The notes beneath the pieces were generated by a model, which worked only from the letters and a program-made list of their open reading frames with translations, ran no database searches and was not told the origin of the DNA. A program made the translations under genes and the position numbers. Source: an uncultured Pseudomonadales bacterium (GTDB lineage: Bacteria; Patescibacteriota; Microgenomatia; UBA1400; MFAQ01). Taken from it: 64,000 nucleotides of DNA. Where the stretch lies: positions 3,573 to 67,572 of the forward strand of contig CAYTOI010000001.1 of the NCBI GenBank assembly GCA_964439805.1, given 5' to 3'. Numbering within the stretch: the first letter of the stretch is position 1; every line of letters begins with the position of its first letter. Positions 1-64,000 of this stretch are shown here, piece after piece.

Positions 1-169
1 CTTTTTACTTGAATTTCTTTTTTAAGCCTTGTTTGCCACTCCAAAGGTATCTCAATATTTTTCAACACATTAATATCAACCTCAATTTTTATTAGGCTTC
101 TCAGTAACTTATTGGAAATCTCAAACTTAGGTAAAAACACTTAACTATTATTGCATTTTATGCGGAAAA

Positions 170-1036
170 TCACAATCTACCCAACACCTCTTTATATACA
201 AGAGGTATACACTCTGCCACATCTTGAGCACTAAACATCAAACCCCTCTCGTTCATTAATTTTTTTCCAGCAAGTTTCACCAAGTGTGAAGCAAATGAAA
301 CTGCCAAAACTGGTTCATCCTTAGCCAAAAACCCTAGTATTAGCCCGGCTGTAACATCCCCAACGCCACCCTTTACCAAACCATCACTACCACCCTCAAT
401 TATTACGACTCGGTCACCACTACCAACAATAGAAACTTCATCTTTTATCAAAATTATTACTTCATATTTTTTTGCCAAACTCATCAACATCTCAGCTCTC
501 TCATTGAGATCTTTAGGTTGTTTAACACCAAAAAGCATCTCAAACTCTTTACTATTAGGAGTCAATATTGCCCCTTTTGGAATCTCACCTATAGTTAGCA
601 CCTGTAACGCACCTCCATCCACAATCCATCTTTTATCAGGAAATTTTTTAAACAAAGAAAGTACCATGTCTCTAGTTTTTTGTCCTTCATCATCACATAC
701 AAATCCGTGCTCTTTAACATGGCTTCTCATCATTCCAGGACCAACTAATACCGCATCAGACTTAGCCACATAACCCTCAACATCATCTTCAGGTATCCAC
801 ACAAAAGCTTGAAGTTCAGATTTTATTTTACTTACTGCCTCAAAATCATCTTTTGGACTAGCAAAATAAACCATGCTCACCACTCTACTGCAAGCCTTTA
901 AAGCCATAATTGGTGCTCCGTGGAACAAACTGCTTCCCCCAACAATGGTTACCTGCCCGCCAGAAAACTTACTTGCCGTATCAGCAAAAGTATTAGACTT
1001 CAAAAACCAATTCTCCTCAAATTTCTCTATTATCAC
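170..1036 (-). CDS. NAD(P)H-hydrate dehydratase (YjeF C-terminal, carbohydrate-kinase-like domain)
   Basis: 288 aa; motifs GGSSLFHGAP, VDGGAL, GDVTAGLI typical of YjeF-C/Nnr dehydratase family. Confidence 0.7.
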   Translation of the reverse strand: MIIEKFEENWFLKSNTFADTASKFSGGQVTIVGGSSLFHGAPIMALKACSRVVSMVYFASPKDDFEAVSKIKSELQAFVWIPEDDVEGYVAKSDAVLVGPGMMRSHVKEHGFVCDDEGQKTRDMVLSLFKKFPDKRWIVDGGALQVLTIGEIPKGAILTPNSKEFEMLFGVKQPKDLNERAEMLMSLAKKYEVIILIKDEVSIVGSGDRVVIIEGGSDGLVKGGVGDVTAGLILGFLAKDEPVLAVSFASHLVKLAGKKLMNERGLMFSAQDVAECIPLVYKEVLGRL

Positions 1037-1062
1037 TTCTATATTCTATATCAACACATTAT

Positions 1063-1095
1063 TTTGAGTTTTTGGTTTTTTGAATTTTTGAGTTT
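1063..1095. repeat. degenerate copy of the 8-bp tandem repeat (TTGAGTTT/CTTGAGTT)n, intergenic upstream of 1108 ORF
   Basis: attttgagtttttggttttttgaatttttgagtttt seen directly; related to the copies at 2854, 4973, 36257 etc. Confidence 0.4.
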
Positions 1096-1107
1096 TATAA
1101 TATATCT

Positions 1108-1368
1108 ATGACAAAAAAGAAAACCCCTAAACAAGTTCATCTCAAAATACTAGCTCAAACACTTACTTTAGCCACTACTTCCCTAGGTTTAGTGGCCGCC
1201 TTAGCTTGGAACGAAGCCATTACTGAATACGTCAATGTCTACATCAAGCCATACTTTGCCAAAGGTTCAGGAGTTCTCTCTCTTTTTATCTACGCACTAT
1301 TAATTACTATTTTTACGGTCTTCGTTTCTTATCAGCTCACCAAAATCAGCAAAAAAATCGTCAAGTAA
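1108..1368 (+). CDS. small hypothetical membrane protein
   Basis: 86 aa ORF with two hydrophobic segments; no recognisable motif. Confidence 0.35.
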   Translation: MTKKKTPKQVHLKILAQTLTLATTSLGLVAALAWNEAITEYVNVYIKPYFAKGSGVLSLFIYALLITIFTVFVSYQLTKISKKIVK

Positions 1369-2413
1369 GATCCACCCTCTTTGCCTGCTTAAACATTTCT
1401 GCGTCTCCCAAATCAGCTGTTGTCACAATTACTTGTCTACCTTCGGTAACCCTCAATACTTCTTGCTTGTGGACTTCATCTAGTTCCGAAAAAATATCAT
1501 CAAGCAGTAGCAGTGCTTTTTTACCACCCTTTTCTTCAATAAAATAAATTTCACCCATTTTCATAGCAAGTACTGCCATTCTTTGCTCTCCACGAGATCC
1601 AAAAGTAGAAAGATTTCTACCATTCTCATTTACTATCAAATCATCTTTGTGTGGCCCCACCAGAGTGTATCCTACTGCCACTTCAGCATCTTTATACTGT
1701 AAAAGTCGAGACTCACTAATAGGGCTCATTTCATAAACCAGTTTTACATTTTTAAATAGCTCACTCCGTGCAAACAAATCATTTATATACTGCACCAATT
1801 CTTGTCTTTTTACAGTTACCGCGTTTCCATGCTTTATGAGTAGTGAGTCCCAAAAGGTCAACGCGTGTCTAGTAGCCGACCCATCTCTAATAGCATCCAG
1901 AATTTTATTTCTTCTTCTTAAAGCCTGTTCATATGTGGAAAGATTGTTTTCGTATATTTTATCCACCTGAACCAAAAGCCTATCCATAAATTTTCTTCGA
2001 ACATCAGCTGATCCACTAACAAGCTCAACGTCTTCAGGGCGAAATATAACTACCGGCACAAGCCCCAACAAATCTTTTCTTCTACGAGACACACCGTCAA
2101 TTAAATATTTTCTTTTATTGACTACCTTGCCCATTACCACCCCACCATTTACCATTACTTCTATTTCTTGAGTATCTCCATTTTCCCAATCAATATTTGC
2201 TTTTACTTTTCCCAGCTCAGTCCCAAACCTTACCATTTCTTCAGTGCGACGGGCTCTAAAGCTTTCTCCAATACTCATAAGATATACAGCTTCCAAAATA
2301 TTGGTTTTCCCTTTGGCATTTTCTCCAAAAATTACATTCACTCCACCATCAAATTCCAGTTTCTTATCTTCGTAATTTCTAAAGTCCGTTAGCTGTAAAT
2401 TTCTTATTCCCAC
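1361..2413 (-). CDS. recF: DNA replication and repair protein RecF
   Basis: 350 aa; N-terminal Walker A GENAKGKTNILEAV; SMC-like RecF architecture; Walker B LLLLDD. Confidence 0.85.
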   Translation of the reverse strand: MGIRNLQLTDFRNYEDKKLEFDGGVNVIFGENAKGKTNILEAVYLMSIGESFRARRTEEMVRFGTELGKVKANIDWENGDTQEIEVMVNGGVVMGKVVNKRKYLIDGVSRRRKDLLGLVPVVIFRPEDVELVSGSADVRRKFMDRLLVQVDKIYENNLSTYEQALRRRNKILDAIRDGSATRHALTFWDSLLIKHGNAVTVKRQELVQYINDLFARSELFKNVKLVYEMSPISESRLLQYKDAEVAVGYTLVGPHKDDLIVNENGRNLSTFGSRGEQRMAVLAMKMGEIYFIEEKGGKKALLLLDDIFSELDEVHKQEVLRVTEGRQVIVTTADLGDAEMFKQAKRVDLT

Positions 2414-2430
2414 GCCTAAAGTATATCAGT

Positions 2431-3324
2431 TTATTTTTGACAACCAGGGCAATAAAATGTCCCTCTCCCCCCAAGTTTTATTTTTACAATATTTTCTCCA
2501 CAATTTTTACAAGGCTTACCATCCTGTTTATAAGTCAAAAAGAAATTCTGATAAGTTCCTCCCAGACCTTTGGTATCAACATAATTAGCCGCACTTGCTC
2601 CTCCGCTCTTGATTCCCAGATCTATAACAAACTTTATTGCATCTCGCAAATCTTTTACCTCACCCTTGTTCAAAGTATCAGTTCTCCTAGTAGGCAATAT
2701 CTTTGCCATATTCAAGGCATCATTAACATAAATATTCCCCAAGCCACCCATCAGCTGTTGATCAAGTAACACAATTTTTATTGGTCTTTTTATTTTTTTC
2801 AAAACTCCCTCAAAATAACCCAAACTAAACTCCTCATCCACCACATCCGGCACTTGAGTTCTTGATTCCTTGAGTTCTTGAGTTCTAGAAATTATCTTCA
2901 TCCACCCAAAAGCTCTCATGTCATTAAAAAATAGTTTAGATTCATCTTCAAAACCTATCTCCACTCTCGTATGTTTGCTAGGCAATTCATTTACCCAATC
3001 TGCTGTCGGATGCCCACCAACAATTCTCTTCTCAAAATCTTGAATTTTATCAGTTTTTAGTTTTTGAGTTTTTTTAATTTTCTCCAAGAAAATTAACTGT
3101 CCCGTCATTTTAAGATGAACCATTAGCTTCTCGTCAAAATTTTCAAAATCAATATTAATTGTCTTTGCTCTTCTACTTACCTTGAGCACTTTCTTACCTA
3201 TCAAAACTTCCTTATTCCCCAAAAAATTCTTCTCACGATAAACCATAATGCTTCTCACAGCTTTCCCCTTAAGCACTTCATTTAATTGAAGTGAAATTGT
3301 TTCAACTTCTGGTAGCTCTGGCAT
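2431..3324 (-). CDS. mutM: formamidopyrimidine-DNA glycosylase (Fpg/MutM); carries in-frame octamer-repeat insert
   Basis: MPELPEVE N-terminus, H2TH region, C-terminal CxxC...CxxC zinc finger (CKNCGENI...YCPGCQ); insert TQELKESRTQ. Confidence 0.85.
   Translation of the reverse strand: MPELPEVETISLQLNEVLKGKAVRSIMVYREKNFLGNKEVLIGKKVLKVSRRAKTINIDFENFDEKLMVHLKMTGQLIFLEKIKKTQKLKTDKIQDFEKRIVGGHPTADWVNELPSKHTRVEIGFEDESKLFFNDMRAFGWMKIISRTQELKESRTQVPDVVDEEFSLGYFEGVLKKIKRPIKIVLLDQQLMGGLGNIYVNDALNMAKILPTRRTDTLNKGEVKDLRDAIKFVIDLGIKSGGASAANYVDTKGLGGTYQNFFLTYKQDGKPCKNCGENIVKIKLGGRGTFYCPGCQK
2854..2887. repeat. 8-bp tandem repeat (CTTGAGTT/CTTGATTC)x4 in frame inside fpg
   Basis: cttgagttcttgattccttgagttcttgagttct; sense strand AACTCAAG... 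encodes QELKESRTQ. Confidence 0.8.
3051..3082. repeat. degenerate octamer-repeat-like tract inside fpg
   Basis: cagtttttagtttttgagtttttttaatttt; encodes KKTQKLKTDK. Confidence 0.3.
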
Positions 3325-4434
3325 TTATTTTTCTGTCAAAACCCACTTAATGACTTTTTTTATTTCCACCAAAAATCTCTTCTCCGAAAAAAGCATTGCC
3401 CTCTTTTGGAGTTCCAACTTTTTCCAGCTTTTTCTCATTACCCTCTTGACGGCAAGTTGCAATGTTTTCTCCGAGGTATCGTTTACCAAAATACCTGTTA
3501 CTCCATCTATTACCGTCTCCTTAAATCCACCGCCGTTAAAGGCTATTACAGGGGTTCCAGCAGCCATAGATTCTACCGGAGTAATTCCAAAGTCTTCTTC
3601 TTTAGCAAGCGCAATAAACCCCTTAGCTTTTGCATAAAGTTTTGCAAGCTTAGCGTCATTCACCCTACCCAACAGCTCTACCTCCTTGATTTTCAACAAC
3701 TCATTCTTAATATTTGAAAACCCTACTGACTCACCAGAAATTTTCAATTTATACCCAAGTCCAATTACAGCCCTTGCCGCTTCTACAATTCCTTTTGCTC
3801 CCACCAACCTAGACACAATCAAAAAATAATCTTCTTTTTCAACTCCTTTTGCTTTTTGAATAATTTCTTCCACATTTACAGGGGGGTAAACAACTATAGA
3901 ATCTTTTCTATAAAATTTCCAAACTCTTTTCTTTACATTTTCTGAGTTAACTATCCAAAAATCCACCCTCTTAGAGCTCCACAAATCAAATATTCTCAAA
4001 AAATGATTTACTACAACTGCATATACTCGCACAATCCAAAATCTCTGCAAATTGATACTTGTCTCGTAACCATACAAAAATCTTGGTGGAGTGTGGCAAT
4101 AAGCAATCACCTTTGCTTTAGGATTAGTTCTAAACCCCCTCGCAAAAAAAGAGGAACAAGAGGTAATAATTAGGTCATACTCCCGAAGATCAATACTCCA
4201 CCAAACAAGAGGGGCCAAAAACCGAAGAGGACTATACAAATTAAAGTATTTCAACATCCACCCAAAACTACTTTCAACCACATTTCTATCTTTAAACTCC
4301 TTTGCACATTTTGAGTTTCTTAATACAAAAGAAGTATAAATCGGGGCTTCTGGATAAAGATTTGAGATTTGGCGCAACACTCTCTCTGCCCCACCAAACT
4401 CTTTTATATAATCATGAACTATAGCTACTTTCAT
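3325..4434 (-). CDS. glycosyltransferase family 4 (GT-B fold)
   Basis: 369 aa; C-terminal EDFGITPVESMAAGTPVIA motif typical of GT4 retaining glycosyltransferases. Confidence 0.7.
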   Translation of the reverse strand: MKVAIVHDYIKEFGGAERVLRQISNLYPEAPIYTSFVLRNSKCAKEFKDRNVVESSFGWMLKYFNLYSPLRFLAPLVWWSIDLREYDLIITSCSSFFARGFRTNPKAKVIAYCHTPPRFLYGYETSINLQRFWIVRVYAVVVNHFLRIFDLWSSKRVDFWIVNSENVKKRVWKFYRKDSIVVYPPVNVEEIIQKAKGVEKEDYFLIVSRLVGAKGIVEAARAVIGLGYKLKISGESVGFSNIKNELLKIKEVELLGRVNDAKLAKLYAKAKGFIALAKEEDFGITPVESMAAGTPVIAFNGGGFKETVIDGVTGILVNDTSEKTLQLAVKRVMRKSWKKLELQKRAMLFSEKRFLVEIKKVIKWVLTEK

Positions 4435-5372
4435 ACAAATATATCTACGACATCCTTTTCAAATTTTTCCTCAGGCAACCTATTAATGAGACTTTTAAAA
4501 TCTAGTTTTGTTAAAAGAACTACAACTTTAGCTTTATCATAATCAGACAACAGGCACTTTACCCAATCAAACTCCAAGGGAACCTCCCTAAAAATCTCAG
4601 CCAGATGTCTACTCTTAATCCCCATTTCTTTATCATCGAGAAGTAGTTGTCTCGTCCTAGGTTTTATTTTTTCACTTTCAATGTTTTTATATATTTCCTC
4701 TACGGAACCAAAGTCCTTAACCAGCTGAGTAGCAGTCACCTTACCGATACCTTTAACACCAGGAATATTATCAGATGAGTCTCCCATCAATCCTTTTAAG
4801 TCAACTATCTGCATTGGGTCAAGCTCATAAACTTCTTTAAACTTGTCTTCATCAAAAACCACAGACTGTGCATACTTGTTTTGTACTGGCAGGTAGACAA
4901 CTACCCTCTTACCATCGATTAGTTGCAGAGCGTCCCTATCTCCCGTCACTATTATCACCTGAACATCAATATCTTGAGTTCTTGAATCCTTGAGTTCTTG
5001 AGTTCTTTGCGACGCAACCCTAGCAATCGTCCCAATAATGTCATCAGCCTCATAACCCTCAATTCCGTATTGCGGAATGTTTAACGCAGAAACCACTTCC
5101 TTAGTTCGCTCTATTTGAGACACCAAAGATTCATCCATAGGACCTCTTTGGGCTTTATACTCAGCAAATTCTTTCTTTCGAAAAGTAGCACCCTTAACAT
5201 CCCAAGCCACTACTATGTGAGTTGGAGATAGTTTTTCTATAACCGAAAACAATAGAGTCGTAAAACCATAAACTGCGCCCACCAGTTCTCCACTCGGAGT
5301 AGTGAATGGTGGATAAGCATGAAACGCTCTGTGCAAAAGAGCGTTTCCATCTATAAGAATTAGTTTTTTCAT
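4431..5372 (-). CDS. 5'-3' exonuclease (Pol I N-terminal/FEN-like, stand-alone); carries in-frame octamer-repeat insert
   Basis: MKKLILIDGNALLHRAFHA start, GYEADD motif, helix-hairpin-helix region; insert QRTQELKDSRTQD. Confidence 0.75.
   Translation of the reverse strand: MKKLILIDGNALLHRAFHAYPPFTTPSGELVGAVYGFTTLLFSVIEKLSPTHIVVAWDVKGATFRKKEFAEYKAQRGPMDESLVSQIERTKEVVSALNIPQYGIEGYEADDIIGTIARVASQRTQELKDSRTQDIDVQVIIVTGDRDALQLIDGKRVVVYLPVQNKYAQSVVFDEDKFKEVYELDPMQIVDLKGLMGDSSDNIPGVKGIGKVTATQLVKDFGSVEEIYKNIESEKIKPRTRQLLLDDKEMGIKSRHLAEIFREVPLEFDWVKCLLSDYDKAKVVVLLTKLDFKSLINRLPEEKFEKDVVDIFV
4973..5006. repeat. 8-bp tandem repeat x4 in frame inside 5'-3' exonuclease gene
   Basis: cttgagttcttgaatccttgagttcttgagttct. 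Confidence 0.8.
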
Positions 5373-7229
5373 TTATTCGTAAGAACCTTTTTCCATACCT
5401 ACGATTTCTTCAAATTCTTCTTGTTCCAAAGTTTCTATTTCAATTATCTTTTCAGACAGCTTATCCAATACTTTTTTGTGCTTCTTTATAATTTTCTCAG
5501 CCAACTGATAAGCTTCGTCAATTTTTTTCTTAATTTCTTCGTCGACCTTACTTTGCATTGCTTCAGATAGCTTCCCAGACTCTCCATAAGAAAACCCCCA
5601 AGCGTTATTTTCAGTTGTAGAGTTTAGTGAAACAGGTCCCAACACACTCATTCCAAAATCCACTACCATTCGTCTTGCCACCATTGTAGCCCTTTCTATA
5701 TCGTTGCTTGCTCCAGCAGTCAGTTCATTAAAAATTACTTTCTCAGCAGCTCTTCCTGCCAGCATCATGGCCATATCATGTTTCAGTTCACTTTCAGTCT
5801 GTTGGTACTTATCAATCTTTGGCCTGCTCATAGTAAATCCAAGAGCCATTCCCCTAGATACAATACTAATCCTATGAATCGGGTCAGTTCCAGACAAAAG
5901 ATGACCAACGAGTGCATGACCCATTTCGTGATATGCAGTCATTTTTTTCTCCAAATCGCTAGACAACCTTCTTCTTTCTGGTCCCATCTTCACTTTCAGA
6001 CCAGCCTCTTCAATGTCTTTCATGCCAATTTCTTTGTGATCGTCTCTAGCGGCAAGAATTGCAGCCTCATTTAACATGTTCTCTAGGTCAGCCCCAGAAA
6101 AACCAACCGTTCCTTGCGAAACTCTATCCCAATTAACATTTTTACCAAACGGTTTTCCTTTTTTGTGAATTTCCAAAATTTCTTTCCTACCTTTTATGTC
6201 AGGAAGGTCAAGGGTTACTCTTCTGTCAAACCTACCAGGTCGAACCAGTGCGGGGTCCAATACATCAGGCCTATTTGTAGCAGCCATTACTATTACATTT
6301 TCATTTTTGGAAAAACCGTCCATCTCTACCAAAATTTGGTTTAGCGTCTGCTCTCTTTCGTCATGACCTCCCATATTTCCACCAGCACCACGAGTTCTAC
6401 CAATCGCGTCCATTTCATCTATAAAGATAATCGCCGGTGCCGCCTTCTTTGCTGTATCAAACAAGTCTCTAACTCTACTTGCACCTACTCCAACTAGCAT
6501 TTCCATAAATTCAGAACCAGCCATAGAAAAGAAAGGAACTCCTGCCTCACCAGCAACAGCTCTAGCCAGTAGAGTTTTTCCTACACCAGCAGGTCCAGTC
6601 AGAAGAACTCCCTTTGGAGTCCTTGCACCTACATCTAGGTACTTCTTAGGATTTTTCAAAAAGTCTACAACTTCCACCAACTCTTTTTTTGCCTCATCTA
6701 CTCCGGCTACATCTGCAAACTTCACACTTTGCTTTCCTTTTGCAAAAAGCTTTGCCTTACTCTTTCCAATTCCAAACATATCTCCACCACCACCTTGTCT
6801 CTTCATCATATAAAACATCAATATTCCAAAACCAACAATCGGTAAAACCATAGAAATTACATCCCAAAACGCTTTTCCAAAATCTTGAGAGACCACTTCA
6901 ATTTTTACCTTAGACTCATCAACCCCAGCTTTTTGCAATTGATCATAAAAACTAGAGCCTTCCTCTTTTCGGGATACACCAACTGGCTCAGTTCCTTTAT
7001 CATCCTTGGGATAATAAACCATAATGTCATCCCCACGAATTTCCACTCTTTGAATTTGACCTTTTTTTATTTCAGTAACCACCTCAGACAATGACAAATT
7101 TTTTACCAAACCCGTACTTCCCAAAAATAATTTAATTAAACTAGGAACAAATAAAAATACAACCAAAAGCCACATCAAGGCTCTTCTCATATTAAAATTT
7201 ATCTTGAACTCTACTTTTTTTGTTTGCAT
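5373..7229 (-). CDS. ftsH: ATP-dependent zinc metalloprotease FtsH
   Basis: 618 aa; N-terminal TM, AAA+ Walker A GPAGVGKT, second region of homology, HEMGHAL zinc-binding motif; alternative start at internal Met possible. Confidence 0.9.
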
Positions 7230-7242
7230 ATTTTGTTGTTTA

Positions 7243-7578
7243 TTATCTTACCACCGAACCTACTTCTACCTCATCTGGCAAAAATATCATCACCGGCTTC
7301 TCTTTGGTATCAGCCATAATCACCATTCCTTCAGAAAATTCTTGACCCATTTTTTTGGGTGTCATGTTTATTATTACTGGCAATTTTTTCCCTACCAAAT
7401 CCTCTGGCTTATACCAAGCTCTAATTCCCGAAAACAAAGTTTTTTTACCAATTTCTTCACCAAAATCTATTACATATTTTATTAGCTTTTCACTCCACTC
7501 TGGTTCAGTAGCTTCTACCACCAAACCAACTCGGATGTCTAGTTTTTCAAAGTCTGTGTAATTTATTAGTTCTTTCAT
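7243..7578 (-). CDS. tRNA-binding domain protein (CsaA/Trbp111-like, OB-fold)
   Basis: 111 aa; LDIRVGLVVEATE motif typical of MetRS C-terminal-like tRNA-binding domain. Confidence 0.6.
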   Translation of the reverse strand: MKELINYTDFEKLDIRVGLVVEATEPEWSEKLIKYVIDFGEEIGKKTLFSGIRAWYKPEDLVGKKLPVIINMTPKKMGQEFSEGMVIMADTKEKPVMIFLPDEVEVGSVVR

Positions 7579-7580
7579 TG

Positions 7581-8579
7581 TTATTTAAAATTTATTTTCA
7601 TAGCAGATTTCATCTCATCCACTATTCCCTCAGCAATCAGGCTCACTTTTTTACTTCCTTCCAAAGCTTTAATCAATAGTTGGTCTTTAATCTTTTCCGC
7701 CTCTTTCCTTTTTTCTCTAATAGGACTCAATACTTCATTCATAGCTACAAAGAGCTTTTCTTTAACTTCTACGTCGCCAACAGTTCCTTTTACATATCTA
7801 TCTTTAAGTTCTGCCACCTCATCTTTATTTTTATTAAACAAATCGTGATACATAAACGCCACATTTCCCTCAATAGTTCCCGGGTCAGTTGCGTGTATCC
7901 TCTTAGGATCTGTAAAAACCTTGAAGATTTTTTCTCTTAAGGTTTTCTCGTCATCAGACAAATAAATTGCGTTATTTAAACTCTTGCCCATTTTTTCATT
8001 TCCATCTATACCTGGCACATTCTTTTCCACTCCCACCAAAGCTTCAGGCTCATGCAACACCTCAACTCCATAAGTAGCATTAAATTTCCTGGCCAACTCT
8101 CTTGCTGTCTCAATCATTGGCAACTGATCCTTACCCACAGGCACTAAGTCAGCATTAACTGCCAAGATATCTCCTACCTGGTGAACTGGGTACATAAAAA
8201 ATCCTAAAGGTGTCGACTGCTCCATCCCTTTTTGAGCCAACTCAGTTTTTATGGTCGGATTATGGCTAATTTGCTGAATTGTTACAAAATTCGATAAATA
8301 GACAAAAATCTCATGAATTTGCTTTACTTCACTCTGAATAAATACCGTTGATTTGTCAAAATCAATTCCTACTGCATAGTAATCGCAAAGCAAATCAAGC
8401 ATACTTTCGGATACTTTACCAGGATTATCAAAATTATCAGTCAGAGCCTGAACGTTTGCTATCAACACATACTGATCATATTCGTCCTGAAGCTTAACCC
8501 TATTCAGCAAAGACCCCAACAGATGGCCAATATGAAGCCTACCTGTAGGTCTATCCCCAGTCAAAATTCTCTTTTTCAT
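7581..8579 (-). CDS. trpS: tryptophan--tRNA ligase
   Basis: 332 aa; HIGH-type motif TGRLHIGH and KMSKS-type motif KMGKS. Confidence 0.9.
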
Positions 8580-8581
8580 AG

Positions 8582-8655
8582 TAGCTGGGGCGAGACTCGA
8601 ACTCGCGCTCTTCGGGATATGAATCCGATGCTTTAACCAACTAAGCTACCCAGCC
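8582..8655 (-). tRNA. tRNA with CAT anticodon (elongator Met most likely; Ile2-lysidine type not excluded)
   Basis: Reverse complement folds as cloverleaf: acceptor GGCTGGG/CCCAGCT (G1-U72), D arm GCTT/AAGC, anticodon arm TCGGA-TTCATAT-CCCGA, T arm GCGAG-TTCGAGT-CTCGC; no encoded CCA. Confidence 0.8.
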
Positions 8656-8738
8656 AAAACTCCTCTTATTTTAGCATTACCCTAGCCTCAATTGCTATTT
8701 GAGTTCACTTCGTGCTAAAATAAGCCTGTTCTCTCTTT

Positions 8739-8809
8739 GCGGGGGGAAGGTAAGTATCTTGTCGGGCTCATAATCCGACTTAACTGGGGGGCGGAGCCTC
8801 AGCCCCGCA
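8739..8809 (+). other. GC-rich tRNA-like structured element (not a canonical tRNA)
   Basis: gcggggggaaggtaagtatcttgtcgggctcataatccgacttaactggggggcggagcctcagccccgca: perfect Met-type anticodon arm TCGGG-CTCATAA-TCCGA, 6-bp acceptor, 5-bp T stem, but D loop lacks GG and T loop is GGCGGAG not TTCRANY. Confidence 0.25.
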
Positions 8810-8812
8810 ACA

Positions 8813-9205
8813 CTATAGACTATTTGGATTAAATCCCAATACTTCAAGCCATTTCTGCCAATTTTTCAATTCTTTTGTTTTTAAATCTAGGCCCATAGTT
8901 TTAGAGCCCGAGCTTGGCATAATTACTACCACCTCACCACTTCTCTGCATGTTCAGCTTCTCCCGAACGAGCCTATCTTTATACTCTTCCGTGCTCACTA
9001 GCCTCAATTTTTCAGTCAAGAGCTGGTTTTTCTCTCTAGTAGCCAATAATCTCTTTTCAGTCTCCTCAATTCTAGAAAAACCTCTCTTTGTCTGCCAAAA
9101 GTCACGCACCATGGACAATATAAGCAGCCACAAAACAACAAGTAAAAGGCTTCTCATCCAGAGATTTTTGCCATCCACAGAACCCCCTTTTTTTGATACT
9201 TGCAT
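8813..9205 (-). CDS. septum formation initiator family protein (FtsB/DivIC-like)
   Basis: 130 aa; single N-terminal TM followed by coiled-coil and STEEYKDRLVREKLNMQRSGEVVV tail resembling FtsB/DivIC. Confidence 0.5.
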   Translation of the reverse strand: MQVSKKGGSVDGKNLWMRSLLLVVLWLLILSMVRDFWQTKRGFSRIEETEKRLLATREKNQLLTEKLRLVSTEEYKDRLVREKLNMQRSGEVVVIMPSSGSKTMGLDLKTKELKNWQKWLEVLGFNPNSL

Positions 9206-9240
9206 TTGGTAGACCTAGAATGTTATAATAAACGCCATAT

Positions 9241-10107
9241 ATGGAACAAAATGCTAAATCAGCTATAAATAGCTTCAAAGAGAACCTTGCCAAGCAAGGC
9301 AGAGCCTCTGCTACTATCTTAGCCTATTCTAAAGATATTGAGCAATTAACTGATTTTATTGGTAAAAGTGGCAAAGCAAGTCTAAAAGACATAACCAAAT
9401 CAGACATTGACTCTTTCAAGGAAGATTTAGCTCAAAAGAACTACACCACCAAGTCCATCTCTCGTAAAATCAACTCCATAAAGAGTTTTTTCAGTTACAT
9501 TCAAATCAATGGTGTTATTGTCGATAATCCAGCTACCGAAGTCACCCACCCTAAATACGACATCAAACCTCCAAGATTGTTAAACAAACTTGAATACAGA
9601 GCCTTAAGAGACGTTTGCAAAGACGATGCTCGTATGGCTGCTATAGTTGAACTCTTGCTTCAAACAGGCATGAGAATCTCCGAACTTGCCAACCTAAAAA
9701 TCAAGGACATCGACAGAACCTCAAACCAAGCCACAATCAGAGCTTTTGAGTCTCATCCAGAAAGATCTATCCCCTTCAACCAACCAGCCATGGAAGCTCT
9801 AGATCGCTACCTTGCCATTAGACCAAAAAGCTCTAATGACAGTGTTTTTATAACCAAAACTGGCAACACCTTCTTAATCCGCAATATCCGTTCAAATTTG
9901 GATCGCTATTTCCACATTGCTGGAATTCAAAACGCCAAAGTTAACGACTTAAGACACACTTTTATTGCTCAACAGCTAACTTCAGGTAGTCCTTTGGTCT
10001 ACATCAGTAAGCTCGTCGGACACAAAAGACTTTCTACAACTGAAAAATACTTGGAGTTTATTTCCGAAAAACCAGCCAAAGATAAGCCAAAACTTATCGA
10101 CCTGTAA
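9241..10107 (+). CDS. tyrosine recombinase, XerC/XerD-type
   Basis: 288 aa; N-terminal SAM-like core-binding domain; catalytic region with LRHTFIAQQL and LVGHKRLSTTEKYL (HxxR and Tyr). Confidence 0.75.
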   Translation: MEQNAKSAINSFKENLAKQGRASATILAYSKDIEQLTDFIGKSGKASLKDITKSDIDSFKEDLAQKNYTTKSISRKINSIKSFFSYIQINGVIVDNPATEVTHPKYDIKPPRLLNKLEYRALRDVCKDDARMAAIVELLLQTGMRISELANLKIKDIDRTSNQATIRAFESHPERSIPFNQPAMEALDRYLAIRPKSSNDSVFITKTGNTFLIRNIRSNLDRYFHIAGIQNAKVNDLRHTFIAQQLTSGSPLVYISKLVGHKRLSTTEKYLEFISEKPAKDKPKLIDL

Positions 10108-10462
10108 ACCTCTTTAAGGCCTCTAGCGTAGATTGAGATAGAAATCCCAATACGGCGTTCATCTTATCCATAGAACCTATTGCCAAGGCTAACCACCCGG
10201 ATACTTTTTTTCTTGAGTCCTCCACTATTAGAAAAGCGTTTTTGACGCCAGATATTTCTAGCTGTTCTCCAGTCACCTCATCTTCAACCAAAATAGTCAC
10301 CGGATTACCACTCTTACCCAAATTAAGATCTCCATTAATCATCATTTCTTGAGGCCAAGTTTTGTTTTGGACAAAATCAGTCTGCTCTTCAGCTACACTT
10401 GAAGCTCTTATCACTCGGTCTTGAAGTTTTTTGATTTTCTTCTTCTTAATCATTCTCCTCAT
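10094..10462 (-). CDS. hypothetical protein
   Basis: 122 aa ORF, Lys-rich N-terminus; no recognisable motif; overlaps recombinase 3' end by 14 nt. Confidence 0.3.
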   Translation of the reverse strand: MRRMIKKKKIKKLQDRVIRASSVAEEQTDFVQNKTWPQEMMINGDLNLGKSGNPVTILVEDEVTGEQLEISGVKNAFLIVEDSRKKVSGWLALAIGSMDKMNAVLGFLSQSTLEALKRFTGR

Positions 10463-10475
10463 TTTATCATTGATG

Positions 10476-10549
10476 TGGGCCGACCTGGATTCGAACCAGG
10501 GACATCGAAGGTATAAGCTTCGCGCTCTAACCAGCTGAGCTATCGGCCC
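10476..10549 (-). tRNA. tRNA-Ile with TAT anticodon (decodes AUA)
   Basis: Reverse complement GGGCCGATAGCTCAGCTGGTTAGAGCGCGAAGCTTATACCTTCGATGTCCCTGGTTCGAATCCAGGTCGGCCCA: 7-bp acceptor, canonical D and T arms (GGTTCGAATCC), anticodon loop CTTATAC. Confidence 0.8.
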
Positions 10550-10611
10550 AAAGTAAAGCTATTATATCAAGCACGTAACAGCAAAACCACGTACTAACCA
10601 CTTTGCACCAA

Positions 10612-12933
10612 TCACAGCTTCGACCTTCTCTCTATCTCCTCTTCTACCTCATCAGCATCTCTCCCAAACTTTAATCTAGACAGTTCTTTTACCATCTTAG
10701 CCACTTCTGGACTACCAGCGGCTTTTTCTGCCTTAAGATCTCTACCGACATTCATCGAAAAAGGAGGAACCGGAGTACCATTAATAATTGTTTTAACATA
10801 GATATTTTGAGCTGGAACGTTACCCAGATCAGCTTCGTTAAACACAGGTTCAAAATCCTTAACCAGTATTTGAGCATCTTGAACACCTACTCTGTAGGTC
10901 ATCAAGGTACCGGTATTCCCAAAGATAGCATCTCTTACTTGCTGATCCAGCTGACTCACAAACTGGTTAGCCATAATTAACCCCATGCCATACTTTCTAA
11001 CCTCAGAAAGCATCTGGGCAAAATCTGGGGTGGCAAAGTTTTGAAACTCGTCGATATAAAAGTAAAAAGGTCTTCGTTGTTCCTTTGGAGTATCCTGTCG
11101 AGAAAGTGCCGCCGCCAAAATTTTTGGCACCACTAGGTTACCCAAGAAACTAGAGTCTTCTTCTCCCAACAAACCCTTAGCAAGTTTCAAAAACACAATT
11201 TTCCCAGTATCCATGGCATCTCTAAAATTTAGAGTACTCTTGGCCTGACCAATGATATTACGAATCATTTTGTTTGTAACAAAGCGACCAAACTTAGAAG
11301 AAATATAGTCCAAGGTCTCACTCTTATGAAAATCACTTGTTTGAGCTATCTGATCAGTCCAGTATCGTCGAACTATTGGATCTTTAACCAAAGGAAGAAT
11401 CTCTTGAACGTATTTGGGATCAGTTAAGACTCTGTTTACTTCCACAAAAGTTGCCCCGGGCACACAACCAACGGTAAGCATGGCGTTACGCACAGAATGC
11501 TCAAACCTGGCTCCAACCATACCAGTTCTATTCGGATCAAACAGCTTATACATCAAGTTAATAATTGCCGAAGCCACCTGATACATCTCGTCATAATTCA
11601 AAACTTCCATGATATTAAAGCCTACAGGTCTTTCCTTATCAGATGGATCAAACAGAACAACATCTTCAGCTCTCTCTGGTGGAACTAGTTCTAGTAACTC
11701 TTCAATACCATCACCATGAGGCTCCATAAAACAAAGTCCTCTTCCCGCTCTCATGTCTTGAATAATCATCGACTTCAAAAGTTCAGTTTTACCTGTACCA
11801 GTTCTACCTATGATGTACATGTGCTTCATACGGTCTGTTTCACCCATATAAATGTTTCGCTCTTGACCTCTATATACAGATCTTCCTAACAACATTCCTT
11901 CAGAAGGAAAACCACCAGTTGCAGGGGCGCTCTTCGCCGTCAGCCAATAAATGTGTGGTGTCTCGATAGTTTTGTTAGGCAAATGCCAAACCGCCGCCAA
12001 TTCATCTGTCGACAATACTGAGTTGTTTCCCCACATGTTCTGATATCGATAAATAATATCAAGCATGAAGGAGTGCTTAAACTTAATTTTGTTACTACTA
12101 AAACTGTTTTGATTGCTATTAAACTGAGAAAAAACTCCTTTAACGTTGCTTAAATTCGCCTTGGCTGTTTCTCCATTCGGAGAAATACTAACAAGTCTTA
12201 TACTGGTCAAAAAACCCTGCTTACCACACTTATTTGTAATTGCTTCCAGTTCCTGGGGATTCATCTTAAACTTGGCTTTTTCAGGATCAGATTCGTCTTT
12301 CTTCAATTTGGAGACATAGCCCAGTCCAGACTTGGACCACTCACTTTCAGCCGGAGAAATCACTATTTGTACAATCATCGCTTCGTCATCGCTAAACTTT
12401 GCAAGAGAAGAAGTAAGTGAAGATAAAAAGTCTACCGGCATTTCCTTAAACGATTTAAGTGGCTTAAAACTCTCATTTTTTAGCACCAATTCAGCAAACT
12501 CAACTTTTGTGTCTTTATAAAAGACATTGTATTCATCCACCTTCAAAACTTGAGAGCCGGGATAAGTTCCAACAACCATTTTTTCAATCAGCTCTACATT
12601 GTTTTTATGACAAGAAATATAAAACCTAATATCCTCCTTTTTACCTACAATTTCCAAAGACAAGTGTTGTTGTGCTGCAAACTTCTGCCAAAAACCACCT
12701 TTTTTAAGGGAATACAAAGAACTAAACATTTGTTCCACCGCCTCTACTTTTATCTCATTATCTTTTGGCACGGCTATCTCCAAAAGTACAAAATTCATAC
12801 TAACCTCTTCCCTATTTCTAAACCGAAGCCAAATCACAAAAATCATCCAACAAAAAACAATCAAGGCTGTGATTATTAAGATTCCAAAACCCAAAACTGC
12901 CAAATAAAGCATCAGGTCTCCAGTATTAATCAT
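10612..12933 (-). CDS. type IV secretion/conjugation-type P-loop ATPase (VirD4/TraG coupling-protein-like or VirB4-like)
   Basis: 773 aa; two N-terminal TM helices; Walker A IIGRTGTGKTELL; Walker B-like FYIDEFQNF; RKYGMGLIMANQFVSQLD motif typical of FtsK/HerA-superfamily T4SS ATPases. Confidence 0.55.
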   Translation of the reverse strand: MINTGDLMLYLAVLGFGILIITALIVFCWMIFVIWLRFRNREEVSMNFVLLEIAVPKDNEIKVEAVEQMFSSLYSLKKGGFWQKFAAQQHLSLEIVGKKEDIRFYISCHKNNVELIEKMVVGTYPGSQVLKVDEYNVFYKDTKVEFAELVLKNESFKPLKSFKEMPVDFLSSLTSSLAKFSDDEAMIVQIVISPAESEWSKSGLGYVSKLKKDESDPEKAKFKMNPQELEAITNKCGKQGFLTSIRLVSISPNGETAKANLSNVKGVFSQFNSNQNSFSSNKIKFKHSFMLDIIYRYQNMWGNNSVLSTDELAAVWHLPNKTIETPHIYWLTAKSAPATGGFPSEGMLLGRSVYRGQERNIYMGETDRMKHMYIIGRTGTGKTELLKSMIIQDMRAGRGLCFMEPHGDGIEELLELVPPERAEDVVLFDPSDKERPVGFNIMEVLNYDEMYQVASAIINLMYKLFDPNRTGMVGARFEHSVRNAMLTVGCVPGATFVEVNRVLTDPKYVQEILPLVKDPIVRRYWTDQIAQTSDFHKSETLDYISSKFGRFVTNKMIRNIIGQAKSTLNFRDAMDTGKIVFLKLAKGLLGEEDSSFLGNLVVPKILAAALSRQDTPKEQRRPFYFYIDEFQNFATPDFAQMLSEVRKYGMGLIMANQFVSQLDQQVRDAIFGNTGTLMTYRVGVQDAQILVKDFEPVFNEADLGNVPAQNIYVKTIINGTPVPPFSMNVGRDLKAEKAAGSPEVAKMVKELSRLKFGRDADEVEEEIERRSKL

Positions 12934-13309
12934 AGGTACTATCTTTAGAACTACTATAAAAAACTCTTCCTGGGTATTTTTTTATCATCATTACACACCA
13001 CTCAGAAAGCCAACGTATACCTTCTACAACATTGCCTTTAAAGCCAGAAACAATATCTTTTTCAGTAAGTGGAAGAACAATCTTTTTTATATTGGGGTCA
13101 ACCGGTGGACTACTTAAGGGCTTATTAGTCAAAGTGAGATCTGAAACACCTGCTCCTGGCTGGCTACCCTGATTATCTTTGAGTGAGGTTTCCGTACTTC
13201 TTTCTACCTTCTCTATATAGTTCTCCACCTCCTTAACTGCAATAGATTCAGGAGTATCAATCGGGCGCTGTAGTTCTTTACCCATTGGAGGCATACTTAA
13301 ATATACCAA
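12926..13309 (-). CDS. hypothetical protein, translationally coupled to downstream T4SS-type ATPase
   Basis: 127 aa ORF overlapping ATPase start by 8 nt; no recognisable motif. Confidence 0.35.
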   Translation of the reverse strand: MVYLSMPPMGKELQRPIDTPESIAVKEVENYIEKVERSTETSLKDNQGSQPGAGVSDLTLTNKPLSSPPVDPNIKKIVLPLTEKDIVSGFKGNVVEGIRWLSEWCVMMIKKYPGRVFYSSSKDSTYD

Positions 13310-13566
13310 TTTTCAATACAAATAACGATACTTACCTAAAAACAGCCAAATATAACAAAAACTATAGTGTTTAGGCACTGTAACATCAGTTAGAGGAAAA
13401 AATCGAACATTAAAACTGGATTAAGGGAGAAACTGATCTATATATCAGCATTTTTTAGCCCAAACAAACACTTATCAATGTCAACAAAAGAGTGATAGTA
13501 AACAAAATTACCTAATTAAATTAAAAACCTTTTTTAATCCGCTGTCAACATCATCCAAAATATAAC

Positions 13567-13616
13567 AAAAGAGATCAAAGACATTCCTATAGTATCATAA
13601 AAAGTCTTTGATCTCT
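13567..13616 (-). terminator. putative intrinsic terminator after nrdJ (12-bp perfect inverted repeat, large loop, T-tract)
   Basis: gagatcaaagac...(22 nt)...gtctttgatctc on plus strand, followed on minus strand by TTTTGTTATATTTT. Confidence 0.4.
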
Positions 13617-13622
13617 AGTGGA

Positions 13623-15920
13623 CTAAACTTTCCCCTCGGAATAGTCTATGTCACAGGCACCTGCCACACATGCCAATTCTTGTGCGGCTTTTGTATAATC
13701 TTCCTCTTCATATCGGTAAAGTTTACTAAAATCTATCGGAGGAAAGGCGTTCGCCAGTTTTTCGTATTCTTCCCTATCAATCTCTTGATAAGGCATCTGA
13801 GCATAAGCAGCATCAAAGGCTGGTAAGAACGCCATGCCACCTATCAGCTCCCTGTTGGTCCACACCCACTTTATCAGGTCAATTACTTCGTCAGGATAGT
13901 AGGTTATTGTTACGCTGGGGTTGTGTTCAGTCCAGTTAACCTTGTTCTGCAGCCAATAATTACACTGGTCTATTGCTGTCATATTTTTTCTAGTTACTGC
14001 CCCTTCAGGAGACTTAACAGGGAAATGAACCACCCAAGTACTAGCTGAATCTGCTGTTTGTCCATTTTCAGGATCCATAGGAACACCTTCATCCTTCAAT
14101 ACTTTGTAAATTGGAGAGTGCGCGCTAACCCTAATATTTCTTACATAATAAGGCGCCCATCTAGCGTGTATTCCAGAAGAACAGTTAAACAGCTGGGAAG
14201 AGTTCCCTGAAGGCTTTACACAAGTTACTGCAGCCGCCTGATTAATTCCCAACTTTTGTGCATATACCCTATTTGTCTCAACCGCCACTTGTCTCAGTCT
14301 ATTTTGAACAGAAGCGTCTTGGGCCACAGCGCTGTCTAATTGTCCATTGATATCTACACCCAGAAGTCTCTCTTCTTCACAGTTTTGTTTCCAAATTGGT
14401 CTAAGACCAGGAAAATTAGTAGCCATCGATTGAATTGTTCCAATTATTGCCGCTACTTCAACTTTGTCTTTTAGGGTTTCATAAGTATCTTCTTTTCGAG
14501 CAATAGCTATAGACAAATTACAAAACTGAAAAGGCCTAAGTATTATTTCTCCACAAGGATTGGTTCCAAACTCCGCCTCTGCTCTTCTTGCTGGCCTCAT
14601 GTTTTTAGCACCCTGTCTATTAAAGATACCAGGCTCACCTCTTCCAGTTTCCACCATTTCCATCATCTGCTTCACAATATCTAGCTGAGTCAAGCCAGAT
14701 GCTGGCCAAACAGCACTATTATTAGCATTCCACCTCTGACTATTTTCTCTTTCAAAGTCTCCAGACTTACACTGCCTCATTTCGTTGTCGTCATAATCAA
14801 ATAAAGAGATCATTGCAGTTCTTCTCATGCCTCCAGAAACCGCCGCGTTACCGACTTCGCACATAATGTCGTGGGCATCTATTGGTCGTAAAAAGCTACC
14901 CTGTCTATTCAACAATCTCTCTTTGACAAACTCCATCATTTTTCTAAATGGTTCTGGTCCTGAAGATCGACCTCCCTTAACTTTTAAAATTGCTCCAGCC
15001 GGTCTCAATCCAGAATAGTCAAACTTTACATCTCCACCATCAAACCAAACTTCCAGACCCTTTCTAAGAGCGTCAGCCCAACCCTCGGTGGTATCTTCTA
15101 CAAAATGGGTAAGTTGCTCACTGCCATTTTGTCTTTTTATTCTAGGTAAATTTTCTACATATTTACTTTCTACCGAAAAACCAACTCCACAACCATTCAT
15201 AGAAATAAGTAGTGCCTCAACAAACGAATCAATACTGTCAACTGGCTGATAGGAACAGTTATAAATTCCAATATTACTTCTTCGCGCTGCTGGACCTGCC
15301 ATGGCCAAAAGTCTCATTGAAGGGGCCGCTTTCATCTCAAGCATCGATTTCTGAATTCGATCATAGTCGCTAGAATCCAAAAGATTATTTGAAATTTCTT
15401 TTAGATAGTCAACAGCTCTTGTTACAGTCTCTTTCCAGGTTTCTCTTCTACCATAATCGTAATTAAATCTAGAGTATTTATCAAAAAATTGAAATTTTTG
15501 AATTTCGTTACCGAAGTACACATCACTTTCGGCAAACGAATTTTGCACTTCAACAGGTACTGGTCTTGCCCCACGAAGCTTAGCGTGTTCTGCTCTATAC
15601 AAAATATAGCTCTTGGCCGCCTCAAACTCACCAGCAGCAAGAAGCACCATCTCCACCGTGTCTTGAACTTGTTCCACGGTAGGCTTTTCATATTTAGTAC
15701 CAATTAAATTGACCACTCTGTTACCAAGCTCTTCAAAACTAACACTGGGATCTTTATCAATATCTCCAAAACAGGCTTCTAGAGCTCTGGTAATTTTATC
15801 TAGCTCAAAAGGAACAAGCCTGCCATCCCTTTTTGTAATTTCAGTAGGTATTCTAACTCCCACCTTTGTCACCACTTCTTTTTGAGATTTTATTTTTTTT
15901 GATTTTTTGATTTTTTTCAT
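13623..15920 (-). CDS. nrdJ: ribonucleotide reductase, class II (adenosylcobalamin-dependent) with N-terminal ATP-cone
   Basis: 765 aa; ATP-cone VRIPTEITKRDGRLVPFELDKITRAL; large RNR catalytic barrel region; adjacent to nrdR. Confidence 0.75.
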   Translation of the reverse strand: MKKIKKSKKIKSQKEVVTKVGVRIPTEITKRDGRLVPFELDKITRALEACFGDIDKDPSVSFEELGNRVVNLIGTKYEKPTVEQVQDTVEMVLLAAGEFEAAKSYILYRAEHAKLRGARPVPVEVQNSFAESDVYFGNEIQKFQFFDKYSRFNYDYGRRETWKETVTRAVDYLKEISNNLLDSSDYDRIQKSMLEMKAAPSMRLLAMAGPAARRSNIGIYNCSYQPVDSIDSFVEALLISMNGCGVGFSVESKYVENLPRIKRQNGSEQLTHFVEDTTEGWADALRKGLEVWFDGGDVKFDYSGLRPAGAILKVKGGRSSGPEPFRKMMEFVKERLLNRQGSFLRPIDAHDIMCEVGNAAVSGGMRRTAMISLFDYDDNEMRQCKSGDFERENSQRWNANNSAVWPASGLTQLDIVKQMMEMVETGRGEPGIFNRQGAKNMRPARRAEAEFGTNPCGEIILRPFQFCNLSIAIARKEDTYETLKDKVEVAAIIGTIQSMATNFPGLRPIWKQNCEEERLLGVDINGQLDSAVAQDASVQNRLRQVAVETNRVYAQKLGINQAAAVTCVKPSGNSSQLFNCSSGIHARWAPYYVRNIRVSAHSPIYKVLKDEGVPMDPENGQTADSASTWVVHFPVKSPEGAVTRKNMTAIDQCNYWLQNKVNWTEHNPSVTITYYPDEVIDLIKWVWTNRELIGGMAFLPAFDAAYAQMPYQEIDREEYEKLANAFPPIDFSKLYRYEEEDYTKAAQELACVAGACDIDYSEGKV

Positions 15921-15928
15921 ATTTTTTA

Positions 15929-16380
15929 TTAATTAATTACTATTTCGTTAACAAATTTTTTAAAGTCAGTTAAGCCAGAAAAGTCCATGTAAACACTAGC
16001 AAACCTCAAATAAGCCAAATTATCAATTTTTTTAAGACTAGCCAGCACCATTTTCCCAATATCACAGGATTTGACTTCAGTAGATTTACTATTTAGGAGC
16101 TTTCCCTCAATTTTGTCCACAACTTCTTCCAACCTCTCAATTCTCACACTTCTCTTATAACAAGCCTTAATCACCCCCTTCATCAACTTTTCCCTATCGT
16201 ACTGCTCAACCTTTCCATTTTTTTTGATGACTTTCAGGTCAATATTTACAATCCTTTCATGGGTAGTAAACCTTTTGTTGCACTTTAAGCATTTTCTTCT
16301 ACGACGAATACCATCACCAGAGCCCAAGACTCTGCTTTCCAGTACCGAAGTTTCTTCTTTGTTGCAATAAGGACAGTTCA
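15929..16380 (-). CDS. nrdR: transcriptional repressor NrdR
   Basis: MNCPYCN...CLKCNKRF zinc ribbon plus ATP-cone; start at internal Met of the 16408 ORF. Confidence 0.8.
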
Positions 16381-16383
16381 TAA

Positions 16384-16405
16384 TTAACACAACATATAGT
16401 GTTAA
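16384..16405. promoter_or_regulatory. putative NrdR box (palindrome) immediately upstream of nrdR start
   Basis: ttaacacaacatatagtgttaa; core ACACAACATATAGTGT matches NrdR-box consensus acaCwAtATaTwGtgt with one mismatch. Confidence 0.4.
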
Positions 16406-16499
16406 CAATCATCATCAAACACCACCAATAGTATTTCAACTATCACAAAATAATACAAAAACAATCATTAAGGCCAATTTCCGCAAAATCTTCCGCAAA

Positions 16500-17075
16500 T
16501 TAAACCAAACTTCCCAAATTCAATACAGTTCTCGCCAGTATCGATCCTGTCACATTTCTAGATTCAAGTCTCACATAAGCATTTATCATCGCTGAAGAAA
16601 ATACAAATATTAACACTACAATTCCTTGCCAAAAGTCCAGTTTGTAACTAAACAGGAGAATTGGGATTCTCACCAAAGCTGTACAAAACCCTAAAATAAC
16701 CAAGGATAATACCCAATCAGTCTTCTTCTTTAACAAATAACCAAGCAAAAAACCCGAGAAAGCCAACTCTTCCACAATGGCAGTTACCGTAGCTATTCCC
16801 AGCAACTCAATATTAATAGAAAGCACACCTTTCCAAAGACGTGTAATCAGAAAATAAAAAATCGCAGCCATAAACCCATAAAAAATTGACTTAGCAAAAC
16901 CCCCTTCAAACAAACTCACTCTACTTTTCAATGAAACATTCCACCAAAACAAAGGAACCAACCAAATTACTGGTTTAATCCACAACTCCTCAATAACAGG
17001 AGGAAGATTAACAAAATACCTAAAACCGCCCCAAACAATAAGCAAGTACAACGTATATATCAACACCTTCTTCAC
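16500..17075 (-). CDS. polytopic membrane protein, CPBP (CAAX protease)-like, possibly degenerate
   Basis: 191 aa, ~6 TM; VEELAFSGF resembles CPBP motif 1 (EExxxR) but His motifs not evident. Confidence 0.35.
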   Translation of the reverse strand: MKKVLIYTLYLLIVWGGFRYFVNLPPVIEELWIKPVIWLVPLFWWNVSLKSRVSLFEGGFAKSIFYGFMAAIFYFLITRLWKGVLSINIELLGIATVTAIVEELAFSGFLLGYLLKKKTDWVLSLVILGFCTALVRIPILLFSYKLDFWQGIVVLIFVFSSAMINAYVRLESRNVTGSILARTVLNLGSLV

Positions 17076-17133
17076 AAACCAATACTATCACAAACAAATA
17101 TCTCAAATCCAAAACATATATAATTAGTCCTAC

Positions 17134-19494
17134 ATGGAATCTTCAAGGAAAAGATTTTTCAAAAATCTAGAAAAATCACTCAAGAAAAAATCTCGTTTTG
17201 GAATAACAAATGCCAAAATTGTCTTAATACTTTTTGGAACTGGTATTCTCGCGTCTCTCTTTGTTTTACTTAAAGATATTCCCAACCCCTCTAAGCTCAT
17301 CAAAACACCTGCCCCTCAAAGCACCAAAATCCTAGATCGCAATGGAGAGTTACTCTACGAGGTCTATTCTGATTACCGACGAACCCCCATATCTTTTCAA
17401 TCAATCCCCCAAGACGTTAAAAATGCCACCATAGCTATAGAAGATAAAAATTTCTACAAACATTTCGGACTGGATACTGTAGCCATTATTAGAGCAGCAT
17501 TTAACACTTTAAGTGGAAAAAGATTAGAAGGCGGATCAACCATTACCCAACAACTAGTCAAAAATTCACTTCTCTCTGACTCCAGAAGAACATTAAGCCG
17601 AAAACTAAAAGAAGCTGTTCTTTCAATCGCCACAGAATTTACCTATACCAAAGATGAAATCTTAGAGCTTTATCTAAACCACGCTCCTTATGGCGGTACA
17701 GTTTACGGTATCGAAACTGCCTCAGAAACTTATTTTGGTAAGCCCGCAAAGGACCTTACACTTCCAGAATCAGCTTTGCTTGCAGGTCTACCTCAATCCC
17801 CCACCAGATATTCTCCCTTTGGCGCAAACCCAGACTTGGCAATTAATAGACAAAGAGAAGTACTAAGAAGAATGTTTGAAGATGGATATATTAATCAAGA
17901 TCAGTATGATCAAGCAAAAAACACCAAGCTAAACTTCATCAAAAAAAATATTTCCATAAACGCTCCTCACTTTTCTTTAATGGTTAGAGATCAACTGGTT
18001 CAAAAGTACGGTGAAGAACTGGTAAACCTTGGAGGGCTAACCGTCACCACTACCCTAGACCTAGCTCTTCAAAATTATTTCCAAGCTTCCCTTTCTGCAG
18101 AACTGAAAAAAATAGCCAAATTAAAAATCAGTAACGGTGCAGCTTTAGTCACCAAACCCAACACAGGTGAAATAATCTCACTTGTCGGATCAAAAGATTA
18201 CTACGACAACGAAATTGACGGACAAGTAAATATTGCAAACGCTCTAAGACAGCCTGGAAGTTCAATTAAACCTTTAAACTACGCAACAGGACTCTTGTTG
18301 GGCTGGCCCACTAGCCTTGTCTACTTAGATGTACCAACTTGTTTCAACGTTGCTGGCCAAAAATCCTATTGCCCAAAAAACTACGACAACACTTTTAGAG
18401 GACCAGTTTCTATGCGACAATCTCTCGCCAACTCTTTAAACATCTCCGCAGTTAAACAACTTGCCCTCAACGGCTCGGAAAGTTTTATTGCCACAGCTTC
18501 AGCCATGGGAATTTCAACCTGGACTGATTCAAGTAAATATGGACTTTCTCTGACCCTAGGCGGAGGAGAAGTTACCATGACTGATTTGGCCAAAGCCTTT
18601 GGTACTTTTGCTAACCAGGGAGTAACAGTCCCTCTGGTTTCTGTCCTAAAAGTAGTTACATATGACGGTAAAGTGCTAGAGGAATATGACGCAGAAAAAA
18701 CTGCAAATTTAGTTTCTGTTCTTCCAGAAGACTGGACAACCTTTTGGGCAAACCAAACAAATCCCAACCCTAACAGACTTCCCTCAGATCCAAAAGCCAC
18801 TCTCCCAAATGAAGTAACCTTTATAATTTCTGACATACTTGCAGACAACGGTGCACGATCTGCAGCCTTTGGACCCAGTAGTTCTTTAGTTGTTCCAGGG
18901 CATACCGTCTCTGTAAAAACAGGAACCACAAACGATCTAAAAGATAACTGGACCATCGGATATACACCAGATTATCTTGCGGTAACATGGGTAGGCAACA
19001 ACGACAACACTTCCATGAGTTATGTCGCCTCTGGAGTTACTGGAGCTTCTCCAATTTGGAACTCAATTATGAGAAAACTTCTAAAAGAGGTCAAAGACAA
19101 GCCACTCTCAAAACCAGACGGAATTACAAATTTTCAAGTATGCAACCTAACTGGATTACTTGCTCAACAGGAAAATCAGTGTGAATCTCACTCCGAGTAT
19201 TTCATCAAAAATGTGCTACCCATGGGACAATCTTCATTCCCAACCAAAAAATCCATCTGGGTTAGTCGTGCCGACAAAACTCCAATATTAGAAAATGACA
19301 CCACTACTATTGATAGAGACTTAGAGGAACATACAGTCATTTCAGATCCTTTTGTCAAGGAGTTTTGCTTGGACTGCAACTATCCAGTAAACGACAAGGG
19401 AAATATTCAATGGCCTCAAACCAATGTCAACATGACTGCCTTTTACGCTACTCCAAAGTCATATTTAAATACAAATGCCTTCCCCACTCCCTAA
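17134..19494 (+). CDS. class A penicillin-binding protein (transglycosylase + transpeptidase), PBP1A-type
   Basis: 786 aa; GT51 motifs EDKNFYKHFG, GGSTITQQLVKN; transpeptidase SSIKP, KTGTTND. Confidence 0.85.
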   Translation: MESSRKRFFKNLEKSLKKKSRFGITNAKIVLILFGTGILASLFVLLKDIPNPSKLIKTPAPQSTKILDRNGELLYEVYSDYRRTPISFQSIPQDVKNATIAIEDKNFYKHFGLDTVAIIRAAFNTLSGKRLEGGSTITQQLVKNSLLSDSRRTLSRKLKEAVLSIATEFTYTKDEILELYLNHAPYGGTVYGIETASETYFGKPAKDLTLPESALLAGLPQSPTRYSPFGANPDLAINRQREVLRRMFEDGYINQDQYDQAKNTKLNFIKKNISINAPHFSLMVRDQLVQKYGEELVNLGGLTVTTTLDLALQNYFQASLSAELKKIAKLKISNGAALVTKPNTGEIISLVGSKDYYDNEIDGQVNIANALRQPGSSIKPLNYATGLLLGWPTSLVYLDVPTCFNVAGQKSYCPKNYDNTFRGPVSMRQSLANSLNISAVKQLALNGSESFIATASAMGISTWTDSSKYGLSLTLGGGEVTMTDLAKAFGTFANQGVTVPLVSVLKVVTYDGKVLEEYDAEKTANLVSVLPEDWTTFWANQTNPNPNRLPSDPKATLPNEVTFIISDILADNGARSAAFGPSSSLVVPGHTVSVKTGTTNDLKDNWTIGYTPDYLAVTWVGNNDNTSMSYVASGVTGASPIWNSIMRKLLKEVKDKPLSKPDGITNFQVCNLTGLLAQQENQCESHSEYFIKNVLPMGQSSFPTKKSIWVSRADKTPILENDTTTIDRDLEEHTVISDPFVKEFCLDCNYPVNDKGNIQWPQTNVNMTAFYATPKSYLNTNAFPTP

Positions 19495-20683
19495 ATGGAT
19501 TGCAGGAATTACTATTTTTTTAATAGTTGCAGTTGGCATGTCATATTTCTTATGGCAAAAAAGCATACCACTCGTTAGTCCCATTGCTTTTATAGAAAGT
19601 ATTTATCAAGCTCCTACCAAAAACAAAAAAGTTGTCTACGGATTTTTACCTTACTGGAATCTAAAATATGCAGACACTCTTCAGATTAACCACCTTACCC
19701 ACCTTGCCTACTTTGCCATAGATTTAAATGAAGATGGCACTATCAACAAGAAGGTAAACAAGCGAGAACTAGAACCAGGTTGGAATAAATTGAATTCCGA
19801 CGCAACAAGCAAAATACTTTACCAAGCAAAACTCCTGAAGCAAAAAACAGTTCTCACTGTTACCGCCATGGACCCAAAACTTATTTCTTCAATCATAAAC
19901 AGTCCAGAATATTCATCTCTCTCCTTTTCATCCATACTAGATGTCTACAAAAATTTCAATTTCGATGGCATAAATGTAGATTTTGAATACGTAGGTGAAC
20001 CAGACGACAATACAATCAGTAACTTCACTTTATATGTAAAAAACCTCAAAACTCAATGCTTGAAGGTATCGCCAGACTGCTTTATAGACATAGACGTTTT
20101 TGGAGACTCAGCCAGCAAAAAAAGGTTATGGAATTTAGAGCAGCTCAACCCTTATGTAGACCATGTAATAGTCATGGCCTACGACTACTATAGAAAATCT
20201 TCTACCCAAGCAGGTCCCGTAGCTCCTCTGACCGGCACTTGCAAAGGAGAGTCCAGCGAACCATGTCTAGAACAAGATATTCTTCAACACCTTTCTCTTT
20301 TTACCAAAAAAATAGACCAAGGAAAGATAATTCTTGGAGTCCCCTTTTATGGTTATGAGTGGCAAACTGCATCCGAAAATTTTCTGGCAAATACCTATCC
20401 CAAAACCGGAAGCTTAGCTACATACCAAAGAGTTCAAGATTTAATACTAGACCCTGCCACATCTTCTCTTTCTGCAAAATGGTCAAATACCACACTCAGT
20501 CCCTACTTAATCTACTACGACAAAAATGATATCCAACAGATTCATTACGAAAACCAACAATCTCTAAAGCTAAAGATGGATGTCATAAAGGCTACCAACT
20601 TGGGAGGTGTTGCCATCTGGGCACTGGGATATGAGGTACCATATCAAGACATCTGGCAACCAATTGTCGACTTAAACAAATAG
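19475..20683 (+). CDS. glycoside hydrolase family 18 (chitinase-like) protein, membrane-anchored
   Basis: 402 aa; N-terminal TM; catalytic DGINVDFEY (DxxDxDxE) motif. Confidence 0.7.
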   Translation: MPSPLPKWIAGITIFLIVAVGMSYFLWQKSIPLVSPIAFIESIYQAPTKNKKVVYGFLPYWNLKYADTLQINHLTHLAYFAIDLNEDGTINKKVNKRELEPGWNKLNSDATSKILYQAKLLKQKTVLTVTAMDPKLISSIINSPEYSSLSFSSILDVYKNFNFDGINVDFEYVGEPDDNTISNFTLYVKNLKTQCLKVSPDCFIDIDVFGDSASKKRLWNLEQLNPYVDHVIVMAYDYYRKSSTQAGPVAPLTGTCKGESSEPCLEQDILQHLSLFTKKIDQGKIILGVPFYGYEWQTASENFLANTYPKTGSLATYQRVQDLILDPATSSLSAKWSNTTLSPYLIYYDKNDIQQIHYENQQSLKLKMDVIKATNLGGVAIWALGYEVPYQDIWQPIVDLNK

Positions 20684-20750
20684 CCACTATTCAAACCCAG
20701 TCGCTAGAGATAGAATGACTTAAACCCCCTGCCCTTTCATACGTTTTGTA

Positions 20751-22928
20751 ATGTCTAAGCAAAAAAATAGAAATCTATCTTTATTTTCCTATATCGGTCT
20801 ACCTTTGTACCGAATATTTCTTGTCGCTGCTATTTTCCTAATTTACCTATTTTCATTTACAAAACAAGCCCTTCAGTCAATTAAACTATCTGCCATTGCG
20901 AATCTTGTACTCAAGCTGTGGCAATCCATCCCCATTCCGTCATTCACGTCCCTCAGTAATTCATCTAGTCCTGCCAAAATCTGGCAAAAAAGAAACAAAA
21001 AACTCCACCCAAAAAAACTTGTCCCTCCAAAACGCCGCCCAGCATTTAGCATAAAGGCAGGAGTAACAACTATTGTTATCTTATTAATCACTTCTACCTC
21101 AATCTATTACTCCAATATGTTTTTGAAGTCACTACCTGATCCAAAAATCCTAGAAAATTTCCCATCCAAACTTTCTACTGTTATCTTGGACAGAAATGGA
21201 GTTCTTCTCTATCAAATATACAAAGACGAAAACAGAACAGTCGTCAATATCAACGAACTTCCAAATCACGTCAGAAATGCTTTTTTAGCTGCTGAGGACA
21301 AAGACTTTTATAAACATCATGGGTTTTCCATATCAGGACTGGCCAGGGCTGTATACAAAAATTTAATAAACGAAAGAATAGAGGGTGGTTCCACAATTAC
21401 CCAACAGTTAGTAAAAAACACCTTACTTACAAACGAAAAAACCTTTGTAAGAAAAGCAAAGGAACTCGTTTTGTCCTTACAAGTTGAGACCCTTTTTAGC
21501 AAAGACAAAATATTTGAAACTTATCTAAATCAAGTAGGTTTTGGTGGACCCGCTTATGGCATACAAGAAGCATCCCAACAGTATTTTAGTATTGACGCCA
21601 AAGATCTCTCAATTTCACAAGCTGCTTTTTTGGCCGGACTAACTCAAGCTCCTACAAAATACTCCCCTTTTGGAGAAAATTTACAGTTAGGACTCGAAAG
21701 ACAAAAGATTGTGCTTGGGCAAATGCTAAAAAACGGTTTTCTGACACAAAGCGAATTTGATAAGTCAAACAGTGAAAATATTGTTTTTAGATCAGCAAAA
21801 AATGAGATTATTGCTCCCCACTTTGTTATGTATGTTAGAAACCAGTTAGTGAATCAACTAGGCGAAAACATCGTGAACCAAGGGGGTCTCACTGTAATTA
21901 CCACCTTAGACGTCAATGTTCAAAAGAAAGCTCAGCAAATAGTCAGAGATGAAATAAAAAACATTGGAAGGTTAAACGTGTCAAATGGCTCCGCACTGGT
22001 TACTGATCCCAAAACAGGCGAAATTCTAGCGATGGTAGGGTCCACAGACTATTTTGATCTCAATCAAGATGGACAAGTCAACCTCACCACCTCACTAAGA
22101 CAGCCAGGCAGTTCCATAAAACCTCTTAACTACGCCCTAGCTTTCGAAAGAGGCAAAAAACCTACAGACACCATAGAAGACAAAGCAATTTCCGTCGTCT
22201 ACCCCAACAAACAAAGTTGGACTCCAAAAAACTACGACAACAAATTCCATGGAATAGTTACTCTAAAACAGGCCTTAGCCAATTCATACAACATACCCTC
22301 AGTTCTAATTTTAAAAGAAAACGGAATAGTAGAATTTGCCAAGCTGGCCCAAAAAATGGGAATCAGTACTTGGAATGATCCAACTAGATTTGGACTTTCA
22401 ATGGGACTGGGAAGCTTAGAGGTAAAAATGACAGACCTGGCTACAGCATACTCATCTTTTGCCAACGACGGAATTGCCACTCCACTAAATTCTATTAAAG
22501 AAGTAATCTCAAACAATCAAAAATTAAGTTCAATTTATAAATGCGAAAACTATCAAACCGAAAAAATCTCATCAACCACTGTTTTGGCTGAAGAAGATAA
22601 CTGCCTTCCTAGAAGAGTTATCAGCTCCCAAACAGCCAAACAAATTACAGAGATTCTAAGCGACAACCAAGCTCGTTCAAGCGCTTTTGGCTTTAACTCT
22701 GTACTCAATATCAAAGGGTTTAGTGTTGCTGTAAAAACCGGCACCAGCAACAACTTAAAAGACAACTGGACCATTGGCTATAACAAAGATTACCTGGTGG
22801 CTACCTGGGTAGGTAACAATGACAGCAGGCCCATGTCTAGCGTGGCGTCAGGCATTACAGGAGCTTCCCCCATATGGTCAAAGATATTTACTGGACTCCT
22901 CAAAAAACAACCCCTTGCCTCCAATTAA
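20751..22928 (+). CDS. class A penicillin-binding protein (second PBP1A-type paralog)
   Basis: 725 aa; EDKDFYKHHGF, GGSTITQQLVKN, SSIKPLNY, KTGTSNN. Confidence 0.85.
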   Translation: MSKQKNRNLSLFSYIGLPLYRIFLVAAIFLIYLFSFTKQALQSIKLSAIANLVLKLWQSIPIPSFTSLSNSSSPAKIWQKRNKKLHPKKLVPPKRRPAFSIKAGVTTIVILLITSTSIYYSNMFLKSLPDPKILENFPSKLSTVILDRNGVLLYQIYKDENRTVVNINELPNHVRNAFLAAEDKDFYKHHGFSISGLARAVYKNLINERIEGGSTITQQLVKNTLLTNEKTFVRKAKELVLSLQVETLFSKDKIFETYLNQVGFGGPAYGIQEASQQYFSIDAKDLSISQAAFLAGLTQAPTKYSPFGENLQLGLERQKIVLGQMLKNGFLTQSEFDKSNSENIVFRSAKNEIIAPHFVMYVRNQLVNQLGENIVNQGGLTVITTLDVNVQKKAQQIVRDEIKNIGRLNVSNGSALVTDPKTGEILAMVGSTDYFDLNQDGQVNLTTSLRQPGSSIKPLNYALAFERGKKPTDTIEDKAISVVYPNKQSWTPKNYDNKFHGIVTLKQALANSYNIPSVLILKENGIVEFAKLAQKMGISTWNDPTRFGLSMGLGSLEVKMTDLATAYSSFANDGIATPLNSIKEVISNNQKLSSIYKCENYQTEKISSTTVLAEEDNCLPRRVISSQTAKQITEILSDNQARSSAFGFNSVLNIKGFSVAVKTGTSNNLKDNWTIGYNKDYLVATWVGNNDSRPMSSVASGITGASPIWSKIFTGLLKKQPLASN

Positions 22929-22938
22929 CGCGACCTCT

Positions 22939-23253
22939 TCAAATCTTGTACTTAAGAAAAAACTTACTCTCTTTGTCAGAATCCTTATCAATTTCTTCAT
23001 TATCTTGATTCCTAGTGCTCTTGAGTTCTTGATTTCTTATGGGCTTCCCTTCTACCATCGCTTTCATCCAAAATCCCAAAGTCACGATAATGACTACAAG
23101 CATCACCCAAAAAATTACCTTTCTATCTTTAATCTTTTCCTCTTTTGATTTTTTCTTTTTTTCTTTTTTTTTAGGAACTGACTCAAGAGATTCTTCCTCT
23201 TCTTCTGTCATCTCATTGTTTGGAAACTTATTACTCATTATTTTTATATTCAA
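22939..23253 (-). CDS. small hypothetical membrane protein with octamer-repeat-derived segment
   Basis: 104 aa; Lys/Glu-rich N-terminus, one TM, NQELKSTRNQD segment; overlaps dehydrogenase 3' end. Confidence 0.25.
   Translation of the reverse strand: MNIKIMSNKFPNNEMTEEEEESLESVPKKKEKKKKSKEEKIKDRKVIFWVMLVVIIVTLGFWMKAMVEGKPIRNQELKSTRNQDNEEIDKDSDKESKFFLKYKI
23004..23037. repeat. degenerate octamer-repeat copy
   Basis: cttgattcctagtgctcttgagttcttgatttct. Confidence 0.4.
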
Positions 23254-24211
23254 TATTTACTAAACAGGAAGGCTGTCTACCCTCCAGAGCATCTTTTAGA
23301 TTATCCACCAAAACTCTAGCCATAGAAAGCCTTGCTTCTACTGTTGCTGAAGCTGTATGTGGTGTCAACACTACATTCTTCATCCTCAATAATTCTTCTG
23401 GAATTTCCATTTCATTTTCAAAAACATCAAGTCCAGCTCCAGCAATAACTTTATTTTTTAAACAATCTATTAAGTCAGCTTCATTTACTATTCCCCCTCT
23501 AGCTGTATTTATAAACAAAGCTGACTTTTTCATCAAAGAAATTTCCTTTTTTGTTATGATGTGTTTCGTTTCCGCGTTTAACGCAAGAGAAACGCTAACA
23601 ACATCAGAAAGCTCCAGTAACTTCTCCAGACTATGATAAACACACTCATTTTCCGCTTCAAATTCTTCATCTCTCGTTCTATTAAAGTAAATTACTTTCA
23701 TTCCCACTGCTTTGGCTAGCCTTGCCGTCCACCTCCCAATTCTACCCAAACCAATCACTCCTATCACCTTATCTTTTACACTCGTCCCAAGCAACAAATC
23801 TGGTTCCCAACCTTTGTACCCATGGCTTCTAATTAAACTATCCCCTTCTACCACTCGCCTATACAAAGCAAAAATTAAAGCAATAACGTGTTCAGCCACT
23901 GATTCGGTCAAAACTCCAGGAGTATTTGTAATACAAATTCCTCTTTTGGTTGCTTCTTTAACATCTATATTGTCATACCCAACCGCGTAATTACTTATCA
24001 CTTTTAAGTTTTTTCCAGCCGCATCCATTACCTCAGCGTCAATCTTTTCAGTAAGTAGTGAAACAATAGCAACTGAATCTTTTACGCCAGCAAGCAACTC
24101 TTTTCTAGAAATATTTTTTCCCTGATACACTTCTACTTCAAATTTTTCTTTCAGCCCACCCAAATACTTCTCCAAAAAAATATGCGTCACAAACACCTTT
24201 GGTTTATCCAT
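23231..24211 (-). CDS. D-isomer-specific 2-hydroxyacid dehydrogenase (glycerate/phosphoglycerate dehydrogenase-like)
   Basis: 326 aa; NAD-binding GVIGLGRIGRWTARLA; catalytic-domain layout of the family. Confidence 0.8.
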   Translation of the reverse strand: MDKPKVFVTHIFLEKYLGGLKEKFEVEVYQGKNISRKELLAGVKDSVAIVSLLTEKIDAEVMDAAGKNLKVISNYAVGYDNIDVKEATKRGICITNTPGVLTESVAEHVIALIFALYRRVVEGDSLIRSHGYKGWEPDLLLGTSVKDKVIGVIGLGRIGRWTARLAKAVGMKVIYFNRTRDEEFEAENECVYHSLEKLLELSDVVSVSLALNAETKHIITKKEISLMKKSALFINTARGGIVNEADLIDCLKNKVIAGAGLDVFENEMEIPEELLRMKNVVLTPHTASATVEARLSMARVLVDNLKDALEGRQPSCLVNIEYKNNE

Positions 24212-24228
24212 ACCTTCATTTAATCACA

Positions 24229-25209
24229 TCACACCCATCCCTCTACAGACTTTAGCTTCTTCTTCATCCACTTTTCCATTTCGTCTTTACTCAACAGCCC
24301 TGCCTTCGCTCCCATCTTTGTCACCACACTACTACCATTGGCAAGGCCCATCTTCAGCATCTTTTCATCACTAACATAATTTATTAGCCCCTCAACAAAT
24401 CCACACACAAACGCATCTCCCGCACCAGTATCATCAACAGACTTGTTTAAAAAAGTGTTCATTTTAACCCACTTACCAGACCTAATTAACGTAGCTCCTC
24501 TCTTCCCATCAGTTACGGCAATTACCCGCACCCCAGAATCAGATAACATTTTAAAAATATCTTGTTCGTTTTCAAAATCAACCCCACAAACAACACTCGC
24601 CTCAGACCGATTCAAAATTAGCGCTTCAATCTTGGAAAGTAATGGCCACAATTTTCCTGACTCTATTTCAGACTTTCCAGGGTTCAACCCAATTCTTATG
24701 CCATTTGTATAACAATAAGAAACAATGTCTTCAAGTAAGTCCATTCTCCCTCCCAAACTAGATATTTGTACCCAGTCAGCATTTTTAAATTGATTCCAAT
24801 CAATTTTTTTGGTATCAATTTCTAAGCTTTCACCTCTAAAAGTAATTATCGATCTTTGCCCATCCCCATTAATAAGTACAGTGGACACACCAGTATTTTT
24901 ACTTCCACTTTGTACCATCGACAAATCTACTTGATATGAGTTCATTTCCTCCATAAAAATTTTCCCCATACTATCTTCCCCAACCTTTGTAACCATCTTT
25001 ACTGCCTCACCCAATCTTTTCAAACCAACAGCAACGTTACTTCCCCCTCCACCGCTAGTCATCAATCCCTCTTCAGCTTCAATTTTTCCGCCAAGCACTT
25101 CACATAGAGCCACGCCACCATGAACAGCAGAATTTTTTACAATCTTAAACTGACTAGACTTCATCAACACATCCATAACACTTGCCCCAATTACCACTAT
25201 TCTTTGCAT
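24229..25209 (-). CDS. PfkB-family carbohydrate kinase (ribokinase-like)
   Basis: 326 aa; GGGGSNVA and DTGAGDAF PfkB signatures. Confidence 0.75.
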   Translation of the reverse strand: MQRIVVIGASVMDVLMKSSQFKIVKNSAVHGGVALCEVLGGKIEAEEGLMTSGGGGSNVAVGLKRLGEAVKMVTKVGEDSMGKIFMEEMNSYQVDLSMVQSGSKNTGVSTVLINGDGQRSIITFRGESLEIDTKKIDWNQFKNADWVQISSLGGRMDLLEDIVSYCYTNGIRIGLNPGKSEIESGKLWPLLSKIEALILNRSEASVVCGVDFENEQDIFKMLSDSGVRVIAVTDGKRGATLIRSGKWVKMNTFLNKSVDDTGAGDAFVCGFVEGLINYVSDEKMLKMGLANGSSVVTKMGAKAGLLSKDEMEKWMKKKLKSVEGWV

Positions 25210-25253
25210 ATCATCATTCTAACAAACACAGCATCGTTACGATAAAATAAGCT

Positions 25254-25703
25254 GTGCTCAAACCGTTACACCACCTCAAACCAAAAACCGGCAAAGAAAT
25301 TCCCTTTATTATTCTCATAAGTTTCTTGGTTACCTTTTTAGTTTCCAGACTGGTAGTCTTTTACGGGCCAACGTCTAACTTTTATTTAAATGTCAAAGGT
25401 ATTCATGTTCACCACCTAGCTTATGGCATTTGCCTACTTGGAATAGTCGGATTTCTTAGTTTAGTTTTGGACAGAACTGAAAAGGTTAGGTTGCGTCTTT
25501 CCGTTTGGTACGGAATTGCCTTAGGGCTTGCCTTTGACGAATTTGCCATGTGGATTCAACTAGAAGATGTCTACAGAGATCGTTCTACCTACGACGCCAT
25601 CATGATCATCACCCTCATCATGCTCAACGTAGTTTACTTCAGCGATTTCTGGAAAAAATGGGGCCACCACCTGAGATCTCTCCTCCACAAACTCACAAGT
25701 TAA
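25254..25703 (+). CDS. hypothetical membrane protein
   Basis: 149 aa, 3-4 TM; no motif. Confidence 0.4.
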   Translation: MLKPLHHLKPKTGKEIPFIILISFLVTFLVSRLVVFYGPTSNFYLNVKGIHVHHLAYGICLLGIVGFLSLVLDRTEKVRLRLSVWYGIALGLAFDEFAMWIQLEDVYRDRSTYDAIMIITLIMLNVVYFSDFWKKWGHHLRSLLHKLTS

Positions 25704-25717
25704 AATATTTTTATTCT

Positions 25718-25753
25718 CAATAAAATATCAACCGGGCTAGTTTCTCAATAACA
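25718..25753 (-). repeat. direct repeat copy 1: noncoding remnant duplicating aldolase C-terminal codons (attL-like)
   Basis: Reverse complement reads ...V I E K L A R L I F Y stop, matching true aldolase C-terminus VTEKLARLIFY; ~27/32 nt identical to 27761-27793. Confidence 0.55.
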
Positions 25754-25796
25754 TTATTTCTGATTTATATCATTAAGTACTCAAACATAATATTTA

Positions 25797-27113
25797 ATGT
25801 TATTATTTGTCATGCCAGAACAGGAATATTCAGTAGGTACTGAAGGCCTCAGGGCTGCACAAGATGTAATCTCACAAAAAGTTTTCGACAGGGCTTTACA
25901 AATAAATCCTTATGGTGAACAACCTCACGACCTCGCCATTGAAGCAGCAGAACTCGAGACAGAAGCAACCTACCCTTCACTAGAACGTCTTTCACCTAAA
26001 GCTCAAGAATATGCAAAACGCGATCTGGATAAATTAACGGAAAATCTAAAAGCATTAAGGAAACTATCTAATACGTCAACACTAGATTATTCCACAATAG
26101 GAAAAATTGAATCGTTGGTGGGTGATAATCCGGTTTTGGTTGATAAAAATCATGATGTTCTATTTCAAAAAGCCTGGGCACCGACAGGAGAACAAGAACT
26201 GCCCAGTGCGCCTTTCTTTATAACAGCAGAATATGAAGCGCTTCGTTTAAAAATATTAAGTGAAACAGAAAGAGTTATTTCTAAAGTTGACCCTTACGAC
26301 AAATACTCCCAAAGCTCTACAGAGATAAACAGAGCACGCCTGAAGGCACTTGAGGATACTTCACCAGACTCTTCATTAAGAATTAAGGTTGATGCGGCAA
26401 ACAAGAAAATTGCAGAACTAGACTTCGGAGAATGGCCAATTTATCATGGTTTGGGAATAGAGTCTTTACTGGACGTGCTTGATAGTGATAGCTTATTGTG
26501 TCGCTCAAAACAAATCAATAGTAGAGGAAAGGCAAGACTCAATACTTCTCGAGGGAAACGGACAGACCAAGAAATGTTTAATGTTTCTTTTTCCAACATA
26601 CCAGATCGGGGTTATACAGATACATTTAAATACGGTAACAGTGACATAGCATTTGTGACTCCTGATGATATCTGGGTAGTTTCTGATTTAGGATCATTGA
26701 TCAAAGGAGGTGAAAGATTCTTTTATACCGACGGATGGCAAATGATGGGGAAAAAGGATCAGGATGGATTCAAGTTGTCATTTAGTGAAGATCCATTTGT
26801 ACTGCTTGTTACTGAAGAGGCGTTAACAAAAATAAAAAATCGTATCGCAACCGACATGAGATTTGCGGATAAAGATATGGACGGATGGATTGATAATCAT
26901 GTAGTCATTATCCCCAATTTTCCTTCCAAGACTGGTGATCTAAATTTTAATATGGATGAATCGGTAAAACATAAAATTAAACAAAAGTTTCAAGAGAATA
27001 ATCCGAACCAAAAACTTCCCAAGAATAATGGTTATCTAGTACCATCCGGCGAACTATTTGATGACCAAGGTGGTAAAAAAGTAATGTCTTTTTGTTGGAT
27101 CGAAAAACAATAG
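25797..27113 (+). CDS. hypothetical protein (islet cargo, no recognisable domain)
   Basis: 438 aa; visibly higher GC than flanks; no motif recognised. Confidence 0.5.
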   Translation: MLLFVMPEQEYSVGTEGLRAAQDVISQKVFDRALQINPYGEQPHDLAIEAAELETEATYPSLERLSPKAQEYAKRDLDKLTENLKALRKLSNTSTLDYSTIGKIESLVGDNPVLVDKNHDVLFQKAWAPTGEQELPSAPFFITAEYEALRLKILSETERVISKVDPYDKYSQSSTEINRARLKALEDTSPDSSLRIKVDAANKKIAELDFGEWPIYHGLGIESLLDVLDSDSLLCRSKQINSRGKARLNTSRGKRTDQEMFNVSFSNIPDRGYTDTFKYGNSDIAFVTPDDIWVVSDLGSLIKGGERFFYTDGWQMMGKKDQDGFKLSFSEDPFVLLVTEEALTKIKNRIATDMRFADKDMDGWIDNHVVIIPNFPSKTGDLNFNMDESVKHKIKQKFQENNPNQKLPKNNGYLVPSGELFDDQGGKKVMSFCWIEKQ

Positions 27114-27284
27114 ACAGTATTAGCTAATTGCAAAAAGCTGTTGGTAAACCGCTACAGTTTTCATGTTAGGTCTCCATTACAATGTGTTAAGGTCTAAACA
27201 ACTTTCTTAGTTAGTACGATTGTCGATTCTTGCGTTTATTATGTTATAGTAAATTACTAATATCAAAAGCGCATCACAACAAAT

Positions 27285-27761
27285 ATGTCATCTGAAAACG
27301 CTCCCACCCCTGACAACTCCAATCATTTTTCTGAAATTGAAAGACAGTATAGTAGCTCTGTCAAAAAAACTGAGATAGTTTTTGGAGATGAAAAGAAAAA
27401 AATATCACTACTAGTCACAGAGCCACAAAGCACAAACTTTATGGAAAAAGCAAAAGATGCAATTAAAAATTTACAGGATGGACAAAAACAAATAATTGTT
27501 ACTGAAAATGGAGATGTATACGAAGTAAAAACAACTGGATATTTTTCAGAACGATCTAACGCAGACAACCTAATAGACATCGCCAAATCCTTGCCTACAA
27601 CTGGAAATTGGAATTACGAGACAGAAAAGAAAGTGCGGCAAGAATACAAAGGGCAGTCGAGTGATGTTGACACACTAAATCTAAAATACATTGGTAAATA
27701 CAAAGACAAATTGGACCCAAAAAAAACTGCTGAAGAATATTTAATGTTTCAACTGGCTTAG
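27285..27761 (+). CDS. hypothetical protein (islet cargo)
   Basis: 158 aa, hydrophilic; no motif. Confidence 0.45.
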   Translation: MSSENAPTPDNSNHFSEIERQYSSSVKKTEIVFGDEKKKISLLVTEPQSTNFMEKAKDAIKNLQDGQKQIIVTENGDVYEVKTTGYFSERSNADNLIDIAKSLPTTGNWNYETEKKVRQEYKGQSSDVDTLNLKYIGKYKDKLDPKKTAEEYLMFQLA

Positions 27762-27793
27762 TAAAATATCAACCGAGCTAGTTTTTCTGTAAC
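27758..27793 (-). repeat. direct repeat copy 2 (functional 3' end of aldolase gene, attR-like)
   Basis: gtaaaatatcaaccgagctagtttttctgtaac; encodes VTEKLARLIFY*. Confidence 0.55.
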
Positions 27794-28495
27794 CTCATTT
27801 GGGTCAGGGTCTTGCCAAACATTTCTCCCTATCGCAATTCCTTTTGCCCCGGCTTTCATCACTCCACTCACTTCTTCTTCGAGGTTTTCCCAATCTGTTT
27901 TTTTACCCCCTTGCGCCAACACTCCTGTTTTCCCAGCCGCTTTTACTACCCAACTAAAACTTTCTACATCTCCCGTGTATGGCACTTTTACATAGTCCGC
28001 ATTAAGCTCCAACCCTAGTCTTGCCCCATAGGCCACCGTGTCTCTTTCTGACTCTCTACCTAGCACCTTAGAGCCTCGTGGATACATCCAAGCAATCACT
28101 TCCAATCCCTTTGCGTGCGCCTCATCTTCTATTTTTGAAAATTCTACAAGCATTTCTTCTTCGTGCTCACTTCCTACATATATTGTGTACCCAACAGCTT
28201 TTGCACCAAGTTCAATTGCCTTGTCGACAGTACATAGCTGAAGCGACAATGGTTCTTCGCTATAAAACGAAGTCTTACCATTTAGTTTTACAATCAAAGG
28301 AATATCACTCTTTTTGTCGTAGTACCTTGCCGCTACTCCCTCTTGAAAAACAACTCCTGTATAGTATCCATTTTTGGCTATCTTCATTATGTAGCTCGGA
28401 TCCACATTTTTTTCATCAAAATCAATTGGACCGTGTTCAAAACCTTGGTCATAAGCCAAAATCATTACCTTACCGTTTCTTGCTAACTTACTCAT
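27758..28495 (-). CDS. class I fructose-bisphosphate aldolase, archaeal type (DhnA/FbaB family)
   Basis: 245 aa; TIM-barrel aldolase with Schiff-base Lys region VKVPYTG; family typical of archaea and small-genome bacteria. Confidence 0.7.
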   Translation of the reverse strand: MSKLARNGKVMILAYDQGFEHGPIDFDEKNVDPSYIMKIAKNGYYTGVVFQEGVAARYYDKKSDIPLIVKLNGKTSFYSEEPLSLQLCTVDKAIELGAKAVGYTIYVGSEHEEEMLVEFSKIEDEAHAKGLEVIAWMYPRGSKVLGRESERDTVAYGARLGLELNADYVKVPYTGDVESFSWVVKAAGKTGVLAQGGKKTDWENLEEEVSGVMKAGAKGIAIGRNVWQDPDPNEVTEKLARLIFY

Positions 28496-29480
28496 TTTTA
28501 TAAACTAGTTTTTTAATTAAATTAATTAAGTTCACACTTGTCAGTCCGTATTTTTGCATCAGTTCCTCTGGTTCCCCACTTTCTCCAAACCGGTCTCTCA
28601 TCCCCAGTCTTATCATCGGTACCGGACAGTTTTCCGAAAGCACTTCAGCGACAGCACTTCCCAAGCCACCAATTATTGAATGTTCTTCAGCTGTAATTAC
28701 TTTTCCCGTTTTCTTTGCCGATTTTACAATTGCATTTACATCTATTGGTTTTATCGTATGAACATTTACCACCTCCACCTCTATTGTTCCAGATAGTTTC
28801 TCAGCAGCTACCATTGCCTCATAAACCATAGCTCCACAAGCAAATATCGTAATGTCTTTTCCACCCCTTAAAACCTGAGCCTTACCTATTTCAAATGGAG
28901 TATCAACTGTCGTAATTATTTCTCTAGCTGGCTTTGTCATCCTCATGTACACAGCTCCTTTTTTCTCTGACATTGCCCAAACCGCTTTTTTTACTTGCTC
29001 ATAATCTGCAGGAACTAAAATAGTTAAGTTTGGAAGCACTCTAGCAATAGCCAAGTCATCAAAACTTTGTTGATTTGCCCCATCTACTCCATTTCCAAAA
29101 CCAGAGTGCCCTCCAATTATTTTTACATTTTCATTGGTAAGACAAACGGATACCCGCAGTTGCCCCCAGTTGTTCCCAGGATTAAAACAAGCAATCGAGT
29201 TCACAAATGGTATATATCCACTCATGGCCATCCCAGCCGCCACCCCCATCATGTTCTGCTCCTGAATTCCCATTTCAATTAGTCTATTTGGAAATTCTTT
29301 TTTAAAACTTTCAAGCTTAAGGCTATCCAGCAAATCCGCCACTAGAGCAACAATTCTCGGGTCTTTTCTCGCCACTTCCACGACAGCTTCACCATATCCA
29401 TCTCTCATTGGCTTCTTTGATAACTTTCCAAAGTCCTCCACCAAATTCATCTCCTTATTAATCATTACTGATCCTCCCAT
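28488..29480 (-). CDS. transketolase, C-terminal subunit (pyrimidine-binding + C-terminal domain)
   Basis: 330 aa; GHSGFGNGVDGANQQSFDDLAIARVLPNLTILVPAD typical of split transketolase B subunit. Confidence 0.85.
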   Translation of the reverse strand: MGGSVMINKEMNLVEDFGKLSKKPMRDGYGEAVVEVARKDPRIVALVADLLDSLKLESFKKEFPNRLIEMGIQEQNMMGVAAGMAMSGYIPFVNSIACFNPGNNWGQLRVSVCLTNENVKIIGGHSGFGNGVDGANQQSFDDLAIARVLPNLTILVPADYEQVKKAVWAMSEKKGAVYMRMTKPAREIITTVDTPFEIGKAQVLRGGKDITIFACGAMVYEAMVAAEKLSGTIEVEVVNVHTIKPIDVNAIVKSAKKTGKVITAEEHSIIGGLGSAVAEVLSENCPVPMIRLGMRDRFGESGEPEELMQKYGLTSVNLINLIKKLVYKNE

Positions 29481-30297
29481 CTAGTGTTCTCACTTTTCTA
29501 ATTTCCATTAAGGCCTGAACTGTTTCACCTATTCCCGGAGCTTTTCCATGCCAACTATAATTATTTTCCATGAAATCAACTCCCTTACCAGGTGTTGTTC
29601 TCAAAATTATCACACTTGGTTTTTCATGTACCACTTCCGTCTTTTTATATGCGTCAATAATTTCATCATGGTTATGCCCATCAACTTCCAAAGCAAAAAA
29701 TCCAAATGCTTCCAATTTTTCTTTTAGTGGATTAAGTGGCATCACGTCGTCAGTAAAACCATCAATCTGAATATTATTTCTATCTATCATTACTAGCAAG
29801 TTACTTAATTTAAATTTTGCTGCACTCATGTATGCTTCCCAAACTTGCCCCTCATCTTGCTCTCCATCTCCCATAAAACAAACAGTTTTTCTTTTTTTGT
29901 TTTGCATTTTATCAGCCAATGCCATCCCCACCGCCACACTAATTCCCTGACCGAGAGGACCACTACTATTTTCAATACCAGGCAACAACTTTGCCACAGG
30001 GTGACCCTGCAATCTTGTACCCAATTTTCTCAAACTAGAAAGTTCTTCTTTAGGAAAATATCCGGCCTCTGCTAGTGTTGCGTAAAGCACAGGACAATAG
30101 TGCCCAGCAGACAGAACTAGCCTGTCCCTATTCTCATTCCAGGGATCATGGGGAAAATGGTTGAGCAAATCTCCAAAATATAATGTGGCAAAAAAATCAG
30201 CAGAGCCCAAAGCTCCAGCCGGATGACCAGAACCAGCCTCAAGAAGCATCTTCAAAATTTCTTCACGAATAACACTCGCCTTAACACTCAAATCCAT
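29458..30297 (-). CDS. transketolase, N-terminal (thiamine-diphosphate-binding) subunit
   Basis: 279 aa; GSGHPAGALG, GHYCPVLYA, GDGEQDEGQVWEA motifs. Confidence 0.85.
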   Translation of the reverse strand: MDLSVKASVIREEILKMLLEAGSGHPAGALGSADFFATLYFGDLLNHFPHDPWNENRDRLVLSAGHYCPVLYATLAEAGYFPKEELSSLRKLGTRLQGHPVAKLLPGIENSSGPLGQGISVAVGMALADKMQNKKRKTVCFMGDGEQDEGQVWEAYMSAAKFKLSNLLVMIDRNNIQIDGFTDDVMPLNPLKEKLEAFGFFALEVDGHNHDEIIDAYKKTEVVHEKPSVIILRTTPGKGVDFMENNYSWHGKAPGIGETVQALMEIRKVRTLDGRISND

Positions 30298-30315
30298 ACT
30301 TTAATATTAGCACCG

Positions 30316-30945
30316 TCACTCCATAAACGCCGTCTCTCCACTTCCGGTATCAGCAGGGTGAGTTTCGTGACCTTCTCTTTCGTCATCAAAATCTTGTAGA
30401 TACTTTAGTACCATTTCAGGAGTAGTTGCAATCTTATACACCTTAAGAGAGTCAGGTCTAGAATCAGCTATTCTCATATTTGCAACGAGTGCTTCCATGA
30501 TCGGAAACCAGAAGTCCCCATACAAAATAAATGGTTTATGGTGTCCAAAGTATAAGTAAGCCAAACCCCATGCCATTCCGAACTCAGATAAAGTTCCAGT
30601 TCCTCCATTAAAAATTACATACGCATTTCCCAGCTCAAGGAGCTTCATGGTTCTATCCACATAGTTATTCATAATAATTTCCTTGTCAGCTTTATTAAAG
30701 TGATCTTTACCTTCAAAATTTTCAATAAACTTAGGATAAAATGTGGCCACCTCTGCCACCCCACCACCTTCATGAGCGCCATCAGTAGCCGCCCTCATTA
30801 CTCCCGGACCTCCACCATTTACAATCTCGAGTCCATTAACAGCCAGCAAACGTGCCACTTCCTTTGTTTCTTGATACAAAGGGTCATCTTCGGTACAATC
30901 CGCAAAGCCAAAAAAAGTAATTGCCTTCAAGTTCTTAAATGCCAT
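30316..30945 (-). CDS. LOG-family protein (TIGR00730 Rossmann-fold nucleotide-binding, lysine-decarboxylase-like)
   Basis: 209 aa; GGGPGVM and GGTGTLSE motifs. Confidence 0.75.
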   Translation of the reverse strand: MAFKNLKAITFFGFADCTEDDPLYQETKEVARLLAVNGLEIVNGGGPGVMRAATDGAHEGGGVAEVATFYPKFIENFEGKDHFNKADKEIIMNNYVDRTMKLLELGNAYVIFNGGTGTLSEFGMAWGLAYLYFGHHKPFILYGDFWFPIMEALVANMRIADSRPDSLKVYKIATTPEMVLKYLQDFDDEREGHETHPADTGSGETAFME

Positions 30946-30973
30946 AGTTAAATATTACCATCAAACCTACTAC

Positions 30974-31663
30974 CTAAACCCCACTCAAATTTACAAGCTT
31001 TAAATATTCTTCCTCTATATTTTCTGCTTTAAAAAGCTCGCTTCCCACTGCAAACTCCAATTTACCAAAGTTTCTATCCAGTTCATCCTCCGCAATTTCC
31101 TCTGCCCACTCTGCTTCAAAACATCTTTTAATATCCTTGCCATCTATTCCTCCATCAAGAATTATTTTTATATTTTTATCAATTTTTCTAATTTCTTTTA
31201 TTTTTTCCAAAACCTTTTCATCAAAGTCCTCCTTACCTTGTGAACCCAATTTCGAACTCATCAAAAGAACTGCATCCAAATTATTTATTACCTCATCCAA
31301 ACCAGTCAAGGGTGTTTCCAAAGCATAAGCCAAACCCGCCCTAAGTCCTGCAAACTGAGCATCAGCTATAAAAGCCACTTTATCACTCATTTTTTCCACT
31401 TGTCCGTAAACTGCAGTAATTCCCGCTTCCACACATCTATCAATCCATTCGTGAGGTTCTTCTACCATCAAGTGTGCTTCAAATTCAATTTCAATTGGTA
31501 GGTCGACTTCTTTAAGCGCCTCAGGAATCACTGTTATGGCTGGAGCAAATTTCCCATCAACAATGTCAACTTGCACTTTCTTTGCGAACGATTTTACCTT
31601 TTCAGCCTTTTCCAAAAAGGAAGTAATATCTTTTTCTAATATTGCTGGTACTATAGTTACCAT
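30974..31663 (-). CDS. rpe: ribulose-phosphate 3-epimerase
   Basis: 229 aa; TIM barrel with VQVDIVDGKFAP and HLMV motifs; operon with rpiB and transketolase. Confidence 0.7.
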   Translation of the reverse strand: MVTIVPAILEKDITSFLEKAEKVKSFAKKVQVDIVDGKFAPAITVIPEALKEVDLPIEIEFEAHLMVEEPHEWIDRCVEAGITAVYGQVEKMSDKVAFIADAQFAGLRAGLAYALETPLTGLDEVINNLDAVLLMSSKLGSQGKEDFDEKVLEKIKEIRKIDKNIKIILDGGIDGKDIKRCFEAEWAEEIAEDELDRNFGKLEFAVGSELFKAENIEEEYLKLVNLSGV

Positions 31664-32100
31664 TTTTGTTCTAAATTATTAACCTTATTAAATCTTCTAA
31701 TATATTTTTCTTCGGTCGAAAATTCTGTACTCAAAAAGAGCTTAATCATCTCTCTAACTCCCTCGTCAGTGCAATAATCTACAGGTATTGCCAAGGCATT
31801 TATATTATCGTCTAACCTCCCTCTTCTTACCGCTTCAGGTCCAAACCCAAGTCCACATCGCACTCCTCTAAATTTATTGGCTACAATGCACATCCCCATA
31901 CCATTGCGACAAAACAATATTACCCTATCACCTTCTTTCATTTCTCCAATGGCTTTTTGTGCGTAGTCTACATAATCATCATCTCCAGTAAGCTGATACG
32001 CACCCATGTCTTCCACTTCATATCCTTTCTCATCCAAAAAATCCACAATCTTTTCTTTGGCCTCAAAACCTCCATGATCAGCTGCAAGTATTACTCTCAT
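31657..32100 (-). CDS. rpiB: ribose-5-phosphate isomerase B (RpiB/LacAB family)
   Basis: MRVILAADHGG start, CRNGMGM catalytic region; start at internal Met of 32115 ORF. Confidence 0.8.
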   Translation of the reverse strand: MRVILAADHGGFEAKEKIVDFLDEKGYEVEDMGAYQLTGDDDYVDYAQKAIGEMKEGDRVILFCRNGMGMCIVANKFRGVRCGLGFGPEAVRRGRLDDNINALAIPVDYCTDEGVREMIKLFLSTEFSTEEKYIRRFNKVNNLEQKW

Positions 32101-32138
32101 ATCTAATGATATCAAATCTTGTCATTCCCACACACCAA

Positions 32139-32861
32139 TTATTTATTCAACAGCTCAGTAACTTTCTCGTAAGCATCCAAGTCACTCACCACCAACCAAC
32201 CTCTTTCTTTAGCCACTTCCAACAACTTCTCTGTTGGATTTATACAAACCGGGTTTTTCACTCTCTCCAACATTCCGATATCATTTTCCGAATCGCCAAA
32301 AGCAAAGTTATTACCACTGTATCTAGACAACAAATTCTCCACTACATGTTTACCATCAGCCAAAGAACTCATTATATTCCCCGTAAACTTGCCATCCAAA
32401 ACCTCGAATTCAGTACTTAGAAATCCATCCATCTCAAATTTTTCCTTTATTACTTCAGACACAAACTGTGGACCAGCAGTTACTAAATATATTTCATGAG
32501 TCTTTTTCAATTCCGGCAGCAATTGCTCAAAATATGAGTAAAAATTATCTTTGTTTTCTCCAAAAAAATCTTTCGTCTTTTCTTTAACGTCATTATAGTT
32601 AACACCCTTTAGTGATTCAGCCCATATCTGCAACAAAAAAACTGCTGTTTCTGAGTAGCTAATTAAACCTTCCTTATACTCTTTTGACTTTTCCAGCATT
32701 TTAGCAAATACAGATTCCTCCAAAACCTTTTCTTTAACCAAATATTTTGTTAAAGAAAAAATAGAATACTCCTTAAAGATTGTCATGTCTAAATCAAACA
32801 AAGCAATAGATTTTTTTGTATTCATATTTTTATACTCCAAAATCAGTTCTACCCTCTTCAA
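32139..32861 (-). CDS. HAD-superfamily hydrolase (subfamily IB, phosphoserine-phosphatase-like)
   Basis: 240 aa; motif I FDLDMT, motif IV FGDSENDIGM. Confidence 0.7.
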   Translation of the reverse strand: MKRVELILEYKNMNTKKSIALFDLDMTIFKEYSIFSLTKYLVKEKVLEESVFAKMLEKSKEYKEGLISYSETAVFLLQIWAESLKGVNYNDVKEKTKDFFGENKDNFYSYFEQLLPELKKTHEIYLVTAGPQFVSEVIKEKFEMDGFLSTEFEVLDGKFTGNIMSSLADGKHVVENLLSRYSGNNFAFGDSENDIGMLERVKNPVCINPTEKLLEVAKERGWLVVSDLDAYEKVTELLNK

Positions 32862-33546
32862 TCTTCTTAAGTATTTCCTCAGCTTCTCGCAAACGAATAG
32901 TTAAGTTGTGGGTTTTTGCTATTTCCACCGACTCTTTAATATACTTTAAAGCTTCATCTTTTTTACTATCCATAGCGCTGGCAATGGCCAACTTGTTCAA
33001 ACAACCAGTTTCCCAAACTCTTGGAGCGTACTGAGTCATGTCTCCAGTTCTAATATCTTCCAAGGCTTCCAAAACTACTTTTATTCCTTCTTCTTTTTTG
33101 CCCATTTTGTACATTATTCCACCAATATGTGCCTTAAGATTTCCCTTCTCACACCTATCTGCTGGCGAAACATCGAAGGCCTTTTGGAAATAAACCAATG
33201 ATTCTTCTATCTTTCCACTCATCAATAGCCCATCACCATAGCATCGAAAACCAATCGACTGATTGTAAGGAGTAACAGTTTCACTATTTTCCTCAACCAC
33301 TTTATAACTCTCATAGGCATATGCCAAGGTTAATCTCTTAAACGTTTCATTATTCCCTTTTCCTATCTGATGTTTCATCACCAAGCTCATACCACCAAAA
33401 GCATGCACCAAGCCATTAAATTCCTCCTCTTTAACACAATCCAGCAAACATTCCATGTAAGCTTTTGCAGACTCACCATATTTTTCTTCTTCTCTCAAAG
33501 TATTGGCTTTTGCCAACCTCTCTTCCATTTCTTTTGTCATATGCAA
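32830..33546 (-). CDS. hypothetical protein, TPR-like helical repeats
   Basis: 238 aa, all-helical repeat-like sequence; weak. Confidence 0.35.
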   Translation of the reverse strand: MHMTKEMEERLAKANTLREEEKYGESAKAYMECLLDCVKEEEFNGLVHAFGGMSLVMKHQIGKGNNETFKRLTLAYAYESYKVVEENSETVTPYNQSIGFRCYGDGLLMSGKIEESLVYFQKAFDVSPADRCEKGNLKAHIGGIMYKMGKKEEGIKVVLEALEDIRTGDMTQYAPRVWETGCLNKLAIASAMDSKKDEALKYIKESVEIAKTHNLTIRLREAEEILKKIEEGRTDFGV

Positions 33547-33565
33547 TTATAATAACACTATAAAT

Positions 33566-34714
33566 ATGACAGATTTAAACAGGTTTAAGTTGGCTTCTAT
33601 CGTAACAGGTTCACCCTTTTGGGTATCAACAATTATCATATATTTCAATTCAAAAGGAATAAACCTTCCAGAGGTTTTTAAATTAATCAGCTTCTATCAA
33701 ATTTCCATAGTTCTACTAGAATACCCAACAGGAGTAATTGGTGATTATTTTTCGCACAAAACATCTATCACTATCGGATATCTCATTGCCGCACTTAGTT
33801 TGTTAATTTCAACTATTCAAATGCCAATTGTTTTTTATTATATTTTTATCTTTATACTTGCCATAGGTGTCACCTTAGTCTCAGGCAGTAACACTGCACT
33901 GCTTCACAAACTTTCAACTGACTTCAAAAAAGACTCATCTTCTTTAAAATCAATTTCCTTAATTTGGTCACTTATTGCAATATCTCTAGGTGGAGTTGTA
34001 GGAAATTACAACATAAATTATCCAACATATCTTTCAGGCACTGCCTTTTTTATTGGTTTTTTGATTATGCTCACCATAAAATACTCTGAAGAAAAAAGCA
34101 AAGAAGGTAATATTTTTAGCAAGGCAAAAGAAGGAATTGTTACAATAAAAAATAATCCTATCTTGTTGTCTGTGTTAACAGTCAATGCAATAATTTCTGG
34201 AATATTCCTTAGCGCCAAATGGTTTTACAACCCATTTTTTCAACAAGCTCAATTAAACATTTATTATTGGGGATTCCTAATTAGTGCAGCCACTTTGTCT
34301 ACAATCTTGGGTGTATATACTTACAAAAAGACTAAAGGTAATAGATTGTTGGTAAATTTTTTATTTTTAATTCTTTTGCTCTTTGTAACTTCGCTTGGAA
34401 TGTTTGGCTATACCAATTTAGCACTAGTTGCCCTATTTGCTGCCCATGCTGTAGGAGGAGGATATATACAAACTCTTCTGGAGGTAGATATCAATAATCA
34501 TATCAATGACTCAACCAGGGCCAGCGTACTTTCATTTGGTAGTTTGCTCATAGGACTTTTTTCTTCAATATATATTTATTTTATAGGTATTGTCTTGAAA
34601 CACTTCAATATATCCTACCTGTTTATATTTACAGGCATTTTACTTTTACTAGTTGGACTACCACTTACAATAAAAGTTAAAAAACATCTCAATCTATCCC
34701 CAGCTCAGCCCTAA
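33566..34714 (+). CDS. MFS-type transporter
   Basis: ~383 aa from internal Met; 10-12 predicted TM helices in two halves. Confidence 0.55.
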   Translation: MTDLNRFKLASIVTGSPFWVSTIIIYFNSKGINLPEVFKLISFYQISIVLLEYPTGVIGDYFSHKTSITIGYLIAALSLLISTIQMPIVFYYIFIFILAIGVTLVSGSNTALLHKLSTDFKKDSSSLKSISLIWSLIAISLGGVVGNYNINYPTYLSGTAFFIGFLIMLTIKYSEEKSKEGNIFSKAKEGIVTIKNNPILLSVLTVNAIISGIFLSAKWFYNPFFQQAQLNIYYWGFLISAATLSTILGVYTYKKTKGNRLLVNFLFLILLLFVTSLGMFGYTNLALVALFAAHAVGGGYIQTLLEVDINNHINDSTRASVLSFGSLLIGLFSSIYIYFIGIVLKHFNISYLFIFTGILLLLVGLPLTIKVKKHLNLSPAQP

Positions 34715-34991
34715 CTTCTTCAGAAATCAGCTCCTTGCTCCAAGGTGGATCCCAAATCAGCTCTACGTGTAAATTCTTTACTTCCTTAATTTCTGCTACC
34801 GCCTTCTTCACCTCACTATCTATTACCGGCGCCAAAGGGCATCCGGGACTTGTGAGGGTAAGGTCTACCTCTGCTTCCCCATCTTCAAAACGAATGTCAT
34901 AAATAAGACCAAGAGACACAATATCAATTCCCAGTTCCGGGTCCAAAACTTTTTTCAACGCCTCCCTAATTTTTTCTTCTACAGTAATCAT
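34689..34991 (-). CDS. Fe-S cluster assembly protein SufT-like (DUF59/MIP18 family)
   Basis: 100 aa; LDPELGIDIVSLGLIY and TSPGCP motifs typical of DUF59. Confidence 0.7.
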   Translation of the reverse strand: MITVEEKIREALKKVLDPELGIDIVSLGLIYDIRFEDGEAEVDLTLTSPGCPLAPVIDSEVKKAVAEIKEVKNLHVELIWDPPWSKELISEEVRAELGID

Positions 34992-35704
34992 TAATAAAAC
35001 TTTTCATAATTAATTAACTCTTCTGGAACTTGCTTTTCTCTAAGTTTATTTTTCATCTGTTCAATCATTTCCGTAGCTCCACACAGGTACCATACGGTAT
35101 TTCCAAAAGACAAGGTTTCCAAATCATCTCCCACATGCCCTGTTTTTCCACTCCACTCGGTTTCTGGTTGAGATAAATATATTTCAAAATCAAAGTTCGC
35201 GTACTTTTCTTTCAAGTCATTCATCTGACTTACCCAGTAAATTCCTCTTTTGTGTCTTAGTCCCCACCACAAAATAATTTTCCCTTTAAAGCCACTATCT
35301 AACAGCTTAGTTATCATTGGTAAAAATGGCGCTACTCCAGTACCTGTTGCCACAAAATAAACTGTTTCTACCGACATTGCTTCTTTCACTTCCAAAACAA
35401 ACCTTCCCAAAAACCCCATTACTTCTACCTCATCCCCCACAACCAAATTGTTTATATATACCGAACCTAAGCCCATTGGGCTGATGTCTACCACCAGCTT
35501 TACAATTTTATCTTTGTATTCCGCTACCGAATAAGATCTTCTTACTCCATTTTCACTAACCTTAAGACTCACATATTGCCCTGGTTCATAACTACAATCC
35601 TCTCCAAGCTCAATATCTATCTCAAAAATATTCTCCGCAATAACAATCTTCTTAATCACTTTACCCATTTGTTTTCTAGGACCAGTTACACTTTTTAAAA
35701 TCAT
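34991..35704 (-). CDS. ferredoxin--NADP reductase-like oxidoreductase (FAD/NAD(P)-binding)
   Basis: 237 aa; RRSYSV (RxYS FAD-binding) and GTGVAPFLPM NAD-binding motifs. Confidence 0.7.
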   Translation of the reverse strand: MILKSVTGPRKQMGKVIKKIVIAENIFEIDIELGEDCSYEPGQYVSLKVSENGVRRSYSVAEYKDKIVKLVVDISPMGLGSVYINNLVVGDEVEVMGFLGRFVLEVKEAMSVETVYFVATGTGVAPFLPMITKLLDSGFKGKIILWWGLRHKRGIYWVSQMNDLKEKYANFDFEIYLSQPETEWSGKTGHVGDDLETLSFGNTVWYLCGATEMIEQMKNKLREKQVPEELINYEKFY

Positions 35705-36417
35705 TTAATCAAAAAATAAGCTATTCCAAAAAGGAAAATAGCCATTAATAATCTAAGCTGTTTATTGTATTTATGTTCCCACTCCTTCATCTCTACCACC
35801 TTTTTACCTCCTGCCATCACAAGCAAAATAACAAGTATTGGCAATATAAAAACAAAGTTATAGTACAAAAAATATATCAGCACCTGCCACATAGGTAGAC
35901 CTGACTTTGCCAAGTAAGAAGTCGTGCCAATATAAACAGGTAGCATACAAGGTGTCGAAAATGCCGTAGTCAATACTCCAACAACGACAGCCATTCCAGA
36001 ACCAGCTTTCATCAGAACCAAGTTAATTTTTTCATAGCCTTTACTACTCATTCTCAGGTGAATCGGAAAGTTATCCCAAAACACATCTTTAAATTGAATT
36101 AGTCCTGCCACTGCCAAAATTCCCGCCATTACATATTTAAATACACTGGCCAACCACAAACGTTGCAAGTAGAATGCCAATCCGTAAAAAAATAATCCCA
36201 AAACCAAATAAGTCACAAAAACACTAGCCAAATAAATCAACCCGTCTCTCAGTATTCTTGAGTTCTTGATTCCTTGAGTTCTTGAGTTCTTTTTTGGATC
36301 GTTTTGCGATCCAAAAACAAGTAAATATCCCAAAAAAGTAATCATCATCCCTATCCCACAGGGATTAAGTCCGTTTACCAAAGCCGCACCTGTAAGGGCT
36401 ACTAAATTTATACTCAT
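35701..36417 (-). CDS. CcdA/DsbD-family thiol-disulfide transporter membrane protein; carries in-frame octamer-repeat insert
   Basis: 238 aa, 6 TM, conserved Cys in TM1 (NPCGIG) and TM4 (TPCMLP); insert KNSRTQGIKNSR in a loop. Confidence 0.7.
   Translation of the reverse strand: MSINLVALTGAALVNGLNPCGIGMMITFLGYLLVFGSQNDPKKNSRTQGIKNSRILRDGLIYLASVFVTYLVLGLFFYGLAFYLQRLWLASVFKYVMAGILAVAGLIQFKDVFWDNFPIHLRMSSKGYEKINLVLMKAGSGMAVVVGVLTTAFSTPCMLPVYIGTTSYLAKSGLPMWQVLIYFLYYNFVFILPILVILLVMAGGKKVVEMKEWEHKYNKQLRLLMAIFLFGIAYFLIK
36257..36290. repeat. 8-bp tandem repeat x4 in frame inside ccdA-like gene
   Basis: cttgagttcttgattccttgagttcttgagttct. Confidence 0.8.
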
Positions 36418-37052
36418 TATTTTTTTAGCAACTCTTTCACCTTATCTAATACAAACGGAACTCCCACCTGTTCTCCGTTTATAAATATTGTTGGAGTTCC
36501 AGAAAGTTGCAAATTAGCAGCCAAATTGGCGTCAGCCTGAACAAAATCAGCCACTTCTTTTGACTTCATTGTCGCTTCAAATTTTGTTCCATCTAACCCG
36601 ATACTCTTTGCATACTCCACAAACAAGAGTTCAGGATTTTTGGATTCAGACCACACATCTTGTTTTTCAAACATCACTTCCATCATCTCCCAACCCTTAC
36701 CAAGCACTCTCCCAGCTTCTACTGCTTTTGCCGAAATAACCGAATATTTATGTACATTAGCAGGAAGAGGAAAGTGCCTCATCACAGTTTTTACTCCAGA
36801 CATTGTATCCAAATCTTTAAGAGCAACTTTTGCCACCTTACAAGAAGGACACTGGATGTCAGAAAAACTTACCACTGTAACTTTCGTCTCACCATTTTCT
36901 CGAACAAATCTTGCACCTTCCAAAAGTACGTTTTGGTCCACAGTTGTCGCTGAAGTTGTATTGCTACTCATTTTTGTTAAGCCGAAAATTGCAGCAATTA
37001 CCAGCACCACACTTCCCCCAATTATCAATAAAGTATTTTTTATATCAGTCAT
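36417..37052 (-). CDS. thioredoxin-fold thiol:disulfide oxidoreductase (DsbA-like), membrane-anchored
   Basis: 211 aa; N-terminal TM; CPSC active site. Confidence 0.7.
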   Translation of the reverse strand: MTDIKNTLLIIGGSVVLVIAAIFGLTKMSSNTTSATTVDQNVLLEGARFVRENGETKVTVVSFSDIQCPSCKVAKVALKDLDTMSGVKTVMRHFPLPANVHKYSVISAKAVEAGRVLGKGWEMMEVMFEKQDVWSESKNPELLFVEYAKSIGLDGTKFEATMKSKEVADFVQADANLAANLQLSGTPTIFINGEQVGVPFVLDKVKELLKK

Positions 37053-37438
37053 TTTTTTGTCGCTTTTAATAACGCTCTATAAGCCAAAGTAGCACACTTC
37101 ATTCTACCTGCATTTATCTCTCCACCCATCAATTCTACAATTCCCTCCTCACTAATTTTTTCAATCTCAGAAATTTTCATCCCTATTACTTTTTCCGAAA
37201 GCATACTAGCAGCGGCTGTTGAAATTGCACACCCTACCCCTCGCCACCTAATTTCTTTGATTACCAGCTCTTCATCATCTTGAGTTCTTGATTCCTTGAT
37301 TCCTTGAGTTCTAATCTGTATTTGTATTACATCCCCACAACTAGAATTCGACTCATTTATAGTCACATCCGCCCCCTCCATCTCCCCAAAATTTCTAGGG
37401 TTTTTGTAGTGATCAATTATTTCATCGCGGTAGTCCAT
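37049..37438 (-). CDS. sufU: Fe-S cluster scaffold SufU/NifU-like; carries in-frame octamer-repeat insert
   Basis: 129 aa; conserved Cys in SCGD, GCAIS, KCATLA; insert RTQGIKESRTQDDEE. Confidence 0.8.
   Translation of the reverse strand: MDYRDEIIDHYKNPRNFGEMEGADVTINESNSSCGDVIQIQIRTQGIKESRTQDDEELVIKEIRWRGVGCAISTAAASMLSEKVIGMKISEIEKISEEGIVELMGGEINAGRMKCATLAYRALLKATKK
37279..37312. repeat. 8-bp tandem repeat x4 in frame inside sufU
   Basis: cttgagttcttgattccttgattccttgagttct. Confidence 0.8.
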
Positions 37439-37441
37439 GGT

Positions 37442-38734
37442 CTATATAAATACTTTTGGTACTTCTTTAATTTTTTCTACCAAATAGTTAATTTCTTCTT
37501 TTGTATTGTAAACATAAAAAGTGGCTCTCACCATAGCAGGAATCCCAAAACTTGTAACAAGTGGCGCAGCACAATGCTGACCGGACCGAACCGCAATTCC
37601 AAAATTATTTAGCACCTGAGCCACATCATGAGAGTGCACCCCTTTTACATTAAAGGCCAACGCCCCACCTCTTTCTTCTGGGTCTCTCACTCCATAAACC
37701 TCCACCAAACCTTCATCCTCCAGCACTTTAAATTTTTCCAAAGCATAACCAATTAATTCTTTCTCGTGTTCTCTCACATTGTCCATACCCAAGTTTTCCA
37801 AATAATCCACTGCCGCTCCCAAACCAATTATTCCAGCAATGTCAGGTGTCCCTGCTTCAAACTTACTAGGAATCTCTGCCCAGGTAGTATTTTCCAGCCG
37901 TACTTCTCCAATCATGTCTCCTCCGTACAAAAATGGGTCCATTTTGTTTAGTAAATCTTTCTTTCCCCAAAGTACTCCCGTCCCTGTTGGTCCCAGCATT
38001 TTGTGACCAGAAAAAGCAACAAAGTCAACTGATAATTTTGTAACATCCAATTTCATATGTGGCACCATTTGGGATGCATCCAAAACAATTACAGCTTCAG
38101 GATTTTTCGCTTTTACTTTCTCTACCAACATTTTAATATCTGGCAAAGTTCCAATTGCATTACTTGCTCCAGTCAAAGCAAACAACCTCACTTTCCCATC
38201 AGCAATCAAATCATCCATACTACCAATTAACACATTATCTTGAGTTCTTGAGTTCTTGAGTTCTTGAGTTTTTTCGACCAACTTTCCTTTTTGGTCGACT
38301 TCAACCACCCTAAATTCTGCACCTTTTTCTTTGCAAAGCACCTGCCAAGGAACAAAGTTTGAGTGATGCTCCAATCGCGTCACCAAAACTGCGTCCCCCT
38401 CTTTAATATTTTTCTTTCCCCAGGAATACATCACCAAGTTAAGCGATTCGCTAGCGTTTCTCGTAAAGATTATTTCTTCAGTTCGTCCTCCAATAAACTT
38501 CGCAACTTTTTCTCTGGCCTCGTCTACCATTTTTGTAGACTCTACTGACATGTCGTAAACTCCTCGGTGAATATTGGCATTATTGTTTCTATAATAGTCA
38601 TCCATTGCTCTCAAAACACTCTCAGGTTTCTGACTTGTGGCTCCACTATCCAAATAAACCAAATCTTGCCCATTAACTTTGCGCTTCAAAATCGGAAAAT
38701 CCTGCCTTATTTTATTTACGTCTAACATGTTCAT
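37442..38734 (-). CDS. sufS: cysteine desulfurase SufS; carries in-frame octamer-repeat insert
   Basis: 430 aa; PLP-lysine SGHKMLGPTG; C-terminal catalytic Cys region; insert KTQELKNSRTQD. Confidence 0.85.
   Translation of the reverse strand: MNMLDVNKIRQDFPILKRKVNGQDLVYLDSGATSQKPESVLRAMDDYYRNNNANIHRGVYDMSVESTKMVDEAREKVAKFIGGRTEEIIFTRNASESLNLVMYSWGKKNIKEGDAVLVTRLEHHSNFVPWQVLCKEKGAEFRVVEVDQKGKLVEKTQELKNSRTQDNVLIGSMDDLIADGKVRLFALTGASNAIGTLPDIKMLVEKVKAKNPEAVIVLDASQMVPHMKLDVTKLSVDFVAFSGHKMLGPTGTGVLWGKKDLLNKMDPFLYGGDMIGEVRLENTTWAEIPSKFEAGTPDIAGIIGLGAAVDYLENLGMDNVREHEKELIGYALEKFKVLEDEGLVEVYGVRDPEERGGALAFNVKGVHSHDVAQVLNNFGIAVRSGQHCAAPLVTSFGIPAMVRATFYVYNTKEEINYLVEKIKEVPKVFI
38239..38272. repeat. 8-bp tandem repeat (perfect CTTGAGTT x4) in frame inside sufS
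   Basis: cttgagttcttgagttcttgagttcttgagtttt. Confidence 0.85.
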
Positions 38735-39423
38735 ATTGTACTTAGTTCTTTGTCGCTTTTTAAATAATTCTTTATATCAACTTTTTTCATCGTTCCAAAA
38801 TCACCATAGTCTATTAGATCTATTCCAAAAACTTCTCTCCCTAATTTCTCCGCAATTATCTGGTTCCCTATTAAATTACAATGCAAAAAATCAATGTCTC
38901 CTGGTTTCATTTTCCACTCAATATTTTCCCAAAGATATTTATAACTAAAAACCTTACTCAAGTCATATTTTCCAAACTCCTCATACATATCCACAAACTG
39001 CAAATCTAAATCCACTGACACTTTTTTATAAATATCTCTTATGGTTTCCAACTTTTTACTTACCAATTCATTAATTGTCTTGTATGTCGACCACAAAACT
39101 ACTTTTGATCCTGTACTTTTTATCTTTAAAACAAGTTCTTTGAGCATCTCCTCAACATTACCTTCTAGCTCCAAATGATTAAATCCAAGCGAAAGTATAA
39201 CAACGTCTGGCTTAAATCTACCTATTAAAAACTCAAAACTATTCAAGAAAAAAGGTATAGTTGCCCCATCTTTTCCAGAATTAATTAATTTGGTTTTCCA
39301 ACCACTAATTTCATCTCCCTGCCTCAAGCTAAAATCCAACCAATCAAACCAGTTTGGATGACACCACTCCATACTCGTTGTACTATCTCCAACACAAACT
39401 ATGGTTTTTTGATCGCTATTCAT
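38731..39423 (-). CDS. SGNH/GDSL-family hydrolase
   Basis: 230 aa; GDSTT block I motif, GxND-type downstream blocks; embedded in suf operon. Confidence 0.6.
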   Translation of the reverse strand: MNSDQKTIVCVGDSTTSMEWCHPNWFDWLDFSLRQGDEISGWKTKLINSGKDGATIPFFLNSFEFLIGRFKPDVVILSLGFNHLELEGNVEEMLKELVLKIKSTGSKVVLWSTYKTINELVSKKLETIRDIYKKVSVDLDLQFVDMYEEFGKYDLSKVFSYKYLWENIEWKMKPGDIDFLHCNLIGNQIIAEKLGREVFGIDLIDYGDFGTMKKVDIKNYLKSDKELSTI

Positions 39424-39428
39424 CTTCT

Positions 39429-39932
39429 TTATTTTACCCCCAAAAAACCTTTAATAATCAAATTTTCTGCCTCAGCTCTGTTTATCCCCCTTGTCTCCAA
39501 ATAAAACAATTGGTCCTCATCTATTCTCCCTACGCTAGCCGAATGACTTGCTTTAACTTCATTATTTAATATCTCTAGTTCCGGCTCAGCTACCGCCATA
39601 CTTTTATCATCAAGTAGTAGTAGCTTCATCGACAAAAAACTATCACTTTGTTTTGCCCCTTCTGCAATTTTCACCAATCCCTTAATTTTTACCCTTGCTC
39701 CACCTCTTACCACCCCTTTTACATCAACTCTGCACTTTGTTTTCCCTACTTTGTGTTCGGACAAAAGATTGATTACATAGTCCCCCTCAGTCTCTGCCAC
39801 AACAACACCAAGTAGCTCTTTCTCTTCCCCTTTGTCATTCATAACCACTTTAAAGTCATAGACCCCAGGTCTTTCAATTACAAACCTCTCAATATCTTGA
39901 GTTCTTGAGTTTTGGAAGTTTTGAGTTTTCAT
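39429..39932 (-). CDS. SufD-like Fe-S assembly protein (short, C-terminal region only); N-terminus made of octamer repeat
   Basis: 167 aa; C-terminal DEDQLFYLETRGINRAEAENLIIKGF matches SufB/SufD C-terminal signature; starts MKTQNFQNSRTQD. Confidence 0.55.
   Translation of the reverse strand: MKTQNFQNSRTQDIERFVIERPGVYDFKVVMNDKGEEKELLGVVVAETEGDYVINLLSEHKVGKTKCRVDVKGVVRGGARVKIKGLVKIAEGAKQSDSFLSMKLLLLDDKSMAVAEPELEILNNEVKASHSASVGRIDEDQLFYLETRGINRAEAENLIIKGFLGVK
39896..39932. repeat. octamer-repeat tract spanning the sufD-like start codon
   Basis: cttgagttcttgagttttggaagttttgagttttcat. Confidence 0.7.
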
Positions 39933-39934
39933 TT

Positions 39935-41365
39935 TTATCCCACACTCCCTTCCATCTCCATATTAATAAGCCTATTCATTTCTATAGCGTACTCAAAAGG
40001 AACTTCCTTCATTACCGGATCCAAAAATCCGTTAACTATCATGCCTTCCGCTTCGTGTTCAGAAAGTCCTCGAGACATTAAATAAAACAGTTGTTCTTCA
40101 GAAATTCTACTTACCACCGCCTCGTGCTCCAAAATCGACTGGCTCTCCATAATTTTATTTGTAGGGTAAGTGTCAGATCGAGACAGTTCGTCCAGTATCA
40201 GCGCGTCACAAACCACTTTAGATCGCGCATTGGTTGCTCCCTTAGCAATATGAACCAAGCCTCTATAAGTAGATCTTCCCCCATTTTTACTAATCGACTT
40301 GGATAAAATTTGTGAAGTTGTTTCTGGAGCCAGATGAATCATTTTTGCCCCAGTATCTTGATGCTGATCTGCTCCAGCCCAAGCGATAGAAAGAATTTCT
40401 CCTCTAGCTTTTCTACCCGCCAGAATACAAGCCGGATACTTCATCGTTAGCTTGCTTCCCAAATTTCCATCTATCCATCTCATCTCACCTTCTTCTTCCA
40501 CATAAGCTCTTTTGGTAACCAAGTTGTAAACATTTTTATACCAATTCTGAACTGTGGTGTACTGAACCTTAGCCCCTTTCTTTACAAATATTTCTACCAC
40601 AGCAGCGTGAAGTGATCCAGAAGAATATGCGGGAGCAGAACAACCCTCTATGTAATGGAGCTTACTCCCCTCATCGGCAATGATTAAAGTTCTCTCAAAC
40701 TGACCAGCGTTTTCACTATTTATTCTAAAATATGTTTGCAAAGGAAGACCAACATCAACTCCTTTGGGAACATAAATAAAAGACCCTCCAGACCAAGCGG
40801 CCGTATTCAAAGCAGCAAGTTTATTGTCTCCCATCGGAATTACTTTTCCAAAATATTCTTTTACCAACTCTGGGTATTGTTTCAACCCCTCATCCATTCC
40901 CAAAAATACTACCCCTTTTTTTGAAAGGTTAGCTTTTAGCGAGCCATATATAACCTCGGAATCATACTGACTCTTAACTCCAGCCAAAGCTTCTCTCTCG
41001 GCTTGTGGCACACCAATCTTTTCAAATGTTGCTTTTATCTCTGCGGGTACATCGTCCCAAGTTTTTCCGGCATGATCCAAGGGCTTCAAATAATAAAATA
41101 TGTTTTGAAAATCTATTGCCGACATATCCCCACCCCAAGTAGGCATTGGTTTTTCAAAAAATATCTTTAAGGCTTTAAGTCGCAGATTAAGCATCCATTC
41201 TGGTTCATTCTTCATCGCCGAAATCTCCCTTATTCTGGCTTCATCAACACCTTTAGTAGAGCGATATGAATACTCAAAATCATCAGTGTGTCCAAGAGAA
41301 TAAGAGTCGCCAATTCCCCCAATATTATTCGCCTCTTCAATTTTCTTTTTGGCAAACCTACTCAT
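39935..41365 (-). CDS. sufB: Fe-S cluster assembly protein SufB
   Basis: 476 aa; SufB-specific N-terminal region and C-terminal [25 protein letters not shown]. Confidence 0.85.
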
Positions 41366-42107
41366 ATTTTTTATATCCAGTTTTTCCCAAACTATCTATT
41401 AATTCAGCGCCACCCTCATCAACCACCAGACCTTTCTTCAAAACCACCACCTTATCAACATTCACCAAGTTCAACATTTTTTGGTAATGAGTAATAAGTA
41501 TCACGGTCATTCCAATTTCTTTGCTAAGTTTATTAATTTCTTCAGCCACCAAATTAAGAGCATCTAGATCCAACCCACTATCTGTCTCATCCAATATAGC
41601 CATTTTTGGTTTTAAGACTCTCATTTGCAAAATCTCAATCTTCTTCTTTTCACCACCACTAAACCCCTCATTTATTCCACGAGTCAGCAAATCATCACTA
41701 ACTCTAAGCTCCTTGGCAATCGCCTCTACTTGTCTCTTAACATCTATCGCTTTGACAATCTCTCCTTTTGCTCTAAGAGAAGCGACTAGTAATTCTTTTA
41801 CTGTCACTCCAGGGACCGAAACTGGATATTGAAAAGCCATAAAGACTCCCTCTTTTGCTCTCTCGTCAGGGGTCATCTCGTTTATTTTTTTACCCATCCA
41901 AAAAATTTCTCCTGATGTTATTTCATAGGCTGGGTTTCCCATTATGGTATTGGATAGAGATGATTTTCCTGAACCATTTGGACCCATCAAGGCTACAATC
42001 TTTCCTGCCTCAATCTCCAAATTTATCCCATTCAATATTTCTTTCCCCTCAACCTTCACCTTTAAATTCTTAATTATCAGTAAATCATTATCTTGAGTTC
42101 TTTTCAT
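41358..42107 (-). CDS. sufC: Fe-S cluster assembly ATPase SufC
   Basis: 249 aa; Walker [14 protein letters not shown] signature LSGGEKKK, Walker [11 protein letters not shown]; starts MKRTQDND derived from octamer repeat. Confidence 0.9.
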
Positions 42108-42139
42108 AATTTTGAGTTTTTGATTTTAGAGTTTTTTAC
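42092..42139. repeat. octamer-repeat-like tract spanning sufC start codon and 5' leader
   Basis: cttgagttcttttcataattttgagtttttgattttagagtttttt. Confidence 0.55.
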
Positions 42140-42522
42140 TTAATCAAGTCTTCCAATGTGTATTTATCCAATACTTTATTAATATCCTCAGTCAACCTTC
42201 CCATAAAATCCTGCTGAGTACAATCTCCCTCAACTGGACAACCTCCACAACAAACCGGTTCTACTTCACCCTCAATAGCCTCTAGAGCCTCTCTAATCTG
42301 GATCTCTTTGGGATCATAGTTCAAAGCAAATCCACCACCCTTACCCTCTTTGGAGTTCAAAATACCCGCTTCGATAAGTGGAGTGGCAATCTTAGCCATA
42401 AATGCCCTAGGCATGCCTAAATCAGCCAGATCCTTAAGGGACACACGACCTCCTCGGCCTTTTTCAGCCAGTATTGATAGCAAAGATAGTCCGTAATCAG
42501 CCCGTTTGGTAAGTGTAAACAT
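42136..42522 (-). CDS. Rrf2-family transcriptional regulator (IscR/SufR-like) with Cys cluster
   Basis: 128 aa; wHTH N-terminus, CCGGCPVEGDC cluster; leads suf operon. Confidence 0.8.
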   Translation of the reverse strand: MFTLTKRADYGLSLLSILAEKGRGGRVSLKDLADLGMPRAFMAKIATPLIEAGILNSKEGKGGGFALNYDPKEIQIREALEAIEGEVEPVCCGGCPVEGDCTQQDFMGRLTEDINKVLDKYTLEDLIK

Positions 42523-42563
42523 ATACTTGGACTATTATACTCCAAGTATCTTCAGGATTCAAT

Positions 42564-43202
42564 CTAAAACAACCCCATCTGCATTTCGGCAGGTTTTTCT
42601 TCCGCTACTATCTCTGGATAAGAAAAATCTACCACTATCTCCCTATACTCATTCCATCTGTCTTTGAACTTCAACATTTTATTCTTCATGGCAAAGTCAT
42701 AAACTTTTGTAGTCACTTCCACGTCCATTTCGCAATATTTTTTCAAATTAGCAAGACTAGCTGGGTCTCCCATATTCCACCACTTAACCGCATCCAATCC
42801 ACCAGCAATCTTCCCCGCCCCAATTGTCTCTTTTGCCACACTATCCAGTTTTACCCTATGACCAAACACTTTTCTTATCTCTTCCAAAATATCAAAGTGT
42901 TTCAACTTAGCAAAATCCCCTCTTGTATAAACCCCATTCATTGCCGGATTATCAAAACCAAAGGAGTTGTAGCCAATAATTCTGTCTGCCTCTTCAAACC
43001 AACTCCACATATTTTCAAAATCACTTTCCCAAAAACTTTTCATTTCTCCAGAAATTTCATTCCCGTTTTCATCCACAACTCTCCTGTAAGCAGAAACTAT
43101 TGAAATCCCTAAGTCAGCAGGGTTATTTGTACTAATATCATCAAATATTTTCTTTGTCTCAATGTCGTAAATGACCTCAACCTTATTTCCTTTATTTGCC
43201 AT
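42564..43202 (-). CDS. DnaQ-like (DEDD) 3'-5' exonuclease domain protein
   Basis: 212 aa; exo motifs IYDIET, GYNSFGFD, YCEMDV. Confidence 0.5.
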   Translation of the reverse strand: MANKGNKVEVIYDIETKKIFDDISTNNPADLGISIVSAYRRVVDENGNEISGEMKSFWESDFENMWSWFEEADRIIGYNSFGFDNPAMNGVYTRGDFAKLKHFDILEEIRKVFGHRVKLDSVAKETIGAGKIAGGLDAVKWWNMGDPASLANLKKYCEMDVEVTTKVYDFAMKNKMLKFKDRWNEYREIVVDFSYPEIVAEEKPAEMQMGLF

Positions 43203-43237
43203 AAGAAATATATTAAACCATCAAACCTATTTTATTT

Positions 43238-43753
43238 CTATCTCCCCTCCCACTTATGCATCTCTTTTTTTACATATCTACCCAAAAACCAAACACCAAC
43301 ACCAGCCAATACTCCGTATAGAATATTTTCCCATGTCCCAGTTTCAGGCAATGTAGTTTCTGCTGTTGTAGTGGTGATAGCTGCTGAGATAGACGCTGTA
43401 GGGGTTACTGTGGCACTATAACGAATAGTAAAAATAATCGATTGTGTTCCAGATGTAATGGTTATCAAATTATCACCCGCGTTTAATGCTGCAGGAGTAA
43501 AGGTCCAAATTCCACTTGTTGTTGCTGCAATAGTATTACTAGTAGTCGAATTTACTTTTACACTCACCGTAGCAGCTGGAGTAGCCGTACCCTCCAAAGA
43601 AGGAACCGCTCCCACATAACTCACTAATGTGTAATCGGCACCTATTGTAGACAAAGTTCCTATCTTCGTTAGGGTCAAATCATATGCCCAAACCACCCCT
43701 ACCGTTCCCAAGAAAACAATTGCGGTAAAAATATAAAATAAATATTTTTTCAT
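43238..43753 (-). CDS. LPXTG-anchored surface protein
   Basis: 171 aa; signal peptide; Thr/Ala-rich body; C-terminal LPETG + hydrophobic stretch + RYVKKEMHKWEGR tail. Confidence 0.6.
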   Translation of the reverse strand: MKKYLFYIFTAIVFLGTVGVVWAYDLTLTKIGTLSTIGADYTLVSYVGAVPSLEGTATPAATVSVKVNSTTSNTIAATTSGIWTFTPAALNAGDNLITITSGTQSIIFTIRYSATVTPTASISAAITTTTAETTLPETGTWENILYGVLAGVGVWFLGRYVKKEMHKWEGR

Positions 43754-43763
43754 CTACTATTAT

Positions 43764-45158
43764 TTATAACTCAATTTGCATATTTAAGTTTGGCATTATT
43801 ACATCGATGTCGCCCAATTCGTTTTTAATCTTTTCTTTCAATACAAGCCTTGGCAAATCTTCACCATGAATCAAAACCACCTTCTTTAACCCCTTTATTT
43901 TGCCAACCCAAGACATCAATTGTTCTTGGTCAGCGTGTGAGCTCATGCTCTTTATTTCCTCCACCTGAGCCCTTACCTCAATATGATTTCCCCAAATATT
44001 AATATTTTTCTCACCATCTTTAATTTGTCTTCCAAGTGTGCCGACCGCCTGATAACCCACAAAAACAATTATAGTTTTTGGGTCTTCCAAGTAGTTTATT
44101 GCGTGATGAATTATTCTCCCCCCTGTCATCATTCCACTTCCAGCCACAATTACTTTGGTGCCTGAATAGTTTTTTATTTGTTTACTCTTTTCTACAGTGT
44201 CACATACCACTAGTCCAGGAAAATCAAATGGATCATCAGTTTTTACCTGATCCTTTAATTTTTTACTAAAAAACTCTGGGTAATCTTTAAATATTTCTGT
44301 TGCCTTTATAGCCATCGGAGAATCCAAAAACACCGGTGTATCTTCTCTTATCTCCTTTTGTTTTTTCAGCTGGTCAAACAAATACAAAACTTCTTGAGCT
44401 CTTTCTATAGAAAAGGTAGGTATCATTACCACTCCACCCACTCGCTCCGCTTCTTGGACAATCTCCGCAATCCTTTCTGCTTCATTTCTAACTCCATGGA
44501 CCTCATCCCCATAAGTCGACTCTAGTAAAGTGAAATCTGCTTCTTTGAAGGTTTCTGTTGGGAGTAGTAATGGCTCTGGAGTATTTCCCAGGTCACCACA
44601 AAAAACAATTTTTTTACCACTAGAAATTTCTTCTACCAAAATACTACTAGAACCTATTATGTGCCCCGCATCATACATAGTTAATCTAAAGTCCCCTACC
44701 GTAAAAGGCACATGATAATCCACTATTTGAACTTTTTTCAAAAAACTCTGAACATCATCTTCTGTGTACAAAGTGTCAGTAGCATCTTCTGCTGCAATTT
44801 TCGCTGAGTCCATCAAAACCAATTCTGTTAAGGCTTTTGTAGGGGCGTTCATAAAAACAGGCCCATCAAATCCATACCTGACCAATGTCGGAAGTCTTCC
44901 ACAGTGATCCAAGTGCGCATGAGTAAGAACAACAGCATTTAAACTCCCAAAATCAATCTCTGGTTTTGCAAAATTTAATTTATCATCCTCCTTTAATCCC
45001 TGAAACATTCCACAATCCACCATTATTCCCGTACTCTTTCCGGTAAGTAAATAACAAGAACCAGTTACTGTCCCCGCTGCACCCAAAAACTTTAGTTTCA
45101 TATCATCCAGTGTATCAGAATGAGCCTCGTCATTGCGAGGAACGAAGTGACGTGGCAA
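43764..45158 (-). CDS. metallo-beta-lactamase/beta-CASP family ribonuclease (RNase J/CPSF-like)
   Basis: HAHLDHCG (HxHxDH) motif, beta-CASP motifs downstream; true start probably internal Met MKLKFLGAAG. Confidence 0.7.
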   Translation of the reverse strand: MPRHFVPRNDEAHSDTLDDMKLKFLGAAGTVTGSCYLLTGKSTGIMVDCGMFQGLKEDDKLNFAKPEIDFGSLNAVVLTHAHLDHCGRLPTLVRYGFDGPVFMNAPTKALTELVLMDSAKIAAEDATDTLYTEDDVQSFLKKVQIVDYHVPFTVGDFRLTMYDAGHIIGSSSILVEEISSGKKIVFCGDLGNTPEPLLLPTETFKEADFTLLESTYGDEVHGVRNEAERIAEIVQEAERVGGVVMIPTFSIERAQEVLYLFDQLKKQKEIREDTPVFLDSPMAIKATEIFKDYPEFFSKKLKDQVKTDDPFDFPGLVVCDTVEKSKQIKNYSGTKVIVAGSGMMTGGRIIHHAINYLEDPKTIIVFVGYQAVGTLGRQIKDGEKNINIWGNHIEVRAQVEEIKSMSSHADQEQLMSWVGKIKGLKKVVLIHGEDLPRLVLKEKIKNELGDIDVIMPNLNMQIEL

Positions 45159-45181
45159 TCTAAATATAATAGAATGGAGTC

Positions 45182-45934
45182 ATGACCTGCCCTCAATGCT
45201 CACAAACCCTGAGCACTCTAGAAATCTACACCACTGATGGTAAAGACAAAATAATTGAAGAATGCCTAAATTGTGGAGGTCATTTTTTGGAAAACTACTT
45301 AGTAAATTTCATATCAGTAGAGACAGCGAGAAACATTGACTCTGTTCTCCCAAAAACAAAAAACCAAAGTATTGGCGACATAAAATGCCACAAGTGTGGG
45401 CAACAAATGTTTGCCATTTCAGAAGAACTACCCAATACTGTTACCGCCTACAACTGCCCAAATGGACACGGTGACTTTTTCCCTAAAGACCAACTCCTAC
45501 TTTTCAAAAAAGCTCAAGAAGCAAAAATTAACTATCATAAGCTTTGGGGCATACCTATTAAAACCGTTTTTGCTGTAATTATTCCTCTTTTTATTGTTTT
45601 TTCCTCAGTTACCATCTTACCTTCGGTAGTAAAAGAACTAAACAAAAACCAAGACGAAAGAGTCAAAGCATCAGAAATTTTAACTACTCCACTTATCACC
45701 CCGCTGTCTGATTCTGAAGTTTTAATTTCTTTTTCTACAATCAATTTGGTTGCTACCGACATTATTTTTACAAGCGGAATGCAAAAAACCTTAACCGTTT
45801 CAGCCAAGCCAGACAAAAACCATCTTGTGGGTGTAAAATATCTTCCTCCAACCACCACCTTTAAATACATGATTGTCATAGACCCCAAAGGCAAAAACAT
45901 CAGAACTTCCGAATACACCTTCTCCACCCCCTAA
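45182..45934 (+). CDS. hypothetical zinc-ribbon membrane protein
   Basis: 250 aa; two CxxC pairs N-terminal, one TM, extracytoplasmic C-terminal domain. Confidence 0.4.
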   Translation: MTCPQCSQTLSTLEIYTTDGKDKIIEECLNCGGHFLENYLVNFISVETARNIDSVLPKTKNQSIGDIKCHKCGQQMFAISEELPNTVTAYNCPNGHGDFFPKDQLLLFKKAQEAKINYHKLWGIPIKTVFAVIIPLFIVFSSVTILPSVVKELNKNQDERVKASEILTTPLITPLSDSEVLISFSTINLVATDIIFTSGMQKTLTVSAKPDKNHLVGVKYLPPTTTFKYMIVIDPKGKNIRTSEYTFSTP

Positions 45935-45963
45935 AAAACTAATTTGCTGAATTATTTTCATTA

Positions 45964-45999
45964 TTTTGAGTTTTTGAGTTCTTGAGTTCTTGAGTTTTT
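45964..45999. repeat. octamer-repeat tract in 5' leader immediately upstream of prmC start
   Basis: ttttgagtttttgagttcttgagttcttgagttttt then ATG at 46000. Confidence 0.75.
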
Positions 46000-46773
46000 A
46001 TGCAATATAATTCCCTCATGCCCAAACGAGTCCTCACCCCCTACGAAAAAAACATTCTTACCAAAAATCATTTCGATTTAAGTGACCCCCTGCTACAAAC
46101 AGACATCCCCGTAGAATATCTTGTCGGCAAAGCTGAGTTTCGAGGTAATGACTTTTTTGTCACAAAAGACACCTTAATTCCCAGAATCGAGACCGAACAA
46201 CTGGTAGATTTAGCTCTCGACAATATTATTAAAAACTTCCCTCCTGACAAAAAAATAATCATTACTGATCTTTGCACTGGCTCTGGCTGCGTAGGTATTT
46301 CACTTGCTCTAGAACTCCTCAAAAAAAACTACAATTTTCATATTTATTTTTCTGATATTTCTTCAAATGCTTTGCAAGTAGCCAAAAAAAACTTTGAACA
46401 TTTATTACCCAATCATCAAGAACTGGCAACATTTATTGAGTCGGATCTTTTTGCTAGTTTTCCTGAAAACGTTAATATCGACTTGGTAGTCGCAAACCCC
46501 CCATACATCCCCTCTCAAAGAATAAAAACACTAGATAATTCTGTTAAAGATTACGAACCCATAATTGCCTTGGACGGCGGTGTAGACGGACTATCTTTAA
46601 TAAATAAAATTGTTACTGATTTACCAAAAATTCAAAACAACAAAGTCAATGCCATTTTGGAAATTGACGAAAAACACAACCTTAAAGCCATTAAAAAAAG
46701 TGAAGGGTTAAACCCTTCACTAATTAAAGACTCTTTCGGTAATAACCGATTTCTATCTCTTCTTTTTCTTTAA
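46000..46773 (+). CDS. prmC: release factor glutamine methyltransferase PrmC/HemK family
   Basis: 257 aa; NPPY motif VVANPPYIP; SAM-binding DLCTGSGCVG. Confidence 0.8.
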   Translation: MQYNSLMPKRVLTPYEKNILTKNHFDLSDPLLQTDIPVEYLVGKAEFRGNDFFVTKDTLIPRIETEQLVDLALDNIIKNFPPDKKIIITDLCTGSGCVGISLALELLKKNYNFHIYFSDISSNALQVAKKNFEHLLPNHQELATFIESDLFASFPENVNIDLVVANPPYIPSQRIKTLDNSVKDYEPIIALDGGVDGLSLINKIVTDLPKIQNNKVNAILEIDEKHNLKAIKKSEGLNPSLIKDSFGNNRFLSLLFL

Positions 46774-46977
46774 GACTTTCTTCTTGGTTTTTGCAACCTG
46801 TGTTTTCACTTTTGCTACTCCAGCTTTACCTTTTTTTACTACTTTTTTTACTTCACTAACTACTTTATTTCTATTTTCTTTATCGGAAAGAAACATTCCC
46901 GCGACTCCAGCAACGACACCTACTACGGCGGCGCCTACAGCGGCAAACAGATTCATGTTATTTTTTTTGGCAGACAT
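46753..46977 (-). CDS. small Lys-rich hypothetical protein with N-terminal hydrophobic segment
   Basis: 74 aa ORF; low complexity. Confidence 0.3.
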   Translation of the reverse strand: MSAKKNNMNLFAAVGAAVVGVVAGVAGMFLSDKENRNKVVSEVKKVVKKGKAGVAKVKTQVAKTKKKVLKKKKR

Positions 46978-47042
46978 TTTTTCTTGCTAACTTTTAATAA
47001 TTTCATTATGACACAAAATACTTTTCTCTGCAAAATCAGGCC

Positions 47043-47073
47043 AAAAAAAGTCCCCCTACCGAAGTAGAGGGAC
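47043..47073 (-). terminator. intrinsic terminator closing the GC-rich island operon
   Basis: Minus strand reads GTCCCTCTAC-TTCG-GTAGGGGGAC followed by TTTTTTTGG, 13 nt after vWA stop. Confidence 0.6.
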
Positions 47074-47085
47074 GAAACACTAAGA

Positions 47086-47910
47086 CTAAATATTTGTAAA
47101 GAAATTGGAATTAACGGGTGCCTGCTGGTTTTGCATTCCCTGGGACTTCGCACCCATACTGGAGCTTACCAACATAAGAGCACGCGTAATGCCGCCCATC
47201 GACCTTTCAACTGTAACAATGTTTCCGTCAGGAATTCCAGCATCTAGTGCCACCTGACGAAAATCTGTTTCATTACCAATGCCTACAAAAGCTATTGTAA
47301 AGTGAGGCTTGCTGTTAAGTTCGCCTAACAGACGACGTACGTCATCATTGGTCCGAACCGCGACAATGTTGGGGTGATATTCACGACCATCCGAGAGGAT
47401 CACTGTTACTTCCTGAACCCCAGTCGCCCCGTAGCTAAAAGCTGAAGCACCAAAGGTTGAGGTCGCTATGACACCGTCATAAATGCCTTCATAAAGTGGC
47501 GTCCAACCATCAGGAATATAATCCACAGATGTTAGCTTTTGGCAATCCTGAACATGAACAAAATCGCGGATAACGCGAACATTTTTCATTCCACTCAAAA
47601 TACTAAAAACGGTAATCCGCACATAAATCTCTTGCCCCGTCTTTTTTCTCATCTTTTCAATATCTTCAAGCATCGCATTTACAGCATTGATCACCACATC
47701 TTCATAGCCAGACAACGATCCTGTAACATCAATCACCAAATTGAAAACCAAAGGAAGCATCGACTCCATAAGAGGAATTTGAACCCCAATAGTTTTTGGT
47801 ATGCCACTGCCGTGTAAATTTGCAAGCAATGTTTGCGATGATGCTGGAGTCAAATGTCCACTTGCTGCAGCCTGTTGAATAGCCAAAGAAACTTGATCTT
47901 GATCGCTCAT
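47086..47910 (-). CDS. von Willebrand factor A domain protein (TerY-like)
   Basis: 274 aa; MIDAS-type DVTGSLSG motif; Rossmann-like alternating pattern; GC-rich island. Confidence 0.65.
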   Translation of the reverse strand: MSDQDQVSLAIQQAAASGHLTPASSQTLLANLHGSGIPKTIGVQIPLMESMLPLVFNLVIDVTGSLSGYEDVVINAVNAMLEDIEKMRKKTGQEIYVRITVFSILSGMKNVRVIRDFVHVQDCQKLTSVDYIPDGWTPLYEGIYDGVIATSTFGASAFSYGATGVQEVTVILSDGREYHPNIVAVRTNDDVRRLLGELNSKPHFTIAFVGIGNETDFRQVALDAGIPDGNIVTVERSMGGITRALMLVSSSMGAKSQGMQNQQAPVNSNFFTNI

Positions 47911-47962
47911 GTTAATCTCCTTTTTATTGGGAGAGAATCAGATTCTCTCCCAAAAATAGTTT

Positions 47963-48940
47963 TTATCCGATCGGATCAGTGCTCTTAACGAGCTTCAATC
48001 CGTAAACTGTGGACAAAGCCTCAAACGCCTGCTTCGCCATATCTTCAAAACCACCAACAGGAGAAGTGCAATCTTCCATAATTCGGATGCGGGACAAAAT
48101 ATCCGATGCGTCATTCTTAAAATAACGAATAATGGAATAAATTGTTTCCAGTACACAGTGGCTACTCGCCTCGCCAGCAATGTAGATCAGATCACAGGTT
48201 TTCAAATCCAATAGAAAATCTTCATCGATACCTGAGTCTTTATCGCCAGCAAATTCTACTTCGCCTTCAACAATAGAGTAGTTCTCGTAAACTTCTCCAG
48301 CGCCCTTAACCTTAAACTTCGGCTGAGATTTACGAGCAATTGCATGAGCAAAAATTGCTTCATACAAAGTCGGTTCAATGGCTTGTTCTGGCGTTCCAAG
48401 CATGCAGTGATTGGCCCAAACCATCAAGTTCTTCTTTTCAAAATCCCCTGCACCAGTGCTGGCTTTTTTACCAAACTGCTCCAACATGGTTAAGTAATAC
48501 TCACTCCAGAGCATACTCTTACCCTTTTTGTATTCATACTGAAAATCAAAGATCGCCTTAACTTTTTTATCCTTCAGATCTTGCAATGTCACAACCGTAA
48601 AGTCGTTCAGGGGTTGACCCTTATCATCGACCCACCAATCCGGGAAAAAGATCTGAAATGGCAAATGGGAATCCATACTTACCGCGATCCGGGTAATTTT
48701 CGCCATATTCTTCAAAATCCAATCGACGATCCGGATCATGTCTTCAATTGCTCCAGGAACACACAGATCACGACCTTTTTCAATAAAGCCGAGCTGAGGA
48801 TCAACCAAAAGGAGCATCACTTTCAACTTGTCTTTCGAGTAGTTTTGAAGGTTTAAAGATCTCCCGTATTTCTTGGCCATTTTCAAATCAGGGTAACGCA
48901 AAGTTCCAACCAAATTCGGATCATAAAATTTTGTATTCAT
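47963..48940 (-). CDS. isochorismatase-family cysteine hydrolase (nicotinamidase-like)
   Basis: 325 aa; LLLVDPQLGF (catalytic Asp region) and AGEASSHCVLET (catalytic Cys). Confidence 0.65.
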   Translation of the reverse strand: MNTKFYDPNLVGTLRYPDLKMAKKYGRSLNLQNYSKDKLKVMLLLVDPQLGFIEKGRDLCVPGAIEDMIRIVDWILKNMAKITRIAVSMDSHLPFQIFFPDWWVDDKGQPLNDFTVVTLQDLKDKKVKAIFDFQYEYKKGKSMLWSEYYLTMLEQFGKKASTGAGDFEKKNLMVWANHCMLGTPEQAIEPTLYEAIFAHAIARKSQPKFKVKGAGEVYENYSIVEGEVEFAGDKDSGIDEDFLLDLKTCDLIYIAGEASSHCVLETIYSIIRYFKNDASDILSRIRIMEDCTSPVGGFEDMAKQAFEALSTVYGLKLVKSTDPIG

Positions 48941-48962
48941 GTTTTCTCCTTTTTATTATTTT

Positions 48963-50837
48963 TTAGATTACCAGGTAATTTACCTGTTTCTCACGAATTA
49001 CCAAAAAGTGTTTTCTACCACCTAGGTGAACCAACTTGTCATTAGCCTCTACCAATCTTTCTGTTTTTGGAACCAAAGTAAAAGTATTTTTTCTCAAGTC
49101 CTCCACTATCAAACCAGAATCATCTTGCCAATATATTTCCCCGTCTTCATAGGCAGTTCTGTGAACCTCAGATGCCGGCAGTTTTGCCAACAAGTGAGCG
49201 CTCTCAAAAATCGACTGTCCAAACAGATCAAAAATCTCAGTCAAAACAGTCATTTTCCCGTTTCGGTTAACAACTCTACGCAAACAAACCGTCTCAGTAC
49301 CGAACAACGCAACTGTCTCTCGCAGAGAATCTCCACTATTGAGTTCAGCTTGTTTCAAACTAAAACGTCTTTCTTTGTGAATTAATTGAAAATGGTATTT
49401 GTTAAACAAACGAGAAAGGGTCAATATCTTCTGTCCTGTCGTATCTGACCAAATCCAAGTTTCTTGTTTTGATACCGTAGCTGGCAAAACTTTCTCTAAC
49501 ATTCTGCCATTACTTACATAACCTAGTAGTAACTTGCTTCCAGACTGTCTTAATAAACCCAGTGAAGTTCCTCGAAAAACAGTTTGCCTGTTTCCCAAAA
49601 ACATTTCTGAGCTGCTAGTAATCCACGACTGACCAGGAACACTTATGTGAGTCAGGTATATCATTTCCGTATCAATCTGATTAACAGCAAGGTATTCGTC
49701 CCCCACCATTTCAAATCGATAAGAAAAATTCAAATCCAAGTCCACAAAAACCTTTACGGGTTTACCGTTTCCAGGTCGAATTGTCAAATAATAACCACTT
49801 TTTTCTCGAGATACCACATAAAGATTACCAGACTGAAAACGAGCAAATAGTATTTCTCCATTGGTTTTTATCAGGTTTTCATATAAATATGTCGGCTGAA
49901 AATTAACCATTGGAGTTTTATATGTACATTTCGGACAGGCCTTTCTTGTTTTTGGATAAAACAAGCCACAGCTTCCGCACTCAATCAAAGAAGATTGATA
50001 TGCATCTAGCATTGTTAATTGTATTTCCTCATACTGATGCTTTTCAAAAACATTTGCAAATTTTTCTAGCAGTTCATCCGAAACAGAATCCGGATGATTT
50101 GCAAGCGATGTTTGCTGAACACCTTTATTTAAATACCAAATACCTTTTGCGGCCCTCTCTCGAAAATCCAAGTACTTCGGGTGAATCTGCGAATAGTGGT
50201 GAATATTAAACAAGCTCCAAAAGAGCATCGTCCAGTAGCCATACCAATCAGACTCTTCCGTATACTTAACTCTTCCTGAATTTGCTTGAGAATATAGGTC
50301 CGGACAAAGAAAATACTCAGTCCAAACAGGGCACCTTATCCCATTAATTTGCCATGCATCTGTGTCATACCAATAAACGTCTACACCTCGTTTTCCAAAA
50401 ACAAAAGATGCGTTTCTACCAGACACGTCTCCAGCGATTATGTTGTTTTTATGAATGATCGACAAATCCCGACCAACAATTTTCATAATTTCTACAACAG
50501 TTGGTGTAAAAATACGCAAAGTTGTCCTCAGAGATTTGTTAAACAAAACTCCAATCTCACGAAAACTACTAGGCATTTCTACCATCCCGTAACCCCTAAG
50601 CTCTCCTCCACCGTTTGGTCGAGTACTCAAAGGAATCTTGGGAAACAAAAAACGATCCGGTAAATTTGGTTTATTTTTTAACAAATATTGTATTTTTTGC
50701 AATTGGTCTGGCTCAATACTCTTTAAAACTTTTACCGCCCAGCCACTTTGTCTTACCACTACGGCTTGGCCTCCATCTCCCAAAGTAACACCATTGTTTA
50801 AAAAAGGGTCACTACCCAAGTACAACCTGTCAGTCAT
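48963..50837 (-). CDS. Ser/Thr protein-kinase-like protein with central zinc ribbon and large C-terminal domain
   Basis: 624 aa; Gly-rich loop LGDGGQAVVV, Lys AVKVL, catalytic-loop-like IIHKNNIIAGDVSGRN, then CGSCG...CPKC zinc ribbon. Confidence 0.55.
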   Translation of the reverse strand: MTDRLYLGSDPFLNNGVTLGDGGQAVVVRQSGWAVKVLKSIEPDQLQKIQYLLKNKPNLPDRFLFPKIPLSTRPNGGGELRGYGMVEMPSSFREIGVLFNKSLRTTLRIFTPTVVEIMKIVGRDLSIIHKNNIIAGDVSGRNASFVFGKRGVDVYWYDTDAWQINGIRCPVWTEYFLCPDLYSQANSGRVKYTEESDWYGYWTMLFWSLFNIHHYSQIHPKYLDFRERAAKGIWYLNKGVQQTSLANHPDSVSDELLEKFANVFEKHQYEEIQLTMLDAYQSSLIECGSCGLFYPKTRKACPKCTYKTPMVNFQPTYLYENLIKTNGEILFARFQSGNLYVVSREKSGYYLTIRPGNGKPVKVFVDLDLNFSYRFEMVGDEYLAVNQIDTEMIYLTHISVPGQSWITSSSEMFLGNRQTVFRGTSLGLLRQSGSKLLLGYVSNGRMLEKVLPATVSKQETWIWSDTTGQKILTLSRLFNKYHFQLIHKERRFSLKQAELNSGDSLRETVALFGTETVCLRRVVNRNGKMTVLTEIFDLFGQSIFESAHLLAKLPASEVHRTAYEDGEIYWQDDSGLIVEDLRKNTFTLVPKTERLVEANDKLVHLGGRKHFLVIREKQVNYLVI

Positions 50838-51593
50838 TTATACCTCCAATCTTTTCAGAAAAATCACAGAAACATTGTCTTTTGTATCCGAACGAATTGT
50901 TGAAATTCTATTAAGACACATCTGCAAACTAAAATTTGAATTTGAATATGCATTTAGCTCATCCATTAAATGAGGGTAAGAAGATAAACCGTCCGAAGAT
51001 ACTCCTGCAACTCTTACAGAATCAGCAGAAAGAATCTCCGTCTCGAATCCATTTGGCAACAAAGATTGTATCTCTGCCCCAACTTCTCCATAACTCTCAT
51101 ATAGGTGATACGCAGGGTATCGAGGTCTGTTTAAACTTTCGGGGTTTAAAACTTTATGAACAGAATCATTTAAATAACTCAATCCGTCTCCCGCCCAAAA
51201 GTAAACAATCTCTGACTCATCAGCCAAAATACCAATCGTAGTACACATCAAATACAAAGAAATAAAGTCTAGTTTTTCATCATTATCACTCAAAAACTGA
51301 GACTCAACTTGCCACCAAAGATAATCAATGTATTCTGGAAAAAGTAACGAAGGAATTAAGCTTGGCTTTACACCTTCAAGTAACATTGCTCGAGATCTAC
51401 GAATCAAAAAAAGGTTGGACAAATGAGCTCCAACTTCGGACTTTAAATTTAATTTTAACAGTCCATGGCAGCCATCGTTAATAATACCAGCAGCCACAAA
51501 ACTATTTGTCCAGACACTTGCAACGTCTTGGTTATTCCTGCCTTCATGAAAATACGTCAAACCTTGTGCTGAAGCCGATGTAATCTTCCACAT
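50838..51593 (-). CDS. PP2C-family Ser/Thr protein phosphatase
   Basis: 251 aa; GRNNQDV...INDGCHG, FWAGDGLSYL, VSSDGL motifs matching PP2C metal-binding blocks; AGGAG RBS 5 nt upstream. Confidence 0.75.
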   Translation of the reverse strand: MWKITSASAQGLTYFHEGRNNQDVASVWTNSFVAAGIINDGCHGLLKLNLKSEVGAHLSNLFLIRRSRAMLLEGVKPSLIPSLLFPEYIDYLWWQVESQFLSDNDEKLDFISLYLMCTTIGILADESEIVYFWAGDGLSYLNDSVHKVLNPESLNRPRYPAYHLYESYGEVGAEIQSLLPNGFETEILSADSVRVAGVSSDGLSSYPHLMDELNAYSNSNFSLQMCLNRISTIRSDTKDNVSVIFLKRLEV

Positions 51594-51661
51594 ACCATCT
51601 CCTTATATTTAATCTTAATGTCAAGGTTCTAATACCCCACACTTAGTGTATTTATGACACC

Positions 51662-51689
51662 ATTATACCTCACAACTCTACTGTGTCAA
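51662..51689 (-). promoter_or_regulatory. consensus sigma70-type promoter driving the island operon
   Basis: Minus strand reads TTGACA-cagtagagttgtgagg(16 nt)-TATAAT, ~70 nt upstream of PP2C start. Confidence 0.55.
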
Positions 51690-51710
51690 GACGGGTATTA
51701 TAACCTCAAT

Positions 51711-52988
51711 TTAGATGGAAACAAGGCTAATTATGCGGGTTAGTAGGGGCTGAGACCCTTCTATTACCTCGCCAGCCTCAGTAGTAATGTATACGTTTTG
51801 CTTCGCCGTAACCTTAAACAGACCAAAAACGTTGTAGGTTTTATCACCTACTACCTTATAGGACAATTCCGATCCATAATTTTCCAAGGTTGGGACACTA
51901 TCTTTGTTCAATTTTTCAAAAGTCTTCAAATCAACAGCCTCCTTAATTGCCTGCATCGGGAGCACCTTTAGCTCCTTTTTACCATCAAATGTCTCTACAA
52001 AAATTTTCTGACTATCAATATTTACATGCACGGGACTATCTGTAGTTACCACCACCCCATCCTGAACCAAGGCAAAAAGATTATCACTTGTTACGTTTAG
52101 TTTTACCTTTTTGTTATCCAGTATTTTGTTTAGTGTCACCTCAGCACTTCTCAAATCATCTTCTTTAATATTAAGAATGCTCTGCTCTGAGTTTTGAGCA
52201 GCCAAAACCACATTCCCTCCCTGCAATCTATAAAAGATATCTACATCTCCTGTCAAAACGTTGTTGTCCAACTTATCCTCTTTAATAGTTGGCACCTTCA
52301 AAGCTTGTGAGGGACTAGGCTTGCTTATAAACTCCCCTCTACTCACTTCTTGAATTTTATTTTGTATAGATTTAATTACACTCCTTTTGGGTGGAGAATA
52401 ATAAGTTTTGTTTTCTTCTGTCACTGACTTCTCCGAAACAGGTACATAAACAATTACTTTTTCAGTTGAATAAATTGTTTGAGTTTGAACTGTCCCTGAT
52501 TGCAAACTGGGGTGATCAAAGACCTCAGTATCTTTAGCTGTTTTATACTCAATATTGCTAGTCGGGTTTACAGTTGTATTGTCTTCGGCGGGCACTGAAT
52601 TTCTTCCCTGTAAACGCTGAGCAATGGTAGCTCTTGGTAATACTACAACATCGGTAATTGTTGGTTCTACAGTAATTACTGAGGTCACCGTAACACTATC
52701 AGTAACAGCAGCAGTGACAGTAGATGTTATTGTGGCGGAAACATTATTGTCCTGATTGTTATTTTGATTATTATTTCCGTTATTGTTCAAGCCACCGTTA
52801 TTCCACCAGCCAGAATTATCATTATCAGAATGATCACCAAGAACTTTCGTATCGTTTTTCCCAAAAAAACTTTGCCCAAAAAATCCTAGTCCCAAAACTA
52901 AGCACAAAACCAAAAAAACATTGTTCTGAAAAAGTTTAATTCTTTTTCTTTTTGCCATGTAAAATCTTATCACTTTTGGGAATTTCAC
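51711..52988 (-). CDS. hypothetical secreted/membrane-anchored protein with Asn-rich low-complexity region
   Basis: 425 aa; N-terminal TM, NNNGNNNQNNNQDNN tract, Thr/Val-rich repeats. Confidence 0.4.
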   Translation of the reverse strand: MKFPKVIRFYMAKRKRIKLFQNNVFLVLCLVLGLGFFGQSFFGKNDTKVLGDHSDNDNSGWWNNGGLNNNGNNNQNNNQDNNVSATITSTVTAAVTDSVTVTSVITVEPTITDVVVLPRATIAQRLQGRNSVPAEDNTTVNPTSNIEYKTAKDTEVFDHPSLQSGTVQTQTIYSTEKVIVYVPVSEKSVTEENKTYYSPPKRSVIKSIQNKIQEVSRGEFISKPSPSQALKVPTIKEDKLDNNVLTGDVDIFYRLQGGNVVLAAQNSEQSILNIKEDDLRSAEVTLNKILDNKKVKLNVTSDNLFALVQDGVVVTTDSPVHVNIDSQKIFVETFDGKKELKVLPMQAIKEAVDLKTFEKLNKDSVPTLENYGSELSYKVVGDKTYNVFGLFKVTAKQNVYITTEAGEVIEGSQPLLTRIISLVSI

Positions 52989-53011
52989 TACTTCACGTAT
53001 ATAATTTATTT

Positions 53012-53776
53012 ATGACTCTTTTTTACGTTTTTCTCTCTTCTGTTGTTGAAGGTTTAACTGAATTCTTACCCATCTCTTCTACTGGACACCTTATCATTCT
53101 CAACCATCTATTTAATATAAAAAGCACCCCTCTCCTGTCATCATTTGATATTTTTATACAGCTAGGCGCAATTTTGGCTATCGTAAATCTTTACTACAAA
53201 GAATTGCTTGAAAACAAAAAACAAATTCTAAATCTACTCGCTTCTTTTATCCCCTCTGCCATTGTGGGTCTAATTTTTTACCCGTTTATAAAAAGTTACC
53301 TTCTCGACAACATTATTATTACCACCGCAGCTCTTTTTGTTGGCGGATTAATCATCTTTACTCTCCCATCCAACAAAACAAACAAGAAAGACTTATCCTA
53401 CTTTGACTACTTCAAAATCGGTCTCTTCCAGTCTCTTTCCATAATCCCAGGCACTAGTAGAGCCCTTATGACTATTATTGGTGGATTATATTCCGGCTTA
53501 AATTTAGTAGAAGCCATAAAATACTCCTTCCTTCTGGCCATCCCTACCATTGGAGCCGCCACCGCACTAGACCTCTTTAAGAATAGAGACATTATCTTTA
53601 GTGATTTAGGAAATATTAAGCTTTTTACTATTGGTTTTTTAATATCATTCATCACTGCAAAACTAACAGTAAATGCTTTTTTAAATTTTTCCCAGAAAAA
53701 CGGACTGAGATTTTTTGGATTTTATAGAATAGCTCTATCAGCAGTTCTATTAATATTATTTATTCTGCCTTTATGA
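53012..53776 (+). CDS. uppP: undecaprenyl-diphosphatase UppP/BacA
   Basis: EGLTEFLPISSTGHL signature; start at internal Met (ORF could begin at 52952). Confidence 0.8.
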   Translation: MTLFYVFLSSVVEGLTEFLPISSTGHLIILNHLFNIKSTPLLSSFDIFIQLGAILAIVNLYYKELLENKKQILNLLASFIPSAIVGLIFYPFIKSYLLDNIIITTAALFVGGLIIFTLPSNKTNKKDLSYFDYFKIGLFQSLSIIPGTSRALMTIIGGLYSGLNLVEAIKYSFLLAIPTIGAATALDLFKNRDIIFSDLGNIKLFTIGFLISFITAKLTVNAFLNFSQKNGLRFFGFYRIALSAVLLILFILPL

Positions 53777-55455
53777 ACACCTTTTTAGAACTAGCCGCTA
53801 TTATCAGTTTAGCTACTGCTGTTTCTATTATTGCCAAGTTATTCAAACAACCTTTAATAATTGGCTACATCGTTACTGGAATCTTGGCCGGGCCAATTTT
53901 TTTTAACATTCTAAAATCCCAAGACCAAATGGAGCTTTTTTCCAAGGTGGGCATTTCTGTTCTTCTCTTTATAGTTGGTCTAAATTTAAACCCTAAGGTC
54001 ATCAAAGAAGTTGGTAAGGTTTCTTTGATTACGGGTATCTCTCAAGTAATCATTACTTCAGTCATAGGATTTTTTATTGCTAAGTTTCTCGGACTAAATA
54101 CAACCTCTTCCTTATATGTATCTGTTGCTTTGACTTTTGGCAGCACCATTATTGTTCTCAAACTTCTTTCTGACAAGGGTGACTATCACAAGCTTTATGG
54201 CAAAATTGCAGTTGGGTTTTTGCTAGTTCAAGACATCATAGCTTCTTTTATTCTCCTTTTTACCACCGCTTTTTCATCTGCCAACCAAGGAAGTGTTGCC
54301 AGTGTCGTTACCTCGCTTCTACTAAAATCAGTTGTTATCGGTATTGCTCTTTACGTTTTTAATTCTTTCGTCTTGCCAAAACTAACAGCTTTAATTGCCA
54401 GCAACTCAGAGCTATTATTTTTATTTTCTCTATCTTGGGGATTAGGTCTTGCCTCCGTCTTTCACCTCATCGGCTTTTCCATAGAAATTGGCTCGCTTGT
54501 TGCAGGAGTCTCTCTTTCCCTTACCCCTTTTGCTTACGAAATAGCTGCCAAACTAAAACCAATCCGAGACTTTTTTGTTGTTCTCTTTTTTATCTTGCTC
54601 GGGTCTCAAATGAATTTAGGAAGTTTTTATAGTCTCCTTCCTCAGGCTTTGATACTCTCTTTGTACGTCCTCATTGGCAACCCTTTAATTGTTATTTTGT
54701 TAGTAAACGCATTGGGTCACAAAAGAAAAACTAGTTTTATGGCCGGCTTAACAGTAGCTCAAATTAGTGAATTTTCTTTAATACTAGCCACTCTCGGTGT
54801 CAGCTTGGGTCATATTTCTCAAGACATTCTATCCTTAATTACCCTGGTTGGAATTATTACCATCGCCTGCTCCTCTTATTTAATTTTGTATTCAGAAAAA
54901 CTTTTTCCCAAAATTGAATGGTTGTTAAAACTAATAGAACTAAAAAAGAACAATGGAAAAGAACAAAACAAAAATGAAAACTTTGAAATTCTTCTTTTTG
55001 GCTACGATCGTGTAGGTCAAGATTTTGTCAGAACATTTAAGTCCTTCAAAAAGCCATTTTTGGTAGTTGATCTTAATCCCAACTCTATAGAAATTCTTAA
55101 TAAGAAAAATATTCCCAATCGTTTTGGAGACGCTGAAGACGTTGACTTTCTAGAAGACCTTGGATTAAAAAAAGTAAAACTAGCCATCTCCACCATTCCG
55201 GATCTTCAAACAAATCTCTGCCTTACCGAACTAATTAAAAAAGCCAACCCTAACAGTGTAATCATCATTGTCAGCCATGACCTCAATGAGGCAAAAATTC
55301 TTTACGAAGAAGGCGCTAGCTATGTAGTAGTCCCTCACTATCTTGGAGCTAAACACATCACCAAGCTCCTCTCAAAGCTAGGCATTAATCACACAGCATT
55401 TAAATACGAAAGAGAAAAGCATCTAGAATATATTTCACAAAAAGTATCAGCTTAA
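53773..55455 (+). CDS. CPA2-family cation:proton antiporter with C-terminal TrkA-N/RCK domain
   Basis: 560 aa; ~12 TM Kef-like membrane domain, C-terminal Rossmann LLFGYDRVGQDF. Confidence 0.8.
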   Translation: MNTFLELAAIISLATAVSIIAKLFKQPLIIGYIVTGILAGPIFFNILKSQDQMELFSKVGISVLLFIVGLNLNPKVIKEVGKVSLITGISQVIITSVIGFFIAKFLGLNTTSSLYVSVALTFGSTIIVLKLLSDKGDYHKLYGKIAVGFLLVQDIIASFILLFTTAFSSANQGSVASVVTSLLLKSVVIGIALYVFNSFVLPKLTALIASNSELLFLFSLSWGLGLASVFHLIGFSIEIGSLVAGVSLSLTPFAYEIAAKLKPIRDFFVVLFFILLGSQMNLGSFYSLLPQALILSLYVLIGNPLIVILLVNALGHKRKTSFMAGLTVAQISEFSLILATLGVSLGHISQDILSLITLVGIITIACSSYLILYSEKLFPKIEWLLKLIELKKNNGKEQNKNENFEILLFGYDRVGQDFVRTFKSFKKPFLVVDLNPNSIEILNKKNIPNRFGDAEDVDFLEDLGLKKVKLAISTIPDLQTNLCLTELIKKANPNSVIIIVSHDLNEAKILYEEGASYVVVPHYLGAKHITKLLSKLGINHTAFKYEREKHLEYISQKVSA

Positions 55456-55875
55456 ACCATGCTCTTTGAAGCAGGGAATATATTTTCTGTCGATTACCAT
55501 CAAGTGATCTATAAGCCAGTCTTCCAAAAAGTCCACCAGTTCAAAAGCAAGAGATACTGAGTCGTCACCATTCCTAACTGTCATATCATCCAGTCTCGAG
55601 CTAAACAACGCGTGCTTTTCCTTGTGTTCTTCGGCTCCTTCATAACCAAACTCTGCAAAGTATTTCTCTTCAGTGGCAAAGTGATATTTTTTGTATTCAA
55701 CCAGAGATTTAATTATTTCACTGACCTGATCATTGGTAGGTTTCGTGTTCAGTATTGCAATTAACTCATTAATAGTAGCAAACATTTTTTTGTGCTGGTC
55801 ATCAATAAGCTTTACTCCTACACTATATTTTTCCTCCCATTCTAGCGGTTTATTCATACTGTCATCATACTCCAA
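55447..55875 (-). CDS. hemerythrin-like metal-binding protein
   Basis: 142 aa; HHE cation-binding pattern: H..E..H...H...H...H in four-helix layout. Confidence 0.7.
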   Translation of the reverse strand: MEYDDSMNKPLEWEEKYSVGVKLIDDQHKKMFATINELIAILNTKPTNDQVSEIIKSLVEYKKYHFATEEKYFAEFGYEGAEEHKEKHALFSSRLDDMTVRNGDDSVSLAFELVDFLEDWLIDHLMVIDRKYIPCFKEHGLS

Positions 55876-55916
55876 ATAGGTAAATTTTTAACAATAAAAG
55901 GACTAAAATAGTAGAG

Positions 55917-57116
55917 ATGTCCAAAGAAAAATCTATTATCATCTTCACTGTTGCTATAGACGTAATCGGGTTGGGAATTATTATTCCCGTTTTACCTGTA
56001 TACGTGGAATCGTTTGGCATTTCCGCCTTTTCCGTAGCCTTATTGTTTTCTGCCTATTCTCTTTTTTCCTTTCTTAGTGCACCTTTTCTAGGAGCTCTCT
56101 CAGACAAGATCGGACGCAGACCAGTACTGATTGGAAGCATCGCCAGCACTTCACTTGGCTGGATTATTTTCGCCTTAGGCCATAGCCTACCCGTACTTCT
56201 CTTGGGAAGAATAATAGATGGACTTGCTGCAGGAAACATCTCCACTGCTCAGTCTTCCATCTCTGACCTTTCCAGAGACGCCAAAGAAAGAGCCGGAAAC
56301 CTGGGAATCATTGGCATGATTTTTGGCTTAGGTTTCGTTGTCGGACCATTCTTGGGAGGAGTTTTAAGCAAAGTCTCTCACTCCTTCCCTTTCTTTTTTG
56401 TTGGCGGGCTTGCTTTTCTAAACGTTGTTCTTGCTTACTTCTTCTTACCAGAAACCAACAAAAATATTGACAGAAAGAAGAAAATAAGCTGGAACCCTTT
56501 TAGGCCTTTAGTTTCTGCAGCCAAAAATATTCACCTCAGAAGCTTATATATTGTTTGGTTCATGTTCAATACTATCGCTGTTGGAGCCAATACCATCTTT
56601 GCCCTATTTCTTGGTAAGTCATACGGATTCAGTGCCTTTACAACAGGGATGTTTTTTACCGGCATTGGGTTGATTCTTGCTCTTAACCAAGGATATCTAT
56701 TAAAAAACTTTTGGCTAAAAAAATTCAAGGAAAGACAATTAATTATTTTAATGTTAAGTTTTTTCTCTTTTGGTTTTCTTTTTATGTCCATTCACTCCAT
56801 TTATGTTTTTATCTTTGGCATGATCTTTTCTGCTCTTGGTCAATCAGTTCTAGGGGTAGCTATGACCAGTGAAATTGTTGGAGAAGCAAACCAAACAGAA
56901 AGAGGTGAAGCCGTAGGAGTTCTCTCCGCGATTGGTTCCGCAGCGAACATTATTGCTCCCATTGGCTCTGGATTTCTATTTCAACAACACCACAACTCCC
57001 CCTATATTGCCGCCTCCATATTAAGTCTCTTAACCTTATTCATCTTCTACAGGGCAAAAGTAAAAGACGTCCAAACCCCAGAAACGGACGAACTCGCCGA
57101 AGAAGTTACTGTGTAA
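55917..57116 (+). CDS. MFS-type transporter
   Basis: 399 aa; 12 TM; motif-A-like LGRIIDGLAAG. Confidence 0.75.
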   Translation: MSKEKSIIIFTVAIDVIGLGIIIPVLPVYVESFGISAFSVALLFSAYSLFSFLSAPFLGALSDKIGRRPVLIGSIASTSLGWIIFALGHSLPVLLLGRIIDGLAAGNISTAQSSISDLSRDAKERAGNLGIIGMIFGLGFVVGPFLGGVLSKVSHSFPFFFVGGLAFLNVVLAYFFLPETNKNIDRKKKISWNPFRPLVSAAKNIHLRSLYIVWFMFNTIAVGANTIFALFLGKSYGFSAFTTGMFFTGIGLILALNQGYLLKNFWLKKFKERQLIILMLSFFSFGFLFMSIHSIYVFIFGMIFSALGQSVLGVAMTSEIVGEANQTERGEAVGVLSAIGSAANIIAPIGSGFLFQQHHNSPYIAASILSLLTLFIFYRAKVKDVQTPETDELAEEVTV

Positions 57117-57144
57117 AATAATTTTATTAACAACTCAAAGACTA

Positions 57145-57891
57145 ATGATGGAAAACAACAATCAACTAAACAACTCGACAAATCTAAACACCGTTCAAAC
57201 AACACCTCTTGTCCAAACTCCAACACCGTCCAACTTGCCAAAGTATTTTATATTTGCAATATTGGGACTAGTGGTATTAAGTGGCACCGCTTTTGCAGGA
57301 TTTCAATTAGGAAAAAATCAAAAAGAAGAACAACTACCCATTGCAATACAACCAACAACAGCACCAACTCAAGCAGTTACCAATCCAACAATTCAACCTA
57401 CAAAAATCCCCACCATTAGTCTGTCGACTTCACCAACAATGTCTTTGTCAAAAACAGAATCTAATAATTGGAGAACTTATACTAGTAAAAATTATTCATT
57501 CCAATATCCAAATAGCTGGGCAGATGTAACTGAAAATATTTTATCTACAAGAACTGAAGTAGTAAGTGAAGGAAATATGGTTGTGAGCGATGGGGAATAT
57601 TACAATCAAAAACTCGGAAGATCCCAAACATATCAGGAGTATACAAACCAAGTCGTTCCCAAATCTATCAGTACAACTCCATTCAACTTAGGCAATCTAA
57701 ACGGCATACGGTACACAGACAAAGATAATTCTGGCAGGTCAATGGTAAATATTATTCTTTCGGATAAACCCACTAGTACCAAGATTTTTTCAATTATATA
57801 TATGAGTCCTGTATCTGATTTAGAAACAATTAATACTATTCTTAATCCGATTCTCTCCACCTTCAAATTCACTAGCAATGAAACTTATTAA
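57145..57891 (+). CDS. secreted/anchored hypothetical protein (family with 61671 and 62684 ORFs)
   Basis: 248 aa; signal-anchor FAILGLVVLSGTAFAGFQLGKNQ, Pro/Thr-rich linker, unique C-terminal domain. Confidence 0.4.
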   Translation: MMENNNQLNNSTNLNTVQTTPLVQTPTPSNLPKYFIFAILGLVVLSGTAFAGFQLGKNQKEEQLPIAIQPTTAPTQAVTNPTIQPTKIPTISLSTSPTMSLSKTESNNWRTYTSKNYSFQYPNSWADVTENILSTRTEVVSEGNMVVSDGEYYNQKLGRSQTYQEYTNQVVPKSISTTPFNLGNLNGIRYTDKDNSGRSMVNIILSDKPTSTKIFSIIYMSPVSDLETINTILNPILSTFKFTSNETY

Positions 57892-58084
57892 GTTAACGTT
57901 TCTGCTTCTTTTTATCATTATTCTATGGATGAACCTTACCTCAGGACATTTTTATAAATCATGCTGCAACGTTAATTATGGAAAAAATCAAAGAGAAGAA
58001 ATTGCCTGCATAACCGAAACCTGCAAACTGTCAATAATTAATTTAGCCAAATTAATTCTTGCAAACATTGATTTCAAAAAATAA
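57878..58084 (+). CDS. small Cys-containing secreted peptide (hypothetical)
   Basis: 68 aa; N-terminal signal-like hydrophobic stretch; 4 Cys. Confidence 0.25.
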   Translation: MKLIKLTFLLLFIIILWMNLTSGHFYKSCCNVNYGKNQREEIACITETCKLSIINLAKLILANIDFKK

Positions 58085-58105
58085 ATTCAACTAGTGATTT
58101 GATAC

Positions 58106-58534
58106 TTAATTTTTCGTCACACATTTACTCTTCTCACATAAACATTTTACATTTTGTCTAGCAGGAACCTCGCCATTTCTTAATCCAATAGCGTCATTCT
58201 CTTTTTGAATTTTTGCTACATATTCTGACGTGTGACATTCTCCAGTAAACCAAACATAGTTACAATCCTCACTTTGGTTACAGGAGTCGACTGATGTTTT
58301 ATCATCAATCAAAGTTTGGACAGTTCTCGAGTTGGATTGTGTAATATTTTTAGCCGAAAATATGAGCTGAATAATTAGTGGTCTGTTCCAACCAATATCC
58401 CCTTCCTTTGGACAAGCACGAGCTGGTTTACCAGGAGGAGTTTCGCAAAATATTCTGCCATATCGAAACGGCACAGGGGTAATTAGGACAATAACTAATA
58501 TAAAAATTACCAACCAAACTATTTTCTTAAACAT
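58106..58534 (-). CDS. Cys-rich secreted hypothetical protein
   Basis: 142 aa; N-terminal TM/signal, 8 Cys. Confidence 0.35.
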   Translation of the reverse strand: MFKKIVWLVIFILVIVLITPVPFRYGRIFCETPPGKPARACPKEGDIGWNRPLIIQLIFSAKNITQSNSRTVQTLIDDKTSVDSCNQSEDCNYVWFTGECHTSEYVAKIQKENDAIGLRNGEVPARQNVKCLCEKSKCVTKN

Positions 58535-58570
58535 CTATATTTAAGAATAACATTAAACTCATTACTAAAC

Positions 58571-58601
58571 AAAAAAACTCGCCCTACCCATGCAGGACGA
58601 G
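58571..58601 (-). terminator. intrinsic terminator after 58623..59108 gene
   Basis: Minus strand CTCGTCCT-GCATGGGT-AGGGCGAG followed by TTTTTTTG. Confidence 0.5.
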
Positions 58602-58622
58602 TTAATCAATTAAGACTACTAT

Positions 58623-59108
58623 CTAGTTAACTATTGTTGGCATCAAGTTTGTAAAGTAAGCCATGGGAGAAAAATAATTTGCAGCGTCAGATATATTCAT
58701 CATTAGCATTCCACTGCCTGTACTTGTACTGCTGGCGGTAAGGTTAAATTTGGCCACTGATGCTGTACCATTCTTCAAAGAACCTGACCATGTGTAAGTT
58801 GCGCCTTCAGGAGTTACCACGGGTGCACTCAAAGATCCATTTGTAACACTAATTTTTGTAGAGCCAGAAATCGTATTACTTGGAAAATAGATCAATCTTC
58901 TAAAAGACAACACCACAGGATTGTAATAGGCTTGCGTGTTAACTATTCCTATAGACTGAACAAACGATTGACCTTGATAAATATTTGCTGGAGCCACAGC
59001 TGCGACACGAAGTGGAATAGTAGCAGCACTCACACTACTTGCAGACACAAATAACACCGCAAACACCATCGCCACAAAACCAAAAAGTTTTGAAAATAAA
59101 TTTTTCAT
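58623..59108 (-). CDS. secreted hypothetical protein
   Basis: 161 aa; signal peptide ending SVSA-A; Ser/Thr-rich. Confidence 0.4.
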   Translation of the reverse strand: MKNLFSKLFGFVAMVFAVLFVSASSVSAATIPLRVAAVAPANIYQGQSFVQSIGIVNTQAYYNPVVLSFRRLIYFPSNTISGSTKISVTNGSLSAPVVTPEGATYTWSGSLKNGTASVAKFNLTASSTSTGSGMLMMNISDAANYFSPMAYFTNLMPTIVN

Positions 59109-59296
59109 AAAGATTCTTATTTCTAATAATAATAATAAGATATTACTATTTGAACATTAAGATTTGATTAAAAAGGCAAAAACTATACAGACTCTCTAAC
59201 GTTTTGGGATGTAAACAAAAAAGATGACAATAAATTCATAGGTCAAATCATCTCCGCCTTCAAATTTACAAACTTGTAATCAGAAACCTATTTTAT

Positions 59297-59602
59297 TTAT
59301 ACTACTCCGTTAAAAAGCAAAACCAAAATTACAAAAGTTATTGCTGCAAAAACTCCCACAGTTTTTGCAAACAGATTCAAGGCTTCTTTCTTTTTCCCAT
59401 CAATTAAGAGTAGTAGTGGTTGGTAAAAAAACAAAAACGCCATAACCGCAACCGAGAGTGTTAAGACAAATAACATCGTGATTGGTGCAAAAAAAGTATC
59501 AGGAGTATTTCTTAAGGGTTGTGTAACATACGTCATAACCGAAACAATCAAAATTATGTACGCAGCAGCTCCAACAGCATTTACAACCGGATTCTTGTTC
59601 AT
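59297..59602 (-). CDS. small hypothetical membrane protein
   Basis: 101 aa, 3 TM. Confidence 0.3.
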   Translation of the reverse strand: MNKNPVVNAVGAAAYIILIVSVMTYVTQPLRNTPDTFFAPITMLFVLTLSVAVMAFLFFYQPLLLLIDGKKKEALNLFAKTVGVFAAITFVILVLLFNGVV

Positions 59603-59644
59603 AAGACAATTATAGTCTTGTTCTGGTTAACATATAATAATTTC

Positions 59645-60091
59645 ATGAGACCTATTGTTTTGTCTGGTACTTGGATAGTTAACGCGCCACTTCAAAAGAT
59701 CTATAAAATAATTACCGACTTCGAAAATGCTCCCAAGTATTTCCCCCTTGTTGCCCATTCTTTAAAAATAGTAAACAAACAAGGAAACTTTTTAGCCGTC
59801 AACGCGGTATCAAAAACTTTTGGTATCCCCTTCTCAGTTCGCATGGAAACCGAACTCATTCCCAATAAAGGATTCAATTCCACAAACACATCTTCACTTG
59901 CCGTTGAAAAGGAAAGTTTTTTGCTTGAAGAAACTTCTACTGGAACCAAAATTAATTATCGCAACGAAGTTCAAATAAAAAACAATTTTCTACAATTATT
60001 TGCAAGAATTATCATCGGCAAACCCGCTCTCCTCTTCTGGAAACATGCCTATATCGACAAACTTGAAAAACTGGCAGCTAGCCAGGTATAA
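59645..60091 (+). CDS. SRPBCC (START/polyketide-cyclase-like) family protein
   Basis: 148 aa from internal Met MRPIVLSGTW; beta-grip fold pattern with C-terminal long helix. Confidence 0.5.
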   Translation: MRPIVLSGTWIVNAPLQKIYKIITDFENAPKYFPLVAHSLKIVNKQGNFLAVNAVSKTFGIPFSVRMETELIPNKGFNSTNTSSLAVEKESFLLEETSTGTKINYRNEVQIKNNFLQLFARIIIGKPALLFWKHAYIDKLEKLAASQV

Positions 60092-60122
60092 GCAGCTTGT
60101 TTCAAAATACAAATTATCAGTT

Positions 60123-60857
60123 TTACTTACTAGCAACAACCTCTATCAAGCCACTTTCTTTTGAAGACATTTCTCTTCGCATAAAATCCTTGTAAAGTTT
60201 TTCTTTATACTCAGTAATATTATCAATGTGTAATCCAGCTCTGGTTAAATGTTCTGATATGGTATCGGGCGTGTGGTAATATCTAAAACCATTTCCAACA
60301 ACAAGGCCTTCTGAGTTTTTATATATAACTTTGGTGAATTTTGTTTCAGGATCATATAAGCTGTTTGAATTATCAGAATCCAGTTTCTTTAGAGATCCAA
60401 CAACAACTACAAAAATTCTCCCTTCAGGCTTCAAAGATTTATAAAATCTAGCCAAAACCTTATCCAAATCTTGAGCTGATAGGTAATGTAAAACTAACCT
60501 AGCATAAATAAAATCAAAATAATTATCTGGATAATTCCAACCACTTCGAAGATCTTCGTCACGAATTTCAATTTGATCACCTAAATCAGTTTTACTAATA
60601 GTATCTTTAGCAAAAACAAGACCTTCTTTGTCAATAGTAGTAGCTATTATCTTCCTATTTTTATTTTGCTTTGCCATTCTTATCTCAGCAAATCCTCCAG
60701 TGCTTACTCCAGGACTAAATACCATCAAGTCCTCATTCTTTATTTGTGACAATCCACGTTCTTCACTAATTGATGGTTTGGACCCCAACTCTTCAAGCAT
60801 TTCTATGTTCATATATACAAGAATTTTACCAGCATACGTATTTTTATAATAAAACAA
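60123..60857 (-). CDS. class I SAM-dependent methyltransferase
   Basis: 244 aa; motif I VFSPGVSTGGFA, post-I acidic, LKPEGRIFVVV. Confidence 0.65.
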   Translation of the reverse strand: MFYYKNTYAGKILVYMNIEMLEELGSKPSISEERGLSQIKNEDLMVFSPGVSTGGFAEIRMAKQNKNRKIIATTIDKEGLVFAKDTISKTDLGDQIEIRDEDLRSGWNYPDNYFDFIYARLVLHYLSAQDLDKVLARFYKSLKPEGRIFVVVVGSLKKLDSDNSNSLYDPETKFTKVIYKNSEGLVVGNGFRYYHTPDTISEHLTRAGLHIDNITEYKEKLYKDFMRREMSSKESGLIEVVASK

Positions 60858-60904
60858 GACAAACTCTATCTGCCACTCAACGAAATAATTTTGAACTTAC
60901 CTAG

Positions 60905-61153
60905 TTACTTCGCATAACTCTCTAAAAAGCCACAGGAAATACACCTAAAAGTCACAACATCTTTCGTTAAAGAAGGACTCCATCTAAATTGAATTCTTTT
61001 TATTACTTTAGTCCACTTCTGAATTGTCTCAGTTTCAAACATACCCAAATTAGGAACAACTCCCTTTTCCATATCTCCTCCACACTTTGGACATTTTATT
61101 TTTTCTTCCATAAACAATTCTACCAAAACTAAGCTTTTAAACCATTTGAACAA
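60905..61153 (-). CDS. zinc-ribbon hypothetical protein
   Basis: 82 aa; CPKCG ... CISCG. Confidence 0.4.
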   Translation of the reverse strand: MFKWFKSLVLVELFMEEKIKCPKCGGDMEKGVVPNLGMFETETIQKWTKVIKRIQFRWSPSLTKDVVTFRCISCGFLESYAK

Positions 61154-61186
61154 AACCCATTCTAAAGTTTTGCCGCTCGAAACAAA

Positions 61187-61600
61187 TTATCTTTTTTTGG
61201 AGATACTATAACCACCAATCAGTGCACCAACAATATTAACCACGAGAGTTAGTTTATAAAAACCTGACATGAATACAACCAACAAAAAAGAGGCAACTAT
61301 TCCCTGGACAAACCCATTTAAAATAGCCAACTTCTCCATTCCGCCTAGAGTTACCCTTGATACAAAAAAAGGTATTAAAAACAAGACGAGCATGGAACTA
61401 CTTAATGTAATTAGGTTTGATGGTAAACCTTTAACCAAATATCCAACAACAAGATCCATTACAAAAATCAATACGCCACCAGAAAGTATGTTCTTTATAG
61501 AAAGTTTAGACATAATATATACATTGTAACTTAACCCACAAATAAATGATTTAAAAATGGAATTAACCAATGTCACACTCCAAATCCACATCTCCAACAT
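61187..61600 (-). CDS. hypothetical membrane protein
   Basis: 137 aa; 4 TM. Confidence 0.35.
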   Translation of the reverse strand: MLEMWIWSVTLVNSIFKSFICGLSYNVYIMSKLSIKNILSGGVLIFVMDLVVGYLVKGLPSNLITLSSSMLVLFLIPFFVSRVTLGGMEKLAILNGFVQGIVASFLLVVFMSGFYKLTLVVNIVGALIGGYSISKKR

Positions 61601-61670
61601 ACCTTAATGCCTCACACAAAAAAATAGAATAATTTTCAAATCGTACAATTCATGATGATAAACTAAACAT

Positions 61671-62081
61671 ATGGATAATTCTGTACAACAAAGCGCTCCT
61701 TCAATCCAGCCACCACCTCAACCCCAAATTATTACCACGGCTCCACAATCAACCAATTGGGTAAAAATTCTGTTGTTTGCAATATTAAGTTTGATAACCG
61801 TGACAGTCTCCGTATATGCTGGTATTCAAATTGGTAAAAATCAATCAATTAGCCAACAACCAGTTATTGCCCAGCCAACACCTCTGTCAACCCAAACAAT
61901 AACCCCCTCATATACCTCCCCAACTCAAACATCCACAACTCCAACAACAAAAGTTAATTGTGTCTCAAATGAAGACACGACCACTGACCCTTCTCGTTGC
62001 TGTTCAGGTGATTTTGTTCCATTGTCTGATCCAAATAAATTTTTATGTCTTCCTAAAACACCCAATGGGGTGCTTTATTGA
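61671..62081 (+). CDS. secreted/anchored hypothetical protein, paralog of 62684 ORF
   Basis: 136 aa; signal-anchor + PT-rich linker; 5' ~180 nt nearly identical to 62768-62947. Confidence 0.45.
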   Translation: MDNSVQQSAPSIQPPPQPQIITTAPQSTNWVKILLFAILSLITVTVSVYAGIQIGKNQSISQQPVIAQPTPLSTQTITPSYTSPTQTSTTPTTKVNCVSNEDTTTDPSRCCSGDFVPLSDPNKFLCLPKTPNGVLY

Positions 62082-62115
62082 GAATTACTAAGGATTATAC
62101 CCAATTCCTCCCAGT

Positions 62116-62550
62116 TTAATTAGCACTAAACTGGCCTACCATCCCATAAACAGCAGCAGCCATTACAGCAAACATACATATTGCAGCAATTTTAGATTTG
62201 TCTGTATTAAGCCACGGTCTCAAATCTTTTACATGTACCATCTCACCCTGTTTATATTCTCTCAGCTTCACCACTAGTGAACTATAGTCACTATTTACAT
62301 TCAACATGTTTGCACCATAAACAATCGCCACCAAAAACACCAACATTTCCAACCAAACTCCACCATTAATCGTCTGTTGAGACATGTCTACAAAGGCACC
62401 AACTCCAAACTGAATTAACAAAAAAATTACAGGTAAAATTAACAAAACCCAACCAGCATTTCTTTGTTGTGCTTTTACATACTCAACAACATCTTCTCTC
62501 TTCACATACAAAATACCAGGACCGTACCCACCACCATAATAATTTGCCAT
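62116..62550 (-). CDS. hypothetical membrane protein
   Basis: 144 aa; Gly/Tyr-rich N-terminus, 3-4 TM. Confidence 0.35.
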   Translation of the reverse strand: MANYYGGGYGPGILYVKREDVVEYVKAQQRNAGWVLLILPVIFLLIQFGVGAFVDMSQQTINGGVWLEMLVFLVAIVYGANMLNVNSDYSSLVVKLREYKQGEMVHVKDLRPWLNTDKSKIAAICMFAVMAAAVYGMVGQFSAN

Positions 62551-62683
62551 CTTTTCGCTAAATCGTAATATCTATTTTTAACACATCCATACTGCAATTT
62601 CACTTTTCTAAAAACATAGATCTCCACGTTCACTGTACGATTCAATTTATGAACCATTCTTTACAAAATGATAGACTGAATAC

Positions 62684-63466
62684 ATGGGAAACGAAACAGA
62701 ATTAACCACTCAAACAGTCCAACCTTTACCCCAAACTCACGTAACAGCACCAACCCCACCATCAACCAAATGGGTAAAAATTCTGTTGTTTGCAATATTA
62801 AGTTTGATAACCGTGACAGTCTCCGTATATGCTGGTATTCAAATTGGTAAAAATCAATCAGTCAGTCAACAATCTGTAATTGTCCAGCCAACACCTCTGC
62901 CAACACAAACAATAACCCCCTCATACACCTCCCCAACTCAAACAATATCACCAAAAGAACCAACTCCTATTGTTACTGAAACAGTTGAACCAACATCCAT
63001 AGCAAAAATAAAAATTAGTCCACTTAATACAAATGACTGGAAACAGGTCCAAAACAATGGTGTGTTTTTCAAAATACCATCAAACGCTTCATGTAATAGT
63101 GTGACAGAGTGCACAGAAGTGACATACCCAAATGTTTACCAGGGAAAGACATTATCCATGCCAGCCAGAATTCTTGTTAATGTTACTGACTATCTTGGCG
63201 GATCAAGAAGGGCTCAATATCTGACAAAATATAAAGGAATCGAAGATTGCAAACCAATTTATGTAGAAACATTATTTGGCTCAATCAATGCTTTGCAAAT
63301 TGCAGTAGATGGCGGTTGGTGTCAGGGTGGATATGATGGTGGCATCGTAGCTGTAATCGGAAAAAAGTTTGTAGTCGTTGGACCCGGGCTTAATTATAAT
63401 GAAAACAAGGAAATAAGTCGCTGGAACGAAAGAGACACCCTCATATCGACATTGTCCTCAAAATAA
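62684..63466 (+). CDS. secreted/anchored hypothetical protein, paralog of 61671 ORF with larger Cys-containing C-terminal domain
   Basis: 260 aa; shares signal-anchor and PT linker, then unique 170-aa domain. Confidence 0.45.
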   Translation: MGNETELTTQTVQPLPQTHVTAPTPPSTKWVKILLFAILSLITVTVSVYAGIQIGKNQSVSQQSVIVQPTPLPTQTITPSYTSPTQTISPKEPTPIVTETVEPTSIAKIKISPLNTNDWKQVQNNGVFFKIPSNASCNSVTECTEVTYPNVYQGKTLSMPARILVNVTDYLGGSRRAQYLTKYKGIEDCKPIYVETLFGSINALQIAVDGGWCQGGYDGGIVAVIGKKFVVVGPGLNYNENKEISRWNERDTLISTLSSK

Positions 63467-63488
63467 ATTAGTATCAATCACCCCAAGT

Positions 63489-63989
63489 TTATTCGCCGGC
63501 CTTTCTTATAGCTTCTAGATCAAGTTTTTTCATTGGCATGAACACTTTTGTTACAGCCTCTGATTTTTCAGGATCTCTCATCAACTCATCCAAAATTCTT
63601 GGAACTACTTGCCATGTTACCCCAAACTTATCGGTGCACCACCCACACTGGCCAGCATCAGGATCAGCTGAAAGTTTTTCCCAAAAATAGTCAATTTCCT
63701 CTTGAGTCTCGCACTCAATAATATATGAGGTTGACCCATTAAGTTTAAACTGATCAACTGGACCACCATTAAGAAACATAAAACTAACTCCATCAAGTTC
63801 ACACTCTAAAGTCATAACAGAACCTTCTGGTCTACCTGAAATTTCTTCGGATGCTTTTGGAGATTTAGTAAGATCTCCAGTTTTTGCTTCGTGACTTCCT
63901 GGAGCCGATTTAAAGGTGTCAACATAATACTTAACTGCCTCTTCCCCATCATTATTAGAAAACCAAATGCATGTAATAAGTTTACTCAT
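63489..63989 (-). CDS. VOC-family protein (PhnB-like, glyoxalase fold)
   Basis: 166 aa; CGWCTDKFGVTWQV motif typical of PhnB/3-demethylubiquinone-methyltransferase-like proteins. Confidence 0.65.
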   Translation of the reverse strand: MSKLITCIWFSNNDGEEAVKYYVDTFKSAPGSHEAKTGDLTKSPKASEEISGRPEGSVMTLECELDGVSFMFLNGGPVDQFKLNGSTSYIIECETQEEIDYFWEKLSADPDAGQCGWCTDKFGVTWQVVPRILDELMRDPEKSEAVTKVFMPMKKLDLEAIRKAGE

Positions 63990-64000
63990 TATATTTATTC

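Follow-up and report, generated by a model that had tools for sequence, protein, structure and literature searches.

Octamer tracts of Candidatus Collierbacteria are old, DNA-level arrays with replication-strand polarity

Why does one and the same 8-bp unit recur in tandem within the reading frames of essential enzymes, and why always in one orientation? The question is raised by a stretch of DNA of 64,000 nucleotides, hereafter the window, in which tracts of the octamer AACTCAAG lie within genes and between them. A first-pass annotation had regarded them as a proliferating simple-sequence element that adds hydrophilic loops to enzymes and is held in one orientation by the avoidance of stop codons. 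Our analysis confirms that the tracts are real, old, DNA-level arrays in Candidatus Collierbacteria (CPR), a host assignment based on SufS homologues, and leads to a different view of their orientation.

Octamer tracts of the window

The dispersed tracts and their strict strand bias withstood a statistical search: the 16-mer CTTGAGTTCTTGAGTT, allowing <=3 mismatches, matches the window 24 times, 24/24 on the plus strand, compared to 1.33 expected, and 0/100 shuffles reached this number. The CTTGAGTT-type octamer tracts number 12 in the window, every one on the plus strand. TRF reports period-8 arrays at 1062, 2853, 3040, 4972, 23019, 36255, 37278, 38238, 39895, 42110 and 45964, and in-register chaining yields four units at 2853, 4973, 36257, 37279, 38239 and 45965. 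At 39896 it yields two clean units and further degenerate ones, and the tracts at 1079, 3055, 23020 and 42111 are degenerate; it found no comparable tract in the opposite orientation in the window. All exact AACTCAAG octamers on the minus strand (21/21) reside within or adjoin tracts, and none is isolated on that strand. There is about one tract per 6 kb, with strongly clustered spacing (seven sites at 36.2-46 kb, one degenerate site at 5-36 kb and none at 46-64 kb). The individual tracts, all given for the minus strand, are as follows.

1062..1096, minus: degenerate A-type tract AAAACTCAAAAATTCAAAAAACCAAAAACTCAAAA in the divergent region between a minus-strand gene (170-1036, NAD(P)HX dehydratase) and a small plus-strand ORF (1108-1368); on the plus-strand side TATAAT-N6-ATG comes next
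2853..2886, minus: four-unit tract in fpg (ORF 2431-3324), ~aa 147-158, reading SRTQELKESRTQ, between the N-terminal domain (Pfam end aa 142) and the H2TH domain (start aa 159)
3040..3073, minus: degenerate A-type tract KKTQKLKTDKIQD in the fpg N-terminal domain, ~aa 84-95
4972..5007, minus: four-unit tract QRTQELKDSRTQD in the 5'-3' exonuclease (ORF 4431-5372), aa 122-134, inserting ~12 residues that M. smegmatis Pol I (6vde) does not have; orthologous site in relative L090
23012..23038, minus: degenerate tract IRNQELKSTRNQD in a small predicted membrane ORF (22939-23253)
36255..36291, minus: four-unit tract KKNSRTQGIKNSR in a CcdA/SfLAP-like membrane protein (ORF 35701-36417), aa 43-54, in a different phase; present in the orthologues of L034, L111, L112 and L116, site empty in L110 and L113-L115
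37278..37312, minus: four-unit tract IRTQGIKESRTQD in SufU (ORF 37049-37438), aa 43-54; site orthologous in 6/7 relatives, G-type or A-type
38238..38270, minus: perfect four-unit tract KTQELKNSRTQD in SufS (ORF 37442-38734), aa 155-166, a gap region relative to B. subtilis SufS (5xt5)
39895..39927, minus: tract MKTQNFQNSRTQD, codons 2-13 of a short SufD-like gene (ORF 39429-39932); in L110, L112 and L115 it is untranslated sufB-sufD spacer
42092..42099, minus: single unit, sufC codons 3-6 (MKRTQDN); four units at this place in the L112 orthologue (a 24-nt in-frame difference) and likewise in L037
42109..42136, minus: degenerate A-type tract that fills the spacer between Rrf2 and sufC as far as the sufC ATG
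45964..45999, minus: four-unit tract between plus-strand (lagging-strand) genes for a Zn-ribbon protein (45182-45934) and a methyltransferase (46000-46773), antisense to both; orthologous in L112

Eight tracts are inserted in frame into minus-strand genes (fpg twice, the 5'-3' exonuclease, CcdA-like, SufU, SufS, SufD-like and SufC), and Pfam agrees with the gene identities first assigned to them (Fpg; 5'-3' exonuclease; SfLAP/CcdA-like; NifU_N for SufU; Aminotran_5 for SufS; SUFBD_core for the short SufD; ABC_tran for SufC). The position 42092 had been listed as a multi-unit tract; the unit in sufC is there, but it is a single one, and the adjoining tract at 42109-42136 is degenerate. At 45964 the plus strand reads TTGAGT-18-TATAAT (45982-46011) and then N6-ATG (46018), a promoter-like arrangement that may serve a putative leaderless methyltransferase mRNA. 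An assembly artefact can be rejected, because matching tracts recur at orthologous positions of independent assemblies from NCBI, ENA and JGI.

Replication polarity and evolution

The tracts recur in related genomes, and the window together with 57 related loci holds 91 of them. In this sample AACTCAAG lies on the G-rich (leading) strand in 91/91 tracts, many of which are orthologous copies, so that the independent events are fewer than 91. The plus strand of the window is C-rich throughout, regardless of gene direction. Lagging-strand genes carry none of the internal coding tracts (0/44), though they make up ~16-30% of coding DNA, a fraction that in the pattern-selected loci is based on crude ORF calls. 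The leading-strand orientation is also kept in three independent intergenic tracts whose sole flanks are lagging-strand genes (45965 in the window with its L112 orthologue, the L022 type, and L063). The leading strand holds 72 copies of the pentamer AACTC and the lagging strand 123, and tract orientation thus opposes local base composition.

The sense reading contains a stop codon in 0 frames and the antisense reading a TGA in each unit, so the reverse orientation would indeed place TGA in frame, as originally noted. As the cause of the bias, however, stop-codon avoidance is insufficient, since lagging-strand genes never carry sense AACTCAAG and intergenic tracts are locked as well. The polarity of the tracts therefore follows the replication strand.

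The idea that the element is simply proliferating at present does not hold, for the tracts are old: orthologous sites are shared across species with 72-90% SufS identity. These sites hold G-type or A-type tracts in one- or four-unit states, and their occupancy is patchy among species. The predicted length variation was found between species, where orthologues differ by 24-nt steps (1 vs 4 units) that keep the frame. Tracts decay from AACTCAAG to AACTCAAA forms. The modal array size is four units in coding (36/44) and non-coding (25/47) DNA, and the order AACTCAAG-AACTCAAG-GAATCAAG-AACTCAAG is found again at unrelated loci, which implies transfer from locus to locus by copying or conversion and not independent mutation.

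That the inserts are lineage-specific stands, as they correspond to gaps in orthologues and solved structures; solved homologues lack the coding tracts, modelling gives coil at low confidence, and in the AF2 model of SufS the insert is predicted as coil with pLDDT 66-69. Their description as hydrophilic loops holds for the predicted coil and not for the roughly half of all tracts that sit at stop/start junctions, in 5' leaders or at N-termini. Overall the tracts occupy permissive places, namely gene junctions, leaders, N-termini, inter-domain linkers and loops. At these permissive sites relatives also carry other families of short inserts.

Comparable arrays and known systems

Acidobacteriota, Verrucomicrobiota and one viral contig (L117) contain similar octamer arrays. 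The Acidobacteriota tract begins 0-15 nt past a stop codon, and in the viral contig seven intercistronic spacers in a row are filled by AAGAACNC arrays. The Verrucomicrobiota and Acidobacteriota tracts face an inverted partner across a conserved core, AGTCYCGCGCCGAGGTYCGCAT, common to both phyla, and form a long hairpin with it.

Several described systems share individual traits with the tracts. The STRR sequences of cyanobacteria are reportedly dispersed, lineage-specific tandem families of a 7-nt unit without assigned function, and in these respects they resemble the tracts; they are mainly intergenic and are not known to be locked to one replication strand or placed in frame in housekeeping enzymes. 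Rickettsia palindromic elements (RPE) are said to be palindromic, 100-150 bp long and in frame in essential genes. They recall the tracts as repeated DNA in frame at permissive surface positions of essential genes in a reduced genome, but the tracts are 32-36 bp tandem octamers without predicted structure. KOPS/AIMS and Chi are 8-bp motifs with strong leading-strand skew, often inside genes, and in these respects like the tracts; they are isolated, fairly evenly spread copies, whereas the tracts are clustered arrays without isolated copies. Contingency-locus repeats likewise consist of tandem short units inside or at the 5' end of ORFs whose copy number changes by slippage; here, in contrast, the steps are frame-keeping 24-nt ones in housekeeping rather than surface or restriction genes, and no frameshifted tract allele was seen among the orthologues compared.

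The closest analogues are those of Geobacter metallireducens, where arrays of four 7-8-nt units lie within and between genes in dozens of copies, without assigned function, including 49 GGACCGG-type elements and 48 GTTGCTYN-type sites (PMC2700814). They are like the tracts in having about four tandem units and dozens of dispersed copies, and unlike them in unit sequence and phylum (PMC2700814). The octamer sites form inverted pairs with IS nearby, nearer to the Acidobacteriota/Verrucomicrobiota form than to the solo tracts of Collierbacteria, and the passages on these arrays report neither replication-strand polarity nor in-frame reading (PMC2700814). Arrays of this kind, of which the first-pass annotation knew no description, are therefore not wholly undescribed (PMC2700814), although this AACTCAAG octamer family was not found in the literature searched.

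Competing explanations

We tentatively favour, well short of certainty, the reading that the tracts are a dispersed simple-sequence DNA element, found throughout Candidatus Collierbacteria and close Microgenomates, that is replication-polar at the DNA level and whose peptides are passengers. The element would measure ~32-36 bp, usually (AACTCAAG)4 between AAG and AT. Its origin and its upkeep would both be processes of the DNA itself, with a polarity fixed relative to replication that places AACTCAAG on the G-rich leading strand. Arrays may be kept homogeneous by slippage during replication and/or by ectopic conversion from copy to copy, and the seeding or preserving process would act on one replication strand only and selection would afterwards filter the survivors. 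The reverse orientation would be lethal inside ORFs; the sense tract is presumably harmless in leading-strand genes because it offers no stop or start in any frame, a hydrophilic disordered peptide and an unstructured RNA. Counted against this reading are the 91:0 bias, which exceeds known slippage asymmetries, and the failure of the analysis to find a mechanism for dispersal or strand polarity. Hairpin-dependent, orientation-dependent repeat instability is not supported, as no fold was predicted for the tract on either DNA strand.

A possible, if doubtful, alternative is that the tracts serve as a polar signal in the DNA: a protein linked to replication, recombination or segregation would read the 4 x 8-bp array from one strand or one direction only. 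With the same doubt, the signal could be KOPS/Chi-like or an IHF/HU-type nucleoid-protein array, embedded in ORFs by a compact genome. The absolute leading-strand polarity against base composition fits, as do the 8-bp unit, the four-unit preference in coding and non-coding DNA alike, perfect arrays kept at ancient orthologous sites and the tract density of the window; single sites turn over while the family stays, as with KOPS and Chi. The GAATCAAG-AACTCA variant is a candidate match to the IHF consensus, WATCAANNNNTTR. The Geobacter arrays have been read as global-regulator or IHF/HU sites (PMC2700814). Yet KOPS and Chi work as single dispersed copies, of which there are none here, the sites are clustered, many have decayed to A-type without replacement, and no candidate binding protein was found.

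It is unlikely that the tracts act in RNA, either as GAACUCAA units bound by a NusA-type protein with two KH domains, each contacting 4 nt of the 8-nt unit, or as unstructured C/A-rich leaders and spacers. They would guard untranslated stretches from termination or R-loops, or aid Shine-Dalgarno-independent initiation or reinitiation, and ORF copies would be tolerated extras. The M. tuberculosis NusA KH1-KH2 co-crystal RNA (PDB 2ASB), reportedly GAACUCAAUAG, would match the unit at 8/8 positions. Roughly half of the tracts directly follow a stop codon or occupy intercistronic spacers, 5' leaders or the opening codons of a gene, with an exact stop-tract-ATG order at the Tkt junction of L111; most genes here are missing a Shine-Dalgarno sequence; and the sense RNA is free of start and stop codons and wholly unstructured (0 kcal/mol; the antisense RNA folds at -6.9 kcal/mol). 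The stop-proximal Acidobacteriota tracts and the filled spacers of L117 agree with this. Such a role predicts, however, that the tracts follow transcription, yet no sense tract occurs in lagging-strand genes or leaders and three lie antisense between such genes. Moreover, the rrn leaders of two relatives contain boxA-like TTAACAAG without GAACUCAA, the tracts have no accompanying boxA, and the hairpin of the Verrucomicrobiota/Acidobacteriota tract means that it is not unstructured there. Pairing with rRNA is excluded by a relative's 16S rRNA, which has a canonical anti-SD and no CTTGAGT.

Quite improbable is a derivation from MITE or IS relics or half-sites, the ends being tandem octamer transposase-binding sites inserted into fork ssDNA in an IS200/IS605-like manner. 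Replication-strand bias is a hallmark of such single-stranded-DNA transposition, and insertion into single-stranded fork DNA would account for the polarity. The inverted pair around AGTCYCGCGCCGAGGTYCGCAT is in keeping with this origin, as are the discrete ~36 bp size and the internal variant pattern recurring at unrelated loci, and in Geobacter the octamer arrays are paired in inverted orientation, with IS elements a constant distance away (PMC2700814). The Collierbacteria tracts, however, have neither inverted partner nor hairpin, the window contains no associated transposase, no target-site duplication is evident apart from the unit's own AAG, and the age of the orthologous sites gives no sign of recent insertion.

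Selection of NSRTQELK-type peptides as linkers or interaction motifs, with DNA similarity as a by-product, is very improbable and largely refuted: the peptides are hydrophilic, lie in loops or termini and are kept at orthologous positions, but about half of the tracts are non-coding, the coding tracts are spread over the three codon phases (22:13:9), a distribution that speaks against selection for one particular peptide, close orthologues such as a SufS clade of 412 aa at 90% identity have no tract, the tracts vary less at the nucleotide than at the peptide level, and the replication-strand lock is unexplained at the protein level.

For the favoured reading of a replication-polar element with passenger peptides, the encoded segments would not be functional modules. 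Some copies may have taken on a role as spacers between cistrons or as leaders, Shine-Dalgarno sites being few in this genome, and others, on the opposite strand, may provide -35-like boxes for leaderless lagging-strand genes. Two further points count against the favoured reading: the mode of four units even in non-coding DNA, together with perfect arrays at old sites, suggests selection on the DNA sequence or active copying, and the dispersed families of one octamer across Acidobacteriota, Verrucomicrobiota and a virus hint that a common trans-acting partner is involved and that the arrays are not neutral junk.

Octamer tracts of the window and the strand that they occupy

A scan of the window for the 16-mer CTTGAGTTCTTGAGTT with three mismatches allowed yields 24 matches, all of them on the plus strand, compared with an expectation of 1.33; none of the 100 shuffled control sequences reaches 24. 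The 8-bp tandem tracts with strict strand bias described in the first-pass annotation are thus confirmed (24 of 24 matches). There are 12 tracts in the 64 kb, or about one per 6 kb, and the period-8 arrays are distributed over eight ORFs and three leaders. In-register chaining of octamers finds no tracts of a similar kind in the opposite orientation within the window.

Start positions of tracts in the window (unit AACTCAAG on the minus strand)
Period-8 arrays, Tandem Repeats Finder: 1062, 2853, 3040, 4972, 23019, 36255, 37278, 38238, 39895, 42110, 45964
Four units, in-register chaining: 2853, 4973, 36257, 37279, 38239, 45965
Shorter or degenerate tracts, in-register chaining: 1079, 3055, 23020, 39896, 42111

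Pfam bears out the gene assignments made earlier for the tract-bearing ORFs, namely Fpg (with two tracts), a stand-alone 5'-3' exonuclease, an SfLAP/CcdA-like membrane protein, SufU, SufS, a short SufD-like protein and SufC. The site at 42092 had likewise been listed among the tandem tracts; a unit is present there, but it is a single one in the first codons of sufC, adjoined by a degenerate tract in the leader. The product of the SufD-like gene (39429-39932) is short, at 167 aa, and its match to the SUFBD core domain is confined to the C-terminal 138 positions of that domain; relatives have the same short form (157-174 aa). The sense (minus) strand of the tracts reads AACTCAAG and, because three units amount to 24 nt, specifies the same cyclic peptide NSRTQELK in every frame without a single stop codon; the complement carries TGA in every unit. 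Exact copies of the octamer number 21 on the leading strand versus two on the lagging strand; all lie within or adjoining the arrays, which are clustered, and no isolated copy is found outside the tracts in the window. The sole tract-like sequence on the plus coding side is a 15-nt direct repeat (two copies of TCCACAACTCAAACA, 61917-61946, plus strand) in the plus-strand ORF 61671-62081, which has AACTCAAA as sense in a lagging-strand gene and is not an octamer array. Assembly artefacts, raised beforehand as one outcome that would speak against the tracts, are ruled out, as independent assemblies have tracts at orthologous positions.

In a homologue search the nearest proteins to the SufS of the window belong to Candidatus Collierbacteria (CPR, Microgenomates), and the exact SufS sequence is on record from one contig only. 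Several public MAGs titled 'uncultured Pseudomonadales' (CAZPFY, CAYHNG, CAYSAM, CAZUFH, CAZDXN) have Collierbacteria-type genes, 38-47% GC and a strong skew, and their labels look wrong. The plus strand is C-rich throughout the window, with a GC skew of -0.14 to -0.40 whose sign is kept across blocks of plus-strand genes such as 17134-22928; since the sign is constant where genes run on the plus strand, the skew belongs to the replication strand and not to transcription. The G-rich strand is the leading strand, and in the window this is the minus strand, which bears about 70% of the genes. AACTCAAG therefore sits on the leading strand, that is, on the lagging-strand template.

Two further features of the window deserve mention. 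A tRNA-Ile gene with the anticodon TAT (UAU) lies at 10475-10549 on the minus strand; AUA is read in most bacteria by a CAU tRNA modified with lysidine, and a UAU isoacceptor is unusual. Beside it, 10612-12933 encodes a protein of 773 aa with the coupling-protein domains of type IV secretion (TrwB/TraG-D), which may be left over from an integrated conjugative element or belong to a DNA-uptake system.

Polarity and site histories in related genomes

The wider family was collected with the pattern AACTCAAG-RANYCAAG-AACTCAAG, one genome per species, which returned at least 109 loci; among the matches listed, about half stem from Collierbacteria, a MAG labelled Woesebacteria, and Pseudomonadales-labelled MAGs with Collierbacteria genes on their contigs. 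In addition, the syntenic suf region was compared in seven Collierbacteria species. The window and 57 related loci together contain 91 counted tracts, and in all 91, intergenic ones included, AACTCAAG occupies the locally G-rich strand (0/91 on the C-rich strand). Forty-four are internal to long ORFs, every one of them sense in a leading-strand gene, and the remaining 47 are intergenic or lie at the ends of ORFs. The share of lagging-strand genes is about 27% in the window, about 11% in the seven suf regions by their database gene calls, and 33% at most by crude ORF calling; at a lagging fraction of 0.2, finding none of 44 coding tracts in such genes has a chance probability of about 5e-5, in a set that includes many orthologous copies. 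Three independent intergenic tracts that have real lagging-strand genes on both sides nevertheless retain the leading-strand orientation.

Intergenic tracts amid lagging-strand genes (leading-strand orientation)
Window 45965: flanked by the Zn-ribbon and methyltransferase genes; found in the Collierbacteria relative L112 too
L022/L042/L043/L029: one locus in other genomes
L063, a locus in another genome: upstream of an EamA transporter gene

Tract orientation moreover opposes base composition, AACTC occurring 123 times on the lagging versus 72 times on the leading strand of the window. The bias had originally been attributed to stop codons in the reverse orientation. These stops do exist, but they are insufficient as an explanation in view of the three lagging-flanked intergenic tracts and the lack of any coding tract in lagging-strand genes. 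Reading-frame selection cannot explain a complete strand lock, which leaves either an unknown strand-specific mode of repeat-making or an unknown polar chromosomal signal. Judged from these strand comparisons, tract polarity follows replication.

Codon alignments of eight species place the SufS, SufU and CcdA-like tracts at orthologous positions and with the same 36-nt length. Two forms of the unit are encountered: G-type AACTCAAG tracts in the window and in two Collierbacteria relatives (L113, L114), and the decayed A-type (AACTCAAA, AAAATCAA) in five others (L110, L111, L112, L115, L116). Both coexist in single genomes, for example MFAQ (L031 and L109 versus L116) and L112, which makes a genome-specific variant co-evolving with its factor a weak proposition. 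The occupancy of individual sites varies. Four species have no tract at the CcdA site; the SufS loop has been deleted from L112 and L116 and holds unrelated sequence in L113; and the TktN-TktC junction carries a tract in L111 and L112 and none in the window and L113, where both genes overlap as ATGATTAA. At the start of sufC the single unit of the window compares with four in L112 (MMNRTQELKESRTQDSGLL), a clean 24-nt step, and most relatives have none (MLKIKNLKV). The tract at the sufB-sufD junction is left untranslated as a spacer in L110, L112 and L115, but is read as an N-terminal extension of the protein in the window and in L113. Four units are the modal size (36/44 in ORFs, 25/47 outside), and the order AACTCAAG-AACTCAAG-GAATCAAG-AACTCAAG recurs at unrelated loci of different genomes, which requires copying or conversion between loci and not independent mutation. 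Orthologous tracts differ by three units (24 nt) or by compensated lengths, all in frame, and no frameshifted alleles were seen among the compared orthologues. The same permissive sites also harbour other families of short in-frame inserts in relatives, neither of which is present in the window.

Other in-frame inserts at tract sites of Collierbacteria relatives
L113 7309-7335, sufC start: GC-rich hairpin CGGGCGACCGCAGAGGGTCGCCCCTAC, encoding YRATAEGRPYTN (RATAEGRPY)
L110 11471-11496 and L115 11494-11519, SufU: GGATTGCCACGCTYCGYTCGCAATGA, encoding GLPRSVRN

In one relative the 16S rRNA gene (L058 2104-4320) is interrupted shortly ahead of its 3' end by about 700 nt of inserted sequence, and in another, at L003 6833-7027, a group I intron adjoins a tract-bearing ORF.

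An alignment of 120 SufS homologues locates the tract in a variable loop. Relatives at 90% identity (412 aa) have neither tract nor loop, other homologues carry RTQELKESRTQD or RTQELKNSRTQD or degenerate versions such as KTQKFENSKTQN and KNQKIKNSKTQS, and one has a single unit, ERTQD. The SufS tract falls in a gap of the alignment with B. subtilis SufS (5xt5), and the exonuclease tract inserts about 12 residues when compared with M. smegmatis Pol I (6vde), so that the lineage-specific loop inserts proposed in the first-pass annotation are upheld by orthologues and solved structures alike. The structure prediction that it had called for agrees: in the AlphaFold2 model of the window SufS (mean pLDDT 86), residues 155-167 form a low-confidence coil (pLDDT 66-69, residues 157-160 below 50). 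One Fpg tract falls exactly between the N-terminal and H2TH domains defined by Pfam, and coding tracts use all three reading phases (22:13:9).

Transcripts, promoters and the octamer in other lineages

Sense RNA of the form (AACUCAAG)4 is predicted to be fully unstructured (0 kcal/mol), and the antisense RNA to fold at -6.9 kcal/mol. Predicted folding of the tract DNA is 0 kcal/mol on both strands, and hairpin-driven, orientation-dependent repeat instability is therefore not supported. No known RNA family was found in the window or in 50+ loci. Pairing with 16S rRNA, for which CUUGAGU in helix 21/22 and an AAACUCAAAGGAAUU look-alike came into consideration, is rejected, as a relative's 16S lacks CTTGAGT and has a canonical anti-SD.

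A Shine-Dalgarno sequence is missing from most genes of the window, and TATAAT-N6-ATG, as in leaderless mRNAs, is found at many first genes; clear AAGGAG/GGAGG sites are confined to a few genes (47086-47910, 47963-48940, 48963-50837, 50838-51593). A TATAAT-like box followed after 5-7 nt by a start codon recurs on both strands (e.g. 1108, 24229-25209, 25254, 25797, 42564-43202, 46018, 59297-59602) and suggests that many mRNAs are leaderless. The antisense of some intergenic tracts supplies a TTGAGT box 17-18 bp upstream of the -10 element of lagging-strand genes (window 45982-46011, and the loci L063, L084, L098 and L109), mostly in divergent regions whose tract doubles as the leader of a leading-strand gene. 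No mirror-image arrangement serving leading-strand genes was seen in the tract loci examined, and TTGAGT use is consequently read as occasional co-option; a general -35 box is rejected as the primary role, given that TTGAGT-17/18-TATAAT-N6-ATG occurs only beside lagging-strand genes.

Multi-locus families are restricted, among the matches listed, to Collierbacteria with the Woesebacteria-labelled MAG, Acidobacteriota, Chthoniobacterales and a viral contig (L117, IMGVR_UViG_3300001533_002010), and across the families of Collierbacteria, Acidobacteriota/Chthoniobacterales and L117 the conserved positions are A-A-C-x-C-A-A-G. The lone long arrays of Paenibacillus, Bacteroidales, Arthrobacter and others probably belong to the ordinary background of repeats. 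A universally special octamer is not supported, as the 24-mer has one match in viral contigs versus one and three for two composition-matched control octamer trimers.

In Acidobacteriota MAGs the tract begins 0-15 nt past the stop codon of a co-oriented gene (26 nt in L083), in many cases followed 50-130 nt further on by a degenerate copy in inverted orientation. Such post-stop tracts are seen in the MFD MAG loci L002, L008, L010, L023, L025, L039, L041, L051, L060, L069, L083 and L104, and tract orientation is uniform in two long Acidobacteriota contigs (contig_6338, 4/4; contig_3524, 3/3). Chthoniobacterales and one Acidobacteriota locus have in common a tract-armed hairpin of -39 to -47 kcal/mol with the conserved core AGTCYCGCGCCGAGGTYCGCAT, for which Rfam offers no match. 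The viral contig, at 59% GC, bears seven arrays of AAGAACNC, all on one strand and of up to 16 units; most fill the spacer of consecutive co-oriented ORFs, and behind several of them heptamer arrays (AATAATC, AAGAATT) lead up to the next start codon.

Octamer arrays outside the Collierbacteria
Soil-MAG hairpin element, L047 4010-4170, L102 4200-4360, L079 6810-6970 and the 3' end of L059: arms of (AACTCAAG)n and an inverted copy, loop core AGTCYCGCGCCGAGGTYCGCAT
Viral contig L117, AAGAACNC arrays on one strand: 583-642, 1678-1722, 6104-6146, 7910-8042, 9075-9167, 11772-11800, 12691-12775

Known elements and possible origins

The nearest described elements are arrays of Geobacter metallireducens, cyanobacterial STRR heptamers and, as regards in-frame insertion, Rickettsia palindromic elements. 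The Rickettsia elements share with the tracts a multicopy, in-frame presence inside ORFs, but they are hairpin palindromes of 100-150 bp, in contrast to tracts of 32-36 bp with a fold of 0 kcal/mol. Contingency-locus SSRs similarly place a tandem short unit in or just upstream of an ORF; unlike these, the tracts show no on/off frame switch, the orthologues staying in frame through 24-nt steps. DNA uptake sequences, over-represented motifs that function in both orientations, would be expected on both strands, which is at odds with 0/91 on the C-rich strand. The multicopy four-unit hepta-/octanucleotide arrays of Geobacter metallireducens lie within and between genes, and an untested proposal makes them binding sites of global regulators or IHF/HU (PMC2700814). 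These arrays and STRR resemble the tracts in having about 3-5 tandem 7-8-nt units at many loci, and the Geobacter heptamer family also in lying between and within genes (44 tracts coding, 47 terminal or intergenic); however, the Geobacter GGACCGG and GTTGCTYN and the STRR heptamers are unrelated to the unit AACTCAAG. No paper in the literature searched contains the 16-mer CTTGAGTTCTTGAGTT. The Collierbacteria family differs from Geobacter arrays, STRR and Rickettsia palindromic elements in its unit, its complete replication-strand lock and its frequent in-frame reading in housekeeping genes.

We tentatively favour the view that the tracts constitute a replication-polar family of simple sequences at the DNA level, of old age and slow turnover, through which selection filters and in which the peptides are passengers. 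A bolder reading, in which we have distinctly less confidence, holds that arrays of about 32 bp of AACTCAAG on the lagging-strand template of Collierbacteria chromosomes are written or required by a hitherto undescribed process linked to one replication strand. This could be templated or ssDNA insertion, or a new class of polar cis signal read as a 4 x 8-bp array, whose in-frame embedding in essential genes would be forced in a 1-Mb genome with almost no spacer. If so, the octamer arrays in Acidobacteriota, Verrucomicrobiota and the viral contig would point to a widely distributed partner.

Three rival readings are available for the polarity and dispersal of the tracts. A functional polar DNA signal, which strikes us as unlikely, would have in common with KOPS, AIMS and Chi an octamer strongly skewed to the leading strand; the tracts depart from these in the absence of isolated dispersed copies, on which ground a single motif of the KOPS/Chi type is rejected, and in the clustering of arrays, and neither an FtsK nor an AddAB gene is found in the window. 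We give still less credence to a role in RNA, as a binding site for a two-KH-domain protein such as NusA or as a C/A-rich leader without structure. The basis of the NusA idea is the RNA bound by NusA KH1-KH2 in PDB 2ASB, putatively GAACUCAAUAG, and the idea conflicts with both the strand data and the rrn leaders. Three tracts run antisense with lagging-strand genes on either side, and no lagging-strand gene has a tract in sense; unlike nut-like RNA, the tracts do not follow transcription in their orientation, nor do they accompany boxA in rrn leaders. The rrn leaders of the relatives L058 and L046 contain a boxA-like TTAACAAG and then GAAACAGCAAGC, with GAACUCAA absent, and boxA is absent upstream of tracts. 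Relics of a mobile element with octamer-array ends are the most doubtful of the three. The Verrucomicrobiota and Acidobacteriota form is akin to REP/BIME/MITE palindromes, which have inverted arms folding into a hairpin and are intergenic; the Collierbacteria tracts, solo and half of them in ORFs, are unlike them.

The replication and chromosome biology of CPR bacteria are almost unstudied, and here the tracts form an appreciable and patterned share of a very small genome and change the sequence of essential enzymes, including Fe-S assembly proteins, Fpg and the 5'-3' exonuclease. Having no stops in any sense frame, they inflate ORF calls; they also blur the assignment of start codons and give protein alignments and structure models inserts that look lineage-specific. 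They would serve well as markers for strain typing and replichore orientation in Microgenomates MAGs.

Follow-up and report, generated by a model that had tools for sequence, protein, structure and literature searches.

The window (the whole stretch of DNA analyzed here, 64,000 nt) carries a gene for a DeoC/LacD-family aldolase, part of a conserved LOG-tktN-tktC-aldolase block, and a convergent gene for a membrane protein, with a 2-kb islet of two genes between them (Table 1). The islet lies between two copies of the aldolase 3′ end in the same orientation, and this direct repeat brackets it exactly. The copies are identical at 36 of 44 nt (82% identity, 18% divergence) and spaced 2041 nt apart, which is the length of the islet unit. 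One copy terminates the aldolase, the ORF of which is intact despite the insertion; its stop codon (27758-27760) overlaps that of the 158-aa ORF (27759-27761). The other copy is a displaced, non-coding stub that reads NNVIEKLARLIFY-stop on the minus strand, with the stop at 25717-25719. The stub frame is shut by a TAA 16 codons upstream and has no start codon, and 13 nt separate its stop from that of the convergent membrane-protein gene. An earlier note on this DNA had described a same-orientation repeat of the aldolase C terminus with two plus-strand ORFs (438 and 158 aa) between its copies. Repeat and ORFs were both borne out, as was the location of the repeat, although its boundaries had been placed 1 to 2 nt off and it is slightly longer than claimed. 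The two ORFs fill the islet, leaving margins of 37 nt and 0 nt.

Table 1. Features of the islet and its flanks, in window coordinates
Feature	Coordinates	Strand	Remarks
Convergent membrane-protein gene, 149 aa	25254..25703	+	directly abuts the aldolase gene in relatives
Stub, displaced non-coding copy of the aldolase 3′ end, candidate attR	25716..25759	-	repeat, empty-site geometry
Identity blocks in the repeat, candidate crossover region	25721..25743	.	14 nt and 8 nt
Cargo gene 1, 438 aa	25797..27113	+	probable true start ATG 25812, giving 433 aa
Spacer between cargo genes, 171 nt	27114..27284	.	RNA family and structure scans
Cargo gene 2, 158 aa, hydrophilic	27285..27761	+	ORF, stop overlaps aldolase stop
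Working aldolase 3′ end, second repeat copy, candidate attL	27757..27800	-	reads NEVTEKLARLIFY-stop
DeoC/LacD-family (class I type) aldolase, 245 aa	27758..28495	-	Pfam E 1.9e-42

We compared the composition of the islet with that of its surroundings. Its GC content is 36.3%, below that of the window (37.8 ± 1.8%) and of both flanking genes (aldolase, 41.9%; membrane-protein gene, 41.6%), and in tetranucleotide distance to the window it is unremarkable, with 78% of 2-kb segments equally or more deviant. The islet is thus host-like in composition and not, as had been claimed, GC-richer than its flanks. The absence of an integrase from the islet was confirmed: it holds just two ORFs, neither with a recombinase domain or motif, and offers no space for an integrase remnant. 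Neither an integrase nor an excisionase was found within or adjoining it. The sole recombinase in the window is a tyrosine recombinase of Xer-like architecture (9241-10107), 16 kb from the islet and with tRNA genes on either side. An Xer/dif-type (IMEX) insertion was considered and rejected, as the repeat is not dif-like and the cumulative GC skew shows no switch at the locus. An AT-rich 13-mer common to the islet ends (25789 and 27736) was judged to be a chance match. Rfam gave no match in the islet, the spacer included; folding of the spacer was insignificant (z = −1.2), and promoter and terminator scans gave signal no higher than that of shuffles.

The genome is AT-rich (38% GC) and metagenome-derived, and chance AT-rich similarity, mis-assembly or a chimeric join could be invoked to explain the repeat. 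We regard such an artifact as scarcely credible. The local-alignment score of the two copies is 28, versus a maximum of 15 among shuffles, and a degenerate pattern for EKLARLIFY-stop has exactly two matches in the window and none in 100 shuffles. The reading frame and stop are also preserved, which speaks against the low-complexity AT-rich origin already doubted in the earlier note. Against an assembly fault, an independently assembled Logan contig (run SRR12487046) is identical over 22797-28544, the composition of the islet equals that of the rest of the window, and a 44-nt repeat at 82% identity is unable to mislead an assembler. The repeat contains two short identity blocks, one of 14 nt (25721-25734, matching 27762-27775) that occurs at just these two sites in the window and one of 8 nt, AAACTAGC (25736-25743, matching 27777-27784). 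No obvious dyad symmetry was seen in either block. No further copy of the repeat was found beyond the pair, and no other gene-end duplication was found elsewhere in the window.

The product of the larger cargo gene is not an absolute orphan but belongs to a rare protein family. Word-indexed protein searches returned the query alone for both ORFs. For the 438-aa protein, a profile search through the word index recovered just three distant homologues, whereas exhaustive searching with HMMER brought up about 10 relatives (cluster representatives among 1.84 billion). The family is restricted to CPR bacteria and unannotated. Alignment with these homologues suggests the start codon given in Table 1. 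The N-terminal half of the protein is helical and modeled with low confidence; the C-terminal domain (about residues 200 to 438) is conserved and confidently modeled. A single-sequence AlphaFold model (pLDDT 37) was set aside. In structural searches the C-terminal domain matched DarT best and then Tpt1, so that its predicted fold resembles that of DarT/Tpt1-type ADP-ribosyltransferases; any enzymatic activity would be a prediction from this resemblance. A search of the BFVD viral folds gave weak matches to uncharacterized proteins only. DarT is the DNA ADP-ribosyltransferase toxin of DarTG, and Tpt1/KptA is an RNA 2′-phosphotransferase; in the Thermus DarT the catalytic residues are R51 and E160, with a His and a Tyr binding NAD. 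In the alignment of the 438-aa family, H217 is invariant, R236 is nearly so, and Y273 is conserved in 10/10 closer homologues and deleted in the three distant ones. In the sequence alignment, the spacing of H217 and Y273 appears DarT-like. Of the acidic residues, E259 and D312 are invariant. Unlike in DarT, no invariant Glu was found at an E160-like position, and the protein carries a helical N-terminal extension of 200 residues. Also unlike DarT, it had no match in Pfam, NCBIfam or PADLOC, in all-library scans that included the DarT models and were not targeted to DarT.

Neither cargo protein matched PHROGs, and the 158-aa protein had no domain match in Pfam, PADLOC or NCBIfam, Macro included. 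Sequence and profile searches of the PDB retrieved nothing relevant for the 438-aa protein, DarT included, and PDB searches with the 158-aa protein were equally empty. In tblastn searches, the 438-aa ORF had no match in phages and plasmids and the 158-aa ORF none in phages. The earlier statement that the cargo has no recognizable domains therefore stands for these libraries; it fails for the 438-aa protein, with its small family and its modeled DarT/Tpt1-like C-terminal domain. No homologue of the 158-aa protein was found among 5.8 billion proteins, which makes it a singleton, and its ORF has a coding-like GC1>GC2>GC3 pattern. Homologues of the 438-aa gene are lone genes amid housekeeping genes, in contexts that differ from the islet, and some are fused to a methyltransferase-like domain. 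No conserved small partner or other conserved neighbor lies beside them, and no flanking repeats surround the two checked (L022 and L020). The gene that follows the homologue in L020 was considered as a relative of the 158-aa ORF and rejected; it is LemA. Unlike in DarTG, no macrodomain (DarG) gene neighbors the 438-aa gene, and since the homologues are lone genes, they are unlike a toxin that needs an antitoxin. The toxin/immunity guess made previously is thus favored by the predicted DarT-like fold of the large protein, DarT being a toxin, but not by the small ORF, a singleton without a macrodomain, or by the homologues without a conserved small partner. A role for the 158-aa protein in immunity or as an antitoxin is speculation.

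To place the islet in its lineage, we examined about 40 related aldolase loci. Neither islet gene was present in any of them. As the earlier note had anticipated, an empty site was found: in 10 related genomes the aldolase gene is followed directly by the membrane-protein gene, with the two stops −11 to +3 nt apart. These genomes are 72 to 80% identical to ours in aldolase protein and so are not strain-level empty sites. The stub, 13 nt from the membrane-protein gene, keeps their geometry. In four relatives (L002, L004/L031 and L032) the interval from the aldolase to the membrane-protein gene contains unrelated cargo, which, like orf158, adjoins the aldolase stop within a few nucleotides. Six more (L001 type) have a longer, unmatched membrane-protein gene in place of the 149-aa one. 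No repeat or integrase was detected at the alternative-cargo or L001-type loci, nor at the site in any of the roughly 40 aldolase loci. The 169-aa protein of L002 and the 325-aa protein of L004, both from this slot, are unrelated to the 438-aa protein.

The differences between the two repeat copies carry information about their history. The 8 nucleotide differences lead to only 2 amino-acid changes and preserve the stop (P ∼0.006), and the four that fall in the last 30 nt are all silent (P ∼0.003). The pattern changes when the repeat is split at the 8-nt block: the translated side has 3 changes, all silent, and the untranslated side has 5, of which 4 are non-silent. The predicted reading of the stub shows that its 5′ part departs from a normal aldolase tail: its Ile sits where 29/29 distinct relatives have S, T or A, and its 5′ third (NNVI), a 9/14-nt match to the aldolase end, reads as residues never seen in functional relatives. 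The EKLARLIFY tail itself is common to both copies and occurs in none of the roughly 40 relatives. Because the last 30 nt differ only at silent positions, both ends appear to have evolved as coding sequence in separate lineages, which argues against duplication in place. A reading in which the repeat arose in that way and then decayed (for example, as a long target-site duplication of a transposon), or in which both genes are ancestral and were lost in all sampled relatives, is highly improbable. It draws on the thin sampling of the lineage, the closest aldolase relatives being 75 to 80% identical in protein, but a neutral stub should have changed at random rather than silently and with its stop kept. 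Ancestral presence would call for independent loss in each of about 40 relatives and would create no stub. The islet is also unlike a transposon insertion: no transposase or terminal inverted repeats were found at its ends, and the repeat is diverged with a silent bias and, at 44 nt, far exceeds known target-site duplications.

The repeat-less cargo in the same slot of relatives suggests that gene exchange at this position is routine and leaves no site-specific scars, and an integrase-independent route therefore stays a serious rival. In this scenario, which we consider less likely than the cassette reading below, homology-anchored illegitimate recombination (HFIR-like) took place with DNA of a close relative whose slot already held both genes. 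The homologous joint would lie within the aldolase gene and the illegitimate joint 30 to 44 nt before the resident stop; the working 3′ end would be the donor's, the stub the resident's, and the repeat a by-product rather than an att pair. No integrase is present, as such a route would have it, and relatives' cargo begins as near to the aldolase stop as orf158 does. A run of silent-only differences over the last 30 nt is the expectation for orthologous ends of two related lineages, the host-like composition fits a closely related donor, and the EKLARLIFY tail, shared by the two copies only, implies a close donor. A related CPR genome (L022) also carries DprA, which is associated with competence. 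Several points count against this route. The similarity of the stub's NNVI portion would need chance or microhomology (roughly 3 to 10%) or localized decay, and RecA-dependent anchoring would be inefficient, given how far the copies have diverged at silent sites. In experiments, the usual result of HFIR at the joint is loss of recipient DNA, not its duplication. A genome of the donor type did not turn up, and orf158 is a singleton.

We put at about 0.5 the probability that the islet is a cargo cassette flanked by att sites and lacking an integrase, comparable to the streptococcal CIMEs at fda. According to this cassette reading, the segment between the repeat copies would have been inserted recently, and in this lineage only, into the last 14 aldolase codons. 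The incoming DNA would have brought its own aldolase end, which now terminates the gene, and the resident end would have moved 2 kb away, staying as a non-coding stub in its ancestral place by the membrane-protein gene. This arrangement may have come about when an attP on a small integrase-less circle underwent site-specific recombination with attB, the aldolase 3′ end, with a recombinase provided in trans or with the cassette as the remnant of a larger element. The crossover would most likely have fallen in the 8-nt block, and an attP arm free of coding constraint predicts the silent changes on the translated side of that block and the non-silent ones on the untranslated side. The presence of a tyrosine recombinase in the window suits this reading. 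Several observations count against it: the host-like composition, the shortness of the identity blocks, the repeat-less filling of the same slot in relatives, and the 438-aa homologues elsewhere that sit without flanking repeats. The EKLARLIFY-stop pattern had no matches in viral and metagenome contigs, and no attP-bearing element was found. The integrated cassette or element proposed earlier is upheld as to a lineage-specific insertion at the aldolase 3′ end with a replacement end supplied, but its argument from composition is lost, and no integrase, attP, circular form or second copy was found. A bolder version is quite unlikely: an active integrase-less CPR cassette that targets the aldolase 3′ end and carries a new two-gene toxin/immunity or defense module, in which a small non-macrodomain partner would neutralize a DarT-like ADP-ribosyltransferase of nucleic acids whose N-terminal regulatory domain would be novel.

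Little is documented about mobile elements in CPR/Patescibacteria and the ways in which these bacteria gain genes, and this locus offers a dated, base-resolved example of gene gain. The scar separates resident from incoming DNA, and related genomes have refilled the slot repeatedly. If active, the 438-aa family may extend the NAD-dependent enzymes that modify nucleic acids by a new branch, one from uncultured bacteria. Current understanding is not overturned by these data; the insertion signature itself is textbook, and the scar is a fairly ordinary one.

Among known systems, the islet is like elements that supply a replacement 3′ end (e14/phage 21 and ICESt3) in that direct repeats duplicate the target end, the gene is intact, and the site is unoccupied in relatives; unlike them, it encodes no tyrosine or serine recombinase. 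In Escherichia coli, e14 (and phage 21) occupies the 3′ end of icd, supplies a replacement end and leaves the displaced end as the icdC pseudogene; most differences between the icd and icdC ends are synonymous or conservative (PMC13626634). The islet likewise lies inside the 3′ end of a metabolic gene, with a replacement end, a displaced fragment and mostly silent differences. However, e14 is 15 kb long, has its own integrase and excision functions, and has been observed to excise, whereas the islet spans 2 kb without a recombinase and duplicates only 44 nt. HFIR, which needs no integrase and places foreign genes beside one homologous anchor in a conserved gene with one illegitimate joint, matches the missing recombinase and host-like composition of the islet but would not lead one to expect the partial, non-coding-like resemblance seen in the stub's 5′ third.

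The streptococcal fda gene encodes a class II aldolase. That enzyme and the DeoC/LacD-family aldolase are apparently unrelated, so the shared target would be a coincidence of function. In streptococci, ICESt3-family elements and integrase-less CIMEs occupy the 3′ end of fda, and classical CIMEs are 1.2 to 13 kb long, contain cargo genes only and are bounded by att direct repeats (PMC7563491). CIMEs share att sites with a resident or related ICE or IME, often in tandem, whereas the islet had no partner among the roughly 40, thinly sampled loci, and its host belongs to a different phylum (CPR/Microgenomates). Like a CIME, the islet (2.0 kb) is flanked by repeats at the 3′ end of an aldolase gene and carries cargo without a recombination or conjugation module. 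Judged by its anatomy, a CIME would be the best match for this 2-kb, two-gene, repeat-flanked islet.

The DeoC/LacD-family aldolase gene ends in a 44-nt sequence that recurs as a displaced non-coding copy (the stub), and the two form a direct repeat with 36/44 nt identical and a spacing of 2041 nt, the only repeat of this kind that a repeat search found in the 64-kb window. Read on the aldolase strand, the copies give NNVIEKLARLIFY-stop and NEVTEKLARLIFY-stop. The similarity is not due to chance, since its local-alignment score of 28 compares with a shuffle maximum of 15, a degenerate EKLARLIFY-stop pattern matched exactly the two copies and nothing in 100 shuffles, and a 14-nt identical block within the repeat has no further occurrence. 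The earlier note's report of an aldolase end duplicated ∼2 kb away, with two plus-strand ORFs (438 and 158 aa) between the copies, is borne out. Its statement that this islet is GC-richer than its flanks was wrong: GC content is 36.3% in the islet, compared to ∼42% in both flanking genes and 37.8 ± 1.8% in the window, and the composition analysis that it proposed found tetranucleotide usage typical of the window. The sequence over 22797-28544 is reproduced without a difference in an independent Logan assembly (run SRR12487046), so the islet arrangement is not an assembly artefact, and artefact more generally is disfavoured by the results at the locus. An AT-rich 13-mer, AATATTTAATGTT, lies just inside both islet ends and is likely a chance occurrence in AT-rich DNA.

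Coordinates of features in the window and at related loci (L handles)
Feature	Positions	Strand	Remarks
Membrane-protein gene, 149 aa	25254-25703	+	ORF call
Stub, 44 nt, repeat copy 1	25716-25759		read on aldolase (minus) strand
Working aldolase end, repeat copy 2	27757-27800
438-aa cargo ORF	25797-27113	+	ORF call
158-aa cargo ORF (orf158)	27285-27761	+	ORF call
Aldolase gene	27758-28495	-	Pfam E 1.9e-42
13-mer	25789-25801		covers first ATG of 438-aa ORF
13-mer	27736-27748		8 nt ahead of repeat, at 158-aa ORF end
13-mer, third copy	26573-26585		between islet ends, one mismatch
tRNA-Met	8581-8655
Tyrosine recombinase, 288 aa	9241-10107	+
tRNA-Ile(TAT)	10475-10549
TraG/VirD4-like homologue, 773 aa	10612-12933	-
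8-nt unit arrays	∼1049-1097, 2839-2895, 4959-5015, 22990-23054, 36243-36299, 37265-37321, 38225-38281, 39882-39930, 45951-46007	-
300-nt direct repeat	61631-61930, 62644-62943		79% identity
ORFs overlapping 300-nt repeat	61671-62081, 62684-63466	+
Slot cargo, L002	933-1442		169-aa ORF
Slot cargo, L004	6739-7716		HExxH-motif protein, 317-325 aa (range shared with L031)
Slot cargo, L031	5732-6685		HExxH-motif protein, 317-325 aa (range shared with L004)
Slot cargo, L032	1129-4007		glyoxalase/alginate-lyase/GNAT trio
Slot listed as cargo-filled, L009	5211-6044
438-aa homologue, L022	8001-9950	opposite	649 aa; JACPEJ010000004.1

Searches with the aldolase protein as the query yielded 16 loci in species-representative genomes and 24 in metagenomes. 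Every one of them belongs to CPR/Microgenomates (Collierbacteria-like), with 49 to 80% identity at the protein level. Their conserved gene order is LOG, tktN, tktC, aldolase, slot, PfkB kinase, 2-hydroxyacid dehydrogenase, and PBP. The empty site that the earlier note had proposed to look for exists in 10 loci, where a convergent 149-aa membrane-protein gene abuts the aldolase gene, with stops -11 to +3 nt apart. The kinase gene follows directly in 10 loci and a longer membrane-protein gene (263 to 279 aa where ORFs are listed) in 6. In the window, 13 nt separate the stop codon of the stub from that of the membrane-protein gene, and the stub therefore marks where the aldolase gene ended ancestrally. 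Neither islet gene is present at any of the 16 + 24 loci; ancestral presence with loss elsewhere is disfavoured by these results. Between the aldolase and membrane-protein genes, unrelated cargo is found at four loci (L002, L004, L031, and L032). No flanking repeats or integrase were found at slot cargo of other Microgenomates genomes, and no aldolase-end repeat at the other occupied slots. Because unrelated cargo fills the slot in different genomes, without repeats or integrase, this slot is a recurrent gene-gain hotspot in Microgenomates.

The differences between the repeat copies bear on the history of the insertion. Across the 42 coding nucleotides, 8 differences cause just 2 amino acid changes and keep the stop (P ∼ 0.006 under random substitution), and the four differences within the final 30 nt are silent without exception, stop-to-stop included (P ∼ 0.003). 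Given this silent bias, the stub is not simply decaying in place, and duplication in place followed by decay is disfavoured by the results at the locus. Both aldolase ends must have evolved as working ends, either in separate lineages or in an element selected to restore the gene, and the insertion must be recent enough for the stub to remain undecayed. The tail EKLARLIFY is common to both copies and occurs in none of 29 distinct relatives' tails; the incoming copy therefore came from a source closely tied to this lineage. Both nonsilent codons lie at the stub 5' end, one encoding Ile where 29/29 relatives have Ser, Thr, or Ala. If a crossover took place in the 8-nt identity block AAACTAGC, the part that an element would supply to the translated gene carries three changes, all silent, and the never-translated portion five, four of them nonsilent. 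This split matches the prediction of site-specific recombination, which we therefore rank first.

The repeat copies would then be attL and attR of a 2-kb cassette without its own integrase. Consistent with such an origin, the repeat brackets the islet exactly and contains identity blocks, the silent and nonsilent changes divide around the 8-nt block, and toward its 5' end the stub has residues that are not aldolase-like. Against it, neither the islet nor its immediate surroundings encode a recombinase, no attP or second repeat copy was found in any collection searched, and in ten relatives the slot is taken up by unrelated cargo without repeats or by another membrane-protein gene; the sole recombinase of the window, Xer-like in architecture, is found 16 kb away with a tRNA gene on either side. 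Of the insertion interpretation in the earlier note, the replaced 3' end and the empty site, which relatives demonstrate, stand, but we give a recombinase origin a probability of only about one-half. It is possible, at lower probability, that homology-anchored illegitimate recombination introduced the genes from a close relative that already had both in the slot. Such an event would account for the absent integrase, the host-like islet composition, the tight abutment of orf158 and the aldolase stop, and the silent differences between the copies. However, it needs chance, microhomology, or local decay to explain the partial similarity and odd residues in the 5' third of the stub, and in experiments, the usual outcome of such HFIR-type events is loss of recipient DNA, not its duplication.

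Other features of the window were also observed. The tyrosine recombinase has Phage_integrase and N-terminal SAM-like domains and adjoins a TraG/VirD4-like coupling-protein homologue; the region 8581-12933 is possibly what remains of an integrative or conjugative element. An 8-nt unit, GAACTCAA, forms short tandem arrays of 2 to 4 copies plus degenerate flanking units in at least nine places, always on the minus strand, that of most window genes. Their 8-nt period is not divisible by 3, several have GAT(A/T)ATG or TTG at the end, directly 5' of a possible start codon, and a role as a 5'-leader or regulatory repeat is possible. The two ORFs overlapping a 300-nt direct repeat are probably paralogous genes.

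A word-indexed database of 5.8 billion proteins gave no match to the 438-aa protein other than itself, and an exhaustive HMMER search over 1.84 billion representatives recovered 10 relatives, the best 41% identical over its full length, plus one fragment at 63%. No matches were found in Pfam, NCBIfam, PADLOC, or PHROGs. The family alignment suggests the ATG at 25812 as the true start and has a conserved C-terminal domain beginning at a YHG(T) motif, with H217, Q239, K254, E259, D312, and several Gly/Pro/Phe residues invariant. AlphaFold, run on a 12-sequence alignment, gave pLDDT 80 to 94 at residues 200 to 438, and its model of the helical N-terminal half was of low confidence; Foldseek ranked three DarT entries and human Tpt1 at the top with weak statistics (E 0.04 to 1.5). 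The invariant His parallels H13 of Thermus DarT (PMC9967889), and a Tyr that follows 56 residues later, kept in closer homologues and deleted in three distant ones, parallels Y71; no counterpart of the catalytic E160 was identified. We therefore regard the protein as a new family with a DarT/Tpt1-like predicted fold, not as a DarT. Some members (P0005, P0007, and P0009; loci L050-L053) reach 650 to 698 aa through a ∼220-residue C-terminal extension with a class I methyltransferase-like motif, ILYIGCGFDRLP (Methyltransf_11, E 0.002, below the Pfam cut-off), suggesting a two-activity nucleic-acid or small-molecule modifying enzyme.

Elsewhere, homologues are single genes amid unrelated housekeeping genes: between mreC and mreB in Candidatus Blackburnbacteria, between def and fmt, beside Ldh_2 and LemA genes, and between HAD hydrolase and AIR-synthase-related genes. 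No conserved small neighbor, integrase, or flanking repeats were found around them. The Blackburnbacteria homologue (L022) splits the mreBCD cluster and has no flanking repeat; its 3' end and that of mreB share 9 nt, so that the two genes overlap convergently in the same way as orf158 and the aldolase gene. The 158-aa protein is a singleton without a match of any kind in sequence and domain searches; its ORF has a gene-like codon-position GC pattern and a stop codon overlapping the aldolase stop. The toxin/immunity guess in the earlier note gains from the DarT/Tpt1-like predicted fold, but the homologues are lone, there is no macrodomain, and the pair is not conserved.

What is new here is a replacement-3'-end insertion in a CPR genome without any recombinase, together with a rare unannotated protein family with a predicted DarT/Tpt1-like fold. 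The insertion signature itself is of a known kind. One precedent for a site-specific origin is e14, which sits in icd and leaves the icdC pseudogene (PMC13626634). A closer one also involves an aldolase gene: CIMEs, integrase-less att-flanked elements of 1.2 to 13 kb that carry cargo only, are found alongside ICESt3-family elements at the streptococcal fda 3' end (PMC7563491).

Follow-up and report, generated by a model that had tools for sequence, protein, structure and literature searches.

The locus raises the question of why one octamer occurs in five tracts within a single suf operon, and whether these tracts regulate the operon, have reshaped its genes or are only carried by it. The operon lies in the window, i.e., the whole 64,000-nt stretch of DNA that was analysed. 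Pfam and NCBIfam models bear out the gene order given in the preliminary description (rrf2–sufC–sufB–short sufD–SGNH–sufS–sufU–DsbA-like–CcdA-like), and FNR-like and FeS_assembly_P genes extend the operon beyond the CcdA-like gene, whose product matches Pfam SfLAP only weakly, at 35.4 bits (cutoff 35), and is without an NCBIfam match (Table 1). The window was compared with five syntenic relatives, L002, L003, L113, L114, and L116. The SGNH/GDSL hydrolase gene is missing from all of them and is a strain-specific insertion in the operon, outside the repeat family. The sufB gene is tract-free and aligns with its counterpart in L002 at 93% identity and without any indel.

The module spans approximately 36 nt (12 codons) and consists of approximately 4 to 4.5 copies of AACTCAAG; the unit is given here in the sense of the suf genes, which run on the minus strand, and it reads CTTGAGTT on the + strand. 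Its 5' end is often AAG, its 3' end is often (G)ATAATG, the variant unit GAATCAAG often stands at position 2 or 3, and the usual encoded peptide is (K/R)TQELKNSRTQD. A two-unit probe with at most two mismatches gave 19 matches in the window, all on one strand, against 0.08 expected from shuffled sequence; the five suf tracts reported previously are confirmed at their stated coordinates, in a single orientation, and a minimum of 11 tracts was counted in the window, with 8 of 11 lying within ORFs. The longest arrays in the window reach 4.5 units, and only 1.5–2 intact units are present at the sufC and sufD starts. On the sense strand, an octamer tract is free of stop codons in all three frames, which encode cyclic permutations of the hydrophilic NSRTQELK, and each frame of the antisense strand contains TGA; genic copies can therefore persist only in the sense orientation. 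Probe and repeat searches of the window detected no inverted partner of the tract. Hairpin-forming palindromes of the type found in Rickettsia palindromic elements (RPEs) were not found in the window tracts, which fold equally to shuffled sequence or worse (z = +2.26, i.e., less folding, for the sufS tract and z = 0.27 for the sufC start). No reverse transcriptase or transposase was found in the window.

Table 1. Coordinates of the suf operon features and of the octamer tracts in the window.
Feature	Position	Strand	Basis or remark
Sigma-70-like promoter match TTGAAT-17-TATAAT, by rrf2	42562-42534		promoter scan
rrf2-family regulator, first operon gene	42136..42522	-	Pfam Rrf2, 5e-26; TIGR00738
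rrf2–sufC spacer, 28 nt, wholly decayed tract, sense AAAAACTCTAAAATCAAAAACTCAAAATT	42108..42135	-	sequence; TRF
sufC ATG (42107-42105) and contracted tract (codons 2-6 at 42091-42104)	42091..42107	-	
sufC, 249 aa	41358..42107	-	TIGR01978, 289 bits (cutoff 213)
sufB, 476 aa, without tract	39935..41365	-	TIGR01980, 703 bits
Short SufD, 167 aa, C-terminal half of SufBD core	39429..39932	-	Pfam SUFBD_core
sufD tract MKTQNFQNSRTQD, codons 2-13	39895..39927	-	codon alignment
SGNH/GDSL hydrolase gene	38731..39423	-	Pfam Lipase_GDSL_2
sufS, 430 aa	37442..38734	-	TIGR01979, 529 bits
sufS tract, 4.1 perfect copies	38238-38270	-	core of insertion VEKTQELKNSRTQDNV
sufU, 129 aa	37049..37438	-	Pfam NifU_N; TIGR01994, 85 bits, just below cutoff of 92.5
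sufU tract RTQGIKESRTQD, two variant units	37278..37312	-	11-aa loop insertion
CcdA-like membrane protein, 238 aa	35701..36417	-	label from two xPC motifs in the sequence
CcdA-like gene tract KKNSRTQGIKNSRI	36255..36291	-	approximately 10 aa inserted in loop
Intergenic tract, decayed, ending ATAATG	1062..1096	-	
fpg tract RTQELKESRTQ	2853..2886	-	
fpg tract, decayed	3040..3073	-	within approximately 25 aa unaligned to solved Fpg structures
5'-3' exonuclease gene tract RTQELKDSRTQD	4972..5007	-	adds exactly 12 aa, seen as a gap in the alignment to Pol I 6vde
Decayed tract in small membrane-protein-like ORF, IRNQELKSTRNQDNEE	23019..23038	-	
Intergenic tract, antisense to both flanking + strand genes	45964..45999	-	ends 1 nt before ATG 46000

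Within the operon, three tracts lengthen protein loops. The SufS insertion (48 nt, 16 aa) is evident against B. subtilis SufS (5xt5), the 412-aa relatives and L003, which is 93% identical to the window at the DNA level. In the AF2 model of SufS, the fold is kept (mean pLDDT 87) and the tract forms a coil with a pLDDT of 77–78 between flanking blocks of 93–96; the modelling covered SufS among the host proteins. The sufU tract corresponds to a gap in the alignment to IscU (2qq4), and the same site is empty in L116 and L113, holds a decayed tract in L114 and carries a different insert in L002. The CcdA-like tract is common to the window and L002, where it is decaying; it is A-rich and decayed in L114 and absent from L113.

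The two remaining tracts make up the opening codons of sufC and sufD, as had been proposed. At sufC, the ATG, the contracted tract and two further codons give the N-terminal extension MKRTQDND (8–9 aa), and the match to TIGR01978 begins at residue 10. In the tract-free L116, L113, L114, and L003, SufC begins M-L-(E/K/Q)-I-K/T (start MLEIKNLKV, 241–242 aa), and the L002 protein has a longer N-terminus, MKTQELKNFRTQDKE. The ATG used by the relatives is lost in the window, and the sole in-frame start is the ATG adjoining the tract. The idea that the repeat may supply an initiation region thus holds at sufC, where the start codon, as judged from these alignments, is supplied by the tract and moved upstream. 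None of the relatives compared shows a Shine–Dalgarno sequence ahead of sufC. TRF detects period 8 at 42110-42136 in the decayed rrf2–sufC spacer; the corresponding spacer is 4 nt long in L002 and carries a different hairpin repeat in L003.

The sufD tract adds 24 nt (8 aa) behind codon 4 relative to L113 (MKTQD-DKVF), which has the identical Shine–Dalgarno-like sequence and ATG. SufD N-termini vary among the relatives (MKTQEHKNSRTQD, MNRTQELKTVTAGRQDSRTQD), and no tract at all is present in P0005–P0008. As previously noted, the ORF retains only the C-terminal SufB/D signature: it matches only positions 95–232 of the 232 of SUFBD_core (Pfam) and only positions 120–260 of the 275 of TIGR01981, with a score of 142 bits where the cutoff is 222. 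It shares with the full-length SufD of SufBC2D the C-terminal portion of the SufBD core and a place behind sufC and sufB, but has neither the N-terminal region of that protein nor core positions 1 to ~94; this short form, which scores under the NCBIfam SufD cutoff, is maintained throughout the lineage. The suggestion that the repeat deleted the sufD N-terminus is not upheld, since nearly all of 173 homologues, which come from Collierbacteria, Microgenomates, and Patescibacteria, measure 151–176 aa and most have no tract, and the tract-free relatives, including L113 with the same ATG, are equally short; this is the outcome that the preliminary description had itself named as refuting. The short SufD is, on this comparison of homologues, the normal form in the lineage and not a truncation made by the repeat.

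The presence of a tract differs at all five suf sites among the window and its five relatives. Even L003 has neither the sufS nor the sufC tract and differs in the sufD sequence, in agreement with the expectation of variation across strains. Length differences among relatives amount to 24 nt (SufD; SufS of P0140), 21 nt (SufC), and 48 nt (SufS), and every observed difference is a multiple of 3 nt. These comparisons show that the tracts are insertions that have been both gained and lost. A genic copy persists only if it adds a number of nucleotides divisible by 3 and the extra residues are tolerated, and the places where they are tolerated are loops, N- and C-termini and intergenic spacers. For the operon, the effects are longer loops in SufS, SufU, and the CcdA-like protein, 8 additional residues in SufD, an extended SufC and a filled rrf2–sufC spacer.

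The same module is present in many unrelated genes of genomes of the Collierbacteria group, which belongs to the CPR. At least 109 exact 24-mer stretches were found in species-representative genomes, with several stretches per genome in at least five Collierbacteria assemblies and one Woesebacteria MAG. The probe for these foreign loci fixed 22 of 24 bases and left the two variant-unit positions free, which biases the variants and lengths that are visible, and gene calls there are approximate, being simple longest-ORF calls. Genic tracts are in-frame, most copies in the low-GC loci lie inside ORFs, mostly deep within genes, and no antisense genic tract was found among these loci. The three reading phases occur at 31:13:3 among 47 distinct genic tracts, and the rarest is the phase that turns the frequent 3' end AGATAA into a stop codon. 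Four units are the modal length (50 of 85 tracts), a bias that also appears in the window tracts, which were found without this probe. The two-base variant unit was counted 17 times, in each case as the second or third unit of a four-unit tract, and is commoner than either single-base intermediate; furthermore, two pairs of orthologous tracts (L046 and L058, L062 and L092) differ by exactly this swap.

We consider it probable, at approximately 0.68, that the five suf tracts, fresh and decayed, belong to one dispersed small-repeat family of Collierbacteria-group CPR that is kept uniform by copying and carried as a tolerated passenger. Copies would be related by templated copying, i.e., by tracts exchanging sequence through short-patch gene conversion or template switching, to which in-frame contraction and expansion may add, and in some lineages the tracts may later decay towards A-rich sequence. 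The repeats would most likely be neutral or selfish passengers rather than regulators, and the start shift of sufC could be a by-product of such a passenger. Some observations count against the passenger reading. Many intergenic copies lie at most 10 nt from the stop of a same-strand gene, and many fall at 1–20 nt from such a stop in low-GC and high-GC loci alike, as far as the approximate gene calls show, a position that a purely neutral model does not predict. In addition, the same octamer arrays occur, mostly as intergenic hairpins, in Acidobacteriota and Verrucomicrobiota (Chthoniobacterales), and a dispersed repeat of the CPR leaves these arrays unaccounted for.

The stop-adjacent copies are among the observations that would be expected if the tracts had a selected function. 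They might aid translation initiation as an A-rich leader or early coding stretch without structure, stand as a spacer behind stop codons or serve as a flexible hydrophilic protein linker. A leader of this kind fits genomes with weak Shine–Dalgarno use, as suggested by the sufC upstream regions of the relatives; tracts recur at gene starts (sufC in the window, L002, and L037; sufD), and the RNA of the sufS tract folds less than shuffled sequence. Four-unit heptamers of Xanthomonas and Nostoc also lie nearer the stop of the upstream ORF than the next gene (PMC4692102). The sufS site, which is old, adds a further point: the window and UBA12020 SufS share 74% protein identity and 43% identity at third codon positions, and their tracts are identical at 33 of 33 bases. 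This identity speaks for copying between tracts, but could just as well stem from selection acting at the nucleotide or RNA level, which would imply a function. On the other hand, close relatives without the tract exist at each of the five suf sites, many copies are decaying, intergenic copies face both ways, and a leader function is inapplicable to the majority of copies, deep in genes. A selected function is accordingly regarded as unlikely.

Phase-variable simple sequence repeats, or contingency loci, are known from Haemophilus, Neisseria, and Campylobacter. If the tracts acted in this manner, slippage by 8 nt at the sufC and sufD starts and in sufS, sufU, and the CcdA-like gene would tune the operon, as the preliminary description had envisaged in proposing that copy-number change could modulate expression. 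The unit is indeed not a multiple of 3, as in contingency loci the tracts overlap first codons (sufC, sufD) and a short upstream spacer (rrf2–sufC), and they differ between close relatives. Nevertheless, all observed length differences keep the frame, and, outside the fragmented gene calls of L003, no frameshifted allele was seen among the relatives. Contingency loci consist of long perfect arrays in surface, virulence, and restriction-modification genes, whereas the arrays here are short, with the few intact units at the sufC and sufD starts described above, have a fixed modal length of four units genome-wide and reside in housekeeping genes (SufS, SufU, SufC, Fpg, 5'-3' exonuclease). Switching of expression by copy number is therefore very improbable.

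Independent local replication slippage from chance proto-repeats, with no copying between sites, is also strongly disfavoured. The L113 sufD start, ATG AAG ACT CAA GAC, holds one unit that could seed a 24-nt expansion, and L038 shows a 24-nt higher-order duplication; however, single-unit steps would frameshift the host gene, two adjacent units are expected by chance only 0.08 times per window, and the same octamer, modal length and interior variant unit recur in dozens of unrelated genes of several genomes. An assembly or sequencing artefact is practically negligible, for although the sufS tract is the very point at which one Logan contig stops, a dispersed 33-nt repeat would itself cause such a break in a short-k-mer assembler, an independent assembly has the identical sequence, and diverged tracts stand at orthologous in-frame positions in other samples and species (NCBI, Logan, ENA).

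The view of the suf operon as a hotspot is statistically weak. Clustering is nominally significant when the operon is named beforehand (binomial P = 0.0037), but not after correction for the choice of interval (scan statistic P = 0.12), the window having at least 11 tracts and a second cluster of four at 1–5 kb. Permissive loops, together with gene ends and spacers, in a single lineage are a likelier source of the clustering than any property of the operon.

Several known systems resemble this repeat family. Mycobacterial interspersed repetitive units (MIRUs) are units of 40–100 bp between genes. The octamer tracts are similarly small repeats in operon spacers that overlap the stop and start codons of flanking genes (rrf2–sufC; sufB–sufD of L002), although, unlike MIRUs, they also lie inside conserved protein loops. 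The heptamer families of Xanthomonas and Nostoc (GGGAATC-type; cyanobacterial STRR) share a short non-triplet tandem unit, a preference for approximately four units, genome-wide dispersal and greater stability than classical slippage-prone repeats (Rehm et al. 2015, PMC4692102). In contrast to these heptamers, which are under-represented in coding sequence, the unit has 8 nt instead of 7 and is not G-rich, so that a G-quadruplex is impossible; 4.5 octamers make 36 nt, a multiple of 3, most copies are in-frame within genes, and the hosts are CPR bacteria. RPEs are selfish in-frame repeats in protein-coding genes (PMC10969869; PMC1779305). The octamer family resembles them as a dispersed in-frame family in unrelated conserved housekeeping genes of a small reduced genome, with tract-free orthologues and a conserved peptide at positions that may be compatible with the fold; RPEs are palindromic and ~100–150 bp long, whereas the tracts are ~36-nt tandem octamers without a hairpin. 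A MITE or transposon-derived element was ruled against, as the octamer tracts have no terminal inverted repeats and no target-site duplication is visible between the filled sufS site of the window and the empty site of L003. A second, palindromic mini-repeat is present in these genomes (SufU of L002, a spacer of L003 and window positions 45129-45159) and is a closer analogue of RPEs than the octamers.

The octamer tracts of the window belong to a dispersed family of fixed-size tandem modules with the sense-strand unit AACTCAAG, which lie sense and in frame within genes. A two-unit probe allowing at most two mismatches gave 19 matches in the window against 0.08 expected, all in a single orientation, and at least 11 tracts were counted, including six outside the suf operon. 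The five tracts of this operon were found where the preliminary description had placed them, that is, inside the CcdA-like gene, sufU and sufS and at the starts of sufC and the short sufD. The operon consists of tightly packed genes on one strand, with its top promoter-like match directly upstream of rrf2; an internal promoter made by a tract was rejected because promoter-like matches are absent at the tracts. The further proposal of a suf-specific hotspot did not hold: five of 11 tracts within 6.8 kb gives P = 0.0037 when the operon is named in advance and P = 0.12 by a scan statistic when the interval is picked afterwards, and a second cluster of four tracts occupies 1-5 kb.

Positions of genes, tracts and other repeat-associated features in the window and in loci from other genomes (L-numbers)
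Feature	Sequence	Position	Strand
rrf2	window	42522-42136	minus
sufC	window	42107-41358	minus
sufB	window	41365-39935	minus
short sufD	window	39932-39429	minus
SGNH hydrolase	window	39423-38731	minus
sufS	window	38734-37442	minus
sufU	window	37438-37049	minus
DsbA-like	window	37052-36417	minus
CcdA-like	window	36417-35701	minus
FNR-like	window	35704-34991	minus
FeS_assembly_P	window	34991-34689	minus
Tract	window	1062	
Tract, fpg	window	2853-2886	
Tract, fpg	window	3040	
Tract, 5'-3' exonuclease	window	4972	
Tract	window	23019	
Tract	window	45964	
Small ORF with decayed tract	window	22939-23253	
XerC/D-like and VirD4/TraG-like genes	window	9241-12933	
beta-CASP ORF as listed	window	43764-45158	
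Five successive ORFs	window	47086-52988	minus
Palindromic mini-repeat, upstream of beta-CASP gene	window	45129-45159	
Palindromic mini-repeat, sufU loop	L002	about 12050-12080	
Palindromic mini-repeat, rrf2-sufC spacer	L003	about 2880-2910	
Inverted-pair hairpin	L053	3668-3783	
Inverted-pair hairpin	L047	4032-4152	
Inverted-pair hairpin	L110	6848-7006	
Inverted-pair hairpin	L100, L077, L015, L041		

Since three octamers make 24 nt, every sense frame of the array is stop-free and reads a cyclic permutation of NSRTQELK, and the antisense strand carries TGA in all frames. In a survey of about 85 tracts from low-GC loci (Collierbacteria/Woesebacteria-type) and the window, the modal length was four full units (50/85), the arrays being flanked in most cases by AAG at the 5' end and in many by A(T)AATG at the 3' end, so that a typical insert spans 12 codons (about 36 nt) and encodes (K/R)TQELKNSRTQD. 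No antisense copy was present among the genic tracts examined in these loci and the window. The reading phases of 47 distinct genic copies are distributed 31:13:3, the rarest being the one that turns the common 3' end AGATAA into a stop. The uniform tract orientation in the window is explained by gene orientation together with the antisense stop codons; a tie between orientation and transcription was rejected because intergenic copies occur in both orientations. An element-supplied stop as the cause of stop-adjacent tracts was also discarded, as the 5' flank has no excess of T at -3. The two-base variant unit GAATCAAG occurs 17 times, solely as unit 2 or 3 of four-unit tracts, and is commoner than either single-base intermediate; the probe applied to foreign loci left free exactly the two positions distinguishing this variant, and the window's own tracts, found without that probe, have the same pattern. 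Orthologous tracts of different genomes differ by exactly a AACTCAAG/GAATCAAG unit swap. The tract RNA is unstructured, with a minimum free energy of -1.3 kcal/mol (z = +2.26) for the sufS tract region and z = 0.27 for the sufC start.

Tracts are present or absent between close relatives, their length steps are solely frame-preserving, and fresh copies stand side by side with decayed ones. The syntenic loci compared were L003 (93% DNA identity to the window), L002 (SufD 85% similarity), L116 (SufD 79%), L113 (SufD 73%) and L114/L115 from Collierbacteria RIFOXYD1_FULL_40_9 (SufD 69%), and the variability between strains anticipated earlier, in both presence and sequence, is already evident against L003. 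In sufS, an additional 48 nt (VEKTQELKNSRTQDNV) distinguish the window from L003, L116, L113 and L114, and the tract region is an insertion against Bacillus subtilis SufS as well. Among 56 SufS homologues, the loop tract is found within the window's clade (with the variant unit in P0122, decayed in P0125 and 24 nt shorter in P0140) and in a 436-aa clade of 72-75% identity, and it is absent from 412-aa sister sequences and 426-428-aa outgroups. Alignment over window residues 150-180 resolves three loop-length classes in the clade (410-414, 426-429 and 436 aa), and the 430-aa window protein resembles the tract-bearing 436-aa form less eight residues (TENGLKVR), which suggests serial deletions in the loop. 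In the AF2 model of the window SufS the fold is kept (mean pLDDT 87) and the tract is a coil of pLDDT 77-78 between blocks of 93-96. Between the window and UBA12020 (L075), SufS identity is 74% at the protein level, 70% at the DNA level and only 43% for third codon positions, and the tract is identical at 33/33 bases over 11 codons; given that third-position identity, the probability of such a match under neutral drift is near 1e-4. The tract must therefore have been refreshed by copying, re-inserted or held by a constraint at the nucleotide level.

The other genic tracts behave similarly. That of sufU, which adds 11 aa compared with IscU (2qq4), is intact in the window, decayed in L114 and missing from L116 and L113, and in L002 its place is taken by another, palindromic in-frame mini-repeat (NWIPGQARNDK). 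The CcdA-like tract is present in the window, decaying in L002, A-rich in L114 and absent from L113. The tract of the 5'-3' exonuclease is a clean 12-aa insertion against Pol I (6vde), and those of fpg lie within, or in place of, poorly aligned linker segments. The fpg tract at 2853 (residues ~146-157) does more than add residues: it takes the place of the linker that bears the LGPEPL motif usually conserved in solved Fpg structures. The small ORF around the tract at 23019 has no family match; its product combines a lysine-rich N-terminus with a single hydrophobic helix and a decayed tract (IRNQELKSTRNQDNEE), and the ORF is flanked by convergent PBP and 2-hydroxyacid dehydrogenase genes.

At sufC, the suggestion that the repeat replaced the start region is borne out. 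SufC of L116, L113, L114 and L003 has 241-242 aa or starts M-L-(E/K/Q)-I, and N-terminal extensions are present in the window (MKRTQDND), in L002 (MKTQELKNFRTQDKE) and in the Woesebacteria MAG L037 (MKTQELKKSRTQDNE); the NCBIfam SufC model starts at window residue 10. Because the ancestral ATG has been lost in the window, the tract-adjacent ATG is the sole in-frame start. The rrf2-sufC spacer is a 28-nt decayed tract in the window, 4 nt in L002 and a different hairpin repeat in L003. The proposed truncation of SufD by the repeat, on the other hand, is contradicted by homologues and syntenic loci, which share the short form, most of them without a tract. A homologue search gave 173 matches, nearly all of 151-176 aa and the majority tract-free, several of them named as SufD-family proteins of Patescibacteria, Microgenomates or Collierbacteria. 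The window protein matches the C-terminal part of SUFBD_core alone and scores under the NCBIfam SufD cutoff. In L113, sufD has the identical ATG and Shine-Dalgarno-like GGGAGTGTGGGATAAA and encodes MKTQDDKVF, and the window gene has 24 nt more after codon 4; the tract is retained in L003 with five internal base differences, is longer in P0002 and L002, and is lacking in P0005-P0008. The short SufD is thus a long-standing trait of the lineage, and the repeat does no more than add residues to it. The exact SufD is also held by an independent Logan assembly of the same organism, whose contig L001 is 100% identical to window 38270-41885 and ends exactly at the perfect sufS tract (window 38270), a break that shows assemblies being fragmented by the dispersed repeat. 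Between sufD and sufS, the window has an SGNH/GDSL hydrolase gene that is missing in 5/5 syntenic relatives and is a strain-specific insertion into the operon; in L114 a different ORF, of 164 aa, separates sufS from sufU.

Beyond the window, the exact 24-mer was found in at least 109 stretches of species-representative genomes, and among the matches listed it occurs several times per genome in Collierbacteria, Woesebacteria, Acidobacteriota (including a 1.59-Mb contig), Chthoniobacterales, Verrucomicrobiota, Bacteroidales and Omnitrophota. The arrays of Acidobacteriota, Chthoniobacterales, Verrucomicrobiota and others are mostly intergenic. In Chthoniobacterales and Acidobacteriota MAGs they often form inverted pairs flanking a conserved core of ~40 nt (gaaccaacagtc.cgcgccgaggtccgcatcgcagc); the resulting hairpins of ~130 nt (-78 and -58 kcal/mol, z = -8.9 and -6.2) usually stand directly after a stop codon. 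The hairpins correspond to no Rfam family, and eight repeat-bearing loci of other genomes gave no match at the Rfam gathering threshold. The arrays of high-GC genomes pass gradually into different period-8 units, for example AAGTCGAG, AGCTCAAG and AACTCCGG. A phage vector was rejected on the basis of one exact match in 2.9 million viral contigs. Several loci from MAGs labelled "uncultured Pseudomonadales" (L070, L016, L018, L030, L031, L035 and others; records CAZUFH01, CAZPFY01, CAYHNG01 and CAYSAM01) have a GC content of 0.38-0.47 and tract flanks identical or orthologous to Collierbacteria loci, L070 for example matching L075 (UBA12020), and are therefore probably mislabelled.

Taken as a whole, the tracts are read here, with a probability of about 0.68, as a dispersed family of octamer modules spread by templated copying and filtered by selection. 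Short-patch conversion or template switching between tracts could both spread and homogenize them, and selection would purge antisense, out-of-frame and disruptive copies, leaving those in loops, at gene termini and in intercistronic spacers; the shift of the sufC start would be a by-product. An undescribed sequence-specific process that makes or refreshes (AACTCAAG)n, for example a dedicated enzyme inserting or repairing DNA from a template, or very efficient short-patch conversion, is unlikely. It would place a ready-made 12-codon cassette, free of stops and unstructured, in Collierbacteria genes, and the stems of the intergenic hairpins of Acidobacteriota and Chthoniobacterales could be products of it too; in that case there would be a class of very small mobile sequences, shared across phyla, by which essential proteins and start sites are remodelled. 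The main rival, a functional role as unstructured leader, spacer or linker, is favoured by the bias of intergenic copies towards stop codons, the recurrence of tracts at gene starts and their nucleotide conservation, and is nevertheless judged quite improbable. Phase variation, in which slippage by 8 nt would switch suf expression, is very improbable, and the modulation of expression by copy number proposed earlier is unsupported, as all length changes preserve the frame.

A full-text literature search did not find the octamer sequence and gave nothing relevant on octamer repeats in CPR. To our knowledge, neither a BpuEI-type CTTGAG restriction site nor a DNA-uptake sequence nor a Chi-like signal fits fixed-length intragenic tandem arrays. 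The closest described kind are the dispersed heptamer families of Xanthomonas and Nostoc, with which the octamer tracts have in common a four-unit bias, proximity to the stop of the upstream ORF and relative stability (PMC4692102). In contrast to these families, which shun coding sequence, the octamer tracts are mainly intragenic, as a 36-nt module permits. Like the palindromic elements of Rickettsia (PMC10969869), they colonize housekeeping genes in frame, but they are not palindromic. The family is thus a very small dispersed repeat, moderately noteworthy for its intragenic lifestyle in CPR and its cross-phylum occurrence. Extrapolating from 11 copies in 64 kb, and provided that the copying-and-selection reading holds, a streamlined CPR genome of ~1 Mb would tolerate roughly a hundred of these tiny repeats within essential genes. 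Tracts inflate or shift gene models (the SufC start, N-terminal "extensions"), break short-read assemblies, drive family scores under curated cutoffs (e.g., SufU) and can be mistaken for truncations or regulatory switches. They also serve as a natural test of which loops in conserved enzymes can accommodate 12 additional residues, and raise the questions of how 36 nt are copied between sites without recognizable transposition machinery and why the same octamer occurs in distant phyla.

No reverse transcriptase or transposase was detected by Pfam in 30 further window ORFs. Genes for recombination or mobility were seen at one place in the window alone, where that for a XerC/D-like tyrosine recombinase adjoins that for a VirD4/TraG-like coupling protein, and the 31 kb that include them (5-36 kb) hold just one tract. 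The five successive minus-strand ORFs between 47 and 53 kb, 251-624 aa long, gave no match in Pfam. A second, palindromic mini-repeat family (…ATTCC…GGAATGAC / …CGCAATGACG), nearer than the octamer tracts to the Rickettsia elements, has copies in the window, L002 and L003. The beta-CASP ORF as listed starts with TTG and runs through the window copy (MPRHFVPRNDEAH…); as its orthologues have 445-448 aa, the true start is probably an ATG ~19 codons downstream (MKLKFLGAAG).
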